In this document: in pieces, positions 1-64,000 of the stretch
Numbering within the stretch: position 1 is the stretch's first letter
Layout: each line of letters starts with the position of its first letter
Source of the DNA: Candidatus Rokuibacteriota bacterium
GTDB taxonomy: Bacteria; Methylomirabilota; Methylomirabilia; Rokubacteriales; CSP1-6
Length of the DNA: 64,000 bases
Direction of reading: 5' to 3'
NCBI GenBank assembly: GCA_005887895.1
Contig: VBPC01000272.1
Span: 5,561 to 69,560 of the forward strand
Position numbers and translations under genes: made by a program
Notes under the pieces: generated by a model
What the model saw: only the letters and a program-made list of their open reading frames with translations
Told to the model about the DNA's origin: nothing
Databases searched by the model: none

Positions 1-542
1 AGGCGCGCGAGCGGGCGCAGGCGTACTTCGACAGCAAGGCGGGGCTGCCGCCCGCGGAGGTCCGCGCCCAGGTCGCCGCGGCGTTCGACTCGCTCGCCGC
101 CGCGCTCGGCGAGGTGCGGCCCGAGCGGGCGGCGGTGCGCACCATCGCCGACGAGTGGTCCGCGCAGGAAGTGGTCGATCACCTGCTCGAGACCTTCCGC
201 CCCGGCGTCGACGAGCTCCGGTGCCTGCTGGCGGGCGTGCGACCGCCCGGGGCGCCGATCCCGGCCTCCCTGCAGTCGAAGGCGCCGAGCCTGCGCCCGT
301 GGCCGTGGCTGCTGGACGAGCTGCGCCGGAGCGAGCAGGACGTCCTCGACCTGCTGAGCGCGGCGCCGGCCGGCTTCGCGGGACCGGCGCGCGCGCCGAT
401 CGTGATGGTCGTCAACGTCCCCGACGCCGCGCCGCTGCACTGGATCCAGGACCTGGAGTGGAAAGCCTACGCGCTCGTATCGTGGCGCCTGCACACCATC
501 GACCACCTGAAGCAGATCCGCAGAGTCCTCGCCGCCTACTGA
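1..542 (+). CDS. DinB-family protein; 5' end may lie outside the window
   Basis: The frame is open from the window edge to TGA 540-542, and the first in-window start is GTG 114. GC3-rich codons. The W-S-A-Q-E-V-V-D-H-L segment and a C-terminal His resemble DinB/DinB_2 helical-bundle proteins. Confidence 0.45.
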   Translation, partial: ARERAQAYFDSKAGLPPAEVRAQVAAAFDSLAAALGEVRPERAAVRTIADEWSAQEVVDHLLETFRPGVDELRCLLAGVRPPGAPIPASLQSKAPSLRPWPWLLDELRRSEQDVLDLLSAAPAGFAGPARAPIVMVVNVPDAAPLHWIQDLEWKAYALVSWRLHTIDHLKQIRRVLAAY

Positions 543-611
543 CATGGGGGCCCCGACATGGCCCCCAAACCCCCGTCCGTTCGGCGCGCCCCGGCAAAGC
601 CGTGGCGCGCC
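543..611 (+). repeat. Two-hairpin intergenic repeat (REP-like), copy 1
   Basis: catgggggccccgacatggcccccaaaccccc...ggcgcgccccggcaaagccgtggcgcgcc. Hairpin 1 pairs GGGGGCC with GGCCCCC. Hairpin 2 is a GC-rich stem. The element starts directly after the DinB stop codon. Confidence 0.85.
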
Positions 612-677
612 TCAGTCACGCGCGCCCCGGCACATCCGAGGCGCTCCCCTGTCGCCGGTACGAGACCGTGGGGTGAA

Positions 678-750
678 GAGGAGCGCCAGGGCTCCGCCGG
701 GGCGCTCCGAACCTTTGGGGGCTTGGGGGCCATGTCGGGGCCCCCATGTG
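678..750 (-). repeat. Two-hairpin intergenic repeat (REP-like), copy 2, inverted
   Basis: The reverse complement reads cacatgggggccccgacatggcccccaagcccccaaaggttcggagcgccccggcggagccctggcgctcctc. It ends 3 nt from the stop codon of the minus-strand HTH gene. Confidence 0.85.
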
Positions 751-752
751 GA

Positions 753-983
753 TCAATCGCGGATCCAGTTCTCCGCGGGCGGGATCTCCGGCGCGCCGCC
801 GCGGTCCAGCCGGAGCAGCGCCTCGACCTCGGCGCGCCGGTACAGGCGCTGCCGCTTGATGCCCTGGCGGTAGCTCTTGAGGATGCCGCGGCTGACGTAG
901 GCGTACAGCGTCTCGCGCTTGACGCCGAGCAGCCGTGCCGCCTCCTCGACCGTCAGGAACTCCTCGCCGTCCAGGATCACCAT
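753..983 (-). CDS. Small helix-turn-helix DNA-binding protein (MerR/excisionase-type HTH)
   Basis: MVILDGEEFLTVEEAARLLGVKRETLYAYVSRGIL is a typical HTH_17-like motif. I chose ATG 983. The longer ORF start at 1061 would sit inside the AT-rich promoter region. Confidence 0.6.
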   Translation of the reverse strand: MVILDGEEFLTVEEAARLLGVKRETLYAYVSRGILKSYRQGIKRQRLYRRAEVEALLRLDRGGAPEIPPAENWIRD

Positions 984-1042
984 CGCTCCCGAGGCTATCA
1001 GAAGCCGTCCGACCCCGCTGCGTCGGCCGCCGTCACGTACAC

Positions 1043-1071
1043 TTGAATCAATATAAATCATGTAGTATCAA
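1043..1071 (+). promoter_or_regulatory. Candidate sigma70 promoter for the citrate synthase-like gene
   Basis: TTGAAT (1043-1048), 17-nt spacer, TATCAA (1066-1071), inside the only AT-rich patch of this intergenic region. It is flanked by the inverted hexamers ACTTGA and TCAAGT. Confidence 0.3.
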
Positions 1072-1113
1072 GTATCCAGCGGGGCCACCAGACATACGCC
1101 GCCGGAGGACGAC

Positions 1114-2268
1114 ATGGACAGCGCGTGGAAAGCCGGACTCGAGGACGTGATCGCCGCCCGCTCCGCCGTCTGCGCGATCGACGGCGCGGCCGGGCGCCTC
1201 TACTACCGCGGCTACGAGATCGGCGACCTGGCCGCGGTCGTGCCGTTCGAGGACGTCGTCTGGCTGCTGTGGTTCGGCGAGCTGCCGTCGGCGGCGCAGG
1301 CCCGCGAGTTCCGCGCGCGACTGCGCGCCGCCCGCGAGCTGCCGGCGCCCGTCCTGGCGCTGCTGCGTACGCTGCCGCGCGACTGCCATCCGCTCGACGC
1401 GCTGCGCACGGCCGTGTCGCTCGCGGCTGCGCTCGACCCCGACGTGCGGGCCAACGACGCCGAGGCGAACCTCCGCAAGGCGATCCGGCTCACGACGCTG
1501 GTGCCGGCGACCGTCGCGGCCTGGCACCGCATCCGCACGGGTCGGGAGCCGGTGCCGGCGACGGTGCCGGCCGACTCCCACGCCGCCTGGTTCCTCACGC
1601 TCCTCGAGGGCGCGGCGCCGACGCCGGAGGTCGCGCGCGTCATGGACGTCACGCTGACGCTGCACGCCGACCACGAGTTCAACGCCTCCACGTTCGCCGC
1701 CCGGGTGGCGGTGGCCACCTGGGCCGACCTGCACGCCGCGATCGTCGCCGCCGTCTGCACGCTGAAGGGGCCGAGCCACGGCGGCGCCAACGAGGACGTT
1801 CTCGTGATGCTGCGCGAGATCGGCGATCCGGCCAAGGCCGAGGCGTTCGTCGAGAGCCGGCTCGGGGGGCGCGGCGCGCTGAGCCGCCAGGAGCGCGCCA
1901 ATCCCAAGACCCGCATTCCGGGCTTCGGCCATCGCGTCTACCGCGTGGACGACGCCCGCGCCCGCGTGCTGCGCGGCATGGCCAAGTCGATGGCGGAGGC
2001 CACCGGCCACCAGCGTCTCTTCGAGGTCGCCGAGCGCCTGTACGACGCCATGCGCGCTCGCACATCGCTGCCGGTCAACGTCGACTTCTTCTCCGCCGTC
2101 GTCTACGACGCCCTCGCCATCCCGCCCGACTTCTGCACCTCCATCTTCGCCACCGCCCGCATCGCCGGCTGGTGCGCTCACACCCTCGAGCAATACGCCG
2201 ACAACCGCCTCATCCGCCCCCGCGCCGACTACACCGGCCCCGCCCCCCGCCCGCTCCCACCCCGATGA
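1114..2268 (+). CDS. Citrate synthase family protein (citrate or 2-methylcitrate synthase-like)
   Basis: 384 aa. GRLYYRGYEIGDL, the GFGHRVY catalytic-His motif and HADHEFNAST are citrate synthase signatures. Confidence 0.85.
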   Translation: MDSAWKAGLEDVIAARSAVCAIDGAAGRLYYRGYEIGDLAAVVPFEDVVWLLWFGELPSAAQAREFRARLRAARELPAPVLALLRTLPRDCHPLDALRTAVSLAAALDPDVRANDAEANLRKAIRLTTLVPATVAAWHRIRTGREPVPATVPADSHAAWFLTLLEGAAPTPEVARVMDVTLTLHADHEFNASTFAARVAVATWADLHAAIVAAVCTLKGPSHGGANEDVLVMLREIGDPAKAEAFVESRLGGRGALSRQERANPKTRIPGFGHRVYRVDDARARVLRGMAKSMAEATGHQRLFEVAERLYDAMRARTSLPVNVDFFSAVVYDALAIPPDFCTSIFATARIAGWCAHTLEQYADNRLIRPRADYTGPAPRPLPPR

Positions 2269-2711
2269 GCGATGAGCGATCGATCCCCGAACTCTGACAG
2301 CGTGCAGCCAACCCCAAGACGCGCTCCGATCGCGGACGCACACGCCGCGGCGCCACACGGAGACAGCCGACCGCTCGCCCGACGCGGGAGCCAGCCGATG
2401 AGAAAAATCGAGCGCCCCCGAGCCCGAAGCGCGAGAGGGAGCCGACGGCTCGCCCGAATGGGCGAGCCAGCGCCCGAGACCAACCCCGCGCCGCGCGGCG
2501 CGACACACCGCCACGCGAGAATCCATCACGCGAAATGGCCGCTGGGAAGCAGTAAGCGGGAGCGGCGGGCGGGGGGCAGGGGCCAGGGACGCGTCCCCCG
2601 CCATCCCCGGCGGGCGCCGCGCTTCGAAGTTCCGCAGCCGGACCTACGCCGCAGGCCTCGTGGTCAACGGCCCCTGCCCCCCGCCGGCCGCCGCGCCCGC
2701 CGCGGCGACGT

Positions 2712-3239
2712 TCACTTCTTGACGATCACGCCACAGGCGATGCGGGCGCCGGAATTCCCCGTGGGGTCGGTTTTGAAGTCGTCCGGGGCGGCGTGGATGA
2801 CGAGCGCGGAGCCGTCCGAGTCGAAGATGGACGTGGGGCCGTTGCCGAGCGTGAACAGCTCGGTCGTGCTCTCGAGGCGTCCTTTGCCGTCGGGCCCGAC
2901 CGTCAGGTTCGGCAGGTCCCCCGCGTGCGCCCCTCTCGGATTCAGCGCGCCGTGCTCGCGGTTCAGCGGATTGAAGTGGCCGCCGGCCGAGGCGAAGTCC
3001 GGCGGGTCGCACTTGCCGACCGTGTGGACGTGAACGCCGTGCTGTCCCGGCGGCAACCCTTGCACCTCGAGCACCACGCGCACCGTGTTGGCGACCTGCG
3101 TGAACGTGGCGGCGCCGACCGGCTGGCCGCCGGCGTTCTTCATCTCGGCCCGGGCGGTGTTGTCGGTGTTGGACGGCGTGCCCATCCCGGCGCACCCGGC
3201 GAGAAGCAGCGACGCGACGACGGCGACGAACGCTCTCAT
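2712..3239 (-). CDS. sodC: Cu/Zn superoxide dismutase, lipoprotein-type signal
   Basis: 175 aa starting at ATG 3239. Signal peptide plus LLAGC lipobox. The motifs HGVHVHTVGKC, GGHFNP and ARIACGVI match SodC. Confidence 0.9.
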   Translation of the reverse strand: MRAFVAVVASLLLAGCAGMGTPSNTDNTARAEMKNAGGQPVGAATFTQVANTVRVVLEVQGLPPGQHGVHVHTVGKCDPPDFASAGGHFNPLNREHGALNPRGAHAGDLPNLTVGPDGKGRLESTTELFTLGNGPTSIFDSDGSALVIHAAPDDFKTDPTGNSGARIACGVIVKK

Positions 3240-4435
3240 GGCTGGTGTCCTCCACGTGCAAAGTCGTGCTTGGCCTTCTGGAGCGCCTCCGGCGAGGCGA
3301 GCAGGTCTACCGCGGTCAGGGCCAGCGCCTTGGCGCCGGCCACCAGGCCCGTGCGGGCCAGCGGCGAGCGCGCCCACTCGGCGAACTCGCGCGAGTGGCC
3401 GGGCACGCCATCGGGCGAGATCCGGATGTAGGGATGGATCGTGGGCAGGCGCTGGCTCACGTTGCCGCAGTCGGTGGAGCCGAAGCCGGCCTGCCCGTCG
3501 TCGGGATCCTCCGGGAAATCGATCAGCTCGAGGTTCCTCGCGAACAGTCCCGCCATCGTCGCGTTCGGCTTGAGCGGCTCGTGCACCGTCGGATCGTGGG
3601 TGACGCTGGCGCGGCAGCCGGTGGCGGCGGCGGCGCCCTCGGCGGCGGCGGTGAAGCGCCGCAGCAGCTCCCAGCAGTAGTCGACGGAGATCGAGCGCAG
3701 GTAGAACTCCGCGCTGGTGTACTCCGGGATGATGTTGGCCTGCTCGCCGCCCCTGGTGATGATGCCGTGCACGCGCGCGTCGGGACGGAGCTGCTGGCGC
3801 ATCGCATCGAGGGCGTTGAAGAGCCCGATCACCGCGTTGAGGGCGTTGACGCCGCGCCACGGCCACGACGAGGCGTGGGCGGCCTGGCCAAAGAACTCGG
3901 CCTTCGCCTTGACGATGCCGAGGCTCGGGCGCCACACCTGCGTCCCGCAGCGGCCGTGGATCATCATCGCGGCGTCCACGTCCTTGAAGACGCCGGCCTC
4001 CATGAGCTTCACCTTGCCGGCGCCGCCTTCCTCGGCGGGGGTGCCGATCACCTGGATCTGGCCGGCGAACGGCAGGCGTCCGAGCGCGACGGCGAGGGCG
4101 GCGCCGGCGCCGCAGCCGGCGGTCGCGATGACGTTGTGACCGCACGCGTGCCCGATGCCAGGCAGCGCGTCGTACTCGGCCATGATGGCGATCGTCGGCC
4201 CCGCGCCGCGGCCGGCGATCGTGGCCCGGAAGGCGGTGGGCAGCCCGCCTACGCCGCGCTCGACGCGCGCGCCGTGCTTCTCGAGGAACTCGGTGAGCCA
4301 CGCCTGCGCCTGCTCTTCCTTGAAGGCCAGCTCGGGCGTGGCGTGGATGCGGTGGGACAGCGCCTCCAGCTCGTCGGCGAGGCGATCGACGGTCGCGGCG
4401 ATGTCGAGCTTCAGCGGGTCGGCGGCCGCGCTCAC
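3236..4435 (-). CDS. M20-family amidohydrolase/peptidase (AbgB/M20D-like), paralogue 1
   Basis: 399 aa from GTG 4435, which forms a GTGA overlap with the upstream stop. Motifs EYDALPGIGHACGHN and GTPAEEGGAGK. The rest of the 1089-aa track ORF is an out-of-frame artefact. Confidence 0.85.
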   Translation of the reverse strand: MSAAADPLKLDIAATVDRLADELEALSHRIHATPELAFKEEQAQAWLTEFLEKHGARVERGVGGLPTAFRATIAGRGAGPTIAIMAEYDALPGIGHACGHNVIATAGCGAGAALAVALGRLPFAGQIQVIGTPAEEGGAGKVKLMEAGVFKDVDAAMMIHGRCGTQVWRPSLGIVKAKAEFFGQAAHASSWPWRGVNALNAVIGLFNALDAMRQQLRPDARVHGIITRGGEQANIIPEYTSAEFYLRSISVDYCWELLRRFTAAAEGAAAATGCRASVTHDPTVHEPLKPNATMAGLFARNLELIDFPEDPDDGQAGFGSTDCGNVSQRLPTIHPYIRISPDGVPGHSREFAEWARSPLARTGLVAGAKALALTAVDLLASPEALQKAKHDFARGGHQP

Positions 4436-5598
4436 CTGGCCGCCTCGAACTCGGCGCGCGCCCGCTTCACGTGACCCGGATCGGCCAGCAGGTCGTAGGT
4501 CGTCATCGCCATCGTCTTGGCGGCCTGGCACATTCCCTGCCGCGCCAGCGGCGTGACGGCCGCCGCCTCGAACGCCCGCGAGTGGATCGGCGTCCCGGTC
4601 GGCGCGATCTGCACCATGGGCTGGATGGCCGGGATCACCTGGCTCACGTTGCCGATGTCCGAGGACCCGAGCCGATCGGGCGCCGGCGACTCGGAGGCGC
4701 CGACCGCCGTCATGTTGGCGCGGAACAGCTCGAGCAGCGTGTCGTTGCGCTTGAGCGGCTCGTAGGGCGCTTCCTTGTCGATCACGCTCAGCGAGCAGCC
4801 GGTGGCCTTGGCGGCCCCCTCGGCGCAGGCGACGACGCGCTTGTGCAGGTCCCACATGTACTCGAGCTTCGCGGCGCGCACGTAGAAGGTGCAGGCGGCC
4901 ATCTCGGGAATGATGTTCGGCGCGGCGCCGCCGTGCGTGACGATGCCGTGGAGGCGCGCGTCGGGTCGGATCTGCTGGCGCAGCATGCTCACGTTGTTGA
5001 ACGTCTGGATCACCGCGTCGAGCGCGTTCACGCCCTCCCACGGATCGGCGGAGGCGTGGGCGGCCTTGCCGCGGAACTCGAAGCCGACCCGCACGATGCC
5101 GAGCAGGTCCTGGTGCAGGATCCAGCGATCGAAGCCGTGGATCATCATCGCCGCGTCGACGTCCTTGAACACGCCGCCCTGGATGAGCTTCACCTTGCCG
5201 CCGCCGCCCTCCTCGGCCGGTGTGCCGATCACCTGCACGCGCCCCGGGGGCAGCTGGTCGCGCACGGCGGCCAGCGCGGCGCCGGCGCCGGCGCCCGCCG
5301 TCGCGATGACGTTGTGACCGCAGGCGTGCCCGATGGCCGGCAGCGCGTCGTACTCGCACAGGATCGCGATGGTGGGGCCGCGGCCGTTGTCGATCGTGCC
5401 GCGGAACGCCGTCTGGACACCGGCCACTCCGCGCTCGACCTTGAAGCCCTGCGCGCTCAGGAAGTCGCCGAGCCAGCCGGCCGCCTTGACCTCCTGGAAA
5501 CCCAGTTCCGGATTGTCGTGGATCTGTCGCGAAAGTTTTTCCAGGTCGTCGGCCAGGCGGTCCACTGCCTGAGCGATGAGGTCCTTGACTGCGCCCAT
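4432..5598 (-). CDS. M20-family amidohydrolase/peptidase, paralogue 2
   Basis: 388 aa. It carries the same motifs (EYDALPAIGHACGHN, GTPAEEGGGGK) and is collinear with paralogue 1. Confidence 0.85.
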   Translation of the reverse strand: MGAVKDLIAQAVDRLADDLEKLSRQIHDNPELGFQEVKAAGWLGDFLSAQGFKVERGVAGVQTAFRGTIDNGRGPTIAILCEYDALPAIGHACGHNVIATAGAGAGAALAAVRDQLPPGRVQVIGTPAEEGGGGKVKLIQGGVFKDVDAAMMIHGFDRWILHQDLLGIVRVGFEFRGKAAHASADPWEGVNALDAVIQTFNNVSMLRQQIRPDARLHGIVTHGGAAPNIIPEMAACTFYVRAAKLEYMWDLHKRVVACAEGAAKATGCSLSVIDKEAPYEPLKRNDTLLELFRANMTAVGASESPAPDRLGSSDIGNVSQVIPAIQPMVQIAPTGTPIHSRAFEAAAVTPLARQGMCQAAKTMAMTTYDLLADPGHVKRARAEFEAAR

Positions 5599-5977
5599 GG
5601 AAGTTCTCCCCGGGATCGTGGTGGATGACCGTGCCGGGCCGCTGCCGCCGGCCTGCGGGGTGAACTATAGCACCGCTGTCGCGCTGGGCCCGGCTCCGGG
5701 CAGGAGGCGCTCGGAGGCTCCGCGGGCCGCTCGCGCGGCGCGCGAGCGGCCGCGGGCGGGTGACACTCGGCGGGCTGTGCGCGCTCCGGGCACGGCTCGA
5801 CGGCCGCGGAGGGCGCACGCTCCGTGTCGTTGACCGGTAACAGCGCGAAGAGGGCGACCACGAGCCACGGACCGGTGATGATCGCCACGGCGTCACTGCG
5901 AGGGCACGACCGGCGGCTGGCGGTTCTCGTTTGCGGTCCCGAAGCTCGGGACCGTCGGCCGGGAGTATAGTCCACTC

Positions 5978-6895
5978 GTGAACGCCTCCGTGACGCTCGG
6001 CGTGGCGATCCCTCAGACCTTCATCCACGAGCCGGTCGACGCCGGCCGGATCAAGGAATTCCTTCGCCACGCCGAGGCGCTGGGCTTCGCGAGCGCCTGG
6101 GTCGTCGAGCAGATCCTCGGCTCGGCGCCGAGCCTCGAGTCGGTCACGCTGCTCGCGTACGCGGCCGCGGTCACCGAGAGGCTGCGCCTGGGCTCGGCGG
6201 TGCTGCTCACGGCGCTGCGGAGTCCTGTGCACGTCGCCAAGAGCCTGGCCACCATCGACCAGCTCAGCCACGGCCGCCTGATCGTCGGCGTCGGGCTCGG
6301 CGGCAGTCCCAGGACGTATCCCGCCTACGGGCTCAGCGCCGAGCGTCGCGCCGCCCGGTTCGCCGAGGGGCTGCGGCTCGTGAAGCGACTGTGGACGGAG
6401 CCTCGCGTGACGATGGCCGGCGAGTTCTTCCGCCTGGAGAACGCCTCGATGGAACCGAAGCCCGTCCAGAAGCCGCATCCGCCGCTGTGGTTCGGCGGTC
6501 ACCATCCGCTGGCGCTCCGGCGCGCGGTCGAGCTGGGCGACGGTTTCATCGGGGCGGGCTCGGCGTCGACGGCGACGTTCGCCGACGAGGTCACGGCGTT
6601 GCGCGCGATCCTGGCCGAGCGGGGGCGGGCGGCGTTCCCGATCGGCAAGCGCGTCTACGTGGCGCTCGATCGCGACCGGTCGCGCGCGGGCAAGCGACTG
6701 GCCGAGTGGTTCGGCGCGTTCTACGGCAAGCCGGCGCTGGCCGAGGACGTCTCGGTGTTCGGCGACGCCGACGCCTGCGTCGAGGGCCTGCGCGCGGTCG
6801 TCGCCGCCGGCGCCGGCTTCCTGATGCTCAACCCCGTGTTCGACGAGCTCGACCAGCTCGAGCGGCTCGCCGCCGACGTCGCGCCCCGCCTCTGA
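5978..6895 (+). CDS. LLM-class (luciferase-like) flavin/F420-dependent oxidoreductase
   Basis: 305 aa. The segment GSAVLLTALRSPVHVAKSLATIDQLSHGRLIVGVGLG is typical of luciferase-like monooxygenases. A TATAGT box lies 6 nt upstream of the GTG start. Confidence 0.8.
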   Translation: MNASVTLGVAIPQTFIHEPVDAGRIKEFLRHAEALGFASAWVVEQILGSAPSLESVTLLAYAAAVTERLRLGSAVLLTALRSPVHVAKSLATIDQLSHGRLIVGVGLGGSPRTYPAYGLSAERRAARFAEGLRLVKRLWTEPRVTMAGEFFRLENASMEPKPVQKPHPPLWFGGHHPLALRRAVELGDGFIGAGSASTATFADEVTALRAILAERGRAAFPIGKRVYVALDRDRSRAGKRLAEWFGAFYGKPALAEDVSVFGDADACVEGLRAVVAAGAGFLMLNPVFDELDQLERLAADVAPRL

Positions 6896-6921
6896 CCGCG
6901 CCCGCGCCCGGCTTGAACGGA

Positions 6922-6937
6922 ATATGAATATTCATAT
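6922..6937. promoter_or_regulatory. Perfect 16-bp palindrome; candidate ArsR/SmtB operator overlapping the promoter
   Basis: ATATGAATATTCATAT has a TGAA-TA-TTCA core. It sits between TTGAAC (6913-6918) and an ATATAT -10-like box, in a 30-bp almost pure AT stretch immediately upstream of the ArsR gene. Confidence 0.6.
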
Positions 6938-6940
6938 ATA

Positions 6941-7300
6941 TTGTCTTTCGTGTCCCCGCCCGGCTCCGGGCCGCTCCAGGCGTTCAAGGCCGAGTTCTTC
7001 AAGGCGCTGGCCCATCCGCTCCGCATCCGGATCCTCGAGCTCCTGATCGGCGGCGAGCGCAGCGTCCTCGAGCTCCAGCGCGCGCTGGACGCCGAGCAGC
7101 CGATCGTCTCCCAGCAGCTCGCCGTGCTGCGCGCCAAGCGGATCGTGCGGGCGCGCAAGGAGGGCACCACCGTCCGCTACGCGGTCGGCGACCCGGAGAT
7201 CCGCGCGCTGCTCGAGGCCGCCCGCCGGATCTTCAACAACCAGCTGATCGGCAGCCGCAGCATGCTGCGCGAGCTGGCCCGCGAGCGGCGGCGGCGCTAG
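6941..7300 (+). CDS. ArsR/SmtB-family transcriptional regulator
   Basis: 119 aa. FKALAHPLRIRILELL and QPIVSQQLAVLRAKRIV form a winged-HTH ArsR signature. The start is TTG 6941 or GTG 6950. The stop TAG shares one nucleotide with the next gene's GTG. Confidence 0.85.
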   Translation: MSFVSPPGSGPLQAFKAEFFKALAHPLRIRILELLIGGERSVLELQRALDAEQPIVSQQLAVLRAKRIVRARKEGTTVRYAVGDPEIRALLEAARRIFNNQLIGSRSMLRELARERRRR

Positions 7301-7815
7301 TGCTGCTCTTCTCGAAGATCCTCCGCACCGGCCTGGCGACCGAGCCGCTGATCGCCGGCGACGACACCCTGCTGACGCTCGCCCGCGAGGTGGAGGCGCG
7401 CACCCGGCGGCTGCTCGGCCGGGCGCTGGCGATCCGCGAGGTCGACGCCGGCTCCTGCAACGGTTGCGAGCTGGAGATCACCGGGCTCATGAGTCCCGTG
7501 TACGACAGCGAGCGCTTCGGCATCCACTTCGTGGCCTCGCCGCGCCACGCCGACCTGCTGCTGGTCACCGGCCCGGTGACCCGCAACATGGAGGTGCCGC
7601 TGCGCAAGACGTGGGAGGCGACGCCCGATCCCAAGCTGGTCGTGGCCGTCGGCGACTGCGCGCGGACGTGCGGCGTCTTCCGCGGCAGCTACGCGATCGT
7701 CGGCAGCGTGGACGCCGTGGTGCCGGTCGACGTGTTCGTCGACGGCTGTCCGCCCGAGCCCGCCGACATCCTGCGCGGCATCCTGGCCGCGCTCGGCCGG
7801 CGGCCGGGACGCTGA
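7300..7815 (+). CDS. NuoB / group-4 hydrogenase small-subunit-like FeS protein
   Basis: 171 aa. Four Cys are spaced for one 4Fe-4S cluster: GSCNGCELE, GDCARTCG and VDGCPP. Confidence 0.85.
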   Translation: MLLFSKILRTGLATEPLIAGDDTLLTLAREVEARTRRLLGRALAIREVDAGSCNGCELEITGLMSPVYDSERFGIHFVASPRHADLLLVTGPVTRNMEVPLRKTWEATPDPKLVVAVGDCARTCGVFRGSYAIVGSVDAVVPVDVFVDGCPPEPADILRGILAALGRRPGR

Positions 7816-7828
7816 CCGCGGCGCGCCG

Positions 7829-17099: not shown

Positions 17100-18196
17100 G
17101 CGGCGTCTCCCCTGGCGCGCGCGATCCGCCGATCGAGCGCGGGATGCGAGTAGAGCAGGATCTCCTTGAGCCGGTGCGGGCGCCGCTCGGCGAGGTTGAG
17201 CGTGCCGAGCCGCTCCATCGCACCGATGAAGGCCCCCGGATCGCGCGTCAGGCCCAGCGCGAAGTCGTCGGCCTGCCGCTCGATCCAGCGCGAGAACGCG
17301 TTGGCCAGCGGCAGCTGGAGCGCGCCGAGCAGCAGCATCACGAGCGCGAGCCACGGCAGCCCGGCGGGATCGGCCGGCCCCTCGAGGTTCCACCACGGCA
17401 CGCCGGCGCGCAGCAGCGCGCCGGCCGCCCAGAACGTGACGAGCGTGAGCGCGCCCTGCACGAGAAGGCCGCGGCGCACGTCGCCGTGCACGTGATGCCC
17501 GAGCTCGTGGGCCAGCACGGCCTCGACCTCGTCCTGACCGAACGCGGAGGCCAGCGTGTCGAACAGGATGATGCGCCGCGTGCGGCCGAGCCCGACCACG
17601 GCGGCGTTGGCGGTGCGGCTCTTGCGCGACTCGTCGACGACCCACACGCCGATCGCCGCCACGCCGGCCCGGCCGGCCAGCGCCAGCAGCCGCGCCTCGA
17701 GCGCGGGATCGGCCAGGCGCGTGAGGCGATAGAAGATCGGCATGATGAGCACCGGAAACAGCGCGGCCAGCGCGATGCCGACCACGAAGAAGATCACGGC
17801 GGCGACGAGCCACCACCAGGCCGTGAGCCGCAGGAGGGCGTAGACGACCAGCACGCCGCCCAGGCCCAGCGCACCGCCGAGCGCGGCCGCCTTCGCGCGG
17901 TCGGCCAGCCAGCCGGCGAACGGCTGGTGCAGGAGCCCGTAGCGGCGCGGCAGCCAGAAGCCGCGCACGACCCGCAGCGGGAAGCCCAGCAGCGCGTGGC
18001 CGGCGCTGACGAGCAGCGCGACCGCCACGACCTGCGTCCACCAGGCGTCGGTGAGGACCGAGACGATCAGGGCCAGCCGCGCGCTGACGCCCGAGGCGAG
18101 GAGAGCCAGCAGATAGGCGGCGCTCAGCGCGAAGCCGGCGAGGCCGAGCCAGAGCTGCAGGCGATGGTAGCGCGCGGCGTCGCGCGGCTCGGACAT
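17096..18196 (-). CDS. M48-family (Ste24/HtpX-like) membrane zinc metalloprotease
   Basis: 366 aa from ATG 18196. It has an HELGH zinc motif and several TM helices. There is an ATGA overlap with the downstream PEP-mutase-family gene. Confidence 0.8.
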   Translation of the reverse strand: MSEPRDAARYHRLQLWLGLAGFALSAAYLLALLASGVSARLALIVSVLTDAWWTQVVAVALLVSAGHALLGFPLRVVRGFWLPRRYGLLHQPFAGWLADRAKAAALGGALGLGGVLVVYALLRLTAWWWLVAAVIFFVVGIALAALFPVLIMPIFYRLTRLADPALEARLLALAGRAGVAAIGVWVVDESRKSRTANAAVVGLGRTRRIILFDTLASAFGQDEVEAVLAHELGHHVHGDVRRGLLVQGALTLVTFWAAGALLRAGVPWWNLEGPADPAGLPWLALVMLLLGALQLPLANAFSRWIERQADDFALGLTRDPGAFIGAMERLGTLNLAERRPHRLKEILLYSHPALDRRIARARGDAA

Positions 18197-18440
18197 GCGC
18201 GCATTGTACATAGCCGCCCGGCGCGGCATACTCGCCCGATGTGCGACCTGCCGGAGGCGGTGTCGTGACACGCTCGCGCACCGGATCGGCAGGACGCGCC
18301 GGGCGATCGCGCGCGCCCGCGGAGATGCGCGACCGCCGAGGAGATGCGCGACCGGATGATCCGCGACGGGGCGGACGCACGGACGAGTCGGGTACAATGA
18401 ACGAGTGTTCACTCCGAGATTAGCACCGTAAGGAGCCCGC

Positions 18441-19349
18441 ATGTTCGAGTCCGTCGAGGAGGTCCAGCAGCGGTTCAGGGACGCGCGGTACATCGCCAGC
18501 CGCCGCATTTCGACCGTCGTCTTCCTGGCCGCGCGGATGGGACGCCCGGTGCTGGTCGAAGGCCCGGCCGGCGTCGGCAAGACCGAGCTGGCCAAGACGC
18601 TGTCCGACGTCACCAGCCGCGGCCTCATCCGGCTGCAGTGCTACGAGGGGCTCGACGAGGGCAAGGCCCTCTACGAGTGGAAGTACGCCAAGCAGCTCCT
18701 CTACACGCAGCTCCTGCGCGAGCGCATCGGCGAGCTGATCGCCGACGCGCCGTCGCTGCCGGAGGCCGTGTCGCGCATCGCCGGCCAGGACGACGCGTTC
18801 TTCTCCTACCGGTTCCTGTCACCGCGGCCCCTGCTGCAGGCGATCCGCGCCGACGATCCGGTCGTGCTGCTGGTCGACGAGATCGACAAGGCCGAGCCGG
18901 AGTTCGAGGCGTTCTTGCTGGAAGTCCTCTCCGATTTCCAGGTGTCGATTCCGGAGCTCGGGACGGTGAAGGCGAAGCACGTTCCCCTGGTCGTCCTGAC
19001 CTCGAACAACGCCCGCGAGCTCAGCGACGGGCTCAAGCGCCGCTGCCTCCATCTGTTCATCGACTTTCCGACGCCGGCCGACGAGCTGGAGATCATCCGG
19101 CTGAAGGTGCCGGAGATCCCCGAGCGGCTGGCGCGCGCGGTCGTGGCGGCCGTGCAGAAGATCCGCGCGCTGGAGCTGCGCAAGCCGCCGTCGGTGTCGG
19201 AGTCGATCGACTGGGCGCGCTCGCTGGTGATCCTCAACGCCCGCGAGCTCGATCCCACGCTCGTCGAGTCCACGCTGACGTTGCTCGTGAAGTACGAAAA
19301 GGACATCGAACGCGTGCGGGGGGCGCTCGAGAAGGTCCTGGCGGAGTAA
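18441..19349 (+). CDS. MoxR-family AAA+ ATPase (CoxD-like)
   Basis: 302 aa. Walker A is GPAGVGKT and Walker B is [10 protein letters not shown]. An AAGGAG Shine-Dalgarno sequence precedes the ATG. Confidence 0.85.
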
Positions 19350-19350
19350 A

Positions 19351-20760
19351 ATGGAAGAACGGATCCTCGAGTTCATCGGCGACTTGCGGCGCGCCGAGCT
19401 CCGGATCTCCACGTCGGAGGCGCTCGATGCGCTGGCCGCCAGCGCCGAGGTCGGTCTCACTGACCGCGAGACGTTCAAGTCGACGCTGGCCGCGACCCTC
19501 GTCAAGGAGGCGCGCGACCACGAGACCTTCGACCGGATCTTCAACCTCTACTTCCTCGACCTCCAGGCGCTCGGCGAGGGCCTCAAGAAGGCGCTGGGGC
19601 CGGAGGATCCGAAGGTCCAGGAGCAGCTCGACCGGCTGGTGGACGAGGAGGGGCTCGACCTCGACGAGCTGACCGAGCTGCTCATGCGCGGGCAGGGCAG
19701 CGAGATGGAGATGGCCATTCGCGGCGGCGCCCAGGGCGCCGGCCTCGAGCGGCTCATGTACTTCCTGCAGGTCGGCTACTTCAGCCGCCGCATCGCCGAC
19801 CAGTTCGACTGGTCGGCGATCGAGGCCGACATCGAGAAGATCATGCAGGCGCTGGAGGCGCGCGGGCTCGATCCCGGCCAGCTCGCCCGCATCCGCAACT
19901 ACCTCGAGCTGCGGCTGGAGGCGTTCCGCCGGATGATCCGCCAGCACGTGCAGCGCGAGCTGGAGCGGCGGGCCTATCGCGCCGGCGAGCAGCTCACGCG
20001 CGAGGTCCTGGCCGACAAGCCGCTCTTCGCGCTGACGCCGGACGAGGTCGCCCAGATGAAGGGCGTGGTGGCCAAGCTGGCGCGCCGGATCAAGGACGCG
20101 CTGGCCCTGCGGCAGCGGCAGGAGCAGAAAGGGCGCATCGACTCCCGCCGCACGATCCGCAAGAGCCTGCAGTATGGCGGCGTGCCGATGGAGATCTACC
20201 TCAAGCGCCGGCACCGCGAGAAGCCGAAGCTCATCACGATCTGCGACGTGTCGGACTCGGTGCGCAATGCCTCCCGCTTCATGCTCCAGCTCGTGTGGAG
20301 CCTGCAGGAGTGCTTCAGCCGCGTGCGCTCCTACGTGTTCGTGTCGGAGATCGCCGAGGTGACCCAGGCCTTCGGCACCTATCCAGTCGAGCGGGCCATC
20401 GAGTGGGCCCTCAAGGGCGCGCCCGTCGACTACCATTGCCGGTCGGACTTCGGCTACGCGTTCAGCCGGTTCGCCAACACCGAGCTCGAGTCGCTCGACC
20501 GCAAGACGTCGATCCTCGTCCTCGGGGACGCCCGCAACAACTACAACGATCCGCAGGCCTGGGCGCTGCGGCTCATCCGAGAGCGCGTGAAGGGCATCAT
20601 CTGGCTCAATCCCGAGGGCCAGTGGGGCTGGGGCATCGGCGACAGCGTGATGCCGCTCTACGCACCGGCCTGCGACATCGTGCGCGAGTGCCGCACCGTC
20701 GGCCAGCTCGGCGAGGTGGTGGACAACCTCGTGCACCAGTGGTGGCGCCGGGGACGCTAG
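19351..20760 (+). CDS. VWA-domain protein, CoxE-like
   Basis: 469 aa, 1 nt after the MoxR stop. The C-terminal VWA-like region (ITICDVSDSV...LVLGDARNNY) is typical of CoxE-family partners of MoxR ATPases. Confidence 0.75.
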   Translation: MEERILEFIGDLRRAELRISTSEALDALAASAEVGLTDRETFKSTLAATLVKEARDHETFDRIFNLYFLDLQALGEGLKKALGPEDPKVQEQLDRLVDEEGLDLDELTELLMRGQGSEMEMAIRGGAQGAGLERLMYFLQVGYFSRRIADQFDWSAIEADIEKIMQALEARGLDPGQLARIRNYLELRLEAFRRMIRQHVQRELERRAYRAGEQLTREVLADKPLFALTPDEVAQMKGVVAKLARRIKDALALRQRQEQKGRIDSRRTIRKSLQYGGVPMEIYLKRRHREKPKLITICDVSDSVRNASRFMLQLVWSLQECFSRVRSYVFVSEIAEVTQAFGTYPVERAIEWALKGAPVDYHCRSDFGYAFSRFANTELESLDRKTSILVLGDARNNYNDPQAWALRLIRERVKGIIWLNPEGQWGWGIGDSVMPLYAPACDIVRECRTVGQLGEVVDNLVHQWWRRGR

Positions 20761-20761
20761 G

Positions 20762-21487
20762 GTGCCGGCGGCGCACGCGCTGGCCCGAGGCTTGCTCTGT
20801 CTCGATCGTGTGCGCGTCCTGGTTCTGCTCGCGCTGCTCGCCGCCGCCGGCCTGGCCTTCGCCCAGGCCGCGCAACCTGCTGCCCAGGACGATTGCATCG
20901 TCCTCGACGATTTCTCGAAGTCCAGGGTCGGCGAGTTTCCCGCCGGCTGGGAGGCCCGCAAGAGCGAGGGCAAGAGCGTCTACACCGTGCAGGAGAACGG
21001 CGGCAAGCGCTTCCTGCGCGCCGTGTCCAAGGGCCTCGGCATCCAGGCCGCGCGCGAGACGCCCAACTGGGACCTCGCGACCCATCCGGTGCTGGCGTGG
21101 TCGTGGCGGCCGCGGCAGTTTCCCCAGGGCGCCGACGAGCGGAAGTCGTCGCTGAACGACAGCGCGCTCGCCGTCTACATGGGCGTGCCGTACTCCAAGG
21201 TGCGCGGCCCCAAGGCGATGAAGTACGTCTGGAGCGAGAAGGTCCCGGTCGGCACGCGCCTGACCTCCAACAGCAACCTCACCCAGGTGCACGTGCTCAG
21301 GAGCGGCGCCCCGGCGTCGCCGGATGCGTGGACCCAGGAGCGGGTCAACGTGCTGACCGAGTGGAAGGCCGCGTTCAAGGAGTCCGACACGCCGAAGGTG
21401 GTCGGCATCGCGGTCCTCACCGACGCCGACGACACGAAGTCGTCCGCGGCCGGCGACTACGCCGATTTTCGAGCCTGCCGCGGCTAG
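20762..21487 (+). CDS. Secreted DUF3047-like protein
   Basis: 241 aa with a signal peptide. The blocks LAWSWRPRQFP, NDSALAVYMG, MKYVWSEKVPVG and AVLTDADDTKSSAAGDYADF match my recollection of DUF3047. Confidence 0.55.
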   Translation: MPAAHALARGLLCLDRVRVLVLLALLAAAGLAFAQAAQPAAQDDCIVLDDFSKSRVGEFPAGWEARKSEGKSVYTVQENGGKRFLRAVSKGLGIQAARETPNWDLATHPVLAWSWRPRQFPQGADERKSSLNDSALAVYMGVPYSKVRGPKAMKYVWSEKVPVGTRLTSNSNLTQVHVLRSGAPASPDAWTQERVNVLTEWKAAFKESDTPKVVGIAVLTDADDTKSSAAGDYADFRACRG

Positions 21488-21496
21488 GCTCTCCCG

Positions 21497-22468
21497 CTAC
21501 GTTCCCATCCCGGCGGGTGGAATGCCCGCGCACGGGTCGCCGTCGTCCGTGCGCGGCGTGAACCAGACCCAGTCGAACGGCAGCGCGCCGTCGAAGGCCG
21601 CCGCGTAGTCCGGCGGCCGCGTCCAGCCCTCGCGCACCTCCAGCGGCGCCACCACCGCGATGCGCGCGCCCGGCTCGCGACCGCGCAGGTAGATCGGCAC
21701 GCCGCGGTCCTCGCGCACGTGGCCGAGGCCGGCGATGAGCACGCCGCCGTCGCGGTCGGCGGCCAGCAGGCTGTCGGTGAGCATGGCGTCGCGCGCGCGC
21801 TGGGCGAGGACCATCGTTTCCACGCGTCCGGCCGGCAGGCGACCGCAGTGCGCCTCGGCCAGCTCGGCCGTCAGCCGCGCGTGCGCGGCCGGCGCCATCG
21901 GCTGGTCGAGCGCGTACCGTGCGGCGAGCCCGGCGGGCACGGCGCCCGCCTCGCCGCGGGCGATCGAGCGCACCGTGGCCGGCGCCAGGTTGGCGGCGAC
22001 CAGCGGCACGCCGGCCTCGAGCGCGGCCTGGGCGATCGGCCGGTAGTACGCCCAGTCCGGCCAGCCGGAGTGTTTCCAGTCGACCGCCTCGGCGAGCCCG
22101 GCGGCGTCGCGCGGGGCGGCGGCGAGATGCCGCGCGATGAGCGGCGCCTGATCGGCGGTGAACATCTCGAAGGCGACGGCCGGTCGTCGACCGGTGCCGA
22201 GCAGCGAGCGCACCAGCGCGGCCTGGATCTGGTGGTGATCGGGGTTGTCGTGCTTCTCGCCGAGCAGCACGTAGCGGGCGGTGGCGAGGCGGGCGACGAC
22301 CGCGTCGGCCTCGACGAAACGCGCGCGGCGCACGTCCCAGATCCGCCCGGTGAGTGGATGCTCGCGCCCGAGCGGCGCCCGCCACGGCCCGAGCCCCGTG
22401 TCGACCCAGCGCGCACAGCCGGCGGCCAGGAGCGCGATCACGAGCACGCACCGCACGCCGGGCCCCAT
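21497..22468 (-). CDS. ChaN-family (DUF399/Tiki-like) lipoprotein
   Basis: 323 aa with an LLAAGC lipobox. YVLLGEKHDNPDHHQIQA and the AFEMF motif are typical of ChaN-like proteins. Confidence 0.65.
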   Translation of the reverse strand: MGPGVRCVLVIALLAAGCARWVDTGLGPWRAPLGREHPLTGRIWDVRRARFVEADAVVARLATARYVLLGEKHDNPDHHQIQAALVRSLLGTGRRPAVAFEMFTADQAPLIARHLAAAPRDAAGLAEAVDWKHSGWPDWAYYRPIAQAALEAGVPLVAANLAPATVRSIARGEAGAVPAGLAARYALDQPMAPAAHARLTAELAEAHCGRLPAGRVETMVLAQRARDAMLTDSLLAADRDGGVLIAGLGHVREDRGVPIYLRGREPGARIAVVAPLEVREGWTRPPDYAAAFDGALPFDWVWFTPRTDDGDPCAGIPPAGMGT

Positions 22469-22502
22469 GCCGCCAGCATACGCGCTGTGTTAGCCTCAGC
22501 GC

Positions 22503-23540
22503 ATGGCGCTCGCCGGAACCGACCCGATCGAGGAGCTCTACGCGCGCGGCGTGACCGACGGCCTGCCGGTGGTGCCGCCCACGCGCGAGCGGGTCGCGCG
22601 CGCCGTCGAGGCCACGGGCCGCGCCGCCGCCGAGCTGATCGCCGAGGTGCCGCCCAACTACGGCCGCGCCACCGTCGAGAAGATCGCGATCAACGCGGTC
22701 ATGGCGGGGTGCCGGCCCGATTACCTGCCGGTCGTGATCGCGGCGGTGGAGGCGGTGTGCGACGACGCGTTCGACCTGCACGGCGTCTCGGCGACGACCA
22801 ACGCGCCGGCGCCGCTGATCGTCGTCAACGGGCCGATCCGCCACCGCCTGGACATCAACTGCGGCGCCGGGCTCTTCGGACCCGGCTGGCGCGCCAACGC
22901 GACGATCGGCCGCGCCCTGCGCCTCGTCTGCGTCAACGTCGGCGGCGCCCGGCCCGGCGTCGTCAGCATGTCGACGTTCGCGCATCCCGGCCGCTACACC
23001 TACTGCATCGGCGAACGCGAGGAGGCCAGCCCATGGGACTCGCTGGCGGTGGAGCACGGCTTCGCGGCCGGCGACGACACCGTGGCCCTGCTGGCGGCCG
23101 ACGCGCCGATCACCGTGTACGACCAGCGCAGCCGCACCGCGCCCGACCTCTGCGCGACGCTGGCCGCCACGCTGGCCGTGATCGAGCATCACAAGATGAC
23201 GCACTGGGGCGACACGCTGCTCGTGCTGTCGCCCGAGCACGCGGCGATCGTGGCCGGCGACGGCTGGGGCAAGGCCGACGTGCGGCGCTTCCTGTTCGAG
23301 CGCCTGCACCGGCCCGTCCACGAGCTGGTGCCCGGCGTGAACGGCGGCGACGGCCTGCCCGAGCACGTGCTGCGCAAGTTCGCCGACCCCGCGCACGACG
23401 CGACGCCGATCCCGAAGTTCCGCAAGCCCGAGCACCTCAAGATCGTCGTGGCCGGCGGCAGCGCCGGCCGGTTCTCGGCGGTGGTGCCGGGCTGGACGTT
23501 CTCCAAGGGCTCGAACCTGGTGCTGAGGAGGATCCGATGA
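22503..23540 (+). CDS. Conserved hypothetical protein, translationally coupled to the UGSC selenoprotein gene
   Basis: 345 aa, GC3-rich. I recognise no family. There is an ATGA overlap with the next gene. Confidence 0.7.
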   Translation: MALAGTDPIEELYARGVTDGLPVVPPTRERVARAVEATGRAAAELIAEVPPNYGRATVEKIAINAVMAGCRPDYLPVVIAAVEAVCDDAFDLHGVSATTNAPAPLIVVNGPIRHRLDINCGAGLFGPGWRANATIGRALRLVCVNVGGARPGVVSMSTFAHPGRYTYCIGEREEASPWDSLAVEHGFAAGDDTVALLAADAPITVYDQRSRTAPDLCATLAATLAVIEHHKMTHWGDTLLVLSPEHAAIVAGDGWGKADVRRFLFERLHRPVHELVPGVNGGDGLPEHVLRKFADPAHDATPIPKFRKPEHLKIVVAGGSAGRFSAVVPGWTFSKGSNLVLRRIR

Positions 23541-24058
23541 CCGAGTATCTCGATCCCACCGACTCCGTCGCGGTCCCACGCAAGACGGCGCCGCGGCCGG
23601 CCAGCCTCGACGGCAAGGTCGTGACGCTGCTCGACATCTCGAAGGCCAAGGGCGACCATCTGCTGGACCGCGTGGAGGAGCTGCTGCGCGAGCGCGCCGG
23701 CGTGAAGACCATCGTGCGCAAGAAGAAGCCGACCTTCGCCCGCCCGGCGCCGGACCCGCTGCGCCAGGAGATCGTCGGCGCCACCGACGTGCTCGTCGAG
23801 GGTCTCGCCGATTGAGGGTCGTGCACAACGTGCAGTGTGCACGACGGCGTGTTCTTCGAGGACCACGGGATTCCCACCGCGACGGTGATCTCCAGCGAGT
23901 TCGTCCGGGCGGCGGCCGCCCAGGCCCAGGCCCTCGGCGCCGGCGACTACAAGACGGTCGTCGTGGCGCATCCGATCCAGCCGCTCACTCGCGAGGAGGT
24001 GCGCGCGCTCGCCGACAAGGCCTTCGACGACATCGTGGCACGGCTGACCCGGCGGTGA
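23537..24058 (+). CDS. UGSC-family selenoprotein (in-frame UGA 23813-23815 read as selenocysteine)
   Basis: 92 codons, then TGA, then 80 further in-frame GC3-rich codons up to TGA 24056-24058. The local sequence is LAD-U-GSCTTC (a U-x-x-C motif). A perfect hairpin follows the UGA. The total of 173 aa fits the family size I recall. Confidence 0.75.
23818..23845 (+). promoter_or_regulatory. Candidate bacterial SECIS hairpin
   Basis: The stem gtcgtgcac (23818-23826) pairs perfectly with gtgcacgac (23837-23845), and the loop is aacgtgcagt. The hairpin starts at the third nucleotide after the in-frame UGA. Confidence 0.6.
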
Positions 24059-24236
24059 CCGCATAGCGCGCGACCGCCCCCGCCGCCGGGCGGCGGCCGC
24101 CGCCGCGGACGCCGCGCCGCCCACGCGAGCCGGCGGTGTCGGCCGCGCCGTCCTCTTCGTCCACCTCGCGCTCTCGCCGCTCGTCTTCTCGCGCGAGACA
24201 CTCGAGGCGTTCGAGTACAACAAGGTCACGCTGCTC

Positions 24237-26546
24237 GTGGCCACCGCCAGCGTGCTGGCGGTGCTGGTGCCGTCGGCGCTGGCGCCGGGCGGCCGCCGGC
24301 TGCTGCGCGACCCGCTGCGGCTCGGCGTCGTCCTGTTCGCGCTGTCCGCGGTCGTGTCGACGGTGACCTCGCTCAGTCCGTGGACCTCGATCCTGGGCGC
24401 CCACGAGAGCTACTTCGGGCTGCTGACCTTCCTGGCCTACGCGGTCCTGTTCTTCGCCACCCGCGCCCTGTGCGCGTCCGTCGAGGACGCGCGACGCCTG
24501 GCGCTGGCCCCGGTGGTGGCGGCCGGCGTGGCGGCGACCTACGCCGTCGTCCAGATCGCCGGCCTCGATCCGATCCTCTACGCGCGCACGGCGGACCTGG
24601 GCGGGTTCGTCCGGCCGTTCGCGACGCTGGGTCATCCGAACTTCCTGTCCGCCTTCCTGGCCATGGCGCTGCCGCTCGTCATCGTCGCGCTCGACCGCGC
24701 GCTGCGGAATCGCCAGCCGGTCGTGGCCGCCGTCTTCGCCCTCGTCGCCGTGCTGTCCGGCGCGGCGATCGCCGTGGCCGTCTCCCGCGGCGCGTGGCTG
24801 GCCGCCGCGGCGGCGGCGGCGATCGTCGTCGGCGGCGCGTGGGCCGGCGCCAGAGGCCGGGTGGCGGCGGTCGCCGCCGGCGTGGCGGGCGGCACGGCCG
24901 CGGCGCTCGGCGTGCTGGCCGTGACGCTGCCGGCCGGCGGCGTCGTGCTGCGCGGACTGCTGGAGCGCGTGCGCTACTTCGCCGAGTCGGCCGGCCGCCA
25001 GCACATCTGGCGGGCGGCCTGGGACCTGTTCCGCGATCATCCGCTGACCGGGACGGGGCTCGACACGTTCCAGGTCGCGTTCGCCGACAAGCGGACGCCG
25101 GCGTACTGGGCGATCGAGTGGAACGCGAGTCCGGCCCGGGCGCACAACGAGGCGCTCAACCTGCTGGCGACGCAGGGCGCGCTGGGCGGGGTGGCCGTGC
25201 TCGCCGTCGTCGTCGGCGCGCTGCTGGCGGTGCGCCGCGCGTTGCGCGCCGGTGCCGACCGCGGACTCGTCGTCGCGCTGGCCGCCGGGGTGGCGGCCTT
25301 CGCCGTGCAGGACCTCTTCAGCTTCACGGTGGCGGCGTGCGGCACGCTCGTGGTCACCCAGGCGGCGCTGCTCTCGCGGCTGGCCGAGCCCATCGGGACG
25401 GCGCCGGCGCGCGACGGCCTGACCTCGCATGCGCTCGCGGTCGCGATCGTGACGCTGGTGGCCATCCCCGTCCTCGCCCTCAACCTCTCGGCGGCGCCAC
25501 TGCTCGACGAGCCCGCGCGGGTGATCGGCGGGCTGCTGGTGCTGCTGGCGCTGCTCGCTGGCGCTGCCGCGGTCTTCGCGCTGGAGCAGCACGGTCGAGC
25601 GTCCGTGCTCGCCGAGCGGGCGCGGTCGCGTCCGGCCGCGCGCACGTGGGACCGCTCGCGCGTCGCGCTGGCCGTGCGCTGGGCGATCGGGGCCATTCTC
25701 CTCGCGGGGCTCGTCGTCAGGCCGTTCGCCGCCGCCCGCGCGGCCTATCGGGGCGTCCTGCTGACGCCGGACGCGCCCGCCGCCGCGGTCCGGTCGCTCG
25801 AGCAGGCGGTGGCGCTGGAGCCGTTCACCGAGCTGTACTGGGTGAAGCTCGGCGCGGCCGCCCACGCCCTGGCCCGCGCGAGTGACCAGGCGGAGGCGCG
25901 CCGTCAGGCGCTCGAGCGGGCGCGCACCGCGTACGAGCGGGCGGCGCGCCTGGTGCCGGCGAACTCGTACGACCACGCCAATCTGGGCCGGGTGCTGGCC
26001 GACCTCGCCCGCGACGGCGCGACGCGGCCGGCGACCGCCCTGGCCGCCTTCGACCGCGCGCTCGCCATGGATCCGAACAACGCGTACTTCTATGTCGACG
26101 CGGCCAACGCCGCGCTCGCGATGGACGACGTGGACCACGCGCAGGCGTACGCGGCGCGGGGAGCCGCGCTCTATCCGCGGTTCGCGATCCCGAGAGCGCA
26201 GCTCGGCCACCTGGCGATGCTGCGCGGCCGGCCGGCGGAGGGCGCCGCGCTCCTGCAAGCGGCGCTCGACGGGGAGTGGTACGGTGCCGAGCGCGGACGC
26301 GCCGGCGCGGCGTCGAATCTGGCGGCGGCCTGGCTGCAGCTCGGGAAACCGGCCGAGGCCACCGCGGCGGCGCGGCTGGCCCTGTCGCTCGCCCCGAGCA
26401 CCGTGGAGGCGCGGTTCAACCTCGGCAAGGCGCTCGAGGCGCAGGGCCGGCGCGCCGAGGCGATCGACGAGTACCGGCGGCTGCTGCAGCAGCGTCCCGA
26501 CTACGAGCCGGCGCGCAGCTCACTGCGCGCGCTGGGAGCCTCCTAG
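24237..26546 (+). CDS. O-antigen ligase (Wzy_C)-like polytopic membrane protein with a C-terminal TPR domain
   Basis: 769 aa from the first canonical start (GTG 24237). It has many TM helices, an ARAHNEALNLLATQG motif and C-terminal TPR repeats. The open frame with a plausible TM/VFSxxxLExFEYxK segment continues upstream without ATG, GTG or TTG. Confidence 0.75.
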   Translation: MATASVLAVLVPSALAPGGRRLLRDPLRLGVVLFALSAVVSTVTSLSPWTSILGAHESYFGLLTFLAYAVLFFATRALCASVEDARRLALAPVVAAGVAATYAVVQIAGLDPILYARTADLGGFVRPFATLGHPNFLSAFLAMALPLVIVALDRALRNRQPVVAAVFALVAVLSGAAIAVAVSRGAWLAAAAAAAIVVGGAWAGARGRVAAVAAGVAGGTAAALGVLAVTLPAGGVVLRGLLERVRYFAESAGRQHIWRAAWDLFRDHPLTGTGLDTFQVAFADKRTPAYWAIEWNASPARAHNEALNLLATQGALGGVAVLAVVVGALLAVRRALRAGADRGLVVALAAGVAAFAVQDLFSFTVAACGTLVVTQAALLSRLAEPIGTAPARDGLTSHALAVAIVTLVAIPVLALNLSAAPLLDEPARVIGGLLVLLALLAGAAAVFALEQHGRASVLAERARSRPAARTWDRSRVALAVRWAIGAILLAGLVVRPFAAARAAYRGVLLTPDAPAAAVRSLEQAVALEPFTELYWVKLGAAAHALARASDQAEARRQALERARTAYERAARLVPANSYDHANLGRVLADLARDGATRPATALAAFDRALAMDPNNAYFYVDAANAALAMDDVDHAQAYAARGAALYPRFAIPRAQLGHLAMLRGRPAEGAALLQAALDGEWYGAERGRAGAASNLAAAWLQLGKPAEATAAARLALSLAPSTVEARFNLGKALEAQGRRAEAIDEYRRLLQQRPDYEPARSSLRALGAS

Positions 26547-26556
26547 CGCTCTGCGC

Positions 26557-27063
26557 TCAACCGCCGAGCCGCCATACCCGGCCGACGGGCGGCTCGCCGC
26601 CGAGCGTGAACTGCGGCAGGGCGAAGTGGTCGGCGAGGTCCTGGAAGACGACCTTCACGCGCGCGCCGATCGCGACCCGAGCCTCCGCCTCCGGCGACAG
26701 GTCGTCCTTCACGAGGTTGGCGATGATGCGCAGCGCCTCGTCGGGCGTCGGGCGGCCGCGCTGCTCGTCGAGCTCGACCAGCACGACGGGGTAGGGTGTC
26801 AGCTCCTTGAAGCCGGGCTGGATGGCGTGGGCGACGATCTCGTAGGAGTGGATCGTGCCGCGGCCGCTCACCTCCTGCCACCGCCAGCCGAGGTCCATGC
26901 ACCACGGGCAGGCGTGCGTCGGCGGATAGCGCATGAGCCCGCAGGCCGTGCAGGCGCGCATCATCAGGGTGTGCGCGCGCGCGTGGGCGAAGTACTCCGC
27001 CCACTCGCTGTCGTTGTCCGGCACGAGCAGCGTCATGCCGCGGTAGCTGACGGGCTGGGGCAT
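26557..27063 (-). CDS. Zn-ribbon/OB-fold protein (DUF35 family, thiolase-associated)
   Basis: 168 aa. CTACGLMRYPPTHACPWC forms a four-Cys ribbon, followed by an OB-fold segment (GTIHSYEIV). Confidence 0.8.
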   Translation of the reverse strand: MPQPVSYRGMTLLVPDNDSEWAEYFAHARAHTLMMRACTACGLMRYPPTHACPWCMDLGWRWQEVSGRGTIHSYEIVAHAIQPGFKELTPYPVVLVELDEQRGRPTPDEALRIIANLVKDDLSPEAEARVAIGARVKVVFQDLADHFALPQFTLGGEPPVGRVWRLGG

Positions 27064-27088
27064 CGCGATCTCTCCTTGCCGTCCGGCC

Positions 27089-27808
27089 TCAGCAGCCGAG
27101 CGCTGCGGCCAGCTCCTGCACGTCGTTCACGATCACGTCCCACTTGCCCTCCGGGGCAAGGTCCGTCGTCTGGCCGGGGCCGTGCTCGAGCGGCCGCGGG
27201 ATGAAGGCGGTCCGCAGGCCGAGCGCCTGCGCGGCGGCCAGATCGTAGTTGTGGGCGGCCACCATCATGACCTCGTCCGCCGGCAGGCCGAGCAGGGCCA
27301 GCGCGGTGCGGTAGACCTCCGGCCGCGGCTTGTAGCAGCGCGCGTTCTCGGCGGTGAGCACGCAGTCCCACGGCAGGCCGGCGAACTTCGCCAGGTGCAC
27401 CATGCCGGCGAAGCTCGCGTTGGACAGCGGCGAGATCAGGTAGCGGCGCCGCAGCCGGCCGAGGCCGGCCACCACGTCGGGCCACGGCCGCAGGCGCCAC
27501 CACGCGCGGGTCAGGTGGTCGACGTCTCCGCGGCGCATGTTGCCGAGGCCGATCGCCGCCAGCAGCTCGACGAGGCGCTCGCGGTAGAGCGCGTCCACCG
27601 TGGTCCACGGCCGCTCGCCGCGGTTGACCGCGTCCATGCCGCCCCGGTAGCACGCCTTCCAGTCGGCGAGGAACCGCGCCCAGTCCTGCTGCCGGCCGGT
27701 CGCGTCACCGAACCGGGCGAGATCGTCGAGGACGCTGGAACGCCAGTCCACCAGCGTGCCGTACGTGTCGAAGAGCAGGGCGACGGGCGGCGTCATGAGG
27801 GCGGTCAT
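27089..27808 (-). CDS. Haloacid dehalogenase type II-like HAD hydrolase
   Basis: 239 aa. [10 protein letters not shown] is the nucleophile motif, and SNAS and KPRPEVY follow. There is an ATGA overlap with the thiolase-like gene. Confidence 0.75.
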
Positions 27809-29019
27809 CGCCGCATGATCAGCGCCGAGCCCAGCGGCGGCATCGCCCAGCCGAGGTTCATGGTGATCTCGGCGTCCTTGACCTGACGGCAGCGGCCGAC
27901 CGAATAGTCGTAGGTGTGCTGGCCCTCGGCGGCGCCGGGGCAGTAGTCGTCGACGCGGCCGCGGAGCTGGCGCACGTTCTCGATCACCATCGACATGCCG
28001 TGCGTGTAGCCCTCGCAGAGATGGCCACCCGCGGTGTTGTTCGGCCGCCTGCCGCCCAGCTCGATGACGCCGCTCGACACGTACGCGCCGCCCTCGCCCT
28101 TCTTGCAGAAGCCGTACTCCTCGAGCTGCAGCATCGTCGTGAAGGTGAACGCGTCGTAGGAGCCGGTGACGTGCACGTCGTCGGGGCCGATGCCGGCCTG
28201 GCCGAAGACGATGTCCTTCGCGTAGTAGCCGGCCACGCGGCTGATGGGCCCGTGCGCCCAGTGGAAGTCGAGCCGGGGCTTCGAGACGCGTCCCGCCACG
28301 CCCATGATGTACACCGGCCGCTGCCGACAGTTGCGCGCGCGCTCGGCGGAGGTGACGATGATGCAGGTCGCGTTGTCCGTCTCCAGGCAGCAGTCGAGCA
28401 GGTGCAGCGGCTTGACGATCCACCGCGAGCCGACGACGTCCTGCACGGTCACCCGCTCCTTGAGCAGCGCCTTGGGATTCTGCGAGGCGTGCTTGCTGTG
28501 GGCGACCTTGACGTGGGCCACCTGCTCGGACGTCGTGCCGTAGTCGTACATGTGGCGCATGAACGTGAGCGCGAAGTTCTGCCCGGCGCTGCGCATGCCG
28601 AACGGCACCTGGGCCAGGTCGAGGCCGCGCACCGGCTGGGCGGCGCGGGCGCCGGTGCCGCCGATGCGGAACTCGGAGTAGCCGTTCATGGACCGGTAGA
28701 TGGCGACCGTCCGGCACATGCCGGCCTCGATCGCGCCCATCGCGAGGCCGACCAGCGCCTCCGTCGACGAGCCGCCGCCGACCACGTCCATGTAGAAGTT
28801 CAGGCGGATGCCGAGGTCGGGCGCGACGTGCGGCGCCAGCGTCGAGTCGCCCGACTGGTAGTCCATCATCCCGTCCACGTCGGCGGCGGTGAGGCCGGCG
28901 TCGAGGATCGCCTTGCGCACGGCCTCCACGGCCATCGCGCGCGTCGACCGGTTCGAGCCGCGCGAGTATTCGGTCTCGCCCACGCCCACGATGCAGTACT
29001 TGTCGCGAAGATGGCTCAT
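27805..29019 (-). CDS. Thiolase-like protein (SCP-x/lipid-transfer type, DUF35 partner)
   Basis: 404 aa from ATG 29019 ([21 protein letters not shown]). The longer track ORF start lies inside REP copy 4. Confidence 0.8.
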
Positions 29020-29027
29020 CTGTCCGC

Positions 29028-29098
29028 GTGGGGGGCCTCGACATGGCCCCCCACGCCCCCCAATTCCTCGGAGCGCCCCGGGGAACCCGGGGCGCTCC
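29028..29098 (+). repeat. Two-hairpin intergenic repeat (REP-like), copy 4
   Basis: gtggggggcctcgacatggccccccacgccccccaattcctcggagcgccccggggaacccggggcgctcc, between two minus-strand genes. Confidence 0.8.
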
Positions 29099-29121
29099 TC
29101 GATCACGCGCGTGACACGCCC

Positions 29122-30395
29122 TCAGTGAGTGACGGCGGCCGGAGTATAACGCAGGCGCGGCGGCCGGCAGGCGGCGAGCAGGATGAGAGCGACGACGTTG
29201 AGGGCGGCGGCCAGCAGGAAGGCCGGGCGATAGCTGCCGGTGGCGTCGTAGATGGCGCCGGCGCCGAGCGTGCCCCAGGCCGCCATGGAGCCGGCCAGCG
29301 CGAACAGGAAGCCGACGAGCGAGCCGGCCTGCTCGCGGCCGAAGAAATCGCCGACGATCGCCGCGAAGAGCGTCGAGATCGTTCCGTACGAGAAGCCGAA
29401 CACGACCGCGGTGGCATAGAGCGCGGGCAGGTCGCGAGCGACCGTGAAGGCGAGGAAGGCGACCGCCTGCAGCACCATGGCGGCGGCGATCGTCGGCCGC
29501 CGCCCGGCGCGGTCGGAGACGGCCCCCATCGCCAGCCGCCCGAGGACGGCGCCGGCGCCGGTCGCGCTGATGGCCGCCGCCGCCGCCAGCGGCGAGTGGC
29601 CGAGGTCGCGGGCGAACGGCACGAGGTGCACGAGCGGGACGAACACCGGAATCCACGTCGCCGAGAAGGCGAAGCCGAGCAGCCAGAACGCGCGCGTGCG
29701 GATGGCCGCGCCGAGCGCCAGGCCGCCGGCCGTGGCCGCCGCGGTCCCGGCCGGCGCCGGCAGGCCGTCGGGCTGCAGGCCCATCGACTCCGGATCCCGC
29801 CGCATCACCTGGGCGGTCGCCACCAGGACCACGAACACGAGCGCGGCGCCCACGAGGTAGGCGCCGCGCCAGCCGAGGCCGGTGACGGCCAGCTGCGCCA
29901 GCGGCGGCAGCACGAGCGTCCCGGCGCTGGCGCCGCTCCCGGCGATGCCGCTGGCGAGGCCGCGGCGCGCTGCGAACCACTTCACCACGGTCGTGTTGCA
30001 CGGCACGTAGGCGGTGCCCATGCCGAGGGCGGCCACGAGCCCGTAGACCACGTACGCCTGCCAGAGCGCGGTGACGCTGGCCATGGCGGCCAGCGCGCCG
30101 CCCAGGAGGATCCCGCCGGTCGTGATCACCACGCGCGGACCCCAGCGGTCGGTCAGGCGCCCGGCCGGAAATCCGGAGACGCAGTAGGTGAACGCGTAGA
30201 CCGAGAAGACGCCGGAGAGCCCGGTGCGGCTCCAGTGGAACTCCGCGAGCAGCGCCGCGAAGAAGACGCCGAAGCAGTACTGGGCGCCGTAGGCGGTGAA
30301 CAGCACGGCGAACGCGGCGGCCACGATGCGCCAGCCGTAGTAGTACGAGGTCAGCGACGTCGGCGCCGCCGGCCGAGCCGCCAACCCGAGATCGG

Positions 30396-30399
<4 letters not shown>
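29122..30399 (-). CDS. MFS transporter (oxalate/formate antiporter-like)
   Basis: About 425 aa from GTG 30399, which forms a GTGA overlap with the uvrA stop. It has 12 predicted TM-like hydrophobic segments and the motif [10 protein letters not shown]. Confidence 0.75.
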
Positions 30400-33167
<2,768 letters not shown>

Positions 33168-33221
33168 TCGATGCGTCCTCCTGAGAAGGAGAGTCTACCG
33201 GAAGTGGTATGATCGCGCCAC

Positions 33222-34619
<1,398 letters not shown>

Positions 34620-34701
34620 CTCCCCGGAGGTCCTCCCACCGCCGCCTCGCTTGTCGTTCTTCCAACGTTTGCGATTCCGCAGGCTTGAGCCGGCGGAGAT
34701 C

Positions 34702-34716
34702 TGGCACTCTCGTTGC
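34702..34716 (+). promoter_or_regulatory. sigma54 (-24/-12) promoter
   Basis: TGGCAC-tctcg-TTGC is an exact match to TGGCAC-N5-TTGC. It lies 82 nt after the activator gene and 15 nt before ATG 34732. Confidence 0.7.
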
Positions 34717-34731
34717 CCTGTATGAAGCATC

Positions 34732-35136
34732 ATGAACACGCCGCGCCAGCGCCCGATCGAGCTGACCACCCCTCGCCGCCGCCTCAAGACCACACCGGCC
34801 GTCTCGCTGTTCCGCCCCGAGATCGTGCTCGCGACCTCGATCACCGCCGCGCCGGCCCGGCGCACGGTCATCCTGGCCGAGCCCGGGGCCAGGCCGGACG
34901 CGCTCCGCACGCAGCTCGGGACGGCGCAGTCCGTCCTGGCCGGGCTCGACGACGCCCGGCAGACGCTCGGGGCCGCGGCGGCCGACGCGCGGACGCGCGC
35001 GCAGGCAGCGGCGTCGACGCGCGAGCGCGTGTCGGCCACGATCGCCGCCTACCGGGCCGAAGGCGCCCTGGACGACGTACTGACCGGTGCCTGGCGTCAG
35101 GTGTCGGCATTGATGGAGGAGCGAGGACTGCGATGA
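34732..35136 (+). CDS. Hypothetical protein (134 aa), Ala/Arg-rich helical C-terminus
   Basis: GC3-rich frame immediately downstream of the sigma54 promoter. I recognise no family. Confidence 0.5.
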   Translation: MNTPRQRPIELTTPRRRLKTTPAVSLFRPEIVLATSITAAPARRTVILAEPGARPDALRTQLGTAQSVLAGLDDARQTLGAAAADARTRAQAAASTRERVSATIAAYRAEGALDDVLTGAWRQVSALMEERGLR

Positions 35137-35441
35137 ACACGATGAGCCCCGTTTCGAACGTGTACTACCTGGCGGCCTCGGCCCCGGCCCCCGAGCGCGC
35201 TCCGCGGCTGTCGCTGAGCCTGATCCTCCGTCTCCGCTTCATCTCGCTGTACTGGCGGCTGCGCATGACCGCCGCCGAGCTCCTCGACGTGCTGCGCCGC
35301 TTCGGCCGGCCGATGGGCGAGCCCGACCCGGCGTTCCTCGAGCAGCGCGCGGAGATCATCCTGGCGGCGGGCGCGCCGCGCGCGCTCGGCCCGGCGCGGG
35401 TGATCGATCTCGCCGAGGCGCGCACCCGACTCCGGGGATAG
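35133..35441 (+). CDS. Hypothetical protein (102 aa)
   Basis: There is an ATGA overlap with the previous ORF, and the frame is GC3-rich. I recognise no family. Confidence 0.5.
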   Translation: MNTMSPVSNVYYLAASAPAPERAPRLSLSLILRLRFISLYWRLRMTAAELLDVLRRFGRPMGEPDPAFLEQRAEIILAAGAPRALGPARVIDLAEARTRLRG

Positions 35442-35467
35442 AGCGGGGCGTGAGTTACTGATGAGAT

Positions 35468-35493
35468 GGGGGGAGCACTGCGTTGCTCCCCCC
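35468..35493 (+). terminator. Strong GC hairpin after the two-gene cassette (variant of the repeat family's first hairpin)
   Basis: ggggggagca pairs with tgctcccccc (10-bp stem, 6-nt loop) and is followed by aagcccccc as in the REP-like elements. There is no T-tract. Confidence 0.45.
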
Positions 35494-35649
35494 AAGCCCC
35501 CCACCGCTCGGATCGCGTAGCTTCCAGCCGACCTCGCTAGCTCTCGTTCCACGCAGTTCGCCCGTTCTCAGCGCTCAATTCACAGACGGAGGCGGTGACG
35601 CCTCGGCCTCGGCCCGCGCGCGCGTTCGGCCTCGCGCATGTCGCATGTG

Positions 35650-35678
35650 TTGACACGTGGCGGGGGGGTGCGTAGAAT
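35650..35678 (+). promoter_or_regulatory. Near-consensus sigma70 promoter of the Fur-family/rubrerythrin genes
   Basis: TTGACA (35650-35655), 17-nt spacer, TAGAAT (35673-35678). Confidence 0.65.
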
Positions 35679-35691
35679 CCGGGCGCCTAAT

Positions 35692-35706
35692 TGAGAATGA
35701 TTACTA
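35692..35706. promoter_or_regulatory. Fur/PerR-box-like operator
   Basis: TGAGAATGATTACTA resembles the 7-1-7 motif TGATAATNATTATCA, with 12 of 14 fixed positions matching. It is an AT-rich island just downstream of the -10 box. Confidence 0.5.
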
Positions 35707-35723
35707 AGAACGAGGGGCGGCGG

Positions 35724-36227
35724 ATGCGGCCGGGCGGCGGTGGGGGAGTGGCGCCGGTCGAGGTGTGGCGGGCGCGGGGCAAGCGGTTGACGCGGCCGCG
35801 GCGCATCATTCTCGACGTGGTGCGGGCCAGCGACGCCCATCCGTCGGCGCTCATGGTGTACCGGCAAGTGCGGCGCCGGCTGCCCCGGGTGAGCCTGGCC
35901 ACCGTCTATCGCAATCTCCGGATGCTGGCCGCCGAGGGCGTGCTGAGCGAGCGCGCCGACGCCGCCGGCACCCGCTTCGACGGCAACACGGCGCCGCACG
36001 ACCACTTCACGTGCGTGGCGTGCGGGCGCATCTACGACGTTCCGGCGCTGGCCGCGCCGCGCGTGCGGGCCCGCGTCGCGTCGCGCACGGGGTTCGAGGT
36101 CCTCTCGCAACGCATCGAGTTCTATGGCCGCTGCGGCGCCTGCCGTCGCGCCGCCGGCCCCACCCGAGCAAGGAGGAAACCATGGCAGGACGAAGCCTCA
36201 AGGGCACCAAGAGCCTCACGAACCTGA
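35724..36227 (+). CDS. Fur-family transcriptional regulator (PerR-like by context)
   Basis: LTRPRRIILDVV..., HPSALMVY, ATVYRNLRML, HDHFTCVACG and CGAC match Fur-family motifs. The start is uncertain (ATG 35724 has a GAGGGG Shine-Dalgarno; alternatives are 35691 and 35697). The 3' end overlaps the rubrerythrin start. Confidence 0.75.
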   Translation: MRPGGGGGVAPVEVWRARGKRLTRPRRIILDVVRASDAHPSALMVYRQVRRRLPRVSLATVYRNLRMLAAEGVLSERADAAGTRFDGNTAPHDHFTCVACGRIYDVPALAAPRVRARVASRTGFEVLSQRIEFYGRCGACRRAAGPTRARRKPWQDEASRAPRASRT

Positions 36228-36631
36228 AGGAGGCATTCGCCGGCGAGTCGCAGGCGAACCGCCGCTACCTGTACTTCGCGCGCGTCGCGGACATCGAGGG
36301 ATTCCCGGACATCGCGGGTCTCTTCAAGGACACCGCCGACGCCGAGACCGGCCACGCCTTCGGCCACCTCGACTTCCTCAAGGAGGTCGGCGATCCGGCG
36401 ACGGGCGAGCCGATCGGCAAGACCGAGATGAACCTCAAGGCCTCGGTGGCCGGCGAGACGTACGAGTACACGCAGATGTACCCCGGCATGGCCAAGACGG
36501 CGCGCGACGAGGGATTCGCCGAGCTCGCCGAATGGTTCGAGACGCTCGCCAAGGCCGAGAAGTCGCACGCCGGGCGCTTCAACAAAGGCCTCACGCAGAT
36601 TGCCGGCAAGGACCCGGCGGAGGCCATCTAG
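36182..36631 (+). CDS. Rubrerythrin-family diiron protein without a rubredoxin domain
   Basis: 149 aa. A GGAGGA Shine-Dalgarno precedes the ATG. ExxH-type ligand pairs ([17 protein letters not shown]) and [12 protein letters not shown] are present. Confidence 0.85.
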
Positions 36632-36758
36632 CCTTCAAGGCTCAGTATCGGGGGACGGGGAACGGGTCCCCAGACCCCTCGGCCCGCCCACCACGCCGCT
36701 CGCCCTCGGGGGGGGAGCTCGATGACACAGACCATGTCCATTCCGGCACTCGGAGCCA

Positions 36759-38081
36759 GTGATGTCTAGCGATCCGGCGCTCGATCTTCGGCAGGCGAAG
36801 TTCTGGGACCCTTCGGCGGTCGATGGGGAGCTGCGGAGGGTGTACGACGTCTGTAATGGGTGCCGGCGGTGTCTGCCGCTGTGTCCGTCGTTCAAGGTAT
36901 TGTTCGATCGGATCGACGTCGAGGCGGTCGACGGGGACGTCGAGAAGTTGCCGGCGACGGACGTGAAGGAAGTCGTCGACCTCTGCTATCAGTGCAAGCT
37001 CTGCTACAACCACTGCCCGTACACGCCGCCGCATCGCTGGGCGATCGATTTCCCACGGCTGATGCTGAGGGCGCGGGCGGTGGACGCGCGCCGCAGCGGC
37101 GTGAAGCTCCAGGACAGGATGCTCGGGAACACCGACCTGGTGGGGAAGCTCGGCAGCCTCACGGCCCCGCTGTCGAACTGGATGAACGAGCTGGCCGTCC
37201 ACCGGGCGTTCGTGCAATCGGTCGCCGGCATCCATCGCAAGCGCCGGCTGCCGAAGTTTCATCGCCCCACGTTCTCGTCGTGGTTCAACGCTCGCGCGAC
37301 GAATGCGGGCGTCGTGGCGGATCGGGCAGGCGCGGCGGGCGTGGCGCCTGCCCGGGGGCCTAAGAAAGTCGCCCTGTTCGCGACGTGCACCGTCGAGTAC
37401 AACGCCCCCGCCATCGGCCGCGCCGCGGTGGCGGTGCTCGAGCGCAACGGTGTCGACGTGGCGCTGCCGGAGCAGCGCTGCTGCGGCATGCCGTACCTCG
37501 ACGGCGGTGCGGTGGACCAGTGCCGGGCGCTGGTCAGCGACAACGTCCGCACGCTGGCCGCGGCCGTGCGGGAGGGCCGCGAGATCGTGTCGCCGGGCCC
37601 GACCTGCAGCTACATGCTGAAGCAGGAGTACCCGTGGCTCGACGGCTCCGACGACGCGCGCCTCGTCGCCGGCCACACGCGCGACCTGTTCGAGTACCTG
37701 GCCGGGCTCCACGCCGAGGGCGCGCTCGACACGCGCTTCAGCCGGCCGGTGGGGGCCGTGACGTACCACGTGCCGTGTCACCTGCGCGCCCAGAACATCG
37801 GCACGAAGTCGGCCGACGTGCTGCGCATGATCCCGAACGCCAAGGTCGACGTGGTGGAGCGCTGCTCCGCGGTCGACGGCACCTGGGGCTTCAAGACCGA
37901 GTACTTCGACCTCTCGATGAAGGTCGCCCAGCCGCTGTTCGATGCGGTGCGGGCGGCCGGCGCGCCGACGGTGGCGACCGACTGCCCGCTGGCGGCGCTG
38001 CAGATCGCCCAGGGCACCGGCGTCGAGCCGCGCCATCCGATCCAGGTCCTGGCCCAGGCCTACGGCCTCGAGGACGTATGA
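36759..38081 (+). CDS. (Fe-S)-binding protein with CCG domains (GlpC/heterodisulfide-reductase-related)
   Basis: 440 aa. Two ferredoxin-like Cys clusters (CNGCRRCLPLCP, CYQCKLCYNHCP) and CCG-type motifs (CCGMPY, PCHL) are present. Confidence 0.8.
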   Translation: MMSSDPALDLRQAKFWDPSAVDGELRRVYDVCNGCRRCLPLCPSFKVLFDRIDVEAVDGDVEKLPATDVKEVVDLCYQCKLCYNHCPYTPPHRWAIDFPRLMLRARAVDARRSGVKLQDRMLGNTDLVGKLGSLTAPLSNWMNELAVHRAFVQSVAGIHRKRRLPKFHRPTFSSWFNARATNAGVVADRAGAAGVAPARGPKKVALFATCTVEYNAPAIGRAAVAVLERNGVDVALPEQRCCGMPYLDGGAVDQCRALVSDNVRTLAAAVREGREIVSPGPTCSYMLKQEYPWLDGSDDARLVAGHTRDLFEYLAGLHAEGALDTRFSRPVGAVTYHVPCHLRAQNIGTKSADVLRMIPNAKVDVVERCSAVDGTWGFKTEYFDLSMKVAQPLFDAVRAAGAPTVATDCPLAALQIAQGTGVEPRHPIQVLAQAYGLEDV

Positions 38082-38659
38082 CCCCGATCGCGGTCGACGA
38101 GATCCTGAACCTCTACGAGTACGAGAAGGTGCGCGACGAGCGTCGTCGCGCGGTCATCGCGCTGAAGGCCGAGCGGCGGGTGGCCGTCGGCCGCTACCTG
38201 TCGTTCGTGTTCGAGAACCGCGAGACCGTGTGGTTCCAGATCCAGGAGATGGTCCGGACCGAGCGCATCGTCGACCTCGACAAGATCGCCGAGGAGGTCG
38301 CGGTCTACAATGCGCTGCTGCCACGGCCGGGCGAGCTGGCGGCCACCATGTTCATCGAGATCGAGCAGCCCGACCGGGTCAAGCCCGTGCTCGACGACCT
38401 GCTCGGCATCGACACGCGCGACTACGTGCGCCTGGAGGTCGGGCCCCACGTCGTGGTCGGCGCCTTCGAGGCCGGCCACTCCGACGAGGACCTCGGCAAG
38501 CTGTCGGCCGTGCACTTCGTTCGCTTCGCGCCGCCGGCGGCGGCGCGCCGCGAGTTCGCCGCGGCCGAGGTCGCGCTGGTCGTCGACCATCCGAACGAGC
38601 GCGCGCGCACGGTCCTCGGCCCCGCGACCCGCCGGCGGCTGGCCGAGGACCTGGCGTGA
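38078..38659 (+). CDS. DUF3501-family protein
   Basis: 193 aa with an ATGA overlap. From memory, the sequence pattern (YEKVRDERRRAVIALKAERRV, VWFQIQEMVRTE) and the neighbouring FeS/rubrerythrin genes fit DUF3501. Confidence 0.6.
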   Translation: MTPIAVDEILNLYEYEKVRDERRRAVIALKAERRVAVGRYLSFVFENRETVWFQIQEMVRTERIVDLDKIAEEVAVYNALLPRPGELAATMFIEIEQPDRVKPVLDDLLGIDTRDYVRLEVGPHVVVGAFEAGHSDEDLGKLSAVHFVRFAPPAAARREFAAAEVALVVDHPNERARTVLGPATRRRLAEDLA

Positions 38660-38976
38660 GCCGCGGCCGCGTCGCACTGATCACCGCCGCGCTGGCGCTC
38701 GGCCTGTCCGCCTGCGAGCGCGAGACGCTCAGCCCCGAGGCTCAGCGCGGCCGCCAGGTCTACCTGGGCCAGTGCACGGCCTGCCACGCGTCGGATCCGT
38801 CGCAGCCGGGGCCGGTGGGCCCGGAGATCAAGGGCTCGTCGCGCGAGCTCCTCGAGGCCAAGGTGCTGCGCGGAAGCTATCCGCCCGGCTACAAGCCGAA
38901 GCGGCCCACCGCCGTGATGCCGCCCCAGCCCCAAGTCGCGAATGACCTGCCGGCCCTGGAGGCGTACCTGAAATGA
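38656..38976 (+). CDS. Small lipoprotein c-type cytochrome
   Basis: 106 aa from GTG 38656, with a GTGA overlap. It has an LGLSAC lipobox, the CTACH haem-binding motif and a distal Met (AVMPP). Confidence 0.8.
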   Translation: MSRGRVALITAALALGLSACERETLSPEAQRGRQVYLGQCTACHASDPSQPGPVGPEIKGSSRELLEAKVLRGSYPPGYKPKRPTAVMPPQPQVANDLPALEAYLK

Positions 38977-39043
38977 GGGGGCCCGAAATGGCCCCCCAGC
39001 GCCCCCCACGTTGGTCGACGCGCCCCGGCGAAGCCGTGGCGCT
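38974..39043 (+). repeat. Two-hairpin intergenic repeat (REP-like), copy 5
   Basis: tgagggggcccgaaatggccccccagcgccccccacgttggtcgacgcgccccggcgaagccgtggcgc. The cytochrome c stop codon is the first TGA of the element. Confidence 0.75.
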
Positions 39044-39081
39044 CAGGGGCGCCGCGGCGACGCGGGGGCTCGGCTTCTTCG

Positions 39082-39834
39082 CTAGCGGAAGAGGATGGCG
39101 AGGATGATGTAGAGGATCGCGGTGAGGATGAAGCCGCCCCAGAACGTGCCCCTGAGCGTGGCCAGCGTCTTCTTGCCGCCGGTGGCGGGGGCGGCCGGGC
39201 CGACCAGCGCGTTGATCTCGGCGGCGGCGATGACGATTGCCAGCAGGATGAGCGCGCCCCACTTCTGGCCGGCGCCGCCGGGGTCCGTCATGGTCAGGTG
39301 CTTGGCCGCGCCCATGAAGAAGAGCATCGGGATCGAGAGCATCGTGTTGGTGCGCGAGGCGAGGCCCGCGCGGGCGCCCTTGGCGGCGGCGTCCGGAATG
39401 GCCTGGCCGCCGGTCGCCACCTGCTCGGCCGACCGCATCACGACCTGCTGGTAGGGCCAGATGACGAACCAGACGTTGGCCCACATGGTGGTGCCGAGCA
39501 TACCGCCGAAGAAGATCTTCCAGCCGTACGACGTGGCCGCGAATTCGCGAAGGCCGCCGTAGAGGTGGAAGGCGACGTAGAGGATGTAGAGCCAGCCCGT
39601 GATGAACGTGAACATCGCGCCCCACCGGAACCACCACAACGCGGTGTTCAGCAACCCGCCGCGAACGATGCCCGCCCGGACCTGTGGATTGTCCGCCACG
39701 AACTTGCTTCCGAAGAAGGGCGTCTGGACGAAGTTGAAGTAGTACAGCATCCCGATCCACGTGATCCCGGCGAGGAAGTGGAACCAGCGCAGGAAGAACA
39801 GCAGGTACCCCTGTTCACCACCGAGTGGAGCCAT
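39082..39834 (-). CDS. Integral membrane protein (DUF989/PuuD N-terminal-domain-like?)
   Basis: 250 aa with about 6 TM helices. FLRWFHFLAGITWIGMLYYFNFV resembles the conserved first helix of urate-hydroxylase-type membrane proteins, so the family call is tentative. Confidence 0.6.
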   Translation of the reverse strand: MAPLGGEQGYLLFFLRWFHFLAGITWIGMLYYFNFVQTPFFGSKFVADNPQVRAGIVRGGLLNTALWWFRWGAMFTFITGWLYILYVAFHLYGGLREFAATSYGWKIFFGGMLGTTMWANVWFVIWPYQQVVMRSAEQVATGGQAIPDAAAKGARAGLASRTNTMLSIPMLFFMGAAKHLTMTDPGGAGQKWGALILLAIVIAAAEINALVGPAAPATGGKKTLATLRGTFWGGFILTAILYIILAILFR

Positions 39835-39869
39835 TGGCCCGCCCCTCCAAGTCCTGGTCGAATGATGGA

Positions 39870-40217
39870 CTACTCGTCGTCCTCGTCGTCGTCCTCGAGC
39901 TCATCGTCGTCCTCGGCGTCGTCGTCCTCCTCCTCGAGGTCGCCGTCCAGCTCGTCCTCGATGTCGTCGTCGTCGTCATCCTCGTCCTCGTCGGCGGTCT
40001 CGAGCGCGTCGGTGTCCTCGACGTGCTCGGCATCCTCGACGTCCTCGGCATCCTCGACGTTGTCGGCCTCGACCTCGTCGTCCTCCTCGTCGAGCTCGTC
40101 GTCGTCCTCGAGGTCGTCGTCATCGTCATCGTCCTCGAGCTCTTCGTCGATGTCGTCGTCCTCGAGCGTGCCTCGGAGCGCGCCCGCCTCGTGCCAGGGA
40201 TGGGTGCGGAACTGCAT
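39870..40217 (-). CDS. Hyper-acidic Asp/Glu-rich protein
   Basis: 115 aa. A GGAGGA Shine-Dalgarno lies 7 nt before the ATG. After an 18-aa N-terminus, 73 of 97 residues are D or E (hand count), with no K or R. Confidence 0.6.
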   Translation of the reverse strand: MQFRTHPWHEAGALRGTLEDDDIDEELEDDDDDDDLEDDDELDEEDDEVEADNVEDAEDVEDAEHVEDTDALETADEDEDDDDDDIEDELDGDLEEEDDDAEDDDELEDDDEDDE

Positions 40218-40340
40218 GTGAAGTTCCTCCGTAGCGGAGCCGTGCCTCGAATCCGACGCGAATTATATAGCAAACGTTCGGCCACCGAAATTACTTCACG
40301 TGCCGCGGACGGACCAATGAGCACGCGGTAGAATCCCTCC

Positions 40341-41177
40341 ATGCTCGACCTCGTCCTCAAGATCGTCGGGGCGCTGGTCCTCGTCGCGCTCGGCCTCGCG
40401 TACGTCCGGGGCTGGCGCCGCCTGGCCGCGGCCCGCCACCCGCCGCCGCGGTGGCGGCTCGCACTCTACATCGTTGCGCTCGTCACCGTGGCGCTCGCCT
40501 TGCTCGGGCTCGACGAAGCCGCGGAGTCGCGCTTCTCGTCGCACATGATCCAGCACCTGCTGCTGGTGATGGTCGCCGCACCGCTCGTCCTGCTCGGCAA
40601 CCCGCTGCCCCTCGTGCTGTGGGGCCTGCCGCGGCCTCTGCGCGGTCGAATCGCCGCGGCCACGCTGCGGCCGGCCACCACCGTGCGCCGCGCGCTGGTG
40701 GCGCTGAGCTCGCTGCCGGTGGCCGGTGTGCTCTACGTCGTCACCGTGTGGGGCTGGCACCTGCCCGCCCTCTACGACGCCGCGGCCGAGCACGAGCTCG
40801 TCCACGTCGTCGAGCACGCCATGCTGCTGGGGACGGCGCTGCTGTTCTGGTGGCCGGTGATCCGGCCGGCGCCCCGGTTACGGCCGCCGGCGCACCCCGG
40901 CCTGCTGATCGTCTACCTCGTCGCCGTCACCGCGCAGAACACCGCGCTGGGCATGGCGCTGACCGTGCCCGACCGCGCGTTCTATCCGCACTACGTGAGC
41001 GCGGCGGCGACGCTCGGCATCAGCGCCGTGGACGATCAGGCCTTCGGCGGCGGCCTCATGTGGAGCATGGGCCACATGTACCTGCTGCCGATCCTGGTGA
41101 TCCTCTACGCCATCGCCCGCGATTCCGGGCGCGGCCACGACGAGACGCGCGAGGCCTCGGCCCGGGTCGACGGCTGA
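40341..41177 (+). CDS. ctaG: Cytochrome c oxidase assembly factor CtaG (caa3 type)
   Basis: 278 aa polytopic protein. HMIQHLLLVMVAAPLLVLG-type and HEL..VEH motifs are present. A TAGAAT box lies 6 nt upstream of the ATG. Confidence 0.75.
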   Translation: MLDLVLKIVGALVLVALGLAYVRGWRRLAAARHPPPRWRLALYIVALVTVALALLGLDEAAESRFSSHMIQHLLLVMVAAPLVLLGNPLPLVLWGLPRPLRGRIAAATLRPATTVRRALVALSSLPVAGVLYVVTVWGWHLPALYDAAAEHELVHVVEHAMLLGTALLFWWPVIRPAPRLRPPAHPGLLIVYLVAVTAQNTALGMALTVPDRAFYPHYVSAAATLGISAVDDQAFGGGLMWSMGHMYLLPILVILYAIARDSGRGHDETREASARVDG

Positions 41178-41278
41178 GCCGCGAAGGCGGGGCCGGTGGG
41201 GTGGACCTCCAACCACGGGCACAGCGCCCCCCGCTGCGGTAGAATCCTCTCCCGCTACTGCGCGACTTCCTCAGCCAC

Positions 41279-41353
41279 GGCGGTGTAGCTCAGCGGCAGA
41301 GCAGGGGTCTCATAAGCCCCGTGTCGGAGGTTCAATTCCTCCCACCGCCACCA
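41279..41353 (+). tRNA. tRNA with anticodon CAT (elongator Met or Ile2/lysidine type), CCA encoded
   Basis: Manual cloverleaf: ggcggtg|ta|gctc|agcggca|gagc|a|ggggt|ctcataa|gcccc|gtgtc|ggagg|ttcaatt|cctcc|caccgcc|a|cca. The G1-C72 pair argues against an initiator tRNA. Confidence 0.9.
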
Positions 41354-41823
41354 ACTTAACGAATGAATCTGGCCGGGGAAGACGGAACCACCGCAGTACC
41401 GCGCGCCGCTTTGTTACGTCGATCCGAACACCCTGCAGGAAGCTCCGTACGAAATCGACGTCGCCTCCCAGGTGCTGGCTCGGGAGAAGCCCCGCGGGGC
41501 CGTATAGCCGACCGTCACGACCTCGTCGGCTGGCGGATTCAGTAAGGCGCCTACGAAGGCCCGGTAATCCTCACCTTCGACGGATCAGGCAGGATCGCGC
41601 CGTTCTCGAGCTCCTTGCCCCACTGGATGCGGAAGGGGGTCGGCAGTGCCAGATCGAGTGACTGGGCCACGTCACACGCGTGGGGCGACGAACTCGGCGG
41701 CCGTCTGGACTGCGCCGCCGGGTTCAACGAACACGAGGATCTCCACGGCGTCGTACCGGATCAGGATGCTGGCGGCGAACAGGAGCACCTTCAGCGCCGG
41801 CCAGTGATATCGAGCGCGTTGTC

Positions 41824-42165
41824 TCATCGCCCGTGGCCGCCGCCGCCACCATGGCCGCCGAAGCCACCACCGCCGTGCCCGGCGAAGCCGCCATGACTAG
41901 CGAAGCCGCCATGCCCCGCGAAGCCGCTATGACTAGCGAAGCCGCCATGCCCATGTGCAAAGCCGTGGCCCCATCCGCCGTGATGGTCGTGATCCCAGTG
42001 ACCCCAGCCATGACCCCAGTAACCGCCGCCGTCGATCCAGCGATAGGCGTATCCGTAGTAGTCGTAGCCGGCGGAGTACCCGGCTGGCTCCGCGCAAGCG
42101 GAGAGGCCAAGAGCGACAGCGACCACCAGCACCAGCATTCCCGTCGAAATTCGTCTGCGAGACAT
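41824..42165 (-). CDS. Gly/His/aromatic-rich lipoprotein
   Basis: 113 aa from ATG 42165, with a GGGAGA Shine-Dalgarno. It has a signal peptide and LGLSAC lipobox. The mature part contains GHGGFASH-type repeats, with about 14 His and more than 35 Gly by hand count. Confidence 0.6.
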   Translation of the reverse strand: MSRRRISTGMLVLVVAVALGLSACAEPAGYSAGYDYYGYAYRWIDGGGYWGHGWGHWDHDHHGGWGHGFAHGHGGFASHSGFAGHGGFASHGGFAGHGGGGFGGHGGGGGHGR

Positions 42166-42179
42166 TGCCAGGGTCTCCC

Positions 42180-42647
42180 TCACATCCGGTCGTAGACGTC
42201 GACGTAGCTCACGGAATGACCCTGGCCATCGCTCAGCACGCCCTTGCAGGTCATCTGCTTTCGGTTCGCGGAGACCATGCATGTCTGGGTGTCCGATCGA
42301 CCGGCGGGCCCATTGAACGTCGCCTGGAGCGTCTCATCCGCCATCCGGGCCGAAGCGGTCGTATCACTGCCGTGCTGAGCGTCGCCGGCGGGGTCGGCCT
42401 CGAACGTCACGACGTGTCGCTCATCGTCGGGCGTGACGATCGTCACGGACCAGGCCACGGATGTTCCATCCGCTCGCGATACCTCGCTCACTACATCCTT
42501 CGGCGCCGGCTCGCCTGGCGGCAGCTTTGATTGCGCCCGGTTCCAGTGCCACCGCCCCACGAACGGGCTGTCCTGTGCGTACCCGGCGCTGGCGGCCAGC
42601 GCGCCGCAGAGCCCCATGACGAGCGCCGTGCTCCGAATCCCAATCAT
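42180..42647 (-). CDS. Secreted hypothetical protein (beta-rich, about 155 aa)
   Basis: ATG 42647 is preceded by GGAGGA. The signal peptide is MIGIRSTALVMGLCGALAASAGYA. Confidence 0.6.
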   Translation of the reverse strand: MIGIRSTALVMGLCGALAASAGYAQDSPFVGRWHWNRAQSKLPPGEPAPKDVVSEVSRADGTSVAWSVTIVTPDDERHVVTFEADPAGDAQHGSDTTASARMADETLQATFNGPAGRSDTQTCMVSANRKQMTCKGVLSDGQGHSVSYVDVYDRM

Positions 42648-42783
42648 CGTGTCCTCCACGCTGCTCCGCGCTCTCTGCGCTCTTCGGCGTGTCACTGCGC
42701 GGAGTTGAGTTTCCCTGGTGACGAGCAGCACCGACACGGGTGCCAGCAGCGCGAACGTCAACCGCTTCCCATTCTTGGGCGCG

Positions 42784-43104
42784 TTACCGATCGTTGACAC
42801 CGCCCGTCGTGCCACCACCGAGCTCCGTGTCACGAGGCGCGCCGATCGTGCTGTCGAGTCCGCCGGTCGTCCCCACGCCGGGGCGTCCATCGAGACCCGA
42901 CGGGGTATCGCGCGGACTCCCCACGCTCGAGCCGGCCGCCGGAAGCGACATCCACCCGCTTCCGTACGACGACGACCCGCTGCCGTACGACGACGTGGCA
43001 CCGCCCGACCCGAAGCCGCGCGAACCGCCGGTGATCGTGCCGACCGTTCCGGCCGCGATGAAGACGACGACGCTCACCGCCACCACGCGCTTGCCACCGC
43101 TCAT
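42784..43104 (-). CDS. Membrane-anchored Gly/Ser/Thr-rich protein
   Basis: 106 aa from ATG 43104, with a GGAGG-rich upstream region. It has one N-terminal TM helix followed by a low-complexity G/S/T tail. Confidence 0.45.
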   Translation of the reverse strand: MSGGKRVVAVSVVVFIAAGTVGTITGGSRGFGSGGATSSYGSGSSSYGSGWMSLPAAGSSVGSPRDTPSGLDGRPGVGTTGGLDSTIGAPRDTELGGGTTGGVNDR

Positions 43105-43253
43105 GAGTCCCTCCCGATCCTCCTGAATGTTGAGAGAGGTGCGCGGGGTCGAGGGCGTCGAGCGCCGGAGAGATTCGCAAGGAGCCGACAGTTCTGAAAC
43201 GGCGCGAGGTCCAGCCGGTGTCACAAGAGCGTGGACACGAGGGGTGAGGAGCC

Positions 43254-43808
43254 ATGTTGAGACGCGCGCTGCACGACATGACCGGACTGCGTATTCATGC
43301 GACCGACGGCGACCTCGGGCACGTGCACGATGTGTACGTCGACGACGGCCAGTGGCGGGTCCGGTACTTCCACGTCGACTCGGGTGACTGGTTTCTCGGT
43401 CGACACGCGCTGCTCGCGCCGACGATCGTCGAGTCGATCGACTGGGATGGCGGTCGCATCGCCGTGGCCATCAGCCGCGAGGCCGTTCGGAGCAGCCCTG
43501 ACATCGACTCGCACAAGCCCGTCTCGCGCCAGCACGAACCGCAGTGGCAGCAGTACGTCCAACTTCACAAGCTGCTGATCGAGATGCGCGGGCACGAGGT
43601 GGTCGCGTCACCGGTTGAGCAGACGAAGAACGACCCACATCTCTGGCGTGCTCGCACGCTCCGTCACTACGGCGTCGAGACGCGCGAAAAGGAGCCCGGC
43701 CGAGTCGACGACCTCCTCGTCGCTCCGGATGAGTGGACGATCCGTTACATCGCCGATTACCTTGCTTTCCTCTGTCCGGGGCACGTCTCCCAACCGCCCG
43801 AGTGGTGA
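43254..43808 (+). CDS. PRC-barrel domain protein (two PRC-like repeats)
   Basis: 184 aa. The pattern L.G..I.A.DGDLGHV.DVYVDD..W.VRY..VD appears at the N-terminus and recurs near residue 135. Confidence 0.65.
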   Translation: MLRRALHDMTGLRIHATDGDLGHVHDVYVDDGQWRVRYFHVDSGDWFLGRHALLAPTIVESIDWDGGRIAVAISREAVRSSPDIDSHKPVSRQHEPQWQQYVQLHKLLIEMRGHEVVASPVEQTKNDPHLWRARTLRHYGVETREKEPGRVDDLLVAPDEWTIRYIADYLAFLCPGHVSQPPEW

Positions 43809-43975
43809 TTCTGCGCGCAGTTGCGACACCACTGGACCATTGCCGCGCACTGCGGGCACGTCCTCGCTCTGTTCAGACGGTCTTCCTGGAACGCGGGGCA
43901 CGGTTGGCGCCCTTGCGAGTACGGGCTGATCTCGTTGGCCACGACAACCATGCAACGCTGCGGCGGTGCCGCGTG

Positions 43976-44422
43976 TCAAGGGGTCTTAACGCGGATCTCC
44001 GGTGCCGTCAGCGAATAGTGGCACGTGGCGGGCATCCGCATGGACGCCAGGGCCCCGTAATGAAGCGCCGCGATGCCGCTCCCCATGACGACGCTGCCGG
44101 CAAGCGCCCGAAACCACCCCATCGTCGGGCGGCTCACCACGAAGAAGGCCACCGCCGAGGTGAAGACGCCGGCCAGCAGAGACAGCACGGTCCTCGGCCA
44201 GTCGTAGAGCACTGGAACCGGCAAGACGAAGGGGAGCATCGCGACGTAGTGCATCGACCAGATACCGATTCCCCGCGCCACGGCGCCGCCGCCGAGCCAC
44301 CAGACGCGAGCCCGGCCGCGCGTGGCCGTGACCCGACCGCCAAGATCCAGTGCAGGGTACGCGGCCAGCACCGCGATCACGATCGACAGAGCAACCAGGC
44401 GGTAATCGTAGAAGCCCACCAC
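43976..44422 (-). CDS. Stand-alone, apparently truncated MHYT sensor domain
   Basis: 148 aa with four TM helices carrying two MHY-type motifs (WSMHYVAM, AALHYGALASM). From memory, the canonical domain has six helices with three motifs plus an output domain. Confidence 0.55.
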   Translation of the reverse strand: MVGFYDYRLVALSIVIAVLAAYPALDLGGRVTATRGRARVWWLGGGAVARGIGIWSMHYVAMLPFVLPVPVLYDWPRTVLSLLAGVFTSAVAFFVVSRPTMGWFRALAGSVVMGSGIAALHYGALASMRMPATCHYSLTAPEIRVKTP

Positions 44423-44544
44423 GGCGGCGTCCGGAGGGTTCCCCTACCTCTTGCCGACATACGGTACGTGAATTCTGTCGACATCGCACTTCACGGCGGC
44501 GGCAAGACGTCGCGGCTCGGGATGGTCTGGTACACTGGCCAGCC

Positions 44545-45330
44545 GTGAGCGCGGACATCCTCGTGCAGCACGACGGCGCGGTCGCGACGGTCGTCCTCAA
44601 CCGGCCGCGCATGCGCAACGCGATCAACCTGGCGATGTGGACCGAGCTGGCCCGCCTCACCGAGGGCCTGGTCAAGGACGACTCGGTCCGCGCGGTGGTC
44701 TATCGCGGCGCCGGCACGGAGGCGTTCGCCTCCGGCGCCGACATCTCGGAGTTTCCCGAGAGCCGCAAGGACACCGAGACCTCGCAGCGCTACAACGCGA
44801 CGACGGCGGCCGCCTACCGCGCCGTGCGCGAGTGCCCCAAGCTGACGATCGCGATGATCCACGGCTTCTGCATGGGCGGCGCGATGGGGCTGGCGATGGC
44901 GTGCGACCTGCGCTTCGCCGCGGAGGGCTCGAAGTTCGGGATCCCGGCGGCGCGGCTGAGCATCGTCTATCCGCCGGAGGCGATCGGCCAGCTCGTCGAC
45001 CTGGTCGGTCCCGCCTACGCCAAGGACATCCTCTTCTCCGCGCGGACGGTGAGCGACCGCGAGGCGCTGGCCATCGGGCTCATCCAGCGGCTCGTGCCCG
45101 GCGGCGAGCTCGAGCGCACGACCGACGAGTACCTGGCGCTGGTGGCCGACAACGCGCCGCTGTCGGTGCGCGGGTCGAAAGCCTCGATCCAGGCCTACCT
45201 GGCCGGCTTCACCGACGAGAGCCGCGCGCGCCTGCGGGCGCTGTCGATGGAGGCGGTCGCCAGCGAGGACTACCGGGAAGGCACGCGCGCCTTCCTCGAA
45301 AAGCGACGGCCGAAGTTCCAGGGGCGCTGA
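44545..45330 (+). CDS. Enoyl-CoA hydratase/isomerase (crotonase) family protein
   Basis: 261 aa from GTG 44545. NRPRMRNAIN, the GADISEF oxyanion region and FCMGGAMGLAMACDLRFA are present. Confidence 0.85.
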   Translation: MSADILVQHDGAVATVVLNRPRMRNAINLAMWTELARLTEGLVKDDSVRAVVYRGAGTEAFASGADISEFPESRKDTETSQRYNATTAAAYRAVRECPKLTIAMIHGFCMGGAMGLAMACDLRFAAEGSKFGIPAARLSIVYPPEAIGQLVDLVGPAYAKDILFSARTVSDREALAIGLIQRLVPGGELERTTDEYLALVADNAPLSVRGSKASIQAYLAGFTDESRARLRALSMEAVASEDYREGTRAFLEKRRPKFQGR

Positions 45331-45338
45331 GCCCCGGC

Positions 45339-46439
45339 GTGCGGTTTGCGTTCCTGAGCTCCACGCCGGCCGGCCCCACCGAAGGCAGCGGCACCTGGGT
45401 CGCCCTCGACGGCCTCGCCCGCGGCCTCGAGCGACTCGGTCACACGGTCACGCGGCGTCCGCTGCGGGCGCGGACGGGCTTTCACACGCTCGACCGCTGG
45501 CTCTACAACGCGCAGGTCGCGGCGAGGCCGCCGGCTGCCGACGTCGTGGTCGGCGTGGACCTGGACGGCTGGCTGTGGGCGCGTCCGCGGATTCGCCGTC
45601 CGGGCGCCGTCGCTGGGCCGCCGGCGGTCCGGGCGAGACCGCGGTTCGTGGTGGCGCTCAAGGGGATCATCGCCGACGAGCTGCGCAACGAGCAGGGCGT
45701 CGTGCGCTGGCTGCTGGCGCGGCAGGCCCGCTGGGAACGGCTCAACACCGAGCGGGCCGATCGCGTGGTCGTGCCGAGCCGCTACTCCGCGGCCGTGGCC
45801 CACGACGTCTACGGCGTGCCGCGCGCGCGGCTGGCCGTCGTGCCGGAGCCGATCGACCTCGGCGAGTGGCGTCGCCGCTTCACCGTGGCCGGCACGCCGC
45901 CGCCGCACCCGCCGACCGTGCTGTCGGTGGCGCGGATGTACCCGCGCAAGCGGCTCGACGACCTCCTGCGGGCCGCCGGGGTGCTCCGCGAGCGAATCCC
46001 CGGCGTCCGGGTCCGCATCGTAGGGGAGGGGCCGGAGTCTGCGCGCCTGCGCGCGCTGCACGGGGCGCTCGGCCTCGGCGAGACCGTGACGTTCCTCGGC
46101 GACATCCCGCGCCAGGCGCTCGCCGTAGAATACGTGGGTGCGGACTGCTTCTGTCTGCCCACCGTCCAGGAGGGATTCGGCATCGTGTTCACCGAGGCGA
46201 TGGCGGCCGGGCTGGCGGTGGTGGCGTGCCGGGCGGCGGCGGTGCCGGAGCTCGTGGAGGACCGCCGCACCGGCTTGCTGGTGAATCCGCGGAGCCCCGA
46301 GGAGCTGGCCATGGCGCTGGAGACGCTGCTGCTGAACCGCGGCCTGCGCGCCGATCTCGGCGCGGCCGGCGCCGCGCGGGTCGGCGCCTTCGACCTCGAG
46401 CCGGTCGCGCGCCGCTTCGTGGAGGCGGCCACGGCATGA
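45339..46439 (+). CDS. GT-B glycosyltransferase (GT4/GT1-like)
   Basis: 366 aa from GTG 45339. The C-terminal motif PTVQEGFGIVFTEAMAAGLAVVA...VEDRRTGLLV is the E-x7-E-type glycosyltransferase signature. Confidence 0.8.
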   Translation: MRFAFLSSTPAGPTEGSGTWVALDGLARGLERLGHTVTRRPLRARTGFHTLDRWLYNAQVAARPPAADVVVGVDLDGWLWARPRIRRPGAVAGPPAVRARPRFVVALKGIIADELRNEQGVVRWLLARQARWERLNTERADRVVVPSRYSAAVAHDVYGVPRARLAVVPEPIDLGEWRRRFTVAGTPPPHPPTVLSVARMYPRKRLDDLLRAAGVLRERIPGVRVRIVGEGPESARLRALHGALGLGETVTFLGDIPRQALAVEYVGADCFCLPTVQEGFGIVFTEAMAAGLAVVACRAAAVPELVEDRRTGLLVNPRSPEELAMALETLLLNRGLRADLGAAGAARVGAFDLEPVARRFVEAATA

Positions 46440-46843
46440 GCGGCACCGCGTCCACCACGCGGCGCTTCACGTTCGCGGCCGGCCACCGCTATCACGTGCC
46501 GGCGTGGTCGGCCGACGAGAACGCCCGCGTCTTCGGACGGCTCGGGGTGTCGCACGGCCACAACTACACGCTCGACGTCTCCGTGCGCGGGCCGATCGAT
46601 CCGCGGACCGGCATGGTCGTCGATCTCGGCGAGCTGAAGCGGGTCGTGCAGGAGACCGTCATCGAGCGCTTCGACCACGCCGACCTCAACGCCGACGCGC
46701 TGTTTCGCGACCGCGTGCCGACGACGGAGAACATCGCGCTCGCCGTGTGGGAGCTGCTGGCGCCCAAGCTCGGGCCCGACCGGCTCGCCCGCGTCCGCGT
46801 CTGGGAAGACCCGACGCTGTTCGTGGACTATGATGGAGCGTGA
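46436..46843 (+). CDS. 6-pyruvoyl-tetrahydropterin synthase/QueD-fold protein, Cys-less paralogue
   Basis: 135 aa with an ATGA overlap. FAAGHRY and SHGHNYTLDV provide the Zn-His ligands. The protein contains no cysteine at all. Confidence 0.75.
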   Translation: MSGTASTTRRFTFAAGHRYHVPAWSADENARVFGRLGVSHGHNYTLDVSVRGPIDPRTGMVVDLGELKRVVQETVIERFDHADLNADALFRDRVPTTENIALAVWELLAPKLGPDRLARVRVWEDPTLFVDYDGA

Positions 46844-46844
46844 G

Positions 46845-47258
46845 ATGACCCGCACCGTCGAGCTCACGCGCGTCTACCACTTCAGCGCGGCGCACTGCCT
46901 CGAGAATCCGCGGCTGAGCGCCGCCGGCAACGCCGCCCTCTACGGGCCGTGCGCGCGGCCCCACGGCCACAACTACTATCTCGAGGTCACGGTGGCCGGC
47001 GTGCCCGACCGCACCACCGGCATGGCCGTCGACCTCGAGGATCTCGATCGCACCGTCGAGCGTTGCATCCTCGAGCAGGTCGACCATCACCAGCTGGAGC
47101 GGGCGCCGGCGCTGGCCGGCGTCATCACCACCGGCGAGGGACTGGCCCGCGCGTTCTGGAGTACGCTGGTAACGGCGCTGCCGCCGGCGCGCCTGCGCCG
47201 CGTGGTCGTGCAGGAGACGGCGAAGAACCGGTTCGAGTACCGGGGTGGGGAGGCCTGA
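46845..47258 (+). CDS. 6-carboxy-tetrahydropterin / 6-pyruvoyl-tetrahydropterin synthase (QueD/PTPS) with a CxxxHGH motif
   Basis: FSAAHCL and [13 protein letters not shown] are present. I chose ATG 46845, which lies 2 nt after the upstream stop and is preceded by GGAGCG. ATG 46830 is an alternative start. Confidence 0.8.
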
Positions 47259-47836
47259 TGCCCGAGCGCGACCCGATGGAGCGTCACGTGGAGCAGCTCC
47301 TGAAAGAGCTGGGCGAGGACGTCCACCGCGAGGGCCTGGAGCGCACGCCCGCGCGCGTGGCGGCCGCGCTGCGCTACCTGACGTCCGGCTACGACAAGAA
47401 CGCGCACGACATCCTGAACGACGCCCTCTTCGTCGAGGAATACGACGAGATGGTGATCGTGAAGGACATCGACGTGACGTCGCTCTGTGAACACCACATG
47501 CTGCCCTTCATTGGCAAATGCCACGTGGCCTACATGCCGCACCGGAGGATCGTGGGCCTGTCGAAGATCCCGCGCCTGGTGGACATGTTCGCTCGACGGT
47601 TGCAAGTGCAGGAGCGGCTCACGACCCAGGTCGCCAGTACGTTGAACGACGTGCTGCAGCCGCGCGGCGTGGCCGTGGTCATCGAGGCGGTTCACCTCTG
47701 CATGCTCATGCGCGGCGTGGAGAAGCAGAACTCGAAGGCGGTGACCTCGGCGATGCTCGGCGCCTTCCGCGACCGGCCGGAGACGCGCGCGGAGTTCATG
47801 GAGCTGATCAAGGCCGGGCGGGGGCTGCAGATTTGA
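47258..47836 (+). CDS. folE: GTP cyclohydrolase I
   Basis: 192 aa. The conserved blocks are [19 protein letters not shown] and HLCMLMRGV. Confidence 0.9.
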
Positions 47837-48555
47837 GCGCCGCGCTGGCCGGCAAGGTCGCCCTGATCACCGGCGCCGGGCGCGGCATCGGGCGGGCGAT
47901 CGCGACCGCGTTCGCCGCCGAGGGCGCCGCGGTGGCCCTGGCCGCCCGCTCGCGCGCGGAGCTGGCCGAGGTGGCGGCCGAGGTCCGCGCGCGTGACGGC
48001 CGCGCGCTGGCGGTCCCGACCGACGTCACCCAGGACGGCGCGGTGGAGGCGCTGGTCGAGCAGACGCTCGCCGACCTCGGCCGCCTCGACATCCTCGTGA
48101 CCTCCGCCGGCACGGCGGCGTTCGGGCCGGTGGCCGACTCGAAGCCGGCGGACTGGGACGGGATGCTGATGCTCAACCTGCGCGCCGTGATGGTGTGCTG
48201 CCGCGCGGTGCTGCCGGCGATGATCCGCCAGCGCTCCGGCACGATCCTCAACGTGTCGTCCATCGCGACGAAGCGCGCGCTGCCGGGCAGCGCCGTCTAC
48301 ACGGCGACCAAGGCGGCGATCGAGAGCTTCAGCCGCGTGCTGGCCGAGGAGCTGCGGGCGCACGGCGTCCGGGTGGGCGTCCTCGTCCCCGGCGCGGTGG
48401 ACACGCCGATCTGGGACGCGCTCGGCTCGACCCCGCCGCGCGACAAGATGCTGAAGGCCGAGGACGTGGCGCGAGCGGCCGTGCTGATGGCCACGCTGCC
48501 GCCGCACGCCTCGCTCGAGGAGCTCACGCTCCTGCCCGCGGGGGGGATCCTGTGA
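47833..48555 (+). CDS. SDR-family oxidoreductase (sepiapterin-reductase-like by context)
   Basis: 240 aa from TTG 47833, which overlaps the folE stop. TGAGRGIG is the Rossmann motif, and the catalytic S...YxxxK is present as YTATK. Confidence 0.8.
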
Positions 48556-48601
48556 TATCATCGATTTGTCGCGCAACACCGCGAATCGACGGGAGGATCG
48601 A

Positions 48602-48928
48602 ATGGTCACGATGACAGAGATGGCCGCCAAGAAGGTCTCCGACCTCCGCCTGGAGGAAGGCAAGCCCGAGTGGGGCCTGCGCGTCCGGGTCGTGGGCGGC
48701 GGCTGCTCGGGGATGTCGTACGAGCTCGGCTGGGAAGATCAGCAGGCCGAGGACGACGACATCGTCGAGGCGCACGGCATCAAGGTCTACATCGACAAGC
48801 ACAGCGCGCCCTATCTCGCGGGCAGCGAGATCGACTACGTCGAGAACAACATGATGGGCGCCGGCTTCGCGATCAAGAACCCGAACGTGAAGTCCAGCTG
48901 CGGCTGCGGCCAGTCCCACCGCTTCTAG
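48602..48928 (+). CDS. IscA/ErpA/HesB-family Fe-S cluster insertion protein
   Basis: 108 aa. GGGCSG and the C-terminal CGCGQS motif are present. A GGGAGGA Shine-Dalgarno precedes the ATG. Confidence 0.85.
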   Translation: MVTMTEMAAKKVSDLRLEEGKPEWGLRVRVVGGGCSGMSYELGWEDQQAEDDDIVEAHGIKVYIDKHSAPYLAGSEIDYVENNMMGAGFAIKNPNVKSSCGCGQSHRF

Positions 48929-48936
48929 ACGTCGTC

Positions 48937-49614
48937 GTGCGCGTCCGGGTCCACCTCTTCGCCCGGTATCGTGAAGCCGCCGGGCAGGAGCAGGTGGACC
49001 TCGACCTTCCCGAGGGTGGCACCGTGGAGACGGCCTGGTCGGCCGTCGTCTCCCGTCACCCACAGCTCGAGCAGTACCGTCCCTTCACGCTCTTCGCCGT
49101 CGGTCACGACTACGTCGAGGCCGATCATCGCCTCAAGGCCGGCGACGAGCTGCTCCTCTTTCCGCCGGTCAGCGGCGGGTCCGGCCCCGGCCCCGACCTC
49201 TTCGAGGTCGTCGAGCGTCCGCTGTCGCCCGACGACATCGCGGCCCGCGTGGACGATCCCGGCGCCGGCGGCGTCGTGATCTTCTCCGGTGTCGTGCGCA
49301 ACGAGACTGGCGGCCGGCCGGTGAAGTTCCTCGAGTACGAGGCCCACGCGCCGATGGCCGAGGCGAAGATGCGCGAGATCGGCGCCGCCATCCGCGCGCG
49401 CTGGCCCGGCGTCCGGCGCGTGGCGATGCTCCACCGCATCGGCCGGCTGGAGATCGGCGAGTCTTCCGTCCTCATCGCCGTCTGCGCCGCGCATCGCGCC
49501 GAGGCGTTCGAGGCGTGCCGGTACGCGATCGACACGCTCAAGCGCACCGTCCCCGTCTGGAAGAAGGAGCACTTCGAGGACGGCGAGGTCTGGGTGGGTC
49601 TGCAGGGAGGCTAG
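48937..49614 (+). CDS. Fused MoaD-MoaE molybdopterin synthase (MoaX-like)
   Basis: 225 aa from GTG 48937. The N-terminal ThiS/MoaD fold ends in FPPVSGG, followed by an SGPGPD linker and a MoaE domain (GAGGVVIFSGVVRN..., VWKKE). Confidence 0.75.
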   Translation: MRVRVHLFARYREAAGQEQVDLDLPEGGTVETAWSAVVSRHPQLEQYRPFTLFAVGHDYVEADHRLKAGDELLLFPPVSGGSGPGPDLFEVVERPLSPDDIAARVDDPGAGGVVIFSGVVRNETGGRPVKFLEYEAHAPMAEAKMREIGAAIRARWPGVRRVAMLHRIGRLEIGESSVLIAVCAAHRAEAFEACRYAIDTLKRTVPVWKKEHFEDGEVWVGLQGG

Positions 49615-49615
49615 C

Positions 49616-50968
49616 GTGGGGCTGACCCACGCGGTCGAGCGCACGATCCGCCGCCACGCGATGCTCGCCGGCGGCGAAACGGTCCTGGTGGCCGTCTCCG
49701 GCGGCGCGGACTCCGTCGCCCTGCTGCACCTGCTGCGCGAGCTGGCGCCGGCCTGGGGGCTGACGCTGCGCGTCCTGCACGTCGATCACGACCTGCGTCC
49801 AGGCTCTGCGCGCGACGCCGAGTTCGTGCGCGCGCTCGGGGCGCGACTGGGCGTTCCGGTGGACGTCGAGCGCGTGCAGGTCGGCCCCGGCTCGGTGGAG
49901 GCGGCCGCGCGCGCGGCGCGCTACGGGGCGCTGGAGACGTGGGCGGCGCGCCTCGGCGCCACCCGCATCGCGCTCGGCCACACCGCCGACGACCAGGCCG
50001 AGACGGTGCTGATGCGCGTGCTGGCCGGCGCCGGCGTCCGCGGGCTCGCCGCGATCCCGCCCGTGCGCGGCGCGATCGTCCGCCCGCTGATCGAGGTCCG
50101 GGGCGCGGCGCTGCGCGACGCGCTGACGACGGCCGGCCTGTCCTGGGTGGAGGACGAGACCAACCGCGACCCGAAGTTCCTGCGCAATCGCATCCGCCAC
50201 GAGCTGCTGCCGCTGCTGGCCGCGTCGTACATCACCGACGTCGTGCCGGCGCTGACGCGGGTGGCGCGCCTGGCTCGCGAGACCGTCGACGCCCTCGACC
50301 GCGCGGCCGCCGTCGAGCTCGAGCGGCTCGCCTCGCCGGGCGGCGACGGGCTCACGCTGCCGCGCGCCGCGCTCGGCGCGCTGCCCGCCGCGCTCGCGGC
50401 CGAGGTGCTGCGCCAGGCGGCGGCGCGCTTCGGCAGCCGGGCGCCGCTGCGCGCGTGGGCGCACCGCGGCCTGCGGCGCGTGCTGGCCGAGGTACCGCCG
50501 CGGCGCGCCTTCCGCGTGGGCGGCGTCACGCTCGAGGTGAGCGGCGATCTCGTGCGCGTCGGCGCGGGTCCGGCGACCGCCCTGTCGACGCGCACGCTCG
50601 ACGTCCCCGGGCGGGTGGAGCTGCCGGAGATCGGCCGGGCGCTGGAGGCGCGGCTGGTGCCGCGAGCAGGCTACACGCTCCCGCGGGCGTCCAACGTGGT
50701 CGCGTTCGACGCCGCCGCGATCCCGCGCGAGCTTACCGTGCGCCCCCGGCGCCGCGGCGATCGCTTCCACGCCTTCGGTGCCGGCGAGCGCCGCCTGAAA
50801 TCGCTCCTGATCGATGCCAAGGTGCCCCGCTGGGACCGCGGCAGGCTGCCGCTGGTCGAGGCCGGCGGCGAGATCCTGTGGGTGGCCGGGGTGCGCCGGA
50901 GCGCCGTCGCGCCGGTCGGCGCCGACACGTCCGAGGTCGTCGAGATTCGGCTGATCCCTCTGGCGTAA
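49616..50968 (+). CDS. tilS: tRNA(Ile)-lysidine synthetase
   Basis: 450 aa. VAVSGGADSVAL is the PP-loop, followed by LHVDHDLRP and HTADDQAETVLMR. Confidence 0.9.
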   Translation: MGLTHAVERTIRRHAMLAGGETVLVAVSGGADSVALLHLLRELAPAWGLTLRVLHVDHDLRPGSARDAEFVRALGARLGVPVDVERVQVGPGSVEAAARAARYGALETWAARLGATRIALGHTADDQAETVLMRVLAGAGVRGLAAIPPVRGAIVRPLIEVRGAALRDALTTAGLSWVEDETNRDPKFLRNRIRHELLPLLAASYITDVVPALTRVARLARETVDALDRAAAVELERLASPGGDGLTLPRAALGALPAALAAEVLRQAAARFGSRAPLRAWAHRGLRRVLAEVPPRRAFRVGGVTLEVSGDLVRVGAGPATALSTRTLDVPGRVELPEIGRALEARLVPRAGYTLPRASNVVAFDAAAIPRELTVRPRRRGDRFHAFGAGERRLKSLLIDAKVPRWDRGRLPLVEAGGEILWVAGVRRSAVAPVGADTSEVVEIRLIPLA

Positions 50969-51007
50969 GCCGGCGTCTGCCGGTTAGAATGCGGCCCCGG
51001 ACCCACG

Positions 51008-52501
51008 ATGAAAACGGCCGTCGCGATGTCCCTTTTGCTCGCCGTGGCGCTGCCGGCGTGGGCCCAGTCGGCGCCACCGGCCGCGCCCGGCGCCGCCAAG
51101 CCGGCAACGGCCGACAAGCGTCAGCCCGCCGCCAAGAGTCCCGGCCAGAAGATCGATGCCCGCGCGGTCCTCCAGGCGATGGAGGAGGCCTTCAGCGCGG
51201 TGGCGGACCGTGTCACCCCGGCGGTGGTCAACGTCAGCACGATCCCCAAGCGCACGCCCCCCGGCACGACCGACGACCCCGAACGATTCCGGGATTACTT
51301 CGGTGAAGAGTTCTACGACCGGTACTTCAAGCGGCGGCCGCGCGAGGAGCCTCGGGCCAGCGGCTCGGGCGTGCTGGTGGATCGGGCCGGATACATCTTG
51401 ACGAACAATCACGTCATCGAGAACGCTCAGGACATCACCGTGCGCCTCTCCGATGCGCGGAAGTTTCCGGCGACCCTGGTCGGGCGTGACCCGAAGACGG
51501 ACCTGGCCGTGCTGAAGGTCGACGCGCCGGGGCCGCTGCCGACGGCGGAGCTCGGCGACTCCGAGCGCCTTCGCGTGGGGCAGTGGGTCATCGCGATCGG
51601 CAATCCCTTCGGCCTCGATCGCACGGTCACCGTGGGCATCGTCTCCGCCACCGCCCGCAATCGCGTCGGCGTGACAACCTACGAGAACTTCATCCAGACC
51701 GACGCCTCGATCAATCCCGGCAACTCCGGCGGTCCGCTGCTGAACCTCGACGGCCGCGTCATCGGCATCAACACCGCGATCGTCGCCGCCGGCCAGGGCA
51801 TCGGCTTCTCGATCCCGATCAACGAGGCGAAGGTGGTGATGAGCCAGCTGATCGCGAACGGCCGAGTGGTGCGCGGCTGGCTCGGCGTCGCCATCCAGGA
51901 CGTCACCGACGAGCTGGCCTCGAGCTTCGGCGTGCGCGAGCGCGAGGGCGTCCTCGTGGCCGACGTGATGAAGGGCGGGCCCGCCGAGGTGGCCGGACTG
52001 CGTCCCGGCGACGTGATCGTCGAGCTCAACGGCAGCAAGATCCGCGAGGTCCCCGAGCTGCAGCGGCGCATCGCCAACGTCGCCCCCGGTCAGAGCGTCG
52101 CGATCGCCGTCGTGCGCGATCGCGCCACCCAGCGGCTCAAGGTCCGCGTGGGCGAGATGCCCAGCGAGGAGCCGCTGATCGCGTCCGTCGACGCCGGCCC
52201 CGAGGGATTCGGGCTGCAGGTCGAGCCGCTGCCGCCGGACGCCGCTGACCGGTTGAGCCTGCCCTTCAGCGAGGGGCTGCTGGTCACGGACGTGGCCGGC
52301 GGCGGGCCCGCCGACCGTGCCGGGCTCCGTCGCGGCGACGTCATCCTCGAGGTGGGCCGCCAGGTCGTGCACGACGCGCCGGCGCTGCAGCGCGCGCTGT
52401 CGGCCGTGCCGGCCGGGCGCTCGGTCCTCCTGTGGGTGCACCGGCCCGGCGGTGGCGGGCACAACCAGTACCTCGTGCTGGAGCGGGACGCCGGCCGATG
52501 A
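51008..52501 (+). CDS. HtrA/DegP-family periplasmic serine protease with two PDZ domains
   Basis: 497 aa with a signal peptide. The catalytic triad context is TNNHV, DLAVLKV and GNSGGPL. Confidence 0.9.
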   Translation: MKTAVAMSLLLAVALPAWAQSAPPAAPGAAKPATADKRQPAAKSPGQKIDARAVLQAMEEAFSAVADRVTPAVVNVSTIPKRTPPGTTDDPERFRDYFGEEFYDRYFKRRPREEPRASGSGVLVDRAGYILTNNHVIENAQDITVRLSDARKFPATLVGRDPKTDLAVLKVDAPGPLPTAELGDSERLRVGQWVIAIGNPFGLDRTVTVGIVSATARNRVGVTTYENFIQTDASINPGNSGGPLLNLDGRVIGINTAIVAAGQGIGFSIPINEAKVVMSQLIANGRVVRGWLGVAIQDVTDELASSFGVREREGVLVADVMKGGPAEVAGLRPGDVIVELNGSKIREVPELQRRIANVAPGQSVAIAVVRDRATQRLKVRVGEMPSEEPLIASVDAGPEGFGLQVEPLPPDAADRLSLPFSEGLLVTDVAGGGPADRAGLRRGDVILEVGRQVVHDAPALQRALSAVPAGRSVLLWVHRPGGGGHNQYLVLERDAGR

Positions 52502-53940
52502 TGGCCGCCGACCTGCTCGAGCCACCGACGCTCTCGCGGCGCGGTACCGTCCTCGTCGTCGACGACGAGGACGGCGTGCGCGCCTCCATCCGCGCGATCC
52601 TCGAGGGCCGGTGCGAGGTGCTGGAGGCCGAGACCGGCGCCGCCGCGCTCGAGGTGCTGCGGGCCCGGGACGTCGATCTCGTCATGCTCGATCAGCGGAT
52701 GCCCGGCGAGCCCGGCATCGACGTGCTGCCGCGCGTGAAGGCCGCCGACCCCTCGACGGTGGTCGTGCTGGCCACCGCCGTCCACGACGTGCGAACGGCC
52801 GTGGAGGCGCTCAAGCGCGGCGCCTACGACTACATCACCAAGCCGTTCGACGTGGACGACATCCTGATGCTGGTCGAGCGCGCGCTGGAGAAGCGCGCCC
52901 TCGAGCGCCAGGTGCTGTGCCTGCAGTCGGCGCTCACGCCGGCCGGCATCGAGACGCCGGACGGCTTCGAGGGACTGGTCGGCCGTCAGCCGGAGATGGT
53001 GCGCATCTACCAGCTCATCACCCAGATCGCGACCACGCCGACCACCGTGCTGATCACCGGCGAGAGCGGGACCGGCAAGGAGCTGGTGGCGCGGGCGATC
53101 CACCAGCGCAGCGATCGCGCCGGCCATCCGTTCGTGGCGGTCAACGTGGCGGCCATTCCCGAGACGCTGGTCGAGTCCGAGCTGTTCGGCCACGAGAAGG
53201 GCGCGTTCACCGGCGCCCACGCCCGCCGCCTCGGCAAGTTCGAGCTGGCCCAGGGCGGCACGATCTTCCTGGACGAGATCGGCTCGCTGCGCCTGGATCT
53301 GCAGACCAAGCTCCTGCGCGTGCTCCAGCAGCGCGAGGTGGAGCGGCTCGGCGGCAGCCGCGCGATCCCCGTCGACGTGCGCGTGCTGGCCGCCACCAAC
53401 GTCAACCTCCGGCAGGCCGTGCGCGACCGCGCCTTCCGCGATGATCTCTACTATCGCCTCAACGTGGTGCCGATCCACGTCCCCCCGCTGCGCGAGCGGC
53501 GCGAGGACATCGCCCGGCTGGTCGAGCACTTCGTGCGCAAGTTCGCCCGCGAGTGCCACCGCGACGTGCGCGGCGTCTCGGCCGGCGCCCTGGCGGCGCT
53601 GACCCGCTACGACTGGCCCGGCAACGTGCGCGAGCTGGAGAACGTGATCCAGCGCGCGGTGGTGCTGGCCCGCGCCGCCGTGCTGCACCTGCAGGACGTG
53701 CCGCTGGACGTGGCGATGCCGGAGACGGTCTCCCTGCTGGCCGAGGATGCGCTGCCGCTGCGGGAGGCGTGCGATCAGTTCGAGCGCCAGTACGTGGTAC
53801 GGACGCTGGAGCGCGCGCAGTGGAACGTGAGCCGGGCGGCGCGCCTGCTCGGCGTCCATCGCAATACCGTGCTGGTCAAGCTGGCCGCCTGGGGCGTGCA
53901 CCGTCCCGGCGCGTCGGAGGGAAGGAGCGCGACTCCGTGA
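52498..53940 (+). CDS. sigma54-dependent response regulator (NtrC family), second copy
   Basis: 480 aa with an ATGA overlap with htrA. VLVVDDEDG...LVMLDQRMPG, GESGTGKE, ESELFGHEKGAFTGA and a C-terminal HTH are present. Confidence 0.9.
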   Translation: MMAADLLEPPTLSRRGTVLVVDDEDGVRASIRAILEGRCEVLEAETGAAALEVLRARDVDLVMLDQRMPGEPGIDVLPRVKAADPSTVVVLATAVHDVRTAVEALKRGAYDYITKPFDVDDILMLVERALEKRALERQVLCLQSALTPAGIETPDGFEGLVGRQPEMVRIYQLITQIATTPTTVLITGESGTGKELVARAIHQRSDRAGHPFVAVNVAAIPETLVESELFGHEKGAFTGAHARRLGKFELAQGGTIFLDEIGSLRLDLQTKLLRVLQQREVERLGGSRAIPVDVRVLAATNVNLRQAVRDRAFRDDLYYRLNVVPIHVPPLRERREDIARLVEHFVRKFARECHRDVRGVSAGALAALTRYDWPGNVRELENVIQRAVVLARAAVLHLQDVPLDVAMPETVSLLAEDALPLREACDQFERQYVVRTLERAQWNVSRAARLLGVHRNTVLVKLAAWGVHRPGASEGRSATP

Positions 53941-55532
53941 GCCCGATTCGAGGTGTGGCCCCCGCGGTCGTGGTCATCCTCGTGGCGGCCGCGGCCTGGC
54001 TGGCGGCCGCGACGCCGGCGATGGCGCAGCTGACCGACGCCGACGTCTACGTCGCCGAGGCCACCCTGGCGATCGAGGACAAGCAGTGGGACAGGGCGCT
54101 CGACCTCCTGCGTCAGGCGCTGGCCAAGGAGCCGGACCACGTCGAGGCGCTGTACTACACCGGCGTGGCGTACATGGGCAAGCGGCAGCCAGCCGAAGCC
54201 GTCAAGTACCTGGAGCCGGCCCGGGAGAAGTCACCGACCGACACCTCGATCGCCTATCAGCTCGGACTGGCCTACGTCGCGCTCGAGCAGTACGACAAGG
54301 CGCAGCCGCTTCTCGAGCAGGCGTTCGCCCGCGATCCCACGCTCGACTCGCTCGGCTACTACGTCGGCTACCTCCGCTATCGCAAGGAGCAGTACCAGGA
54401 CGCCCTGCGCGCGTTCCGCGCGGCGCGCACCGCCGATCCCACGATCGCCGACCTCACCCGGCTGTACGCCGGCCTCTCGCTGCAGAAGCTCGGGCTGCCG
54501 GCCCAGGCCGAGGCCGAGATCGCGCAGATCGGCCAGCTCCAGCCCGCCTCGCCGCTGACCGGCCCGGCCGAGCGGCTCAAGAGCTCGCTGGCCTCCGCGC
54601 GGGAAACCACGCGGCGCTTCCGCGCCGAGGTCAAGCTCGGCGGCTTCTACGACGACAACGCGGCGGCCGAGCCGAACCAGCGGGCCGACGACCGGGCCGT
54701 CGACCTGGCGCGCCAGAACAACCGGCGGACGTTCGGCGAGCTCCTCTCGGTCGGCGCGGAGTACGACTGGCTGCGCCTGAAGGCGTGGACCGGCACGGCC
54801 GGCCTCTCGTTCTTCGGCACGCACAACAACACCCTCGGGTCGTTCGACATCGACGACTACACCGCCAGCGTGCGCCTCGCCCGGCGCGGCACGCTGTTCG
54901 ATCTGCCGACGCAGGCGGGCATCAACTTCGCCTACGACCACCTGACGCTGGGCTACCACAAGCTGGTCGATCGATACTCGGCCTCGACCTACCTGGCCCT
55001 CGTGGAGAGCGCCCGGCACCTCACGAACTTCCAGGCGCGTGTGGAAGGCAAGGACTACAGCCATCTGCCGGACACGCCGCACCAGGAGCTCCAGGATGCC
55101 ATCAACTACCTGGTCGGGTTCATCCACTTCGTGCGCTTCGAGCGGGATCGGCACTTCGTCAAGGGCGGCTTCCAGTACGACTACGACGCCACTCGCGGCA
55201 GCGACTTCGAGTACCGCGGCTATCGCTTCCTGCTGGGTGGCCAGTACACGTTGCCGTGGCGCGACGTCCGCCTGACCTACGACTTCGATCTCCACTACCG
55301 CGATTACCTGAACCGCCACGCCTTTCTTCCACTGGAACGTCCGGGCTCCGTGGAGCGGTCGGACAAGGAGTTCACGAACACGGTCCGCGCCGAGGTGCCG
55401 TTGCCCTGGTTCGTGAAGAATCAGGCGCTATTCCTGACCGGGGAGTACACGAACAAGATCGTCGACTCGAACATCAACGCCTTCAGCTACCGCCGGAACT
55501 ACGCCGCGATCTACTTCACCTGGCAGTATTAG
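53937..55532 (+). CDS. Signal-peptide protein with an N-terminal TPR domain and a C-terminal outer-membrane beta-barrel-like domain
   Basis: 531 aa from GTG 53937, with a GTGA overlap. It has TPR repeats, then alternating amphipathic beta-strands. It ends in IYFTWQY, an aromatic terminus typical of outer-membrane proteins. Confidence 0.65.
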   Translation: MSPIRGVAPAVVVILVAAAAWLAAATPAMAQLTDADVYVAEATLAIEDKQWDRALDLLRQALAKEPDHVEALYYTGVAYMGKRQPAEAVKYLEPAREKSPTDTSIAYQLGLAYVALEQYDKAQPLLEQAFARDPTLDSLGYYVGYLRYRKEQYQDALRAFRAARTADPTIADLTRLYAGLSLQKLGLPAQAEAEIAQIGQLQPASPLTGPAERLKSSLASARETTRRFRAEVKLGGFYDDNAAAEPNQRADDRAVDLARQNNRRTFGELLSVGAEYDWLRLKAWTGTAGLSFFGTHNNTLGSFDIDDYTASVRLARRGTLFDLPTQAGINFAYDHLTLGYHKLVDRYSASTYLALVESARHLTNFQARVEGKDYSHLPDTPHQELQDAINYLVGFIHFVRFERDRHFVKGGFQYDYDATRGSDFEYRGYRFLLGGQYTLPWRDVRLTYDFDLHYRDYLNRHAFLPLERPGSVERSDKEFTNTVRAEVPLPWFVKNQALFLTGEYTNKIVDSNINAFSYRRNYAAIYFTWQY

Positions 55533-56748
55533 TCACATGGGGGGCCCCGAGATGGCCCCCCACCCCCACCAATGTTCGGAGCGCCCCGGCAGAGCCGCGG
55601 CGCTCCTCTAACGCAGCGCCTCTAGCGGCGAGCGGCCGGCCGCTCACGCGCGGTCCGCTGGGCCGCGGCGTGAAGCTGTTCAGCGAATCGCCGCTGGCTC
55701 CGCCCGTCGCGGCGGCGACGTTGCTGGCCTGCTCGACCTGCCGGTCGCTGATGTGCTGGTTCGCCCCGCTCGGGGGCTGATGCAGGCGGGCCTTGTAGCT
55801 GTTGGCGATGGTCTGCGCCTCCAGCCGCGTGATGTTGCGCGGCCCGGTCGGCGGCGTGAAGCCGCTGACCCCGAGCGTCTGCAGCGCGTTCAGCGTGAAC
55901 GGCGAGCCCACGAGGCGCCCGGACTGGTCGCGCAGGAAGACGTCGACGAGGCCCGTGAGCAGCGTGAGATCGGTCTTCGGCTGGCCGGCCACCTGCGTGA
56001 CCTCGGTGATGAGCACCGTCCCGCGGACACCGGCGACCGCATTCGGCGTCTTCACGTCGATCCGCTCGCCGGGCTTCATCTTCTCCTTGGCGACGGCGAG
56101 CGCGACCCGGCCCGAGGTGATGTCGATGGTCGAGGTGCCCCCGGTCTCGGTGATCGTCAGCGAGGAGTGCTCGCGCACCGTGACCACCGCGGCGCCGCCG
56201 AGCAGGATGCGCGCGAGCGACTGATCGCCGGTCTGGATCATGTCCTGGACCCGGACCGGATCCTTGAACTTGAGCGGCAGGATCTGCGGCGCCGGCTGCT
56301 CGGTGGACACGCGCCGGACCGTCGCCGTGCCCTGCAGCGTCGTGACGAACCCGGCCGGCTTCATGTCCTGCGCGAACGCCGCCAGCGGCAGCGCGAGCGC
56401 GACGGCGCCCGAGGTGATGTCGATGGTCGAGGTGCCCCCGGTCTCGGTGATCGTCAGCGAGGAGTGCTCGCGCACCGTGACCACCGCGGCGCCGCCGAGC
56501 AGGATGCGCGCGAGCGACTGATCGCCGGTCTGGATCATGTCCTGGACCCGGACCGGATCCTTGAACTTGAGCGGCAGGATCTGCGGCGCCGGCTGCTCGG
56601 TGGACACGCGCCGGACCGTCGCCGTGCCCTGCAGCGTCGTGACGAACCCGGCCGGCTTCATGTCCTGCGCGAACGCCGCCAGCGGCAGCGCGAGCGCGAC
56701 GGCGGCAGCGATGATCGATCCCGTGAACAGCGTCCTTGTGTGTCTCAT
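55516..56748 (-). CDS. FecR-domain secreted protein containing an exact 99-aa internal tandem duplication
   Basis: 410 aa from ATG 56748, with a GAGGAGGA Shine-Dalgarno. The signal peptide is followed by a FecR-like segment (VQDMIQTGDQSLARILLGGAAVVTVREHSSLTI) that occurs twice. The last 30 or so codons read through REP copy 6. Confidence 0.65.
   Translation of the reverse strand: MRHTRTLFTGSIIAAAVALALPLAAFAQDMKPAGFVTTLQGTATVRRVSTEQPAPQILPLKFKDPVRVQDMIQTGDQSLARILLGGAAVVTVREHSSLTITETGGTSTIDITSGAVALALPLAAFAQDMKPAGFVTTLQGTATVRRVSTEQPAPQILPLKFKDPVRVQDMIQTGDQSLARILLGGAAVVTVREHSSLTITETGGTSTIDITSGRVALAVAKEKMKPGERIDVKTPNAVAGVRGTVLITEVTQVAGQPKTDLTLLTGLVDVFLRDQSGRLVGSPFTLNALQTLGVSGFTPPTGPRNITRLEAQTIANSYKARLHQPPSGANQHISDRQVEQASNVAAATGGASGDSLNSFTPRPSGPRVSGRPLAARGAALEERRGSAGALRTLVGVGGHLGAPHVTNTAR
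55536..55606 (+). repeat. Two-hairpin intergenic repeat (REP-like), copy 6
   Basis: catggggggccccgagatggccccccacccccaccaatgttcggagcgccccggcagagccgcggcgctcc, starting 4 nt after the beta-barrel gene stop. Confidence 0.85.
56110..56703. repeat. Perfect tandem duplication, 2 x 297 bp
   Basis: 56110-56406 is identical to 56407-56703 by manual alignment. The track ORFs at 56240 and 56537 share identical N-terminal sequences. Confidence 0.9.
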
Positions 56749-57075
56749 GAGTCCTCCTCGAAGCGCGATCCGCATGTTCGGACTCTGGGAGATCAACGCG
56801 ATGGCAAAGGGCCTGCCAGGCCCCTTACGCCTCGATCGACGCTGTGTTTGCAGCCGCTTGCGCGCCTCGATTGCCCGCGCTCGCCCGTGTCCCATCGCCC
56901 ATTTCACCGCCATCGGTCGGGCGCGTTCGGCGTTGTGCCCGACGCTCGTGACGGCGCACCGATCATTGCGTAGACGCCAGGGCACAGTCAATGGTCGTGA
57001 CGCGGGCCCCGGACCGCAGCGCGCGGGGGTGATCAGAAATCATCCGCACCCCGGAACGATGGGTGCCATCAGGGG

Positions 57076-58059
57076 TCAGGGGCGTCCGAGGCCGTAAAGC
57101 ACGAGAACCAGGGCCCCGAACTCGCGCACCGCCGAGAGCCGGTCGGCCGCGCGGCCCGGGTCCACGTGCTGCAGGACGTGGACGAGCACGAGCTGCGTGC
57201 GCTGCGGGCGCGCGGCGGCCAGGCGCAGGCTCTCGGTGTAGGGCACCGCGGGATCGTCGACGCCGTGCACGAGTACCAGGCGCGCCGGGATCTCGCGCGC
57301 CACGCGCTCGGGCGAGAGCCGGGCCAGCAGCTCGGCGACGCGGGGCGGAGGCGCGCGCAGCACGGCGGCAGCGCGCCCGGGATCGGCGAGAGCCTCGCGG
57401 GCGGACGAGTCGAGGAGATCGGCGTTGGCCTCGACGAACGCGCGGACGACGTCGGGCGCGTGCACGACCCGACCGCGCACGCCGTCCCACGCGTACTCCC
57501 CGGTGAGGAAGAAGCGCAGCAGCTCCGGAGCCGACGCGTACCCGCCGAGGCTGAGCACCGTGCGCACGCGCTCGCGCACCGCGGGATCGGCGGCCGCGAG
57601 CAGGGCGGGGCCGGCCCCGACACTCACGCCGACCACGACGGTCGGCGCGGCCCGTGCGGCGAGCGCGCTGACGACGGGACGCACGTCTTCGGGCCGGAGC
57701 CGGCCGCGCGTGAGCCCGGGAATCGTCGGCACCGTGACGTCGAAGCCGGCCCGGGCCAGCAGCGCGGCTGCCGCCTGGACGCGCGGCTCATCCTTGCCGC
57801 CCGGCGCGTAGCCGTGCACGAGTACGAGCGGCACGCCGCCGTCGCCGCTCCAGCGGTCGACGGCGGCGCCCTCGACGTGCAGGGACTCGCGGCGCGGGGC
57901 GGGGGTCAGCGCGGAGAGCGGACGCCGGGCGCCGCCCGACAGGAACTCGACCAGGAAGGCGGTGGCGAGGACGAGGCCGACGGCGGCCTGCGCGACCGGC
58001 ACGACGAGCAGCGCGGCGACGACGAGGCCGAGGAGCCGGGTTACTTCCGGTTGACGCAC
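57076..58059 (-). CDS. Alpha/beta-fold hydrolase with an N-terminal TM anchor
   Basis: It has a core of about 300 aa (VLVHGYAPGG, GVSVGAG nucleophile-elbow-like, LVHGVDDPAVP). The start is uncertain: GTG 58059 overlaps the upstream gene by 19 nt, and GTG 58002 is an alternative. Confidence 0.65.
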   Translation of the reverse strand: MRQPEVTRLLGLVVAALLVVPVAQAAVGLVLATAFLVEFLSGGARRPLSALTPAPRRESLHVEGAAVDRWSGDGGVPLVLVHGYAPGGKDEPRVQAAAALLARAGFDVTVPTIPGLTRGRLRPEDVRPVVSALAARAAPTVVVGVSVGAGPALLAAADPAVRERVRTVLSLGGYASAPELLRFFLTGEYAWDGVRGRVVHAPDVVRAFVEANADLLDSSAREALADPGRAAAVLRAPPPRVAELLARLSPERVAREIPARLVLVHGVDDPAVPYTESLRLAAARPQRTQLVLVHVLQHVDPGRAADRLSAVREFGALVLVLYGLGRP

Positions 58060-58670
58060 TTCACGAGGCGCCACCCGTTGAAGAGATTCACCTTGATGAC
58101 CAGCTCCGGCGTCAGCCCGACCTGCTTGAGCAGCGGCGTCATCGGAAGGTTGGACTTCCAGCCGAGCCGCGTGCAGACGGGCGCCACCAGGTCCTCGAGG
58201 TGGCCGGACAACCGGCGATCGCTGCGGAAGTGGTTCAGCAGGACCAGCAGGCCGCCCGGCTTGACGACGCGCCGCATCTCGCGCAGCACGGCCACCGGAT
58301 CGGGCACCGCCGAGATCGTGTACGTCGCCACCGCCTTGTCGAACTCGTTGTCGGCGAAGTCGAGGGAGGTGGCGTCCATCACCTTGAGGACCACGTTGGG
58401 CATGATGAGCTTCTGCGCGCGCTCCACCGCCTTGTCGAGCATCTCCTGGGAGAGATCGATGCCGGTCAGCCGGCACGAGGCCGGATAGAGCGGCAGGTTC
58501 AGCCCCGTCCCGATGCCGACCTCGAAGATCGTGTCGTTGGGCTTCAGGTCGAGCTGCGTGATGGCCGCCTGGCGGCCGGGCGCGAAGATCCAGTCGAAGA
58601 TGAAGTCGTACACCGGGGCGTAGAAATCGTACGCGCGCTCGACCTGCCTCTTCTCCAACGCTACGTCCAC
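58041..58670 (-). CDS. Class I SAM-dependent methyltransferase (PmtA/UbiE-like)
   Basis: 209 aa. VGIGTGLNL is motif I, followed by GIDLSQEML and VKPGGLLVL. Confidence 0.8.
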   Translation of the reverse strand: MDVALEKRQVERAYDFYAPVYDFIFDWIFAPGRQAAITQLDLKPNDTIFEVGIGTGLNLPLYPASCRLTGIDLSQEMLDKAVERAQKLIMPNVVLKVMDATSLDFADNEFDKAVATYTISAVPDPVAVLREMRRVVKPGGLLVLLNHFRSDRRLSGHLEDLVAPVCTRLGWKSNLPMTPLLKQVGLTPELVIKVNLFNGWRLVKCVNRK

Positions 58671-58845
58671 GTGTACCCCTCCAGCGTCTGGGATGGTGTG
58701 AGGTCGCTCTGGAGGCCTGGGATGCTGGTCCGCGGCGATTCTACTCGCTGCCCTCCGGCGTTGCCAAGAGGCTTGGTCCCGTGACGGCCGGTCCCGCTCA
58801 CGGAGTCCCCGGGCAGCAAGGATGAGGCCACTGACGTCGCGTGTT

Positions 58846-60222
58846 CTAGCCGCGGCCGCCCCGCAGGGCCGCCAGAAAACGGGTCATGATCGCGTCCCCG
58901 ACCTCACGCTCGCCGGCCGGCAGCCCGGCCGCACGCCAGTCGCGGACGCGCACGACGGCCTTGGCCATCGAGCGATGGCCGCCGGCGCTGCCGAGAGCGG
59001 CGAACGCCTCGTGCACGACGTCGCCGGCGGCCCGCACGTAGCCGACGTTGCGAACCGACACGTGCAGCTCGGCGGCGATCCGCCCCGAGACCACCGACCA
59101 CTCGGCGCCCTCGACCTGCAGGAAGAGATCGGCGAACTGCGCGACGAGCTCGGGATAGCCGACCGGGCCCAGGTGCGCGAACATCACGCCCTCGACGAGC
59201 CGGCGGCCGGCGATGCCGCGGGCCAGCACGTCGAGCGCGGCCTCGGGCAGATCGGGCCGCTCGATGCGCCGGAGCGCGTTGTGGTTGGCGTGGCCGTGGA
59301 GAAACGCGAACGCGTCCATGTCGGCCCGGGTGGCGCCGCGCTCGAGATGCAGCGTGTCGGCCTTGATCCCGTAGAGGAGCGCGGTGGCCAGACGCTCGCG
59401 GATCTTGACGTCGGCGGCGCGCAGGTACTCGGTGAGGATCGTCGACGTCGCGCCGTAGGCGGGGCGGATGTCGCGCAGGCGCGCGCGGACCGGCGTGTCC
59501 TCGGGATGGTGATCGATCACGAGGTCGACCTCGGCCAGGCGCTCCTCGAAGAACGCCGGCTGGGTGTCGACCATCGCGATCTTGTCGTACTCCTCGACCG
59601 CGCGCGGCTTCACCTGCTCGACGTCGATCTCGAGGATGCGCGTCATCGCCCGGTTCTCGGGGCGGGTGATGGCGCCGAACGTCCCGATCGTGGCCGCCGA
59701 CTTCGTACGACCGAGCAGCGTGCGCAGCGCCCACGCCGAGGCGATCGCATCCGGGTCGGGATCGTCCTGCATCATGATGAGCACGCGGTCGGCCCGGGCG
59801 AAGTGCTCGCGCACCCGGGCGGCGCGGGCGCGGGCGACGGCGCGCTCCAGCGCCGGCTCCAGGATCGCGGCGGTGACGCGGGCGGGCGCCAGCGTCGCCA
59901 CCGGCTCGGCGTCGGCCGGCGCCGCGTCGGCGAACACGACGAGCGGCGCGGCGGGCGCCACCCCCCGGATGGCGGCGATCACACGCGCCTGCCGGGCGCG
60001 ATCGACGGCGATCAGCACCGGCTCGGTGCCGCTGCGAAACGCGCGGCGATAGACCGCCTCGTCGTCGAGGCGGCCGGCCAGCGCCTCGCCGCCGTGCTCG
60101 TGGATGCGGGCGCGCAGCCGCGGCTGCTCCACGATCCACACCGGCGCCAGCCGGGCCTCGCCCCGGTCGGCGGCCAGCCGCCACAGGAAGTCGTCCGCGC
60201 ACACGAAGAGGCAGCGCATCAC
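58846..60222 (-). CDS. DHH/DHHA1-family phosphoesterase with an N-terminal extension
   Basis: 458 aa. DPDPDAIAS, the VIDHHP (DHH) motif and the C-terminal GGH motif (SAGGHRSMA) are present. Confidence 0.75.
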   Translation of the reverse strand: MMRCLFVCADDFLWRLAADRGEARLAPVWIVEQPRLRARIHEHGGEALAGRLDDEAVYRRAFRSGTEPVLIAVDRARQARVIAAIRGVAPAAPLVVFADAAPADAEPVATLAPARVTAAILEPALERAVARARAARVREHFARADRVLIMMQDDPDPDAIASAWALRTLLGRTKSAATIGTFGAITRPENRAMTRILEIDVEQVKPRAVEEYDKIAMVDTQPAFFEERLAEVDLVIDHHPEDTPVRARLRDIRPAYGATSTILTEYLRAADVKIRERLATALLYGIKADTLHLERGATRADMDAFAFLHGHANHNALRRIERPDLPEAALDVLARGIAGRRLVEGVMFAHLGPVGYPELVAQFADLFLQVEGAEWSVVSGRIAAELHVSVRNVGYVRAAGDVVHEAFAALGSAGGHRSMAKAVVRVRDWRAAGLPAGEREVGDAIMTRFLAALRGGRG

Positions 60223-60262
60223 GTCAAGTGGAAGTATGAACCCGGGGCCCGGCCAGACAAGC

Positions 60263-61819
60263 CTATTCTTCCGCGAGCGACGCGCGGAACGCCCGGTAGG
60301 CCGGCGCGCGCTGGACGCGGCGGCGCAGCGCGACGTCGGTGGCGCGGGGCCCGGTCAGCGCGGCCGGCGACAGCACGCGGCCGAGCTCCCGCTCGCCGAG
60401 CAGGCGGTGGCCCAGCACGACGTCGCGGAGCGGCCGGCCGCGGCGGCGCGCTTCCTTCACGACCTCGGCGGTGACGTCGTAGCCGAGGTAGGGGGACAGC
60501 GCCGTCGCCTCGATCAGGCTGCCGGCGACGAGCCGGCGCGCGCGGCGGCGATCGACGGCCATCCCCTCGACACAGCGGACGCGGAGCAATCGCACGGCGC
60601 GGGTCAGGAGCGTGAGCGCCCCCGCCAGATTGTCGGCGACGAGCGGCGTCATGACGTTGAGCTCCAGCTCGCCGGCCGCGGCGGCCAGCGCGACGGCGTG
60701 GTCATCAGCGGCGACCTGGAAGCACGCCATCTGCACCGCCTCCGGAACCGACGGGTTGACCTTGCCGGGCATGATCGACGATCCGGGCTCGACCTCGGGC
60801 AGGCGCAGCTCGGCGAGGCCGGTGTCGGGGCCGGAGGCGAGCAGCCGGAGGTCGACGCAGATCTTCGCCAGGTCGACGGCGGCCCCCCGCAGTGCCGCCG
60901 AGCACGCCAGCAGCGGCCGCAGCGACCACGTGGTCGAGACCGGTGTCGGCGCCGGCCGCAGACGAACTTCCACGAGCCGCGACAGCTCGCGCGTCACCAG
61001 CGCGCGGAAGCGCGGGTGCGCGGTGAGGCCGGTGCCGACCGCGGTGCCTCCGAGGCCGATCACGCTCAGCTCCGCCCGCGCGGCGCCGAGCGCCCGCCGG
61101 GCATCGTCGACGGCCTGCGCCCAGCCGCCGAGCACCTGGCCCCAGGTGATCGGCACCGCGTCCTGCAGGTGCGTGCGGCCGGGCTTGACGACGTCGCGCT
61201 CGCGGGCGGCCTGCCGGCGCAGCGCGCGGACGAGCGCCGCCAGCTCGGCGTCGAGCGGCCCGAGCAGCTCGAGCGCCATGAGACGGATCGCGGTCGGCGT
61301 GACGTCATTGGACGACTGGCCGAGGTTGACGTGGCTGTTGGGATGGATCGGCACGTAGCGGCCACGGCGGCCGCCGAGGCGCTCGTTGGCGAGGTTCGCC
61401 ACGACCTCGTTGACGTTCATGTGGGCCGGCGTGCCGGCGCCGGCCTGGAGAACGTCGATGGCGGCGGCGTCCGGGACGCGGCCGGCGGCCACGAGGGCGG
61501 CGGCCCGGTCGATGGCCGTCGCCCAGCGGGGCGGCAGCAGCCCCAGCCGCGCATTGGTGCGCGCCGCCGCCTGCTTGATGCGCGCGTAGGCGCGAACGAG
61601 GGCGGGGTGCGGCGCACGACCGGTGAGCTGGAAGGTGTGGCGCGCGCGCTCGGTGAACACCCCCCACAGCGCGCGCCGCGGGACGGCCAGCGGCCCGAGG
61701 CTGTCGCGCTCGACGCGCGTGGAACCGCGCGCGCGCCGGCGCCGCCTCCCGCCGCCGGATTCAGGCTGCCCGCTCGCGGACCTCGCTCGTCTCGCGGACC
61801 TGGAAGCGATGGCGGTCAC
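60263..61819 (-). CDS. aspA: Aspartate ammonia-lyase (class II fumarase/aspartase family)
   Basis: GSSIMPGKVNPSVPE is the signature (aspartase-like NP-x-x-PE), together with QSSNDVTPTA and an N-terminal ERDSLGPLAVP. ATG 61819 is the only in-frame start and overlaps the upstream small ORF by 59 nt. Confidence 0.8.
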   Translation of the reverse strand: MTAIASRSARRARSASGQPESGGGRRRRRARGSTRVERDSLGPLAVPRRALWGVFTERARHTFQLTGRAPHPALVRAYARIKQAAARTNARLGLLPPRWATAIDRAAALVAAGRVPDAAAIDVLQAGAGTPAHMNVNEVVANLANERLGGRRGRYVPIHPNSHVNLGQSSNDVTPTAIRLMALELLGPLDAELAALVRALRRQAARERDVVKPGRTHLQDAVPITWGQVLGGWAQAVDDARRALGAARAELSVIGLGGTAVGTGLTAHPRFRALVTRELSRLVEVRLRPAPTPVSTTWSLRPLLACSAALRGAAVDLAKICVDLRLLASGPDTGLAELRLPEVEPGSSIMPGKVNPSVPEAVQMACFQVAADDHAVALAAAAGELELNVMTPLVADNLAGALTLLTRAVRLLRVRCVEGMAVDRRRARRLVAGSLIEATALSPYLGYDVTAEVVKEARRRGRPLRDVVLGHRLLGERELGRVLSPAALTGPRATDVALRRRVQRAPAYRAFRASLAEE

Positions 61820-62006
61820 CGTTGGCGCCCGCCATCAGCGCGGGCCGCTTGCCATAGCGACCGAAATACCACGCCTCGAAGCATTCGCGGTGATAGGTGC
61901 CCGACGACGCCACGACTTGTGGCGCGAAGCGGGCGACGAGCATGTGGCAGCGCCCGCACGCCGGCGCGCCCTTCATCGAGATGTCGCTGAGATTCTGGTC
62001 GTCCAT
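61761..62006 (-). CDS. Small Cys/His protein (81 aa), possible zinc-binding
   Basis: ATG 62006. C-G-R-C-H ... H-R-E-C gives a CxxC...HxxC arrangement. The codon usage is coding-like, and the ORF lies downstream of a perfect sigma54 promoter. Confidence 0.45.
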   Translation of the reverse strand: MDDQNLSDISMKGAPACGRCHMLVARFAPQVVASSGTYHRECFEAWYFGRYGKRPALMAGANGDRHRFQVRETSEVRERAA

Positions 62007-62075
62007 GGCTGCGCTCTGCCTTTCCTGCGTCGATTCGGGCCGCCTCGTGGCGGCCACTGATCGCGGTACCGGAAC

Positions 62076-62090
62076 GCAAGCGCGGTGCCA
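62076..62090 (-). promoter_or_regulatory. sigma54 (-24/-12) promoter, minus strand
   Basis: The plus strand reads GCAA-gcgcg-GTGCCA, so the minus strand reads TGGCAC-cgcgc-TTGC, an exact consensus. It lies about 70 nt upstream of ATG 62006. Confidence 0.7.
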
Positions 62091-62197
62091 TTGTCAGAAC
62101 CTTGATTTTCGCGAGGTTGCGAGTCGAATCTCGACGCGCGCATCTTTTACACCTGTAAGGTCTACCACAGACGGGGCGGCTCGTTGCGGCGTTCGGG

Positions 62198-64000
62198 TCA
62201 GCCGCGCTGCAACGACGGCTGCGGGATCTTCGCCAGCTCCGCCACGAGCAGGCCGGCCCAGCCGTAGATGTTGTGCTCGCGCACGTGCTGGCGCATGCGG
62301 CGCATCCGCGAGCGGCGCTCGGCGGGGTCGACGGTGAGAGCGACGTGGATGGCGCCGGCCACGTCCTCGACGTCGTAGGGGTTGACAATCCAGGCGTCCC
62401 CCAGCTCCCGTGAGGCGCCGGTGAAGCGGCTGAGGATCAGGCTGGCGTCGTCGTCGACCTGGGCCGCGACGTACTCCTTGGCGACGAGGTTCATGCCGTC
62501 GTGGAGCGAGGTGACCAGGCAGAAGTCCGCCGCGCGGTAGTAGCGGCGGATCTCGGTGTGGTCGTGGTGCCGCTCACGGTAGACGATCGGCTCCCAGCCG
62601 TGCTCGCCGAGCTCCTCGTTGATCGTGCGCACGGCCTCGCGGACCTCTTCCTGCAGCGCGCGGTACCGGGGGATGCGACTGCGGCTCGGCGAGGCGATCT
62701 GCACGAACACCACCCGCCGACGGAACTCGGGCCAGCGCTCGAAGAACCGCCGAATGGCGCGCAGGCGCTCGGGCAGGCCCTTGGTGTAGTCCACCCGCTC
62801 CACGCCGATGCCGAGCCAGTCGGCGGTGATGCCGAGCTCGGCCCGCAGCGCCCGCCGGTCGGCCTCCGCCGTCCCGTCGGTCTCGACGGGCGCCACGCTG
62901 ATCGGGAACGGCCGGACGAACGTCGTGTGCTGCCCGCGCACGACCGCGAAGTTCTCCCAGTCCACGCGGCCCTCGATCGTCCGCTCCACGGTCTCCAGGA
63001 AATTGTTGCAGTGGAACTGCGTGTGGAAGCCGATCAGGTCGGCCCCCAGCAGTCCGAGCAGGATGTCCTCCTGCCACGGACAGATGCCGAAGGCCTCGAA
63101 ATTCGGCCACGGGATGTGCCAGAAGAGCGCGACCCGCGCGTCGGGCCGCGCCTGCTTCACGAGCTGGGGCAGCAGCGCGAAGTGATAGTCCTGGGCGAGC
63201 ACGATCGGCTGCTCGGTCTTTTCCATCTCCTCGAGCAGCGCGGCCGCGAAGCGGCCGTTCACCCGCCGGTACTCCTCCCAGTCGTCGGCGCGGAAGTGGG
63301 GGCGCTCGTGCACGATGTGGCAGAGGGGCCACAATCCCTCGTTGGCGAAGCCGTAGTAGTACCCGGCCTCCTCCTGCTCGGACAGCCACACGCGCCGCAG
63401 CGTGTAGGCGGGATCGGGCGTCGGCAGCCCGACGCGATCGCCGATCACCCGGTCGGCGCTGCCGCTGCCGTGGGCCACCCACACGCCACCGCAGGCCAGC
63501 ATGATCGGCTCCAGCGCGGTGACGAGCCCGCTGGCCGGCTGCACCTCGACGATGGCCCGGCCCTCGCGGACGTGGCTGAGCGGCTCGCGATTGGAGACGA
63601 TGTAGATCGGTCGCTCGCCGAAGCGGATCTCGACGAACTGCTTGAGCCGCTCCTCCGTCCACAGGCTCTCGCCGCTGAGGCGAAGGCGCGCCTCTTCGGC
63701 GGCGGCCAGCCGCACGCGGGCCAGCGTGCGGGCGAGACTGGTGACCTCGGTCGCCAGCGAGCCGAAGAGACCGGCGTCGGCCTCCGGCGGCGGCGCGACC
63801 GGCTGGCCGGACTTGAGCTGGCGCGTCCACTCGGCGATGCGCTCCATCGGGCGCGTCACCGACCAGCGCACCGTCAGCCACGTGATGCCGGTGACCAGCA
63901 GCATCAGCACGCCCATGCGCACGGCGGTGCGGCGCCACAGGTCCCACTCGCTGGCCTCGAGCGGCTCGGCGTCGACCAGCACGGCGGCGGCGCCGACGAC
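62198..64000 (-). CDS. otsA: Trehalose-6-phosphate synthase (GT20) with an N-terminal membrane/linker region; 5' end possibly outside the window
   Basis: IYIVSNREPLSH, FANEGLWPLCH, DYHFALLP and HDGMNLVAKEY are OtsA motifs. A possible start is GTG 63982, but the frame stays open to the window edge. Confidence 0.85.
   Translation of the reverse strand, partial: VVGAAAVLVDAEPLEASEWDLWRRTAVRMGVLMLLVTGITWLTVRWSVTRPMERIAEWTRQLKSGQPVAPPPEADAGLFGSLATEVTSLARTLARVRLAAAEEARLRLSGESLWTEERLKQFVEIRFGERPIYIVSNREPLSHVREGRAIVEVQPASGLVTALEPIMLACGGVWVAHGSGSADRVIGDRVGLPTPDPAYTLRRVWLSEQEEAGYYYGFANEGLWPLCHIVHERPHFRADDWEEYRRVNGRFAAALLEEMEKTEQPIVLAQDYHFALLPQLVKQARPDARVALFWHIPWPNFEAFGICPWQEDILLGLLGADLIGFHTQFHCNNFLETVERTIEGRVDWENFAVVRGQHTTFVRPFPISVAPVETDGTAEADRRALRAELGITADWLGIGVERVDYTKGLPERLRAIRRFFERWPEFRRRVVFVQIASPSRSRIPRYRALQEEVREAVRTINEELGEHGWEPIVYRERHHDHTEIRRYYRAADFCLVTSLHDGMNLVAKEYVAAQVDDDASLILSRFTGASRELGDAWIVNPYDVEDVAGAIHVALTVDPAERRSRMRRMRQHVREHNIYGWAGLLVAELAKIPQPSLQRG

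Follow-up and report, generated by a model that had tools for sequence, protein, structure and literature searches.

REPs are short, GC-rich palindromes that lie mainly between convergent or same-direction ORFs (rarely divergent ones), within about 20 bp of their 3′ ends, and their termini can supply stop codons (PMC3733652). They occur as dimers, in clusters and in tandem arrangements, and have been proposed to act in transcription termination or mRNA stabilisation; in REP superfamilies, the palindrome ends on one side in a conserved tetranucleotide, GTAG or CGTC, that stays unpaired (PMC3733652). The Rokubacteriales repeat described here, present in the window (the whole 64 kb stretch of DNA that was analysed), shares with REP and BIME elements its placement, its supply of stop codons and its tandem arrangement (Di Nocera et al., 2013). 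It also forms stable GC-rich stem-loops, but joins two different ones: its unit is a fixed pair of unrelated hairpins with a C-run and a linker, about 90 nt in all, whereas a REP has 20-40 nt. The GTAG tag is absent from the family as a feature and CGTC occurs in only about one third of copies. In addition, the stem of hairpin 2 has 12-13 bp made of GC pairs only, whereas that of CGTC REPs has 8-9 bp with AT pairs at positions 1-2.

The copy number of REPs is typically above 100 per genome. A REPIN consists of two inverted copies of the same REP that are separated by a short spacer and form one long hairpin, and REPINs are mobilised by RAYTs, as Bertels and Rainey reportedly found in 2011. Like REPINs, the Rokubacteriales elements are non-autonomous, hairpin-forming, intergenic and long-persisting with subfamilies; unlike in REPINs, hairpins 1 and 2 share no sequence, inverted pairs such as that at 537-754 are exceptional, and no flanked RAYT gene was seen.

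Terminal inverted repeats and target-site duplications (TA for Correia) characterise bacterial MITEs, among them ERIC and the Correia elements of Neisseria. Both these and the Rokubacteriales elements are structured intergenic repeats of about 100 nt that are variably present among strains and are co-transcribed with their neighbours, presumably so in Rokubacteriales, but the latter have neither terminal inverted repeats nor a clear target-site duplication. Mycobacterial MIRUs are tandem units of 40-100 nt that lie in operon spacers and touch the flanking stop and start codons. Tandem arrays in spacers and contact with stop codons are common to both families, whereas MIRUs are without two strong hairpins and tend to keep the reading frame, which the periods of the Rokubacteriales arrays (77-96 nt) mostly break. 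Integron attC sites were considered and rejected: they would have a single long, imperfect hairpin, whereas the unit has two perfect ones set apart, and no GTTRRRY core was seen by eye.

Copies in the window and anatomy of the unit

The window contains six full copies and one variant of the two-hairpin repeat. The covariance model used for scoring (R1) was built from 95 copies.

537..637, + strand: full copy; R1 80.2 bits; fold -43.2 kcal/mol, z -4.0
545-567, 571-575 and 583-611, + strand: hairpin 1, second C-run and hairpin 2 of this copy
619..647, + strand: extra hairpin-2-like stem, CGCGCGCCCCGG-CACAT-CCGAGGCGCTCC; hairpin-2 pattern with 3 mismatches
654..754, - strand: full copy, inverted; R1 80.2 bits; hairpin 2 at 680-708, hairpin 1 at 724-746
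15721..15821, + strand: full copy; R1 82.4 bits; fold z -4.6
15729-15751 and 15767-15795, + strand: hairpin 1 and hairpin 2 of this copy, the latter followed by TCTTTT
29022..29124, + strand: full copy; R1 84.5 bits
35460..35559, + strand: variant copy; R1 25.2 bits, E ~1e-3; fold z -2.0
38974..39044, + strand: copy; R1 40.7 bits
55531..55632, + strand: full copy; R1 82.9 bits

An earlier note on this DNA had listed six copies, at 543, 750 (minus strand), 15728, 29028, 38974 and 55536, and each was found there; the unit length of about 70 bp that it gave has to be corrected to about 90 nt. Alignment of the six copies covers about 75 nt, with 41 invariant columns. The hairpin-1 motif GGGGCCNNGANATGGCCCCC has nine matches in the window against 0.62 expected from shuffles (the nine represent six sites, three of them with a further match, at 3 mismatches, on the other strand), and the hairpin-2 motif has six against 0.00. 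R1 gives 80-85 bits to five of the copies and 40.7 bits to that at 38974-39044. RNA folding bears out the two predicted hairpins, which form on either strand (z -2.6 to -7.3).

Most of these copies adjoin the end of a gene. Copy 537..637 begins immediately past the TGA (540-542) of a DinB-superfamily gene (3-542), and the inverted copy 654..754 begins 2 nt past the TGA (753-755, minus strand) of an HTH_17 gene (753-983). The extra stem, missing from the earlier list, sits between these two inverted copies; R1 has a weak match in it on the minus strand (620-646), as expected because the stem is palindromic. Copy 15721..15821 lies 16 nt past the TGA of a collagen-repeat gene (15004-15711). In copy 38974..39044, the hairpin-1 stem is directly 3′ of the TGA (38974-38976) of a cytochrome-c-like gene (37942-38976), and the copy is convergent with a PuuD-like gene (39082-39834, minus strand). 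Copy 55531..55632 lies 3 nt past the TAG of a TPR gene (53553-55532; Pfam) and is spanned completely by a convergent FecR-domain ORF (55516-56991, minus strand; Pfam), so that the final ~30 codons and the stop of this ORF are inside or past the element; its tail reads ...EERRGSAGALRTLVGVGGHLGAPHVTNTAR and then the stop. Copy 29022..29124 is located between two minus-strand genes, encoding an MFS transporter (stop 29122-29124) and a thiolase-like protein (start 29017-29019) (both Pfam), and is therefore antisense to both neighbours. The distance of 0-16 nt from a stop codon that had been noted for most copies holds for 543, 750, 15728, 38974 and 55536, but not for the antisense copy at 29028.

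Two looser relatives had also been proposed, one of which stands. In the variant (35468-35500 in the earlier note; 35460..35559 here), the interior of hairpin 1 is exchanged for ATGGGGGGAGCA-CTGCG-TTGCTCCCCCCA and hairpin 2 is degenerate, while the G-run, the C-run and the second C-run are retained, as are the AGCCCCCC run and the ACCGCTCGG linker. The other, at 36655-36700, is dropped from the family, as R1 gives just 10.4 bits to 36642-36744 (E 0.92).

The unit is about 87-100 nt long and starts with a 5′ leader of ~11 nt that is AT-enriched and often reads ..ACAT; the T directly before hairpin 1 is present in 89%, within this ..ACAT. Hairpin 1 consists of G5-6CC, the conserved loop CCGAMAT and GGC5-6, and is closed at the base by one or two pairs that covary. 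It is followed by an A, the second C-run, the linker A(A/G)CG(C/T)TCG, the GC stem of hairpin 2 (12-13 bp) and a CCTCGA tail with the consensus CCTCGA(T/C). The motif ACAT-GG is present twice, ahead of the 5′ arm of hairpin 1 and in the hairpin-1 loop.

Across the 95 copies, 88.5% of cells are paired, and 187 cells are compensatory against 63 in shuffles, a value that none of 500 shuffles reaches. Covariation scores 0.187, whereas slid partners reach no more than 0.048, for a structure entered by hand; RNAalifold on a MAFFT alignment recovers it only in part because of an indel before hairpin 2. All four Watson-Crick types occur at the second base pair below the G-run, and G-T makes up 7 of 2181 cells; covariation in both stems is strong and of the Watson-Crick kind, and G-U pairs are nearly absent. 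In hairpin 2, a C-T mismatch recurs at a single position, in 44 of the 95 copies; it tracks subfamily markers and may simply be inherited. A two-state switch, in which the G-run would pair with the second C-run, was rejected: the run lengths are only loosely correlated and the flanks covary only at the first T-A pair. The mismatch spectrum, in which A-C exceeds G-T, gives no conclusion on the strand of function, since most of the A-C mismatches are in one inherited subfamily (GTCRCG).

Distribution, placement and turnover among genomes

Matches to the hairpin-1 motif were found in over 115 stretches, which belong to at least 45 assemblies, with at least 14 of the stretches coming from a single assembly. 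Among the matches listed, nearly all motif-bearing stretches are labelled Rokuibacteriota or Methylomirabilota, and their GC content is 66-75% (about 70%). The earlier note had made its family depend on further copies elsewhere and on a similarity that survives proper alignment, and both were found. The density in the window (6-7 copies per 64 kb) would extrapolate to hundreds of copies per genome; the orthologous metagenome loci (222 kb) hold just 5 matches. Copies resemble one another barely more within a genome (0.703) than between genomes (0.679), which gives no sign of a recent burst, and subfamily markers co-segregate. The sole match of Rfam 15 over the window at the gathering threshold is a tRNA, and a permissive Rfam scan over one copy gave at best 23.9 bits against a threshold of 46. 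The repeat sequence was not found in the literature searched, and an origin from phages or viruses was rejected, as a search of viral contigs did not find the motif.

Of the upstream genes, 65 share the strand of the element and 39 have the other; of the downstream genes, 67 are convergent and 28 same-direction. Among 64 sites that were classified fully, 20 lie between convergent genes, 43 between same-direction genes and only 1 between divergent genes; where the genes run in the same direction, the element is sense 16 times and antisense 27 times. The strict sense orientation suggested by the earlier note fails in general, since copies take both orientations relative to transcription. The end of the upstream stop codon is 2-9 nt ahead of GGGGCC in 39 of 64 cases, and convergent stop codons cluster 78-90 nt downstream. 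Copies adjoin stop codons on both sides, often exactly at or between stops. Some copies lie inside operons, e.g., between hisB and hisH (genes read from ORF translations).

Comparison of relatives shows that the short spacers at the 3′ ends of genes have acquired and lost copies, and that copies in them have been inverted, duplicated in tandem or shortened by internal deletion. Most relatives have no copy in the spacer between the DinB-like and HTH genes, where their two stops overlap as CTAA; L125 has a lone hairpin 1, L124 and L116-L121 have one copy, and the window has two. The start of the first copy is visible in L123, which is cut at the contig end. Copy 537..637 is missing in L116-L120 and L124 (~93-95% DNA identity); L116-L121 and L124 do keep an orthologue of copy 654..754, in which hairpin 2 shows paired differences. 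The spacer between the PuuD and cytochrome-c genes, the site of window copy 38974, differs in content among genomes, with four states: a full copy, one that has decayed, two in reverse orientation, or a GC hairpin of no relation to the family. In relatives, the place of the window copy is taken by a decayed copy or by two copies of opposite orientation, or has none. The MFS/thiolase spacer of L208 has 49 nt and is without the element. Most units are single or in head-to-tail tandem arrays with a period of 87-89 nt.

L126 and L127 (94% identical) differ by an insertion of ~87 nt exactly between two convergent stops, TAG/TAA and CTAA. This filled/empty pair (L127/L126) has no clear target-site duplication, at most an ambiguous TAA repeat, and is the only clean one; exact boundaries were not taken from the pairs of the window with L116 and with L208, whose spacers are too diverged to align cleanly.

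The position at gene ends, together with presence or absence between close relatives, points to a small mobile intergenic repeat, a familiar kind of element in a previously undescribed family. The earlier suggestion of a REP/MITE-like dispersed family agrees with the copies in at least 45 Rokubacteriales-like assemblies, the filled and empty spacers, the inversions, the tandem arrays, the decayed copies and the REP-like placement (PMC3733652). The repeat is probably a small non-autonomous, REP-like dispersed family that is specific to Rokubacteriales (phylum Methylomirabilota).

Proposed mobilisation and alternative explanations

Elements of such a family would spread at the DNA level, probably when a transposase acts on them as single-stranded hairpins; the obvious candidate for this enzyme is a tyrosine enzyme of the RAYT or IS200/IS605 type. 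A tblastn search with E. coli RayT against 1.14 Mb, including the window, gave no match below E = 2; its power is low, the query being distant and the target made up of parts of genomes. The earlier statement that the window lacks a RAYT gene agrees with this weak test. A weak RayT match in L093 was discounted, as it falls in the hisB/hisH region. Where inspected, the genes bracketed by pairs of copies were likewise rejected as transposases: atpC (L069) and a laccase-domain (YfiH-like)/yggS pair (L085) are housekeeping genes, as read from translations. In L002, L022 and L063, hairpin 1 occurs alone and reversed, flanked by an HTH_17 gene and the gene for DNA polymerase IV (dinB); beside it is only a 6-codon mini-ORF in place of a gene steadily attached to hairpin 1, with no transposase.

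A stricter version, in which the elements are RAYT-mobilised REPs or REPINs or hairpin elements derived from IS200/IS605 (PATE-like), is possible but on balance doubtful. A Y1 HUH transposase would recognise hairpin 1, hairpin 2 or both as ssDNA, and insertion would take place 3′ of a short target, leaving no duplication. Hairpin-based ends and the lack of terminal inverted repeats fit this proposal (neither the AT-rich leader nor the CCTCGA tail is the inverted repeat of the other), and so do the L126/L127 junction without a clear duplication, the conserved loop and flanking motifs (ACAT-GG twice) and the REP-like distribution; covariation restricted to Watson-Crick pairs would be expected if both DNA strands or ssDNA matter. 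However, the low-power search of 1.14 Mb found no Y1 transposase, and the tetranucleotide tags are rare: GTAG occurs anywhere in just 5 of 95 copies, and the segment that joins hairpin 1 to the hairpin-2 core contains CGTC in 30 of 95 and in the majority reads GCTCGG or GTTCGG. Moreover, hairpins 1 and 2 are unrelated and so do not form an inverted pair of the REPIN type, and the distance from stop to stem varies from 0 to 9 nt, so that no fixed target offset is visible.

The strong covariation in both stems, the conserved unpaired segments and the sense position after a stop codon in 5 of 6 window copies could also be read as a conserved functional RNA motif of 3′ UTRs (cis-regulatory or sRNA-like) that is under selection and not mobile. 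This is improbable, because copies take either orientation across genomes, with antisense copies outnumbering sense copies between same-direction genes (27 against 16), are reversed between genomes at one orthologous spacer, and are present or absent among relatives with 93-95% DNA identity. Tandem arrays and internal deletions, the near absence of G-U pairs, and the lack of any Rfam family near its gathering score also argue against an RNA motif.

Slightly less credit is given to double-stranded or cruciform DNA sites for a host protein, which might serve nucleoid organisation, as gyrase- or IHF-type (BIME-like) sites, or act as a DNA-uptake-type signal that doubles as a terminator. Presumed function in either orientation, compensation by Watson-Crick pairs only, the C-T mismatch at its fixed position (44 of 95 copies), the conserved loop CCGAMAT and enrichment between convergent genes are consistent with such sites. 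However, there is no candidate protein, the mismatch tracks subfamily markers and may be inherited, and density is very uneven among related genomes (L208 has 0 copies in 20.7 kb against three in the syntenic part of the window), which is not expected of an essential chromosomal site.

Ordinary intrinsic terminators that are alike through GC-richness only and have no common origin would explain GC-rich hairpins at gene ends and the T-run after one copy, but this is hardly credible given that loops, linker, second C-run and tail are conserved across 45 assemblies, a conservation with which the alignment contradicts it, that motif counts far exceed composition-matched shuffles and that most copies are without a T-run.

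For the dispersed mobile repeat, a distinctly unlikely extension is that an unrecognised ssDNA transposition system of Rokubacteriales moves the family, targeting stop-codon junctions, which are AT-rich in a genome of 70% GC. The two ACAT-GG motifs (before the 5′ arm of hairpin 1 and in its loop) would then be cleavage or recognition sites, stops at both ends of the element would keep both convergent genes terminated upon insertion between or into their ends, and elements would gradually displace generic terminator hairpins across the order.

Proposed function and significance

Copies of the dispersed repeat would persist only at harmless sites, beside stop codons and away from promoters. Once settled, they could be orientation-independent hairpins at transcript ends, causing termination, protecting 3′ ends from exonucleases, or both. 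Judged from sequence and predicted folding, the elements probably serve as such a transcript-end hairpin, and a terminator or stabiliser role is plausible, based on the unrelated GC hairpin that one relative has in the same spacer. By comparison with an intrinsic terminator, a T-run directly after the GC hairpin is missing, save at 15767-15795 in the window: this hairpin alone passes a terminator-like scan of positions 1-20000, which include three copies, and direct reading finds no T-run after the other five window copies. For copies inside operons, e.g., at hisB/hisH, a strong terminator would be harmful.

The Rokubacteriales, abundant and uncultured bacteria of soils, have large genomes, and to our knowledge no repeat family has apparently been described for them. 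The present family leaves the general picture of bacterial REP-like elements unchanged. It accounts for metagenome contigs that break at gene ends (L123 ends within a copy) and flags spurious C-terminal extensions in gene calls, through read-through peptides such as ...WGAPTWPP.... As an element with a covariance model, it is a taxon-specific marker that exposes mis-binned contigs. The family also offers a natural system for the study of how stop-codon junctions become occupied by hairpin repeats that come to stand in for terminators.

Copies in the Window and Anatomy of the Unit

All six copies of the two-hairpin repeat described in the earlier note are present at the positions given there, and these align over ~75 nt with 41 invariant columns. 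When up to 3 mismatches are allowed, the hairpin-1 motif has 9 matches in the window, compared with 0.62 expected from dinucleotide-preserving shuffles; the 9 matches represent the six sites, three of which are matched on both strands (with 3 mismatches on the opposite one). The hairpin-2 motif has 6 matches (0.00 expected in shuffles). GC content is ~72% throughout the window. R1, a covariance model of the element derived from 95 copies and applied with no filters, scores five copies at 80–85 bits and the copy at 38974–39044 at 40.7 bits. As for two looser relatives that had been proposed, the variant at 35460–35559 stands (25.2 bits), retaining the G-run, C-run, second C-run, and linker with a different hairpin-1 interior, whereas the sequence at 36642–36744 (10.4 bits, E 0.92) is not to be counted.

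Copies and related sequences in the window (R1 spans unless noted)
537–637: copy 543
654–754, minus strand: copy 678–750 (inverted)
15721–15821: copy 15728
29022–29124: copy 29028
38974–39044: copy 38974
55531–55632: copy 55536
35460–35559: variant
619–647: additional hairpin-2-like stem (motif match)

Five copies lie in sense orientation after a stop codon; copy 29028 has an MFS gene on one side and a thiolase-like gene on the other and is antisense to both. In single-strand folding, both hairpins form on either strand (z-scores −2.6 to −7.3). A FecR-domain ORF (55516–56991, minus strand) runs through the whole of copy 55536, with its last ~30 codons inside the element; the same ORF contains a 297-nt unit in perfect tandem (56096–56689, 99% identity), a recent duplication of 99 codons that keeps the reading frame. 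Copy 15728 comes directly after a collagen triple-helix (G-X-Y) repeat gene (15004–15711; Pfam PF01391, E = 4e-15) with 9-nt periodic internal repeats.

The unit was defined from an alignment of 95 distinct copies and position-wise information content.

Parts of the unit, in order
Leader: ~11 nt, AT-enriched, with T before the G-run in 89% of copies, often ..ACAT
Hairpin 1: G5-6CC, 7-nt loop CCGAMAT, GGC5-6
Between hairpin 1 and linker: one or two more base pairs, an A, and the second C-run
Linker: A(A/G)CG(C/T)TCG
Hairpin 2: GC stem of 12–13 bp, loop of 3–5 nt
Tail: CCTCGA, with background composition regained ~4 nt further on

The resulting length of ~90 nt agrees with the 87–89 nt period of head-to-tail arrays at four other loci (L007, L021, L072, L081). 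The family is modular, since some copies have an extra hairpin between the first and second C-runs and others a different hairpin 2.

Pairing was assessed by a covariation test on a hand-specified structure, in which the informative pairs are those at the base of hairpin 1 and all of hairpin 2; since the copies were found through the hairpin-1 motif, invariance in part of that hairpin is an ascertainment effect. Across the 95 copies, 88.5% of cells are paired, and compensatory cells number 187, compared with 63 ± 6 in shuffles (0/500 as high). The covariation score of 0.187 drops to 0.048 or less with partners slid by 1–3 columns. The second pair below the G-run, for example, is G-C in 26 copies, A-T in 24, C-G in 16, and T-A in 9. 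G-T pairs are almost absent (7/2181 cells), and this Watson–Crick-only compensation is consistent with a constraint on both strands, without proving one. A C-T mismatch at one fixed hairpin-2 position in 44 of the 95 copies marks subfamilies, as it is tied to the type of loop-closing pair.

Other features of the window include a single tRNA-Met gene (41279–41353) in the lowest-GC segment (0.676 at 40001–44000 vs. ~0.72 elsewhere), with 18-nt direct repeats just downstream (41828–41941); the region 40000–44000 could be an island integrated beside the tRNA gene. A long low-complexity stretch (39865–40203) with 9–12 nt periodicity is GTC/CTC-rich on the plus strand; the second-position GC of ORF 39870–40217 (minus strand) is just 0.16, suggesting an acidic tract rich in Asp/Glu. 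Direct repeats of ~100–140 nt with 81–90% identity (3953–4208 and 5134–5386, ~1180 nt apart, within 3.2–6.5 kb) point to a gene segment that is paralogous or duplicated internally.

Occurrence across Genomes and Placement Relative to Genes

An exact scan for GGGGCCNCGANATGGCCCCC with one genome per species yielded more than 115 stretches among the matches listed, derived from at least 45 assemblies and labelled nearly all as Candidatus Rokuibacteriota, Rokubacteria, or Methylomirabilota. A few motif loci labelled Verrucomicrobiia, Acidoferrum, Acidobacteria, or Nitrosotalea are probably mis-binned, because their GC content (68–71%) is the same as that of the rest. A search of viral contigs for the hairpin-1 motif gave no match. 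The window itself belongs to the Rokuibacteriota/Methylomirabilota group: homologues of its PuuD-like protein carry these source names, and it is syntenic with Rokuibacteriota loci at 72–78% DNA identity. Two sigma-54-dependent response-regulator genes (33222–34619 and 52432–53940, assigned through the Pfam domains of their syntenic counterparts in L204 and L208, not of the window ORFs) share 73% DNA identity at 33810–33986/53128–53304 and cross-match many Rokubacteriales loci, and thus belong to a paralogous family able to confuse synteny searches.

A lone reversed hairpin 1 followed by a 6-codon mini-ORF (MKSLKK) occurs in L002 (6759–6778), L022 (6766–6785), and L063 (5560–5579), all of ~71% GC. 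In L022 its neighbours are an HTH_17-like gene and the gene for DNA polymerase IV (dinB), and the flanking sequence recurs in L002 and L063, whose labels (Verrucomicrobiia and Nitrosotalea) look, given this GC content, like binning errors.

Where the coding strand of the flanks was inferred from codon-position GC, the gene end next to the element on its 5′ side is a 3′ end in 65 cases and a 5′ end in 39; on its 3′ side, the neighbouring gene is convergent in 67 cases and runs in the same direction in 28. Both flanks could be classified at 64 sites. Convergent genes surround 20 of these, same-direction genes 43 (with the element sense in 16 and antisense in 27), and divergent genes 1. In 39 of 64 cases, the stop codon upstream lies 2–9 nt ahead of GGGGCC, and convergent stop codons cluster 78–90 nt downstream, just past CCTCGA. 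In L079 and L093, a copy lies between hisB and hisH (named by reading ORF translations). This is the published REP pattern: REPs occupy the spaces between ORFs that converge or run in the same direction, no more than 20 bp from 3′ ends, and the stop codon is often provided by the REP termini (PMC3733652).

Turnover at Orthologous Junctions

In the spacer between the convergent DinB-like and HTH_17 genes (window 3–983), two copies inverted relative to each other are present in the window. Among the nearer orthologous loci inspected in metagenomes (L128–L139, L149; 69–73% protein identity), most have no element, and their stop codons overlap as CTAA; L116–L121 and L124 (~93–95% DNA identity) have one copy, after the HTH gene. 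L125 (88%) has a lone hairpin 1, its sequence exactly as would be left by deletion between the two hairpin-1 copies. L126 and L127, which share 94% identity over 2 kb, differ by an ~87-nt element (GGCCGC-TAG-C-TAATCC in L126, GGCCAT-TAA-[~87 nt of element]-C-TAATCG in L127), an insertion exactly between the two stop codons; examination of this junction revealed no clear target duplication. L123 (Ga0066679_10004943; 100% protein identity) has the same junction as the window, and its contig stops inside the first copy (2035–2073), 36 nt past the gene for the DinB-like protein. The repeat appears to be a point at which assemblies of these organisms break, and copy counts would then be biased downwards.

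The PuuD-like/cytochrome-c spacer contains a full copy in the window, a copy with an ~30-nt internal deletion in L204–L207 (94%), two tandem copies of opposite orientation in L061, and an unrelated GC hairpin in L208 (88% protein identity; 3.0-Mb contig). In L208 the MFS/thiolase spacer measures 49 nt and has no element, vs. 102 nt with one in the window, and R1 finds no copy in 20.7 kb of L208, compared with three in the syntenic part of the window. At gene ends, these dispersed structured units have come and gone, changed orientation, duplicated, and eroded. Because copies within genomes are only slightly more alike than those between genomes (similarity 0.703 vs. 0.679; 1/1000 permutations as high), the family is old and diversified, not the product of a recent burst.

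Known Families, Mechanism, and Role

Unlike MITEs, the element lacks terminal inverted repeats and shows no clear duplication, and it differs from REPINs in that its two hairpins are unlike each other. The tags of the GTAG and CGTC REP superfamilies do not place it there either, GTAG being found in 5 and CGTC in 30 of the 95 copies, and the stem described for CGTC families is shorter and less GC-rich than that of hairpin 2. The element works like REP/BIME sequences. It would spread via transposition as a non-autonomous hairpin element, and purifying selection would spare only copies adjoining stop codons and distant from promoters. Hairpin ends, the lack of terminal inverted repeats and of a clear duplication, and Watson–Crick-only covariation point to a single-strand mechanism of the tyrosine-transposase type (RAYT or IS200/IS605-like). 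No such gene was found, however: a tblastn search with E. coli RayT over 1.14 Mb of DNA gave nothing, a test of little power on stretches of genomes, and the checked genes bracketed by copy pairs are housekeeping by translation.

The most likely effect on the host is that of an orientation-independent hairpin at transcript ends, supported mainly by the ordinary GC hairpin that fills the same convergent spacer in L208. A strong terminator is disfavoured, because only one window copy is followed by a T-run and copies occur inside operons; REP-like 3′-end protection or partial termination would fit better.

No family in Rfam 15 reaches or nears its threshold, and the literature searched yielded no paper with the element sequence and none linking Rokubacteria to REP or MITE elements. 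The family is real and appears to be undescribed so far, though of a well-known kind; its notable, if unsurprising, features are the order-wide conservation of hairpin 1, insertion exactly at stop-codon junctions, and the replacement of generic hairpins.

Follow-up and report, generated by a model that had tools for sequence, protein, structure and literature searches.

Comparative analysis identifies the gene at 23537–24058 on the forward strand of the window, as we call the whole 64-kb stretch of DNA analysed here, as a real selenocysteine-encoding gene and an ordinary member of the already known UGSC family. Its 173 codons, established by translation and by the family models NF041046 and PF24696, include an in-frame UGA at codon 93 (23813–23815, forward strand), which we read as selenocysteine (Sec) on the evidence of a TGA at the aligned codon in all 80 related loci. 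The interpretation first made by the sequence-only reading holds because of the family score, the invariant TGA, the coding-like evolution of the sequence that follows it, the linkage of relatives to sel genes and the existence of rare cysteine forms. We are confident in the explanation as a whole, according to which a 173-residue UGSC selenoprotein would be produced by recoding at a small hairpin, would have a fold suited to redox chemistry and would belong to a module with a conserved partner gene.

The gene begins with an ATG at 23537–23539, which overlaps the stop codon of the upstream gene (TGA, 23538–23540) as ATGA, and a Shine-Dalgarno sequence read directly from the DNA, GAGGAGGA (23525–23532, forward strand), ends 4 nt before this ATG. 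Past the TGA at 23813–23815 the same frame stays open for 80 codons up to a final TGA at 24056–24058, and the joined product measures 92 + 1 + 80 = 173 amino acids. The start, the ATGA coupling and both TGA codons had been claimed from the letters of the window, and all were confirmed in sequence and translation. The translation likewise contains the announced LAD-[UGA]-GSCTTC peptide with its U-x-x-C motif: the product reads ...VEGLAD-[TGA]-GSCTTCSVHD..., in which translation and locus alignment define a U-G-S-C-T-T-C redox motif (UxxCxxC) at 23813–23833 on the forward strand. The strong coding bias reported on both sides of the TGA is even unique in the 64 kb, TGA 23813 being the sole site on either strand flanked on each side by 40 open coding-type codons (GC3 ≥ 0.85). 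A looser scan of the window for in-frame TGA codons added one site, an ordinary stop at the end of a gene, and neither the strict nor the looser scan revealed a credible second selenoprotein. The ORF at 12938–14506 (NuoC/NuoD-like, HycE-like) was considered as a [NiFeSe] hydrogenase subunit; it ends in TAG and lacks the Ni-binding cysteines, and is therefore not such a subunit. In public gene calls, contigs that encode an identical 345-aa neighbour in the same gene order carry the gene as two fragments of 92 and 73 aa, exactly the split foreseen for ordinary gene callers. These split calls recur in three independent assemblies encoding the identical neighbour, and both fragments match PF24696. 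A 42-kb scaffold of ENA assembly ERZ28573607 is among the sequences with this neighbour and gene order.

Family searches used the joined 173-aa product with C in place of U as query. It matches the NCBIfam model NF041046, ‘UGSC family (seleno)protein’, over its entire length (profile positions 1–147 of 147) with 162.9 bits against a cut-off of 125, and the Pfam model PF24696, ‘UGSC’, over positions 2–171 of 172 with 177.4 bits against a cut-off of 25. The family name given in the sequence-only reading is thereby established, with a score above the curated NCBIfam cut-off and a full-length Pfam match, and a Methylomirabilia protein 62% identical to ours has already been named ‘UGSC family (seleno)protein’ by NCBI. 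The ‘UGSC-containing protein’ has figured in selenoprotein inventories since 2007 as a member without known function (PMC1976440), the GOS data, in which it ranked among the most abundant selenoprotein families, contained 255 Sec and 21 Cys forms of it (PMC2398784), its fusion to a domain named ‘Unknown_1’ was reported in 2008 (PMC2398784), and reviews of 2022 and 2026 still call it uncharacterised (PMC9312934, PMC13188914). The window protein shares the U-G-S-C motif, the length and the Sec position of the family described by Zhang and Gladyshev (PMC1976440, PMC2398784), and the predominance of Sec over Cys forms known for that family (255 versus 21, PMC2398784) likewise characterises the present loci, with TGA in 80 of 80. 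Nothing of substance distinguishes the window copy, which is the Rokubacteria/Methylomirabilota version of the known protein.

A search among 5.8 billion proteins returned mostly fragments of 94–95 aa ending in ...LAD, chiefly from Rokubacteria and Methylomirabilota, which are genes cut at the same TGA, together with a few full-length Cys forms. Cys forms (P0248, P0249, P0105 and P0109) read ADCGSC at the motif, and two Cys orthologues with available DNA (L081 and L087) have TGC at the Sec codon. In the Cys orthologues both halves are joined in a single polypeptide. A scan of genomes, one per species, gave 480 relatives, of which the best 80 loci were analysed. They span Rokuibacteriota, Binatia, Dehalococcoidia, Rhodobacterales, Actinomycetota, Gammaproteobacteria and others, and the TGA at the aligned codon is present in every one of them, across at least six phyla; the closest public copy, from a metagenome-assembled genome (MAG), is 92% identical (L001). 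Homologues covering both halves, in Cys form (ADCGSC in P0248 and P0249) as well as in Sec form (TGA in 80 of 80), are what had been expected of a selenoprotein. As a separate observation, P0105 and P0109 are Cys forms with a 23-aa Cys-rich insert, flanked by genes for a 4Fe-4S protein and a 948-aa molybdopterin oxidoreductase in loci that lack the partner gene; we regard them as a paralogous use of the UGSC domain, one that also points to electron transfer.

The codons beyond the TGA evolve as the coding sequence of one protein. In the Rokubacteria clade, codon positions 1, 2 and 3 downstream of the TGA account for 156, 106 and 457 differences, matching the pattern before it (169, 116 and 377), and the post-TGA codon changes comprise 350 synonymous and 214 non-synonymous ones; beyond the final stop, no codon periodicity of differences was seen in the same clade.

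Recoding of UGA in bacteria involves a hairpin (SECIS) downstream of the codon, and two mutually exclusive stems compete for this role in the window. The first, at 23829–23843 on the forward strand, is a SECIS-type hairpin conserved in the family, as judged by pairing and by conservation at synonymous sites. It consists of the arms CGUGCA and UGCACG around a GUG loop (23835–23837); an alternative reading gives 5 bp and the loop A-G-U-G-U, which the 6-bp reading closes with an A-U pair. The second, at 23818–23845 on the same strand, is the longer stem noted by the sequence-only reading, in which GUCGUGCAC (23818–23826) pairs perfectly over 9 bp with GUGCACGAC (23837–23845) around a 10-nt loop; counting an extra A-U pair, it has 10 bp and an 8-nt loop. 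Both need the common 3′ arm UGCACG(AC). As a structure, the claimed 9-bp stem starting 3 nt after the UGA does exist; as a conserved SECIS it does not stand, being specific to a lineage and failing the bacterial SECIS model.

The case for the small hairpin comes from an alignment of 66 nt around the TGA, including the window and the 80 loci (78 distinct sequences). The 5-bp core is paired in all 78. The six codons 98–103 have the lowest synonymous variability of the whole gene, and third-position entropy at codons 98–101 is 0–0.1 bit, compared with a gene mean of 1.41. Alignment columns G24, C27, G29 and T30 are invariant or nearly so in spite of being synonymous sites: within the hairpin, the Thr/Ser codon ends in G in all sequences, 80 of 81 use TGC for the Cys, and the following codon always ends in T, to the point that Ser, found there in 93% of the sequences, is invariably encoded by AGT despite the high GC content. 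The two Cys orthologues for which DNA was available (L081 and L087) keep a remnant of the stem, with ACG or GCU as loop codon and without the G-U. This synonymous-site conservation supports a function of the small hairpin, which appears to be an RNA element under purifying selection and which we read as a candidate SelB-binding element. The stem is so constant that covariation is nearly absent, with two pairs showing one double change each and shuffles scoring equally well by most measures; the argument for the hairpin rests instead on conservation at synonymous sites. Rfam returned no SECIS or other match, either for the whole window at the gathering score or for 23700–23950 at E ≤ 10.

We compared both stems with the bSECISearch consensus model as summarised in PMC13188914. 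That model specifies a loop of 3–9 nt, a stem of 4–16 bp, a G as first or second loop base, after which G or U is usual, a distance of 16–37 nt from UGA to loop and a free energy not above −7.5 kcal/mol (PMC13188914). The small hairpin agrees with it in loop, stem, G and spacing (19 nt), and its energy, −7.4 kcal/mol, falls marginally short of the −7.5 threshold. Like bacterial SECIS elements, it is located in the coding sequence after the UGA, with a loop of 3–5 nt bearing G then U at a spacing of 19 nt. It differs from them in its very short stem, which counts 5–6 bp in the window and reaches 8 bp in actinobacterial copies, without a lower stem, in standing at the energy threshold and in being overlapped, in the Rokubacteria lineage, by a longer stem that excludes it.

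The best surviving alternative, to which we nevertheless attach a low probability, is that this longer stem of 9–10 bp (23818–23845) is itself the functional SECIS in the Rokubacteria lineage. Among local structures it has the greatest stability (−15.6 kcal/mol, compared with −7.4 for the small hairpin), it prevails in the fold predicted for the free RNA, and it is intact in about half of the Rokubacteria relatives. Yet its loop starts with A-A (or A-C) and has no G, its distance from the UGA is 11–12 nt where 16–37 is required, and as first drawn its 10-nt loop exceeds the maximum of 9 in the model of PMC13188914. Across the family, its pairs 15–36 and 12–39 (alignment columns) are broken in 48 and 37 of the 78 relatives, respectively, and codon 95, the Ser codon at the centre of this stem, is free at its third position (G/C/T/A = 29/41/6/5). 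Its 5′ arm, starting 3 nt past the UGA, would also probably lie within the ribosome during decoding, to judge from general ribosome footprints. The mere presence of such a stem is weak evidence because the folding energy of the 66-nt region is unremarkable for DNA of 72% GC (z-score −0.83, with 41 of 200 shuffles folding as well). Perfect 9-bp stems with loops of 3–12 nt are rare, beginning at 53 positions in the window, with about 0.017 expected in a given 20 nt. We prefer the small hairpin as the recoding element and regard the long stem as a by-product, specific to this lineage, of the S-C-T / T-C-S repetition in the coding sequence.

Genes for selenocysteine insertion are not found close to the window gene, as had been claimed from the letters: the only tRNA detected in the window is one tRNA-Met, with no tRNA-Sec, tblastn gave no SelA or SelB homologue in the 64 kb, and none of the approximately 45 window ORFs scanned has a sel-family match in Pfam. 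Elsewhere, selA and selB lie beside the partner-UGSC module in 12 of the 80 related loci (detected by clustering of flanking ORFs; Pfam SelA with 472 bits, SelB domains), and 9 of these 12 also encode a tRNA-Sec with anticodon TCA (ARAGORN). The gene order is selA-selB-selC-partner-UGSC in Sulfitobacter and Roseobacter relatives and partner-UGSC-selA-selB in gamma- and betaproteobacterial loci. In the Methylomirabilota, a MAG with 63 predicted selenoprotein genes is mentioned in a 2026 review (PMC13188914).

It is very improbable that the TGA is a true stop and the locus a pseudogene, a sequencing error or a pair of small genes of 92 and 73 aa. The two fragments delivered by gene callers would fit such a reading, but the identical split is found in three independent assemblies and the TGA is kept in 80 of 80 loci across phyla. 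A second piece could start at GTG 23837, but the seven codons that separate it from the TGA specify the family's most conserved peptide. The absence of sel genes from the window would also fit this reading; against it, the coding-type substitution pattern continues across the TGA, the Cys forms are single chains and the Pfam and NCBIfam models cover both halves. With TGA at this codon in every locus, coding evolution past it and TGA serving as a normal stop elsewhere, the pseudogene, error and two-gene readings are therefore practically excluded. Least probable of all is the insertion of a standard residue (Trp, Cys or Gly) at the UGA through code reassignment or near-cognate decoding, as might be suggested by one database entry that translates the codon as W (P0019) and by the lack of visible Sec machinery in the 64-kb window, but TGA ends most other coding-type ORFs of the window, where it is the commonest stop and the code is therefore not reassigned, other genomes show genetic linkage of the gene to selA, selB and tRNA-Sec, the aligned position holds a redox Cys in the Cys forms, and an RNA element apparently under purifying selection lies 3′ of the codon.

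The structure of the family was approached through the Cys orthologue P0248, which is 44% identical to the window protein and was modelled in its place. Its AlphaFold2 model (pLDDT 82) consists of five beta-alpha units, with the Sec position in the loop that joins strand 3 to helix 3 and the two following Cys within the first turns of that helix. The best Foldseek matches in the PDB are TIR, flavodoxin, CpaE receiver-like, PTS IIB and lumazine synthase domains, with probabilities near 1 and TM-scores of only 0.40–0.47, and none of the 50 best is a thioredoxin-fold protein (Trx, Prx or Grx). Searching the PDB by sequence with UGSC gave nothing meaningful. The UGSC domain is accordingly predicted, from this model, to be flavodoxin-like (5 × beta-alpha). 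A Trx-like fold had been suggested in 2008 (PMC2398784); given the flavodoxin-like model and the absence of thioredoxin folds among its 50 best matches, that suggestion is unsupported. Situated, in the prediction, where a strand passes into a helix, the UxxC centre remains compatible with a selenol/thiol redox function. In this respect UGSC resembles the thioredoxin-fold UxxC/CxxU selenoproteins (Trx-like, Prx-like and SelW-like), which also have Sec and, two residues away, Cys at a strand-to-helix junction, and for which, as for UGSC, a thiol/selenol redox role is presumed. It differs from them in its predicted fold, in its third Cys (UxxCxxC) and in its dedicated partner gene of an unnamed family.

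This partner (22503–23540, forward strand) encodes 345 aa, and its stop codon overlaps the UGSC start as ATGA. A homologue lies directly upstream of UGSC in 79 of the 80 loci, the exception being L006, with 43–90% identity and gaps between the two genes of mostly −4 to +30 nt. Any other neighbour is common to at most 18 of the 81 loci, and the conserved unit is therefore the partner-UGSC pair. The partner has at least 7930 homologues, yet no relative was found in Pfam, NCBIfam or the PDB even at E ≤ 10, including a search of the PDB with a partner profile, and the 120 homologues listed all lack a Pfam domain and are called ‘hypothetical protein’. Of 74 sequences compared, all have H93 and H246, while C70 occurs in 72, C168 in 69 and C86 in 62. 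In 40 of the 45 loci L036–L080, from Dehalococcoidia, Rhodobacterales, Actinomycetota, Gammaproteobacteria and others, the partner ORF has about 100–160 additional N-terminal residues containing C-x-x-C and PGCG. One of these long proteins matches AhpC-TSA with 30.1 bits against a cut-off of 26, and the extra region is therefore a thioredoxin-fold domain. The window partner and its close relatives are devoid of it, and no separate gene for the thioredoxin-fold/PGCG domain was found in the window or in the Rokubacteria and Binatia loci. The AlphaFold2 model of the partner, built on a shallow alignment, is unreliable (pLDDT 59). Foldseek similarities of this model to class I fumarate hydratase or to SelD/ThiL-like proteins (TM < 0.3) were discarded as noise.

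Judged solely from gene adjacency, UGSC is most likely the selenium-containing redox subunit of a two-gene module formed with the 345-aa partner. A redox relay may link the CxxC domain of this module, if there is one, with the UxxC centre and the conserved Cys of the partner. Considerably more tentative, and in our estimate rather doubtful, is the idea that UGSC and its partner constitute a widespread two-subunit selenoenzyme of an undescribed kind, with the partner as catalytic subunit.

Taken in sequence, the steps we propose are as follows. The small hairpin at 23829–23843, which begins 13 nt past the UGA and exposes G-U in its loop, would recruit SelB carrying Sec-tRNA(Sec), and the UGA at 23813 would then be read as selenocysteine and not as a stop, as the comparative evidence suggests. 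When this UGA occupies the A site, the 5′ arm of the long stem, located 3–11 nt past it, would probably be inside the mRNA channel of the ribosome; from general ribosome footprints, its sequestration would leave the small hairpin free to form. In the protein, if the flavodoxin-like prediction is correct, Sec93 would end strand 3, with Cys96 and Cys99 on the first turns of the next helix. By analogy with the usual geometry of redox-active UxxC motifs, this centre would cycle between selenol/thiol and selenenylsulfide, and the partner, with its near-invariant C70 and two invariant His, would pair functionally with the UGSC redox subunit.

For annotation, the consequence is that two ‘hypothetical’ fragments of 92 and 73 aa correspond to one predicted selenoprotein, and the presence of a UGSC gene would imply that the organism decodes UGA as selenocysteine. 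The interest of the locus lies mainly in the family’s unknown function and in its conserved unnamed partner, UGSC ranking among the most abundant selenoprotein families of aquatic metagenomes while having no known function (PMC2398784, PMC13188914). Several handles on that function emerge: the nearly constant presence of a partner gene from an unnamed family, the occurrence in other phyla of partner forms fused to a CxxC thioredoxin-fold domain, and the linkage of the partner-UGSC pair to selA-selB-selC in some genomes. If the reading as a two-subunit selenoenzyme is true, the module, with selA-selB-selC directly next to it in Rhodobacterales, could be one main reason for the retention of the Sec trait in many aerobic bacteria.

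The gene directly upstream of the UGSC selenoprotein gene (forward strand, 22503–23540) encodes a partner protein of 345 amino acids for which no relative was found in Pfam, NCBIfam or PDB, and which belongs to a family of at least 7930 homologues. The partner gene stands directly upstream of UGSC in the window and in nearly all of the 80 best related loci (L001–L080). In 40 of the 45 loci L036–L080, the partner is fused to an N-terminal thioredoxin-fold domain with a CxxC motif, followed by a PGCG motif. The sole locus among the 80 without a partner upstream of UGSC is L006, from Rokubacteria GWA2_70_23 (5700–6000), in which another, unlike ORF terminates at the site usual for the partner. 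A second partner copy occurs in two Binatia-type loci, in tandem in L030 (3791–5958) and, in L033 (4918–5949 and 11347–12375), roughly 5 kb downstream.

Upstream of this pair, the window contains a forward-strand series coding for an AAA ATPase, a VWA CoxE/MadC-like protein and a DUF3047 protein (18432–21487), followed by a divergent gene for a ChaN-like haem-binding protein directly upstream of the partner gene (reverse strand, 21497–22489). These four genes also border the pair in the close relatives L084–L086. Farther upstream, the last member of a forward-strand series of Mrp/Nuo-type membrane subunits (Proton_antipo_M, NADHdh; 7580–14506) is a NuoC/NuoD-like (HycE-like) fusion protein (12938–14506), which lacks the Ni-binding cysteines and terminates at a TAG codon. 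The appearance is that of a hydrogenase-related complex devoid of a NiFe site rather than of a selenoprotein. A forward-strand ORF at 15004–15711 matches Pfam PF01391, the family of collagen triple-helix repeats, with E = 4e-15 and falls within 14500–16200, where the coding-frame signal is not clear.

Cysteine paralogues of UGSC bearing a 23-amino-acid Cys-rich insert (L082, 3058–7702; L083, 1511–6155; and the contig of the database protein P0105) are flanked by a Fer4_11 iron-sulfur protein and a 948-amino-acid molybdopterin oxidoreductase, and the partner gene is absent from these three regions. The Cys orthologue in L081 (759–5564) retains the long, N-terminally extended partner with an ATGA overlap, both genes being placed after a TRAP transporter operon (DctP, DctQ, DctM).

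Genes of the selenocysteine machinery, selA and selB, adjoin the partner–UGSC pair in 12 loci (L039, L040, L042, L044, L046, L048, L049, L053, L054, L061, L062 and L067), nine of which additionally carry tRNA-Sec (anticodon TCA).

Follow-up and report, generated by a model that had tools for sequence, protein, structure and literature searches.

A conserved, predicted sigma-54 promoter and two small orphan proteins beside an NtrC-type activator in Rokubacteria

The window analysed in this work is a 64-kb stretch (64,000 nucleotides) of DNA from a Candidatus Rokuibacteriota bacterium, an uncultured inhabitant of soil. Its central part carries the gene for an enhancer-binding response regulator, followed by paired palindromes, a sigma-54 type promoter and two small overlapping genes, ORF1 and ORF2. 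The features of the locus are the following.

33222-34619, plus strand: gene for an NtrC-type enhancer-binding response regulator with REC, AAA+ sigma-54 interaction and Fis-type HTH domains (Pfam scan)
34612-34624, no strand assigned: distal palindrome GGGACTGACTCCC (consensus GGGAG-N3-CTCCC), overlapping the activator stop codon, likely activator site
34625-34637, no strand assigned: proximal palindrome CGGAGGTCCTCCC, centre 71 bp before TGGCAC, likely activator site
34651-34688, no strand assigned: conserved spacer element TTGTCG-N6-CCAA ... ATTCCG-N4-CTTG (alignment of loci)
34702-34716, plus strand: predicted sigma-54 (-24/-12) promoter TGGCAC-N5-TTGC, sequence TGGCACTCTCGTTGC (exact pattern match, conserved)
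34732-35136, plus strand: ORF1, conserved protein of 134 aa, pI 11.4, no Shine-Dalgarno sequence
35123-35127, plus strand: Shine-Dalgarno sequence GAGGA for ORF2, at the 3' end of ORF1 in the codons for the conserved EERGLR (sequence)
35133-35441, plus strand: ORF2, 102 aa, pI 11.2, ATGA overlap with ORF1
35467-35494, plus strand: GC-rich hairpin with an 11-bp stem, probable end of the two-gene transcript (folding)

Activator, promoter and upstream sites

The initial annotation had placed an activator gene with a receiver domain upstream of the two small genes, and the Pfam scan agrees (Response_reg, 1.9e-28; Sigma54_activat, 1.7e-67; AAA_lid_14; HTH_8, 1.8e-11). The receiver and the Walker motifs are intact, and the residues read from the sequence include the acidic-pocket Asp11/12, the phospho-acceptor Asp56 and a GAFSGA loop, a variant of GAFTGA. 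With a receiver carrying the Asp, an AAA+ domain with a GAFTGA-type loop and a Fis-type HTH, the protein is a response regulator of the NtrC family. Its top NCBIfam matches are AtoC, NtrC and ZraR, and because all of them score below the equivalog cut-off (the highest, AtoC, 417 bits against 714) the activator is not the orthologue of any named regulator. There is no kinase gene nearby, as had been noted: HATPase_c has 78 matches in the genome and none on C31, the whole contig from which the window is taken.

TGGCAC-N5-TTGC, previously described as a perfect sigma-54 promoter, is one of two exact matches to the pattern in the window, where 0.08 would be expected. The rpoN gene, on whose presence the whole reading depends, is found in the genome (Sigma54_DBD at G000:C41:7745-8218, 207 bits, within a 544-aa open frame). 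The whole module, from the activator through the sigma-54 promoter to ORF1 and ORF2, is kept at 19 distinct loci of Rokubacteria/Methylomirabilota belonging to several genera, with activator orthologues 70-86% identical and adjoining the cassette at each locus. TGGCAY-N5-TTGC is retained at 19/19 of these loci, all positions of TGGCAY and TTGC being fixed while the flanking bases and the 5-nt spacer drift. Taking together the GG/GC spacing, rpoN, the adjacent activator and two conserved upstream palindromes (predicted sites), the sequence identifies this element as very probably a real sigma-54 promoter, with a start of transcription predicted from its geometry at about 34726-34730.

The palindromes lie within the interval (34560-34700) in which upstream activator sequences had been proposed to be sought; a repeat search with 6-nt seeds missed palindromes with arms of 5 bp. 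In all 19 loci the centre of the proximal palindrome is at -68 to -72 from TGGCAC, here at about position -96 relative to the predicted start of transcription, and that of the distal one is 88-94 bp before TGGCAC in the 18 other loci and at -84 in the window; the positions are overall -70 (+/-2) and -90 (+/-3). In the window the two abut, with one mismatch each and a centre-to-centre distance of 13 bp versus 18-23 bp at the other loci. The alignment of the 19 loci shows conserved arms, a variable 3-nt centre and no compensatory changes. With up to one mismatch allowed, these are the only two GGGAG-N3-CTCCC sites in the window (6 expected by chance) and the sole pair less than 40 bp apart in the 5.5-Mb genome. 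A composite motif, consisting of an exact palindrome, 55-85 nt and a sigma-54 promoter, was scanned in 41 genomes with reversed-pattern controls. It is present in 13/41 genomes, 12 of which have a clear ORF1 match, while the controls gave 1 match; in the thirteenth genome, G025, the site is at an unrelated gene. To our knowledge GGGAG-N3-CTCCC is not the site of any described activator, and the two palindromes are likely the sites bound by the activator of this locus.

The composite match at G003:C37 has no ORF within 120 nt, and that at G025:C205 is found at a 170-aa gene of another family, led by a Shine-Dalgarno sequence.

The spacer element between palindromes and promoter has an invariant CAA and an invariant TTG, 19 bp apart. 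It could be the site of a bending protein, the site of a second regulator or the terminator of the activator gene. RNAalifold returned no consensus structure for 34651-34688, and a stem drawn by hand is 72.8% paired versus 68.2% in shuffles, a value reached by 16/500 shuffles, which is marginal support. An Rfam search of 33000-36300 gave no match.

ORF1 and ORF2

The ATG of ORF1 is found 15 nt downstream of TTGC, the distance originally given. An in-frame TGA at 34723-34725 precludes any start earlier than this ATG, and the conservation of the ATG further supports it. No GGAG, GAGG or AGGA is present in the gap between promoter and ATG, and the 5' end of the ORF1 mRNA is unstructured on folding. 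The absence of a Shine-Dalgarno sequence had been claimed for the transcript; this holds for ORF1 and does not for ORF2, where GAGGA sits 5 nt before the ATG, inside the end of ORF1. Both reading frames are coding-like in GC3, as had been stated (0.91 and 0.94, versus GC2 of 0.62 and 0.53), and their ATGA overlap at 35133-35136 is part of a GCGATGA junction retained in nearly all loci. An alternative ORF of 242 aa (34713-35441) was rejected, its codon-position GC not being coding-like upstream of 35133. Homologues of ORF1 form 234 sequence clusters and those of ORF2 form 202. Conservation at the protein level, named at the outset as decisive for the two ORFs, is found in both: they are under purifying selection, with third-position substitutions predominating, and are real proteins.

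Both proteins are basic and partly disordered and are predicted to fold into confident helices. ORF1 has a basic, disordered N-terminus (residues 1-55) with the conserved motifs (L)WRPEIVLA and LAEPxxRPEA, and an antiparallel helical hairpin at residues 56-130 (pLDDT >90 across the hairpin in the predicted structure). In ORF2 an N-terminal NVYYL motif is followed by a long Arg/Trp-rich helix (WWRLR, residues 28-57) and, at the C-terminus, by the motif P-A-R-V-I-D-F-x-x-A-R-x-R-L-R; the protein has just 77 representatives among 1.84 billion, nearly all of them of about 100 aa. The original statement that neither belongs to a recognisable family agrees with the profile and structure searches. 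Pfam, NCBIfam, PADLOC, PHROGs and PDB sequence profiles gave no significant match for either protein, and Foldseek against the PDB gave a best E-value of 1.2 for ORF1 and 0 matches for ORF2. The alignments of both are devoid of conserved Cys/His and of metal or redox motifs, and neither protein has a transmembrane or hydrophobic segment.

Several candidate identities were considered and rejected. The JGI label "DUF2252 family" carried by a few ORF1 homologues is unsupported by the Pfam scan. Tat/Sec export of ORF1 (RRRLK plus a semi-hydrophobic run) is contradicted by the Arg and Glu within the run, whose mean hydrophobicity peaks at 0.38. A phosphotransfer hairpin of the Hpt, DHp or Spo0B-like type and an encapsulated ferritin were both discarded for ORF1 for lack of a conserved His, Asp or Glu pattern, and PspA/IM30 or ZraP/CpxP/Spy for lack of a Pfam/NCBIfam match and of a significant fold match. 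The RVIDFxxARxRL at the C-terminus of ORF2 is too short for an AbrB/RHH domain, lies at the extreme end and has no profile match.

The strong hairpin reported after ORF2 (35468-35493) was recovered as the 11-bp stem at 35467-35494; the 85-nt stretch bearing it (35436-35520) folds with -38.9 kcal/mol (z = -2.2) and has no U tract. Strong hairpins, the same or others, follow ORF2 in several relatives, that of L024 with a TTTTGTTTT tail. Further downstream, a separate promoter of perR, TTGACA-17-TAGAAT, lies at 35650-35678.

Most loci share the gene order uvrA, activator, ORF1, ORF2, perR, rubrerythrin, CCG Fe-S protein, DUF3501 and cytochrome c. In G006 rubrerythrin directly follows ORF2, and in L030 and L031, which lack perR, rubrerythrin and the Fe-S gene in this neighbourhood, the link between activator and cassette persists. 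In L014/L028 and in L029 the operon includes an additional gene for a stand-alone receiver, which favours a signalling role. G001 is missing ORF2, so the ORF1/ORF2 pair is not obligate. Deletion has removed the cassette from G007 and G010 and left the activator intact (82-85% identity), and no further composite palindrome-promoter site was found in either genome; the activator may therefore serve targets or roles besides this cassette. In G010 the palindromes persist after the loss of the cassette and abut the sigma-70 promoter of perR.

Predicted short leaders at sigma-54 promoters

At every locus of the module the start codon is found 13-18 nt after TTGC. This spacing recurs at 22/61 of the sigma-54 promoters of this genome, and the same excess is seen in 24 related genomes; the predicted near-absence of a leader is thus common at the sigma-54 promoters of the lineage and not peculiar to this locus. 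Overall, about a quarter to a third of Rokubacteria sigma-54 promoters would be 13-18 nt before an ATG devoid of a Shine-Dalgarno sequence, the present operon included. By the definition in PMC12754779, which cites Beck and Moll 2018, a leaderless mRNA has at most 5 nt from its start site to the AUG. ORF1 has the AUG start and lacks the Shine-Dalgarno sequence, and from promoter geometry alone its leader is predicted to be about 2-7 nt.

Leaderless mRNAs have been described in Deinococcus-Thermus, Actinobacteria and others, where the -10 box adjoins the ORF (PMC12340547). The two situations share a promoter element with a constant and very small spacing to an AUG without Shine-Dalgarno sequence, frequent genome-wide; they differ in that the promoters there are of the housekeeping sigma-70 type, whereas those described here are of the enhancer-dependent sigma-54 type. 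In a full-text literature search, screened by titles and abstracts, no description of a leaderless layout at sigma-54/RpoN promoters was found.

Regulatory model and alternatives

On contig C335 a gene for a GAF-GAF-PAS-PAS hybrid histidine kinase of 976 aa (G000:C335:20390-23317) has an exact palindrome and a sigma-54 promoter upstream. The palindrome is at -80 (-77 for the orthologues in G004, G009 and G013); the ATG follows the promoter by 18-19 nt, just past the 13-18 nt range, and the boxes of the spacer element are not evident. Since the same palindrome precedes it together with a sigma-54 promoter, and this is conserved in three close relatives, this kinase is the best candidate partner of the activator, which the initial annotation had called an orphan. 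By position, with no adjacent kinase, that description stands; as to a candidate kinase with the same enhancer motif, it does not. Orthologues of the C335 kinase are found solely in the four closest genomes, so it cannot be the universal partner of the activator.

The conserved module, the conservation of both proteins and the presence of rpoN support the initial reading as a whole, and we consider it probable that the locus is a small and self-contained unit of sigma-54 regulation belonging to one family of soil Rokubacteria, with a distant kinase, a nearly leaderless ORF1 and a coupled ORF2. Dimers of the activator would bind the two palindromes starting at its own stop codon. Once its receiver is phosphorylated by a kinase encoded elsewhere, the activator would assemble and use ATP to open the complex of the sigma-54 holoenzyme at TGGCAC-N5-TTGC. 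Transcription would begin only a few nucleotides ahead of the ORF1 start codon, and ORF1 would therefore be translated from an essentially leaderless mRNA free of a Shine-Dalgarno sequence; translation of ORF2 would rely on its own Shine-Dalgarno sequence near the ORF1 stop codon and on the stop-start overlap. The hairpin would terminate the transcript, with the downstream perR-rubrerythrin genes using their own sigma-70 promoter. As the C335 kinase carries palindrome and sigma-54 promoter, signalling would also increase the amount of the sensor itself. The products of ORF1 and ORF2 would be small and basic, helical and without enzymatic activity, most likely acting as a pair.

The regulatory switch itself is ordinary and textbook. 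It resembles the NtrC/AtoC/ZraR units (e.g. NtrC at glnAp2, ZraR at zraP) in the REC-AAA+-HTH_8 activator with a -24/-12 promoter, in two dyad upstream sites at about -100 and -120 relative to the predicted start, and in a small target gene beside the regulator, the sensor here being probably autoregulated. It differs from them in the lack of an adjacent kinase and in the near absence of a leader, and ORF1 and ORF2 differ from ZraP in having no signal peptide, no LTXXQ motif and no family match. PspA tunes PspF, and HrpV and HrpG tune HrpS, as small helical proteins binding a sigma-54 activator. PspF-PspA and HrpS-HrpV-HrpG resemble the present locus in that a sigma-54 activator has beside it genes for small, largely helical proteins of non-enzymatic type and induces them, as is predicted here, and two proteins would fit a modulator/anti-modulator pair as in HrpV/HrpG, a resemblance of logic only. 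The differences are that ORF1 and ORF2 have no PspA_IM30 or other family match and no significant PDB fold match, and that PspF and HrpS are without a regulatory domain, while the activator here has its own receiver. By this analogy we tentatively suggest, as the preferred reading of their role, that ORF1 and ORF2 may bind and tune components of the same signalling pathway.

The alternative to such tuning is a free-standing stress effector. With the same wiring, ORF1 and ORF2 would be the physiological output, stress-protective proteins binding nucleic acid or protein and belonging to a peroxide-type neighbourhood of uvrA, perR-rubrerythrin and Fe-S-DUF3501. The gene order from uvrA to cytochrome c, the arrangement in G006, the position of the G010 palindromes and the pI above 11 of both proteins agree with this. 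A precedent is PexR of Myxococcus xanthus, an enhancer-binding protein which runs peroxide defence by binding interrupted palindromes (CACCG-N6-CGGTG), activates sigma-54 promoters, controls ahpC and katB, senses H2O2 with a metal-binding GAF domain of its own and is also able to dampen an adjacent housekeeping-sigma promoter (PMC12754779). The present unit is comparable in adjoining perR-rubrerythrin, with the G010 palindromes next to the perR promoter; it differs in that its activator has a receiver domain and a different palindrome and that its predicted targets are two orphan proteins and a kinase. The persistence of the activator-cassette link in L030/L031, the separate promoter of perR and the lack of conserved Cys/His or metal/redox motifs count against a stress output, which we regard as rather unlikely though credible.

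It is improbable that the palindromes act at the level of the transcript, as short hairpins or as terminator of the activator gene, the true enhancer being the spacer element nearer the promoter. The repeats do begin at or just past the activator stop and outlast the cassette in G010, and the spacer element is conserved too. However, the arms are conserved without compensatory changes around a varying centre, a 5-bp stem without U tract is a poor terminator, and the palindrome recurs at -77 to -80 of the unlinked kinase promoter in four genomes, with no comparable gene end and no evident spacer boxes. Sites near -96 and -116 relative to the predicted start, about two helical turns apart, also suit known NtrC-type enhancers. 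Finally, an unused promoter match, with ORF1 and ORF2 transcribed by read-through of the activator gene or by a sigma-70 promoter that escaped recognition, and with a longer leader, is very hard to credit: just 82 bp without a canonical terminator separate activator stop and promoter, but the boxes are fixed among drifting bases at 19 loci, the start codon keeps its distance of 13-18 nt, N5 occurs genome-wide (61) more than ten times as often as N4 (5) or N6 (4), and no sigma-70-like match is present upstream of ORF1.

The probable reading, that of a self-contained sigma-54 unit, would, if confirmed, provide a GGGAG-N3-CTCCC site and a very small regulon for a single member of the roughly two dozen sigma-54 activators found in an uncultured phylum, a rare and testable assignment of regulator, site, target and sensor. 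The two protein families, each of more than 200 clusters and so far seen just in Rokubacteria-type metagenomes, come with a clear expression signal and no known fold relatives. If confirmed, sigma-54 promoters would here be placed such that leaderless mRNAs are the rule rather than the exception, and the combination of leaderless and enhancer-dependent expression bears on ribosome recognition and on start-codon annotation in these genomes. We hold the balance even on the joint proposal that in Rokubacteria enhancer-dependent sigma-54 transcription routinely gives leaderless or nearly leaderless mRNAs and that a new GAF/PAS kinase pathway, itself autoregulated, has the orphan proteins as its dedicated output or as its modulators. 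If true, tight off/on sigma-54 control would be wired directly to 5'-end-dependent initiation of translation.

Promoter, activator and predicted short leader

The activator gene (33222-34619) was correctly recognised as NtrC-type by the initial annotation: its product combines a receiver with an AAA+ domain for sigma-54 interaction, an AAA lid and an HTH of Fis type, and scores best in NCBIfam against AtoC, NtrC and ZraR, in each case far under the equivalog cut-off. The genome (G000) harbours rpoN and about two dozen sigma-54 activators. The reported lack of a neighbouring kinase gene extends to the whole contig, which has no HATPase_c match versus 78 in the genome. A second sigma-54 activator gene is present in the window on the plus strand (52432-53940; Sigma54_activat at about 52975-53478).

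The sigma-54 promoter proposed downstream of the activator is confirmed as an exact TGGCAC-N5-TTGC (TGGCACTCTCGTTGC, 34702-34716, plus strand), a motif found twice in the 64-kb window versus 0.08 times expected from shuffles. The other match, TGGCACCGCGCTTGC (62076-62090, minus strand), is followed 18 nt downstream by a GTG opening a 98-aa frame. ORF1 (34732-35136, 134 aa) starts with an ATG 15 nt past TTGC, with no SD-like tetramer in the gap, and a start further upstream is ruled out by the in-frame TGA at 34723-34725. It shares an ATGA overlap with ORF2 (35133-35441, 102 aa), which has its own Shine-Dalgarno sequence (GAGGA, 35123-35127), so that the ribosome-binding site is missing from ORF1 only. 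In both frames GC3 exceeds GC2, as it does in real genes of this 72% GC genome; an overlapping 242-aa ORF was rejected, since it lacks this excess upstream of 35133. The hairpin noticed 3' of ORF2 has an 11-bp stem (35467-35494) without a following U tract; the 85-nt stretch containing it (35436-35520) folds at -38.9 kcal/mol (z = -2.2).

The predicted near-leaderless arrangement recurs through the lineage. About a third of the TGGCAY-N5-TTGC sites in the genome (22/61) are followed by an ATG at a distance of 13-18 nt, most often 15, versus 1/39 and 1/21 in scrambled-motif controls; 15 of these 22 ATGs begin a frame with an in-frame coding signature, and an SD-like tetramer lies in the gap before just two of them. 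SD-led genes make up a second peak, at 26-29 nt. Thirteen other genomes of the genus have 8-26 matches each in the 13-18 nt class, as compared to 1-7 at 1-6 nt and 1-8 at 41-46 nt, and the excess is common to 24 relatives, being weaker in more distant families. The usual sigma-54 promoter geometry sets the C of GC at -12, and leaders of about 2-7 nt are therefore predicted. Leaderless expression has been reported for sigma-70-type promoters (e.g. PMC12340547); a full-text literature search, screened largely by titles and abstracts, found none tied to sigma-54.

Predicted enhancer and candidate partner kinase

Upstream activator sequences had been suggested as a check, and the aligned intergenic regions do contain two copies of a palindrome, GGGAG-N3-CTCCC, with conserved arms and variable centres, which are predicted activator sites. 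A further conserved element lies between them and the promoter; RNAalifold gave no consensus RNA structure for it, and a stem drawn by hand was 72.8% paired versus 68.2% in shuffles, a level reached by 16 of 500 shuffles.

34612-34624: distal palindrome GGGACTGACTCCC, one mismatch, overlapping the activator stop codon
34625-34637: proximal palindrome CGGAGGTCCTCCC, one mismatch
34651-34688: conserved element TTGTCG-N6-CCAA ... ATTCCG-N4-CTTG, between enhancer and promoter

Across the aligned loci the palindrome centres lie 68-72 and 88-94 bp before TGGCAC, approximately two helical turns apart, that is about -96 and -116 relative to the predicted start. In this genome alone the palindromes abut, with 13 bp from centre to centre versus 18-23 bp in 18 other loci; some 29 bp found in relatives are missing past the activator stop codon. 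Allowing up to one mismatch, the 64-kb window has no match besides these two, against an expectation of 6, and nowhere else in the 5.5-Mb genome do two such sites fall within 40 bp of each other. The composite of an exact palindrome, 55-85 nt and a sigma-54 promoter occurs in 13/41 genomes, with one match in the reversed-pattern controls. Twelve of these genomes are among those with a clear ORF1 match; the hit in the thirteenth, G025 (C205, L055), is at an unrelated, SD-led 170-aa gene. In G003 another site with exact palindrome and sigma-54 promoter (C37:99536-99628, L054) has no ORF within 120 nt, so that a small RNA or a long leader may begin there.

One more such combination came out of the genome-wide scan: on contig C335 a hybrid kinase gene is preceded by a sigma-54 promoter and, centred at -80, by the exact palindrome GGGAGAAACTCCC.

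G000:C335:20390-23437 (= L037:1891-4938), minus strand: hybrid kinase region including the promoter

The promoter is TGGCACCGGCCTTGC, with the ATG 19 nt after it, and the product is a soluble protein of 976 aa (GAF-GAF-PAS-PAS-HisKA-HATPase_c-REC). Orthologues (75-80% identity) were found only in the closest relatives, G004, G009 and G013, all of which keep the promoter, a palindrome at -77 and a start codon 18-19 nt past TTGC. A rare enhancer motif in common is the usual mark of one regulon, and on this ground the kinase is likely the partner of the seemingly orphan activator, under positive feedback. Distant genomes do not carry the kinase, so the partnership cannot apply there.

Conservation and variant loci

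Homologues come from Candidatus Rokuibacteriota, Methylomirabilota or Rokubacteria MAGs of soil and groundwater. ORF1 was matched in 16/41 related genomes (E <= 0.01), with clear matches, besides the window's own genome, in 13 (ten of the same genus and three of other genera of the family). G002, G018 and G029 lack both the activator orthologue and ORF1. The proposed conservation of activator plus cassette (ORF1 and ORF2) was borne out in a set of 19 distinct sequences, including metagenome contigs with divergent ORF2 relatives: every cassette locus examined has activator, intergenic region, TGGCAY-N5-TTGC, an ATG 13-18 nt past TTGC, ORF1, ATGA and ORF2. Conservation is also at the protein level: in residues 26-134 of ORF1 and the terminal motifs of ORF2, substitutions cluster at third codon positions; ORF1 residues 1-25 and the ORF2 linker (58-85) evolve fast.

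Most loci are flanked by a divergent uvrA on one side and by genes for a perR-like Fur protein, rubrerythrin, a CCG Fe-S protein, DUF3501 and cytochrome c on the other. The perR promoter is kept in relatives as TAGAAT or TACAAT. Loci L030 and L031 lack perR, rubrerythrin and the Fe-S gene, and the activator-cassette link remains. L014/L028 and L029 carry a stand-alone receiver gene 9-18 nt past ORF2.

35650-35678: near-consensus perR sigma-70 promoter TTGACA-17-TAGAAT, 11 of 12
L028:4300-4653, L029:2396-2761 and L014 after 3695: stand-alone receiver, 117-121 aa

The 205-aa database protein P0300 reads as the ORF2 N-terminus fused to this receiver, probably a frameshift or gene-calling artefact. 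Deletions are found in G001 (ORF2), in G007:C66 (L032; enhancer palindromes, promoter and both ORFs) and in G010:C14 (L033; promoter and both ORFs), the last two clean and with an intact activator. In G010 the two palindromes survive, immediately next to the -35 box of the perR promoter. On a contig labelled Planctomycetota (L027:2241-3314) the cassette-side activator, preceded by an epimerase gene, has 357 aa with AAA+ and HTH only, the receiver apparently missing; the label is probably a binning error, since proteins and motifs are of Rokubacteria type.

Protein products and possible role

In profile searches ORF1 collected 234 clusters and ORF2 202, every one labelled hypothetical; when 1.84 billion representatives were scanned exhaustively by profile, no more than 77 relatives of ORF2 emerged, almost all of them about 100 aa long. 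AlphaFold models (alignments of 42 and 48 sequences) predict for ORF1 a disordered basic N-terminus (1-55) bearing two conserved linear motifs and an antiparallel helical hairpin (56-92 and 96-130, pLDDT > 90). ORF2 is modelled with an NVYYL motif at its N-terminus, a long helix rich in Arg and Trp (28-57, pLDDT about 95), a short helix and, following a conserved strand-like PARVIDF motif, a helix at the C-terminus. Foldseek returned only insignificant matches to generic hairpins for ORF1 (lowest E-value 1.2) and zero matches for ORF2. As both have a pI > 11 and lack any hydrophobic segment, signal peptide or conserved Cys or His, they would be small, soluble, non-enzymatic binding proteins, and their translational coupling suggests that they work jointly.

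Our first choice, a tentative one, is a role in feedback or as a signalling adaptor, in view of the strict linkage to the activator, the recruitment of a receiver gene, the probably co-regulated kinase and the absence of any catalytic feature. In G007 and G010 the activator survives without the cassette, which speaks against its serving the cassette alone. A stress effector tied to the peroxide-type neighbourhood comes second and is rather doubtful; Myxococcus PexR, an enhancer-binding protein controlling the peroxide response (PMC12754779), offers a precedent.

The predicted regulatory architecture is well supported and, judged from its sequence, the locus is a genuine sigma-54 unit, conserved and for the most part ordinary. 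Three aspects of it were not found described in the searched libraries and papers: a predicted enhancer motif with a tiny regulon and a candidate kinase, the lineage-wide setting of sigma-54 promoters beside start codons that lack an SD, and two families of orphan proteins.

Follow-up and report, generated by a model that had tools for sequence, protein, structure and literature searches.

What does an uncultured soil bacterium of the Methylomirabilota (Rokubacteria) make with a tightly packed five-gene pterin operon that is headed by a glycosyltransferase gene? Cyanobacteria, green sulfur bacteria and Sulfolobus are known to contain pterin glycosides; no published description of such an operon was found in the literature. 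The operon occupies positions 45339-48555 of the window, i.e. the whole stretch of 64,000 nucleotides analysed here. Most likely it turns GTP into a biopterin-type pterin. We also consider it somewhat probable that the five genes act as one operon making a biopterin-type 6-substituted tetrahydropterin from GTP and probably glycosylating it.

Gene order and conservation of the module

The genes follow one another head to tail on the + strand in the order GT4, PTPS1, PTPS2, FolE and SDR. The GT4 glycosyltransferase gene (45339-46439, GTG start; PF00534 with E = 5e-38 and the N-domain PF13439) meets PTPS1 (46436-46843; PF01242, E = 1e-33) at ATGA (46436-46439). PTPS2 (PF01242, E = 7e-29) ends at 47258 and meets FolE, a GTP cyclohydrolase I (47258-47836; TIGR00063 with 258.6 bits against a cut-off of 181.6; PF01227, E = 1e-76), at TGATG (47256-47260), while the junction between FolE and SDR (47833-48555, TTG start; PF00106, E = 6e-60) is TTGA (47833-47836). 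These junctions were read directly from the sequence and confirm the original prediction of five coupled genes with overlaps at 46436, 47256-47260 and 47833-47836. PTPS1 and PTPS2 overlap by 14 nt if PTPS2 begins at the ATG of 46830, or are separated by a 1-nt spacer if it begins at the ATG of 46845; the latter is possibly the true start, being favoured by the orthologue alignment. A promoter and terminator scan was uninformative, with no promoter-like sites and no + strand terminator-like site inside the cluster, and no riboswitch or other known RNA reached the gathering threshold upstream of the genes in the window and five related loci.

Homologue searches with GT4 and PTPS1 gave near relatives alone among the top 120 matches, and the more distant context was obtained from a related-locus search. 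The counts below refer to 80 loci recovered with the PTPS1 profile, of which 23 belong to Methylomirabilota, 50 to Acidobacteriota, 2 to Chloroflexota and 5 to Gemmatimonadota. The arrangement glycosyltransferase-PTPS-PTPS-FolE-SDR recurs in Methylomirabilota and Acidobacteriota with differing flanking genes; no glycosyltransferase was detected in the module versions of Chloroflexota and Gemmatimonadota. The PTPS pair is present in 23/23 Methylomirabilota and 48/50 acidobacterial loci, and FolE in 46 of the 50 acidobacterial ones. A positional equivalent of the SDR occurs in 33/50 acidobacterial loci as well as in 22/23, 2/2 and 4/5 loci of Methylomirabilota, Chloroflexota and Gemmatimonadota, respectively. 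Just upstream, 48 of the 50 acidobacterial loci carry a glycosyltransferase, which is a GT2 in 46 cases and a GT4 in two. For instance, the GT2-PTPS-PTPS-FolE-SDR operon of Terriglobia resembles that of the window in its orthologous PTPS pair (N- and C-type clades, see below), its FolE-SDR order and the glycosyltransferase immediately upstream. However, the transferase in this place is in most cases an HpnB/CruG-like membrane GT2 (a GT4 orthologue stands in only 2/50 loci), both PTPS genes have the canonical CxxxxxHGH, and the flanking genes are other ones. Within the relatives, one genus (g17) possesses the module while QueC is absent, which counts for a biopterin-type pathway, and one family (f2) has the module alongside a separate canonical queD-queE-queC operon.

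The PTPS pair, FolE and the SDR

Sequence comparisons indicate that PTPS1 and PTPS2 correspond to a dual-domain bacterial PTPS in unfused form, and that their lineage is the biopterin-type PTPS-II and not QueD. In the phylogenetic tree, PTPS1 falls in an N-type clade (support 98/92) and PTPS2 in a C-type clade (support 95/91), both of which also include genes of Acidobacteriota and Chloroflexota as well as domains of dual-domain proteins. The dual-domain proteins align with PTPS1 plus PTPS2 over 96% of the dual-domain length, and PTPS2 scores 94-116 bits with their C-domains and 64-82 bits with their N-domains. Kong et al. 2006 (FEBS Lett 580:4900; cited in PMC3546692) state in their title that BH4 is made in bacteria by PTPS orthologues with a single or a dual domain. 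Rat PTPS is the best PDB match of both PTPS1 (100.6 bits; E. coli QueD 46) and PTPS2 (87.6 bits; E. coli QueD 38), while NCBIfam TIGR03367 gave 61-63 bits on the paralogues, under its cut-off of 89. The original prediction had doubted a simple QueD role for both paralogues and called for a subfamily classification; in the tree both are PTPS-II. They share with QueD/PTPS-I the fold and the Zn site, and PTPS2 also the CxxxHGH spacing, but their scores (88-101 bits to rat PTPS versus 38-46 to E. coli QueD) and their PTPS-II clades set them apart. Moreover, they are not clustered with queC or queE, QueC being on another contig, and a genuine QueD, encoded in a sister family beside queE-queC at a separate locus (motif CAWLHGH), scores only 50-55 bits to them.

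All 25 aligned sequences share, without exception, six residues, H17, H40, H42, D80, H81 and E124, which represent the Zn-binding His triad, the Asp-His pair and the pterin-binding Glu. PTPS1 has Leu in place of the catalytic Cys (motif RLGVSHGH); this position is L or V in all Methylomirabilota orthologues of the alignment, and PTPS1 shows 43 invariant columns across the order. PTPS2 keeps the Cys in the motif CARPHGH, and a 2-residue loop deletion is found in both proteins. The motif of PTPS-II is CxxxxxHGH and that of QueD is CxxxHGH (PMC5041015). The former is found in neither PTPS1 nor PTPS2, but in the orthologues of Acidobacteriota and Chloroflexota, whose modules carry the canonical GKCNNPxGHGHNY in both PTPS genes. 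The latter is possessed by PTPS2 and not by PTPS1, and in PTPS2 it was produced by a deletion in a protein of the PTPS-II lineage. A PTPS-III role, i.e. a bypass of FolB, was considered and rejected, as ExxHGH occurs in neither paralogue and FolB and FolK are both present in the genome, so that no such role is needed.

The absence of queC, queE and queF had earlier been taken as an argument against QueD function. These genes are indeed missing from the window, but the argument fails genome-wide: a genome search placed QueC on contig C179 and QueF on contig C36, and no COG0720 gene was found in the genome besides PTPS1 and PTPS2. QueE was not found in the genome with the sister-family QueE as query, and TGT is present in relatives. 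Since QueC and QueF are encoded elsewhere and there is no dedicated QueD, PTPS2 may moonlight as QueD and thus also supply this activity.

FolE is the single PF01227 match in a whole-genome search that revealed no FolE2, and as the only GTP cyclohydrolase I of the genome it implies that the operon also feeds folate. The SDR is of the classical type, with an N-S-Y-K tetrad and an NADP(H)-type signature (TGAGRGIG...AARSR). Its nearest NCBIfam is NF005672 (229 bits, under the cut-off of 234), and its top NCBIfam list includes no sepiapterin reductase model; likewise, the top PDB matches are clavaldehyde dehydrogenase, acetoin reductase and FabG, with no sepiapterin reductase among the best 60 sequence matches. 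By best match, orthology is clear only to the SDRs of g17 and Roseiflexus and ambiguous for Acidobacteriota and Gemmatimonadota. We regard the SDR as a candidate side-chain ketoreductase in place of sepiapterin reductase. The predicted FolE-PTPS-SDR route to tetrahydrobiopterin is thus supported for its biopterin-type core by the PTPS-II tree and the acidobacterial and Chloroflexota motifs, while the SDR is not recognisable as a sepiapterin reductase in these comparisons. No Biopterin_H match and no phenylalanine hydroxylase were found in the genome. A pterin-4a-carbinolamine dehydratase (PCD) gene adjoins the gene of a sulfite-oxidase-like Mo enzyme, a position that says nothing on BH4 use, and no BH4-using enzyme was identified.

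Two glycosyltransferase families at one slot

The GT4 gene product is a GT-B fold, retaining-type enzyme and belongs to a subfamily of its own that is linked to the pterin module. No NCBIfam equivalog attains its cut-off with this protein. The AF2 model (pLDDT 84.5) has two Rossmann-like domains, and its top Foldseek matches are MshA, GlgM, SPS, PglA and BshA, all of them GT4 enzymes; GT-B fold and GT4 family are those of BGluT/PgtA as well. Kinship with BGluT was judged by the rank of BGluT in PDB sequence, profile and fold searches. With phmmer, BGluT (PDB 5zer/5ze7) scored 31 bits against 65 for the top match. With the GT4 profile it reached 57 bits, over the C-domain only and about 33rd in the list, against 121 bits for the top match, and it was not among the top 50 Foldseek matches. 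Sequence and model comparisons therefore suggest no specific kinship, dozens of other GT4 enzymes being as close.

GT4 orthologues with 56-93% identity adjoin the PTPS pair in 21/23 Methylomirabilota loci. Two acidobacterial loci (L075 and L106) also have full-length orthologues with 42-43% identity, whose best match in this genome is the GT4 of the window (200-213 bits versus 77 for the next paralogue). The original prediction called for a comparison of the transferase with characterised pteridine glycosyltransferases; its conservation beside the pterin genes is found in two phyla, but a grouping with BGluT is not.

The slot upstream of the PTPS pair is filled by this GT4 subfamily or by an unrelated, HpnB/CruG-like membrane GT2, and never by both together. 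Each always adjoins the PTPS pair, and both are absent in relatives without the pair. This pattern is good evidence at the genomic level for a role of the transferase in the pterin pathway, and the strict linkage suggests that GT4 probably transfers a sugar to a reduced pterin. The alternative GT2, a polytopic membrane protein, scores 185-191 bits with HpnB (hopene-associated) and 134-153 bits with CruG (carotenoid 2'-O-glycosyltransferase), far under the cut-offs of these families (379 and 600 bits), and hence represents a separate subfamily. The known or presumed acceptors of HpnB and CruG are lipids.

The tetrahydrobiopterin-glucoside pathway of Synechococcus sp. PCC 7942 comprises GTP cyclohydrolase I, a bacterial PTPS-II, sepiapterin reductase activity and BGluT/PgtA. 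The window follows the same scheme, with FolE, a PTPS-II-lineage enzyme, a candidate reductase and a GT4-family (GT-B) glycosyltransferase, and its PTPS1/PTPS2 pair corresponds to the dual-domain forms included in the PTPS-II lineage. It differs from the cyanobacterial system in that its GT4 is no specific BGluT relative, that its PTPS consists of two genes, one half being Cys-less and the other having a shortened loop, that the genes form one operon including the only folE of the genome, and that the host is a non-phototrophic soil bacterium. In Chlorobium tepidum, tepidopterin involves L-threo-BH4 and CtPGT, a GT1/AviGT4-like inverting enzyme (PMC5683033). There, too, a GT-B enzyme glycosylates the side chain of a bacterial biopterin-type pterin, as would be the case for the putative product of the window, but CtPGT belongs to CAZy family GT1 and the window enzyme to GT4, and the window SDR does not specifically resemble the solved sepiapterin reductases. 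The sugar transferase of the operon hence appears to be unrelated to known pterin glycosyltransferases, the comparison with CtPGT being by family only.

Proposed pathway and alternative explanations

In the pathway we propose, FolE, as its family assignment suggests, would convert GTP into 7,8-dihydroneopterin triphosphate. A hetero-oligomer of PTPS1 and PTPS2, enzymes of PTPS-II lineage, would then form 6-pyruvoyl-tetrahydropterin, with the general-base Cys coming from PTPS2 only. The NADPH-type SDR may reduce the side-chain keto groups to give tetrahydrobiopterin, a stereoisomer or a partly reduced analogue. Finally, GT4 would transfer the sugar of an NDP-sugar to a side-chain hydroxyl, yielding a pterin glycoside, a step suggested by the strict genomic linkage and probably performed by the membrane GT2 in the sister lineages and most Acidobacteriota. 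The operon would feed folate too, through the sole FolE, and PTPS2 may add QueD activity. Several observations count against this pathway: dozens of other GT4 enzymes are at least as close to the window GT4 as BGluT is, the SDR has no specific sepiapterin reductase similarity and its orthology to the acidobacterial and Gemmatimonadota SDRs is ambiguous, the catalytic Cys is missing from PTPS1 and the spacing in PTPS2 is of the QueD type, neither a phenylalanine hydroxylase nor another BH4-using enzyme was identified, and FolE is a single-copy housekeeping gene. The likeness of GT2 to HpnB and CruG, with their known or presumed lipid acceptors, counts against it as well.

This likeness is also the starting point of a different explanation, which we think unlikely: the pterin genes and the glycosyltransferase are linked, but the sugar goes to a lipid or envelope acceptor and the unglycosylated tetrahydropterin is a cofactor or signal of the same process. 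The polytopic GT2 is closest to HpnB and CruG, PimA, a lipid mannosyltransferase, is among the GT4 matches, and GT4 has no specific similarity to BGluT. However, the scores of GT2 mark it as a separate subfamily, the top structural neighbours of GT4 (MshA, GlgM, SPS and BshA) use small soluble acceptors, and the conserved neighbours of the module include no lipid-synthesis genes. Moreover, the swap of a soluble GT4 and a membrane GT2 at one slot more simply fits a shared small acceptor made in the cytoplasm.

That the locus reflects housekeeping synteny only, with FolE and PTPS2 (as QueD) serving folate and queuosine, PTPS1 a degenerate paralogue, and GT4 and SDR unrelated neighbours, e.g. cell-wall or fatty-acid enzymes, is quite improbable. 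The module order is kept across phyla despite changing flanks, and the module occurs in g17, which has no QueC, and in f2 besides the separate que operon. Both PTPS genes are of the PTPS-II lineage, PTPS1 is strongly conserved, and the presence of GT4 or GT2 tracks the PTPS pair exactly. These points have to be set against the sole FolE, the QueD motif of PTPS2 (PMC5041015), QueC and QueF in a genome with no other COG0720 gene, TGT in relatives and the housekeeping genes downstream. As the CxxxHGH loop deletion and the Cys loss of PTPS1 are fixed across Methylomirabilota, they suggest a chemistry altered from that of the canonical acidobacterial enzymes, and one could imagine a different GTP-derived small molecule, in which PTPS2 yields 6-carboxy-tetrahydropterin or another cleaved pterin that the SDR and the glycosyltransferase decorate. 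This seems very improbable, because a carboxy-pterin has no keto group for the SDR and no side-chain hydroxyl for the glycosyltransferase, and the remaining parts of the operon are orthologous to those of the acidobacterial module, which bears canonical PTPS-II motifs, and stand in collinear order with them.

A bolder version of the proposed pathway, offered tentatively and with considerable doubt, would be that an ancient pterin module, widespread in major soil phyla (Acidobacteriota and Methylomirabilota), independently recruited glycosyltransferases of two unrelated families, a soluble GT4 subfamily in one case and an HpnB/CruG-like membrane GT2 in the other, and makes an undescribed class of pterin glycosides in non-phototrophs. 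The PTPS of Methylomirabilota would in addition be an obligate heteromer, pairing a Cys-less subunit with one whose short loop also brings QueD activity, and would feed both pterin glycoside and queuosine. Acidobacteriota and Methylomirabilota both count among the most abundant phyla in soil and also among those least represented in culture. If true, a conserved pterin operon with a dedicated glycosyltransferase in these phyla would extend pterin glycosides to non-phototrophs, and the enzymes known to glycosylate pterins would gain one or two new families. In its split and partly Cys-less form, the PTPS offers a natural experiment on the sharing of the hexameric PTPS active site between subunits.

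The genes downstream of the cluster (IscA, MoaD-MoaE and TilS) are housekeeping genes. On the other side, an enoyl-CoA hydratase (ECH)/crotonase gene (44584-45330, + strand; PF00378, E = 4e-45; NF004781, 286 bits) ends 8 nt upstream of GT4. All Methylomirabilota families examined have it in synteny, and the order ECH-GT4-PTPS1-PTPS2-FolE-SDR is kept in every genus of the family having the genes; the module versions of Acidobacteriota, Chloroflexota and Gemmatimonadota lack it. This gene is a conserved neighbour within the order only and probably lies outside the core module.

Gene order of the cluster and its conservation

The cluster consists of five + strand genes in head-to-tail order, a GT4 glycosyltransferase (45339-46439), two PTPS/QueD-fold paralogues, PTPS1 (46436-46843) and PTPS2 (46830 or 46845 to 47258), FolE (47258-47836) and a classical SDR (47833-48555). 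The tight coupling and overlaps described in the original prediction are borne out, with ATGA, TGATG and TTGA read from the sequence at the junctions, and PTPS1 and PTPS2 overlap by 14 nt or stand 1 nt apart, depending on the start. GT4 begins 8 nt after the end of a crotonase gene (ECH); 3' of the cluster come IscA/ErpA, a MoaD-MoaE fusion, TilS and HtrA (window G+C 72%); no riboswitch was found here. The fusion (ThiS fold, then MoaE; 48949-49614, directly downstream of IscA) represents a second pterin function, molybdopterin, within the same gene string, and its halves were matched as separate frames in genus g17.

The arrangement ECH-GT4-PTPS1-PTPS2-FolE-SDR is found in every genus of the family having the genes, a pattern that inheritance of gene order could by itself explain. 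In sister families of the order, ECH, the PTPS pair, FolE and the genes downstream are retained, usually together with the SDR, and the ECH-PTPS1 gap is filled by a polytopic glycosyltransferase of 380-395 aa (GT2) instead of GT4. The closest families to GT2 are HpnB and CruG, with scores far under their cut-offs. A PTPS1 profile search of species-representative genomes recovered 80 loci. GT4 is present in 21 of the 23 Methylomirabilota loci and GT2 in the other 2, and GT2 (46 loci) or GT4 (2 loci) stands just upstream of the pair in 48 of the 50 from Acidobacteriota (FolE in 46, SDR in 33), so the adjacency of a glycosyltransferase to the pterin genes is conserved in both phyla. The two Chloroflexota loci carry PTPS pair-FolE-SDR and the five Gemmatimonadota loci a single PTPS (FolE and SDR in four each), with no glycosyltransferase detected at any of these seven. 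Genes outside the module vary by phylum (Cu-ATPase and TruB, or GNAT, or MarR and Suf), and therefore the module itself is the conserved unit.

Both acidobacterial GT4s align with the window GT4 over the full length (42-43% identity; 200-213 bits, where the next own-genome paralogue scores 77) and share its N-domain motifs; judged by sequence, they are its orthologues. Among 41 relatives, a GT2 orthologue occurs only in genomes with the PTPS pair and without GT4, always adjoining the pair, and relatives lacking the pair have neither transferase; the window's own genome has no GT2 orthologue. Because two unrelated transferases share one slot and their presence exactly mirrors that of the pterin genes, glycosylation seems to belong to the pathway, and this is the strongest evidence for it here. 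One Terriglobia contig (L101:5912-12002) has the GT2-PTPS-PTPS unit twice in tandem, followed by a single FolE-SDR.

The PTPS pair

Both paralogues score far higher with rat PTPS than with Escherichia coli QueD (100.6 vs 46 bits for PTPS1; 87.6 vs 38 for PTPS2). PTPS1 retains the Zn-binding His triad, the Asp-His pair and the Glu that binds the pterin, and has Leu at the catalytic Cys position; PTPS2 retains the Cys, shifted two residues nearer HGH (CARPHGH). By published motifs, in which CxxxxxHGH marks PTPS-II and CxxxHGH marks QueD (PMC5041015), PTPS2 would read as QueD since CARPHGH fits the latter, an assignment contradicted by its PTPS-II placement in the wider comparison below.

A joined PTPS1+PTPS2 query matched many dual-domain proteins (268-290 aa) and also triple-domain proteins of 422 aa, aligned over ~96% of the query, from Chloroflexia, Binatia, Bacillaceae, Nitrospirota and cyanobacteria. 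In the maximum likelihood tree of 49 sequences, one N-type clade (98/92) unites Methylomirabilota PTPS1, the first genes of Acidobacteriota and Chloroflexota and the N-domains of dual-domain proteins, and a C-type clade (95/91) unites PTPS2, the second genes and the C-domains. Neither clade includes rat PTPS or the single PTPS of Gemmatimonadota. The joined search and the two clades thus indicate that PTPS1/PTPS2 represents the dual-domain PTPS-II lineage in unfused form; Kong et al. 2006 (cited in PMC3546692) state in their title that bacteria make BH4 with enzymes of this lineage. By lineage, both paralogues fit the PTPS step of the original prediction.

The Cys loss of PTPS1 and the two-residue loop deletion of both genes are derived and fixed throughout Methylomirabilota. 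PTPS1 is not a decaying copy, as 43 invariant columns across the order show strong constraint. The first domain of cyanobacterial triple-domain proteins (421-422 aa; P0249 of Nostoc and relatives) also lacks the Cys, together with one HGH His (FPGQGHNY). A third paralogue, a distant outgroup in the tree, occurs in g17 as well as in one genus of the window's family (L047:7378-7815, -, and L048:6981-7424, -); it has a CExxHGH (PTPS-I/III hybrid) motif and a ~30-residue insertion, and is absent from the window's genome.

Pterin and queuosine genes elsewhere in the genome

The genome (92% complete, 352 contigs) was assembled from a metagenome and, by the names that near-identical proteins bear, belongs to Methylomirabilota (Rokubacteria). 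The absence of queuosine genes, raised originally against a QueD role, holds for the window but not for this genome, which encodes QueC on contig C179 and QueF on C36. The module is nevertheless not a queuosine operon, because g17 has it without QueC and a related family (f2) has it beside a separate canonical queD(CAWLHGH)-queE-queC operon. PTPS1 and PTPS2 are the only COG0720 members of the genome, in which neither a dedicated QueD nor a QueE of sister-family type was found; PTPS2 may also supply QueD activity, as the window's own genus has no other COG0720 gene. TGT was not found in this genome; 22 of 25 relatives have it, and we therefore take its absence as an assembly gap. At C179:60671-61945, QueC adjoins a divergently oriented YhhQ/COG1738-like membrane protein, which from its translation we take to belong to the queuosine-precursor transporter family. 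As neither queD nor queE lies near QueC on C179, the preQ0 pathway may rely on salvage or PTPS2.

FolE is the sole GTP cyclohydrolase I of the genome and no FolE2 was found, so folate synthesis must draw on this enzyme too. Contig C1 encodes FolB and FolK, so a PTPS-III bypass is not needed. No phenylalanine hydroxylase was found in the genome. At C298:16430-19235, its single pterin-4a-carbinolamine dehydratase gene stands behind genes whose translations read as a sulfite-oxidase-like molybdoenzyme, a small cytochrome c and an NHL-repeat protein; this setting points to a Moco-related rather than a hydroxylase-related role.

Candidate product and alternative readings

The GT4 and the solved Synechococcus pteridine glycosyltransferase BGluT are both GT4 enzymes, but the window enzyme lies outside the BGluT family. 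BGluT scores 31 bits against the window sequence alone (best match 65) and 57 against the subfamily profile (top 121; rank ~33rd), the latter match being confined to the donor-binding C-domain. An AlphaFold model (pLDDT 84.5) resembles MshA, a mannosyltransferase, GlgM, sucrose-phosphate synthase, PglA, BshA and PimA, and BGluT is not among its best 50 fold matches. The Chlorobium enzyme CtPGT differs in belonging to GT1 (PMC5683033). If the pterin is glycosylated by the window GT4, this transferase would have been recruited independently.

The SDR of the original prediction was of sepiapterin-reductase type, which its best solved relatives (clavaldehyde dehydrogenase, acetoin reductase and FabG) do not support. 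Its sequence reads as having the catalytic tetrad of SDRs together with a cofactor signature of NADP type. Among the module SDRs, those of g17 and Roseiflexus are clear orthologues; for Acidobacteriota and Gemmatimonadota the relationship is ambiguous, and the gene is a candidate side-chain reductase by position only.

We somewhat favour an operon for a biopterin-type tetrahydropterin, probably glycosylated. Its pterin core is likely, and the pterin as sugar acceptor is about an even call. A transferase, GT4 here and polytopic GT2 elsewhere, whose acceptor is a lipid or envelope molecule, the pterin serving as cofactor or signal, is rather improbable. Housekeeping synteny and nothing more would fit the gene order within the family; it is unlikely given the differing flanks between phyla. 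Another GTP-derived product is very improbable. We found no paper on such a cluster in Methylomirabilota, Acidobacteriota, Chloroflexota or Gemmatimonadota. A bacterial pterin-glycoside pathway is known; the transferase families and the split, partly Cys-less PTPS are new.

The window FolE is uninterrupted by an insertion of ~335 aa that occurs in frame in folE of three other Methylomirabilota genomes (L064:5630-7195, L068:2172-3719 and L069:1701-3218), immediately ahead of the CEHH Zn-ligand motif. The insertion starts with CVPS, ends with GHN then Cys and contains LAGLIDADG-like blocks, the hallmark features of an intein that carries a homing endonuclease, here within GTP cyclohydrolase I.

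Follow-up and report, generated by a model that had tools for sequence, protein, structure and literature searches.

A perfect 297-bp tandem duplication in a FecR-domain gene of a Rokubacteria draft genome, probably a local assembly error

The window, which is the whole 64-kb stretch of DNA that was analysed, carries on its minus strand a gene encoding a FecR-domain protein. The ORF starts with an ATG at 56748, associated with a recognizable RBS (RBS GAGGAGGA plus ATG, 56746–56759), and ends with a stop codon at 55516–55518, giving a product of 410 aa. The following features are present at this locus:

53937–55532, plus strand: ORF of the convergent neighbour, a 531-aa TPR protein with a signal peptide, whose end is overlapped by the run-on FecR ORF by 17 nt
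55516–56748, minus strand: ORF in the form present in this contig, encoding the secreted FecR-domain protein P0001 (410 aa), identified as an ORF and by Pfam FecR
55539–55606, minus strand: two GC-rich palindromes of a REP-like intergenic repeat family, traversed by the frame-shifted tail of the FecR ORF
55638–55639, no strand assigned: junction of a 103-nt deletion private to this contig, with a 4-nt microhomology (GCCG), from the comparison with sister contigs
56096–56106, plus strand: 11-nt direct repeat GCGAGCGCGAC, left-flank copy; the minus strand encodes here the VALA of GRVALAVAKEK
56110–56406, minus strand: repeat copy 2 in gene order, aa 115–213, identical to copy 1 by sequence comparison
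56365–56406, minus strand: internal remnant of the signal peptide, aa 115–128, AVALALPLAAFAQD, read from the sequence and placed in a linker predicted to be disordered
56393–56403, plus strand: 11-mer GCGAGCGCGAC at the unit end, 3 nt ahead of the junction 56406/56407
56407–56703, minus strand: repeat copy 1 in gene order, aa 16–114, from sequence comparison and structural models
56668–56748, minus strand: predicted Sec-type signal peptide, aa 1–27, read from the sequence as MRHTRTLFTGSIIAAAVALALPLAAFA followed by QD, with an A-F-A motif before the putative cut
56690–56700, plus strand: 11-mer GCGAGCGCGAC at the end of the second unit, encoding the VALA of the signal peptide

The Pfam FecR domain (PF04773) is matched with 47.5 bits, against a cut-off of 24, at aa 170–268 (profile positions 2–96 of 97), and this is the only stretch of the 410-aa protein that it matches. 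Cleavage of the signal peptide would be expected after A-F-A, at aa 27. The intact single-copy form of the protein (P0122, 310 aa), which comes from sister contig L027, was modelled with 60 homologues; pLDDT exceeds 90 over residues 31–220, and the model presents 13 beta strands in aa 34–196, followed by two helices (209–218 and 230–248) and a disordered tail. The family alignment places at the C-terminus a conserved Cys motif with a basic end, of consensus C-x3-CEG-x8-RR. In the model of the 410-aa form, copy 2 and the part downstream of it fold with pLDDT above 90, copy 1 forms a half domain of lower confidence (pLDDT 72–81), and the linker at aa 112–127 is predicted to be disordered (pLDDT below 50). 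The N-terminus of the signal peptide has low confidence in both models.

The top matches of a Foldseek search against the PDB were 6OVK_R and 4M0N/4M0H, with probability 1.0, TM of 0.52–0.55 on the target and about 148 aligned columns at 13–18% identity. The predicted all-beta domain is thus similar to the C-terminal cell-surface signalling domain of PupR (6OVK) and to BDI_1681 (4M0N, 4M0H). Unlike these, the protein encoded here has neither a cytoplasmic anti-sigma domain nor a membrane anchor, only a signal peptide predicted to be cleavable, and it possesses an extra C-terminal tail with the conserved Cys motif. An N-terminal anti-sigma domain and a transmembrane helix are absent, the signal peptide leading straight into the beta domain, and Pfam finds no other domain in the protein. 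Among its neighbours in the sister contigs there are no genes for an ECF sigma factor or a TonB-dependent transducer; these neighbours encode a DHH phosphoesterase, a UbiE-type methyltransferase, an alpha/beta hydrolase, the TPR protein, a sigma54-dependent response regulator and an HtrA-like protease. With no anti-sigma domain or anchor, and in such a neighbourhood, the protein is a FecR-domain protein of the secreted, stand-alone kind, and it does not belong to the FecR-type anti-sigma factors.

Direct comparison of positions 56110–56406 with 56407–56703 revealed identity at 297 of 297 bases, and Tandem Repeats Finder returned a single array (56096–56704, period 297, 2.1 copies), which is the sole long tandem repeat within the window. 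An earlier reading of this DNA from its sequence alone (the sequence-only reading) had described a perfect duplication of 2 x 297 bp that encodes two exact in-frame copies of a 99-aa block on the minus strand, and this is borne out: the unit is in frame, and aa 16–114 of the ORF product equal aa 115–213. The same reading had the block start inside the signal peptide, which is correct; the block begins at A16, so that AVALALPLAAFAQD recurs at aa 115–128, and the signal-peptide remnant it proposed within the mature protein can be read there in the sequence. Its further statement that the block covers most of the FecR-like fold was too strong. Copy 1 comprises the end of the signal peptide, beta strands 1–7 and half of strand 8, out of 13 strands in the AlphaFold model (residues 31–114 of 31–196), which is about half of the beta domain; as the PF04773 match is confined to aa 170–268, only 44 of its 99 residues fall within the duplicated block. 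It is copy 2, with the sequence downstream, that makes up a complete FecR domain.

The junction of the duplication, at which GCGAGCGCGACGGC is followed directly by GCCCGAGGTG, lies 3 mismatched bases past the 11-mer GCGAGCGCGAC. Copies of this 11-mer are also found 297 bp apart in all the single-copy sister contigs, and the frequency of an exact run of at least 11 in a 20-nt flank at such an offset is about 5e-4 in this genome. Chance is excluded as the origin of the repeat itself, since a 297-nt exact repeat cannot arise in that way. A repeat family or mobile element was also rejected: the unit is present at only one locus of the genome, and its next-best match there is a 68%-identical paralogue on another contig (C58).

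Comparison with orthologues, which the sequence-only reading had proposed, was carried out, and close relatives and sister contigs are all single copy. In a search of 5.8 billion protein clusters, the best matches spanned 60–62% of the 410-aa query, and no FecR-domain protein returned spanned more than 60–67% of it. All of the 120 homologues listed carry PF04773, and the duplication is in none of them; a natural repeat-domain protein is therefore rejected, one copy being found in all 120 and in every sister contig. A database look-up of the exact 410-aa product found no record. Contigs L021–L025 were reached through two of the homologues, P0002, which has 268 aa and 98% identity, and P0003, which has 312 aa and 92% identity; contig L026 was found by a pattern scan and contigs L027–L036 by means of the neighbouring methyltransferase, while the neighbouring 550-aa ORF gave no match in public contigs.

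The site is covered by 13 of these sister contigs (L021–L023 and L026–L035), at 99–99.9% identity. The sister contigs represent about 12 samples and include IDBA-type scaffolds, MEGAHIT k141 contigs and JGI assemblies. A single copy is read through in 12 of the 13. The remaining one, L029, has a gap of 142 Ns at the site; filling it would take 144 nt with a single copy and 441 nt with two. The closest comparison is provided by L028, which differs from the window by no SNP over 51845–55631 and by seven SNPs in 12 kb, and which has the private alleles of the window at 56795 and 56826; this near-identical strain is single copy. In addition, a 30-mer across the junction had no match in the JGI metagenome contigs. 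The 297-bp duplication is private to one contig.

The same gene carries a second private change. At 55638/55639, 103 nt that are present in all the sister contigs covering the site are deleted, 471 nt away from the duplication, and no homology was found at this deletion beyond the 4-nt microhomology. The deletion shifts the frame, and the conserved C-terminal Cys motif and the native stop are lost, so that the ORF extends through the palindromes to 55516 and ends 17 nt within the convergent TPR gene. Contig L028 has a gap of 170 Ns precisely at this site, a size that fits the undeleted sequence, of about 175 nt, whereas the window has 72 nt here. Over the 12 kb compared between the window and L028, the duplication and the 103-nt deletion are the sole structural differences, and both are in the FecR gene. 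Other indels occur in the population: in contigs L021–L023 the protein ends after 268 aa because of a 1-nt deletion, and L026 presents deletions of 35 and 37 nt in the region.

The MAG to which the window belongs comprises 352 contigs and 5.54 Mb, with 92% completeness and 35 runs of Ns. A scan of this genome revealed seven exact two-copy tandem duplications, with units of 176–420 bp:

C218:18606, period 420 bp: rhodanese
C16:8643, period 414 bp: 2-oxoacid dehydrogenase E2 catalytic domain (acyltransferase)
C37:2238, period 333 bp: ABC_tran ATPase
C31 (the contig of the window), period 297 bp: FecR-domain gene
C13:13840, period 279 bp: MutL ATPase domain
C74:4795, period 212 bp
C266:294, period 176 bp

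Besides the one in the FecR gene, four duplications hit conserved domains (rhodanese, E2, ABC_tran and MutL). In six of the seven, taken in contig orientation, the left flank matches the end of the unit at 12–17 of 20 bases, against a genome-wide mean of 6.4 of 20 (p from 6e-4 to 5e-3 for each of the six); the right flanks of the same six are at or near this background. As the homology lies on the same contig side while three of the six genes are on the plus strand and three on the minus strand, the asymmetry tracks the contig and not the gene. The left side is the one concerned in all six informative cases of this MAG and in one further case from a second MAG (G009, below), which gives a two-sided p of about 0.02–0.03 on 6–7 events. 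The junctions in C13 and C74 include one base that matches neither parent site. In mutL, the 279-bp duplication is flanked by deletions of 20 nt and about 112 nt relative to orthologues of the genus, the former sitting between two GCGGCCGGC repeats, so that three anomalies occur within 0.9 kb. The mutL orthologues that were compared, from the related genomes G005 and G006, have neither the second copy nor the deletions. Unmerged contig overlap at scaffold joins was considered as a source of the duplications and rejected: no duplicated flanks from unmerged overlaps were found at the 35 N-gaps of the MAG, and the flank homology would be left unexplained.

The rpL6 protein of the MAG has the same sequence as that listed in a supplementary file of Diamond et al. 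2019 (PMC6784897) for "14_0927_12_20cm_Rokubacteria_6355_71_8", a name that indicates 71% GC and a coverage of about 8x; the GC content of the window is 71.9%. In that study, 2 x 250-bp reads were assembled per sample with IDBA-UD, and "scaffolding errors" in the bins were corrected according to Anantharaman et al. 2016 (PMC6784897). This repair finds regions of zero coverage, and reads within 1 kb are reassembled with Velvet and patched in, or Ns take the place of the region (PMC5079060). Chen et al. 2020 (Genome Res) described local errors that reads do not support as prominent in IDBA-UD assemblies, and reported that sequence duplicated at gaps occurs and that wrong repeat numbers are a common error (PMC7111523).

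Genome G009, which its rpL6 identifies as "14_1009_16_40cm_Bacteria_10176_71_10" of the same study, has one duplication of 2 x 512 bp with 2 mismatches in 0.76 Mb sampled; it crosses a gene boundary and, as in the MAG of the window, has left-flank homology, here of 10 nt. No such duplication was found in 0.30 Mb sampled of G007, a genome without Ns whose rpL6 has no match in the part of the supplement compared. In G006, a genome of the genus in 4 contigs, 1.6 Mb contained no two-copy duplications, only diverged multi-copy arrays; at the rate of the MAG (1.26 events per Mb) the probability of finding none in 1.6 Mb is 0.13, and this control is consistent with an artefact, if weakly.

The duplication is present in the record and is probably absent from the organism. 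We consider, with a probability of about 0.7, that the second 297-bp copy is a local mis-assembly that is absent from the DNA of the organism. A local assembly error is likely because independent assemblies have a single copy and because six more repeats occur in the same draft genome. The sequence-only reading had offered either a recent duplication or an assembly artefact; this alternative still frames the problem, and the wider evidence tips it towards the artefact. That evidence includes the private nature of the copy, the recurrence of such duplications in two MAGs of one study, the contig-oriented signature and the adjacent private deletions, as well as the N-gaps that sister scaffolds have at the same two spots, sized for normal sequence. 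Moreover, published accounts show that this pipeline introduces local errors and also patches them (PMC7111523, PMC5079060). The error would have arisen in a soil MAG of about 8x coverage, during IDBA-UD assembly and the subsequent automated repair of "scaffolding errors" with Velvet patches; either assembly or patching would have produced the 297-bp copy, and its junction is assumed to have no supporting reads. The true gene would be the 310-aa single-copy form of the sister assemblies, encoding a Sec-secreted beta domain of FecR fold with two helices and a disordered tail that carries the conserved Cys motif. A low-coverage soil MAG, private sequence and recurrent events are features shared with the errors described for IDBA-UD and automatically curated MAGs (PMC7111523). 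On the other hand, the cases of Chen et al. had Ns between duplicated flanks or pre-existing arrays, whereas here there are no Ns and the ancestor is single copy (PMC7111523).

Since this MAG serves as a species representative, the finding is mainly a warning about data quality. The gene model of the FecR protein, 410 aa long and with an internal signal peptide, is probably wrong, as are probably at least four others, those of the rhodanese, the E2 acyltransferase, the ABC ATPase and mutL. In protein catalogues, models of this kind can give rise to false calls of "domain duplication" or "pseudogene".

The weakest point of the artefact reading is that no software step can be named that joins sequences at imperfect matches of 11–17 nt. 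We know of no documented assembler step that does so, and no description of an assembly signature with joins beside imperfect homologies of 10–17 nt was found in the literature. A junction beside a short imperfect direct repeat is expected from replication slippage or homeologous recombination. The absence of unmerged overlaps at the N-gaps of the MAG, the limited sampling of the control genomes and the 6–7 events behind the orientation test weigh on the same side. It also counts against an artefact that the unit length is divisible by 3 in five of the seven duplications, which could reflect selection on real events; this in-frame bias does not discriminate between the readings, because codon-phased homology yields the same bias.

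A real and very recent duplication, generated by slippage or homeologous recombination between the GCGAGCGCGAC sites and dominant in the strain of one soil sample, is considered unlikely. It is favoured by the 11-nt direct repeat that the single-copy alleles already have at both ends of the unit, with the low chance frequency given above, by the frame of the unit and by the other indels of the population at this gene; the loss of the C-terminus of the FecR gene in two different ways would fit relaxed selection. De Bruijn assemblers usually require junction k-mers in the reads to thread a loop twice. However, none of the 13 sister contigs has the copy, the near-identical strain of L028 included, and six further duplications of zero divergence, several of them in conserved enzyme domains, are hard to square with purifying selection. 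The one-sided homology that tracks contig orientation and the private deletions that adjoin the duplications also argue against real events. Duplications formed in bacteria by slipped-strand or illegitimate recombination are likewise head-to-tail, without divergence, and have a short direct repeat in the ancestral allele; in contrast to them, the junction here lies 3 mismatched bases past the repeat and not inside it, the side is constant in all informative cases whatever the strand of the gene, and the junction has no independent observation among the 13 sister contigs or the JGI contigs.

Real events of this kind would provide a rare natural record of homeology-mediated duplication from an uncultured phylum. 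In that case the gene would encode a secreted protein with an extra N-terminal half FecR domain and a hydrophobic linker resembling a signal peptide. With 14 residues, the remnant would not be long enough to cross a membrane; its A-F-A site would fall in the linker predicted to be disordered, where cleavage may occur. With its frameshifted C-terminus, the FecR gene would look like a decaying copy.

It is much less probable that a minority junction, from a low-frequency subpopulation or from template-switch chimeras of library preparation, was threaded into the assembly at about 8x coverage. Tandem duplications form and are lost again frequently, the low coverage is the one given by the MAG name, the homology signature resembles that of template switching, and the breaks of sister scaffolds within the FecR gene suggest a tangled graph. 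Nevertheless, such a junction would need to recur at seven places in one MAG, and random chimeras should lack a consistent asymmetry of contig side.

Little weight is also given to real duplications in a hyper-recombining lineage, in which the disruption of mutL by the 279-bp duplication and the two deletions would abolish mismatch repair, lift the barrier to recombination between imperfect repeats and cause a burst of homeology-flanked tandem duplications and of deletions in housekeeping genes of a single uncultured strain of soil Rokubacteria.

The FecR-domain gene of the window (55516–56748, minus strand) has lost its native 3′ end. At 55638/55639, 103 nt are missing, a deletion private to the window contig, which causes a frameshift and takes away the native stop codon together with the conserved C-terminal Cys motif of the protein. 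At the same site, the sister scaffold L028 presents a gap of 170 Ns. Three sister contigs from different samples (L021–L023) share a 1-nt deletion (CCC to CC), at the position equivalent to 55660, and this cuts their protein to 268 aa (P0002). The C-terminal tail was thus lost in two different ways in the population.

A disordered tail ends the secreted FecR-domain proteins of Methylomirabilota-like soil bacteria, as seen in the alignment of the homologues (A1; P0003, P0005, P0008 and P0122). In this family, the tail has a basic end and its Cys motif is conserved, with the consensus C-x3-CEG-x8-RR, as in CDCLTEGRPLSAARR. The motif had no match to any known motif; it might serve in protein sorting or in metal binding.

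The window also contains the following element:

55539–55606, minus strand: two GC-rich palindromes, GGAGCGCCGCGGCTCTGCCGGGGCGCTCC and GGGGGGCCATCTCGGGGCCCCCC, between convergent genes

The MAG has 54 occurrences of this pattern, and the ORF tail read through the palindromes gives dozens of short matches in each genome of the genus. The palindromes look like a REP-like intergenic repeat family and are possibly bidirectional terminators. From this element, 35 nt (equivalent to 55580–55614) are absent in L026, a contig of this population assembled at JGI; the alpha/beta-hydrolase gene of L026 is also short of 37 nt (equivalent to 57542–57578). Small indels are common among the assemblies of this population. 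In addition, the window differs from L027, L028 and L030 by a cluster of five SNPs in 49 nt (60067–60115), with identical flanks. The cluster could mark a short tract of recombination, or one of the assemblies could switch strains there.

Besides the duplication in the window, six more exact two-copy tandem duplications are present in the MAG (G000):

C218:18606–19451, 420 bp
C16:8643–9471, 414 bp
C37:2238–2904, 333 bp
C13:13840–14396, 279 bp, in MutL
C74:4795–5215, 212 bp
C266:294–645, 176 bp

Four of them are inside the genes for a rhodanese, an E2 acyltransferase, an ABC ATPase and MutL; most of the six show homology of 12–17/20, at the left flank only. The mutL gene (C13:12612–14480, locus L037) has three anomalies inside 0.9 kb:

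a deletion of 20 nt, located between two copies of the repeat GCGGCCGGC
the 279-bp duplication
a deletion of roughly 112 nt

The long ORF is still open, although its middle part is out of frame.

G009, a second MAG from the same study, contains a 2 × 512-bp tandem duplication with two mismatches (C57:21280–22303, locus L050), which covers the end of an mfd-like gene and the beginning of a gene for a SurA-like lipoprotein and has 10-nt homology at its left flank. Short tandem arrays that repeat every 83–87 bp are numerous in G006, a four-contig genome of the genus, at several places on contig C2, for example at 28178, 882112–882299 and 931378 (coordinates in the joined 1.2 Mb).
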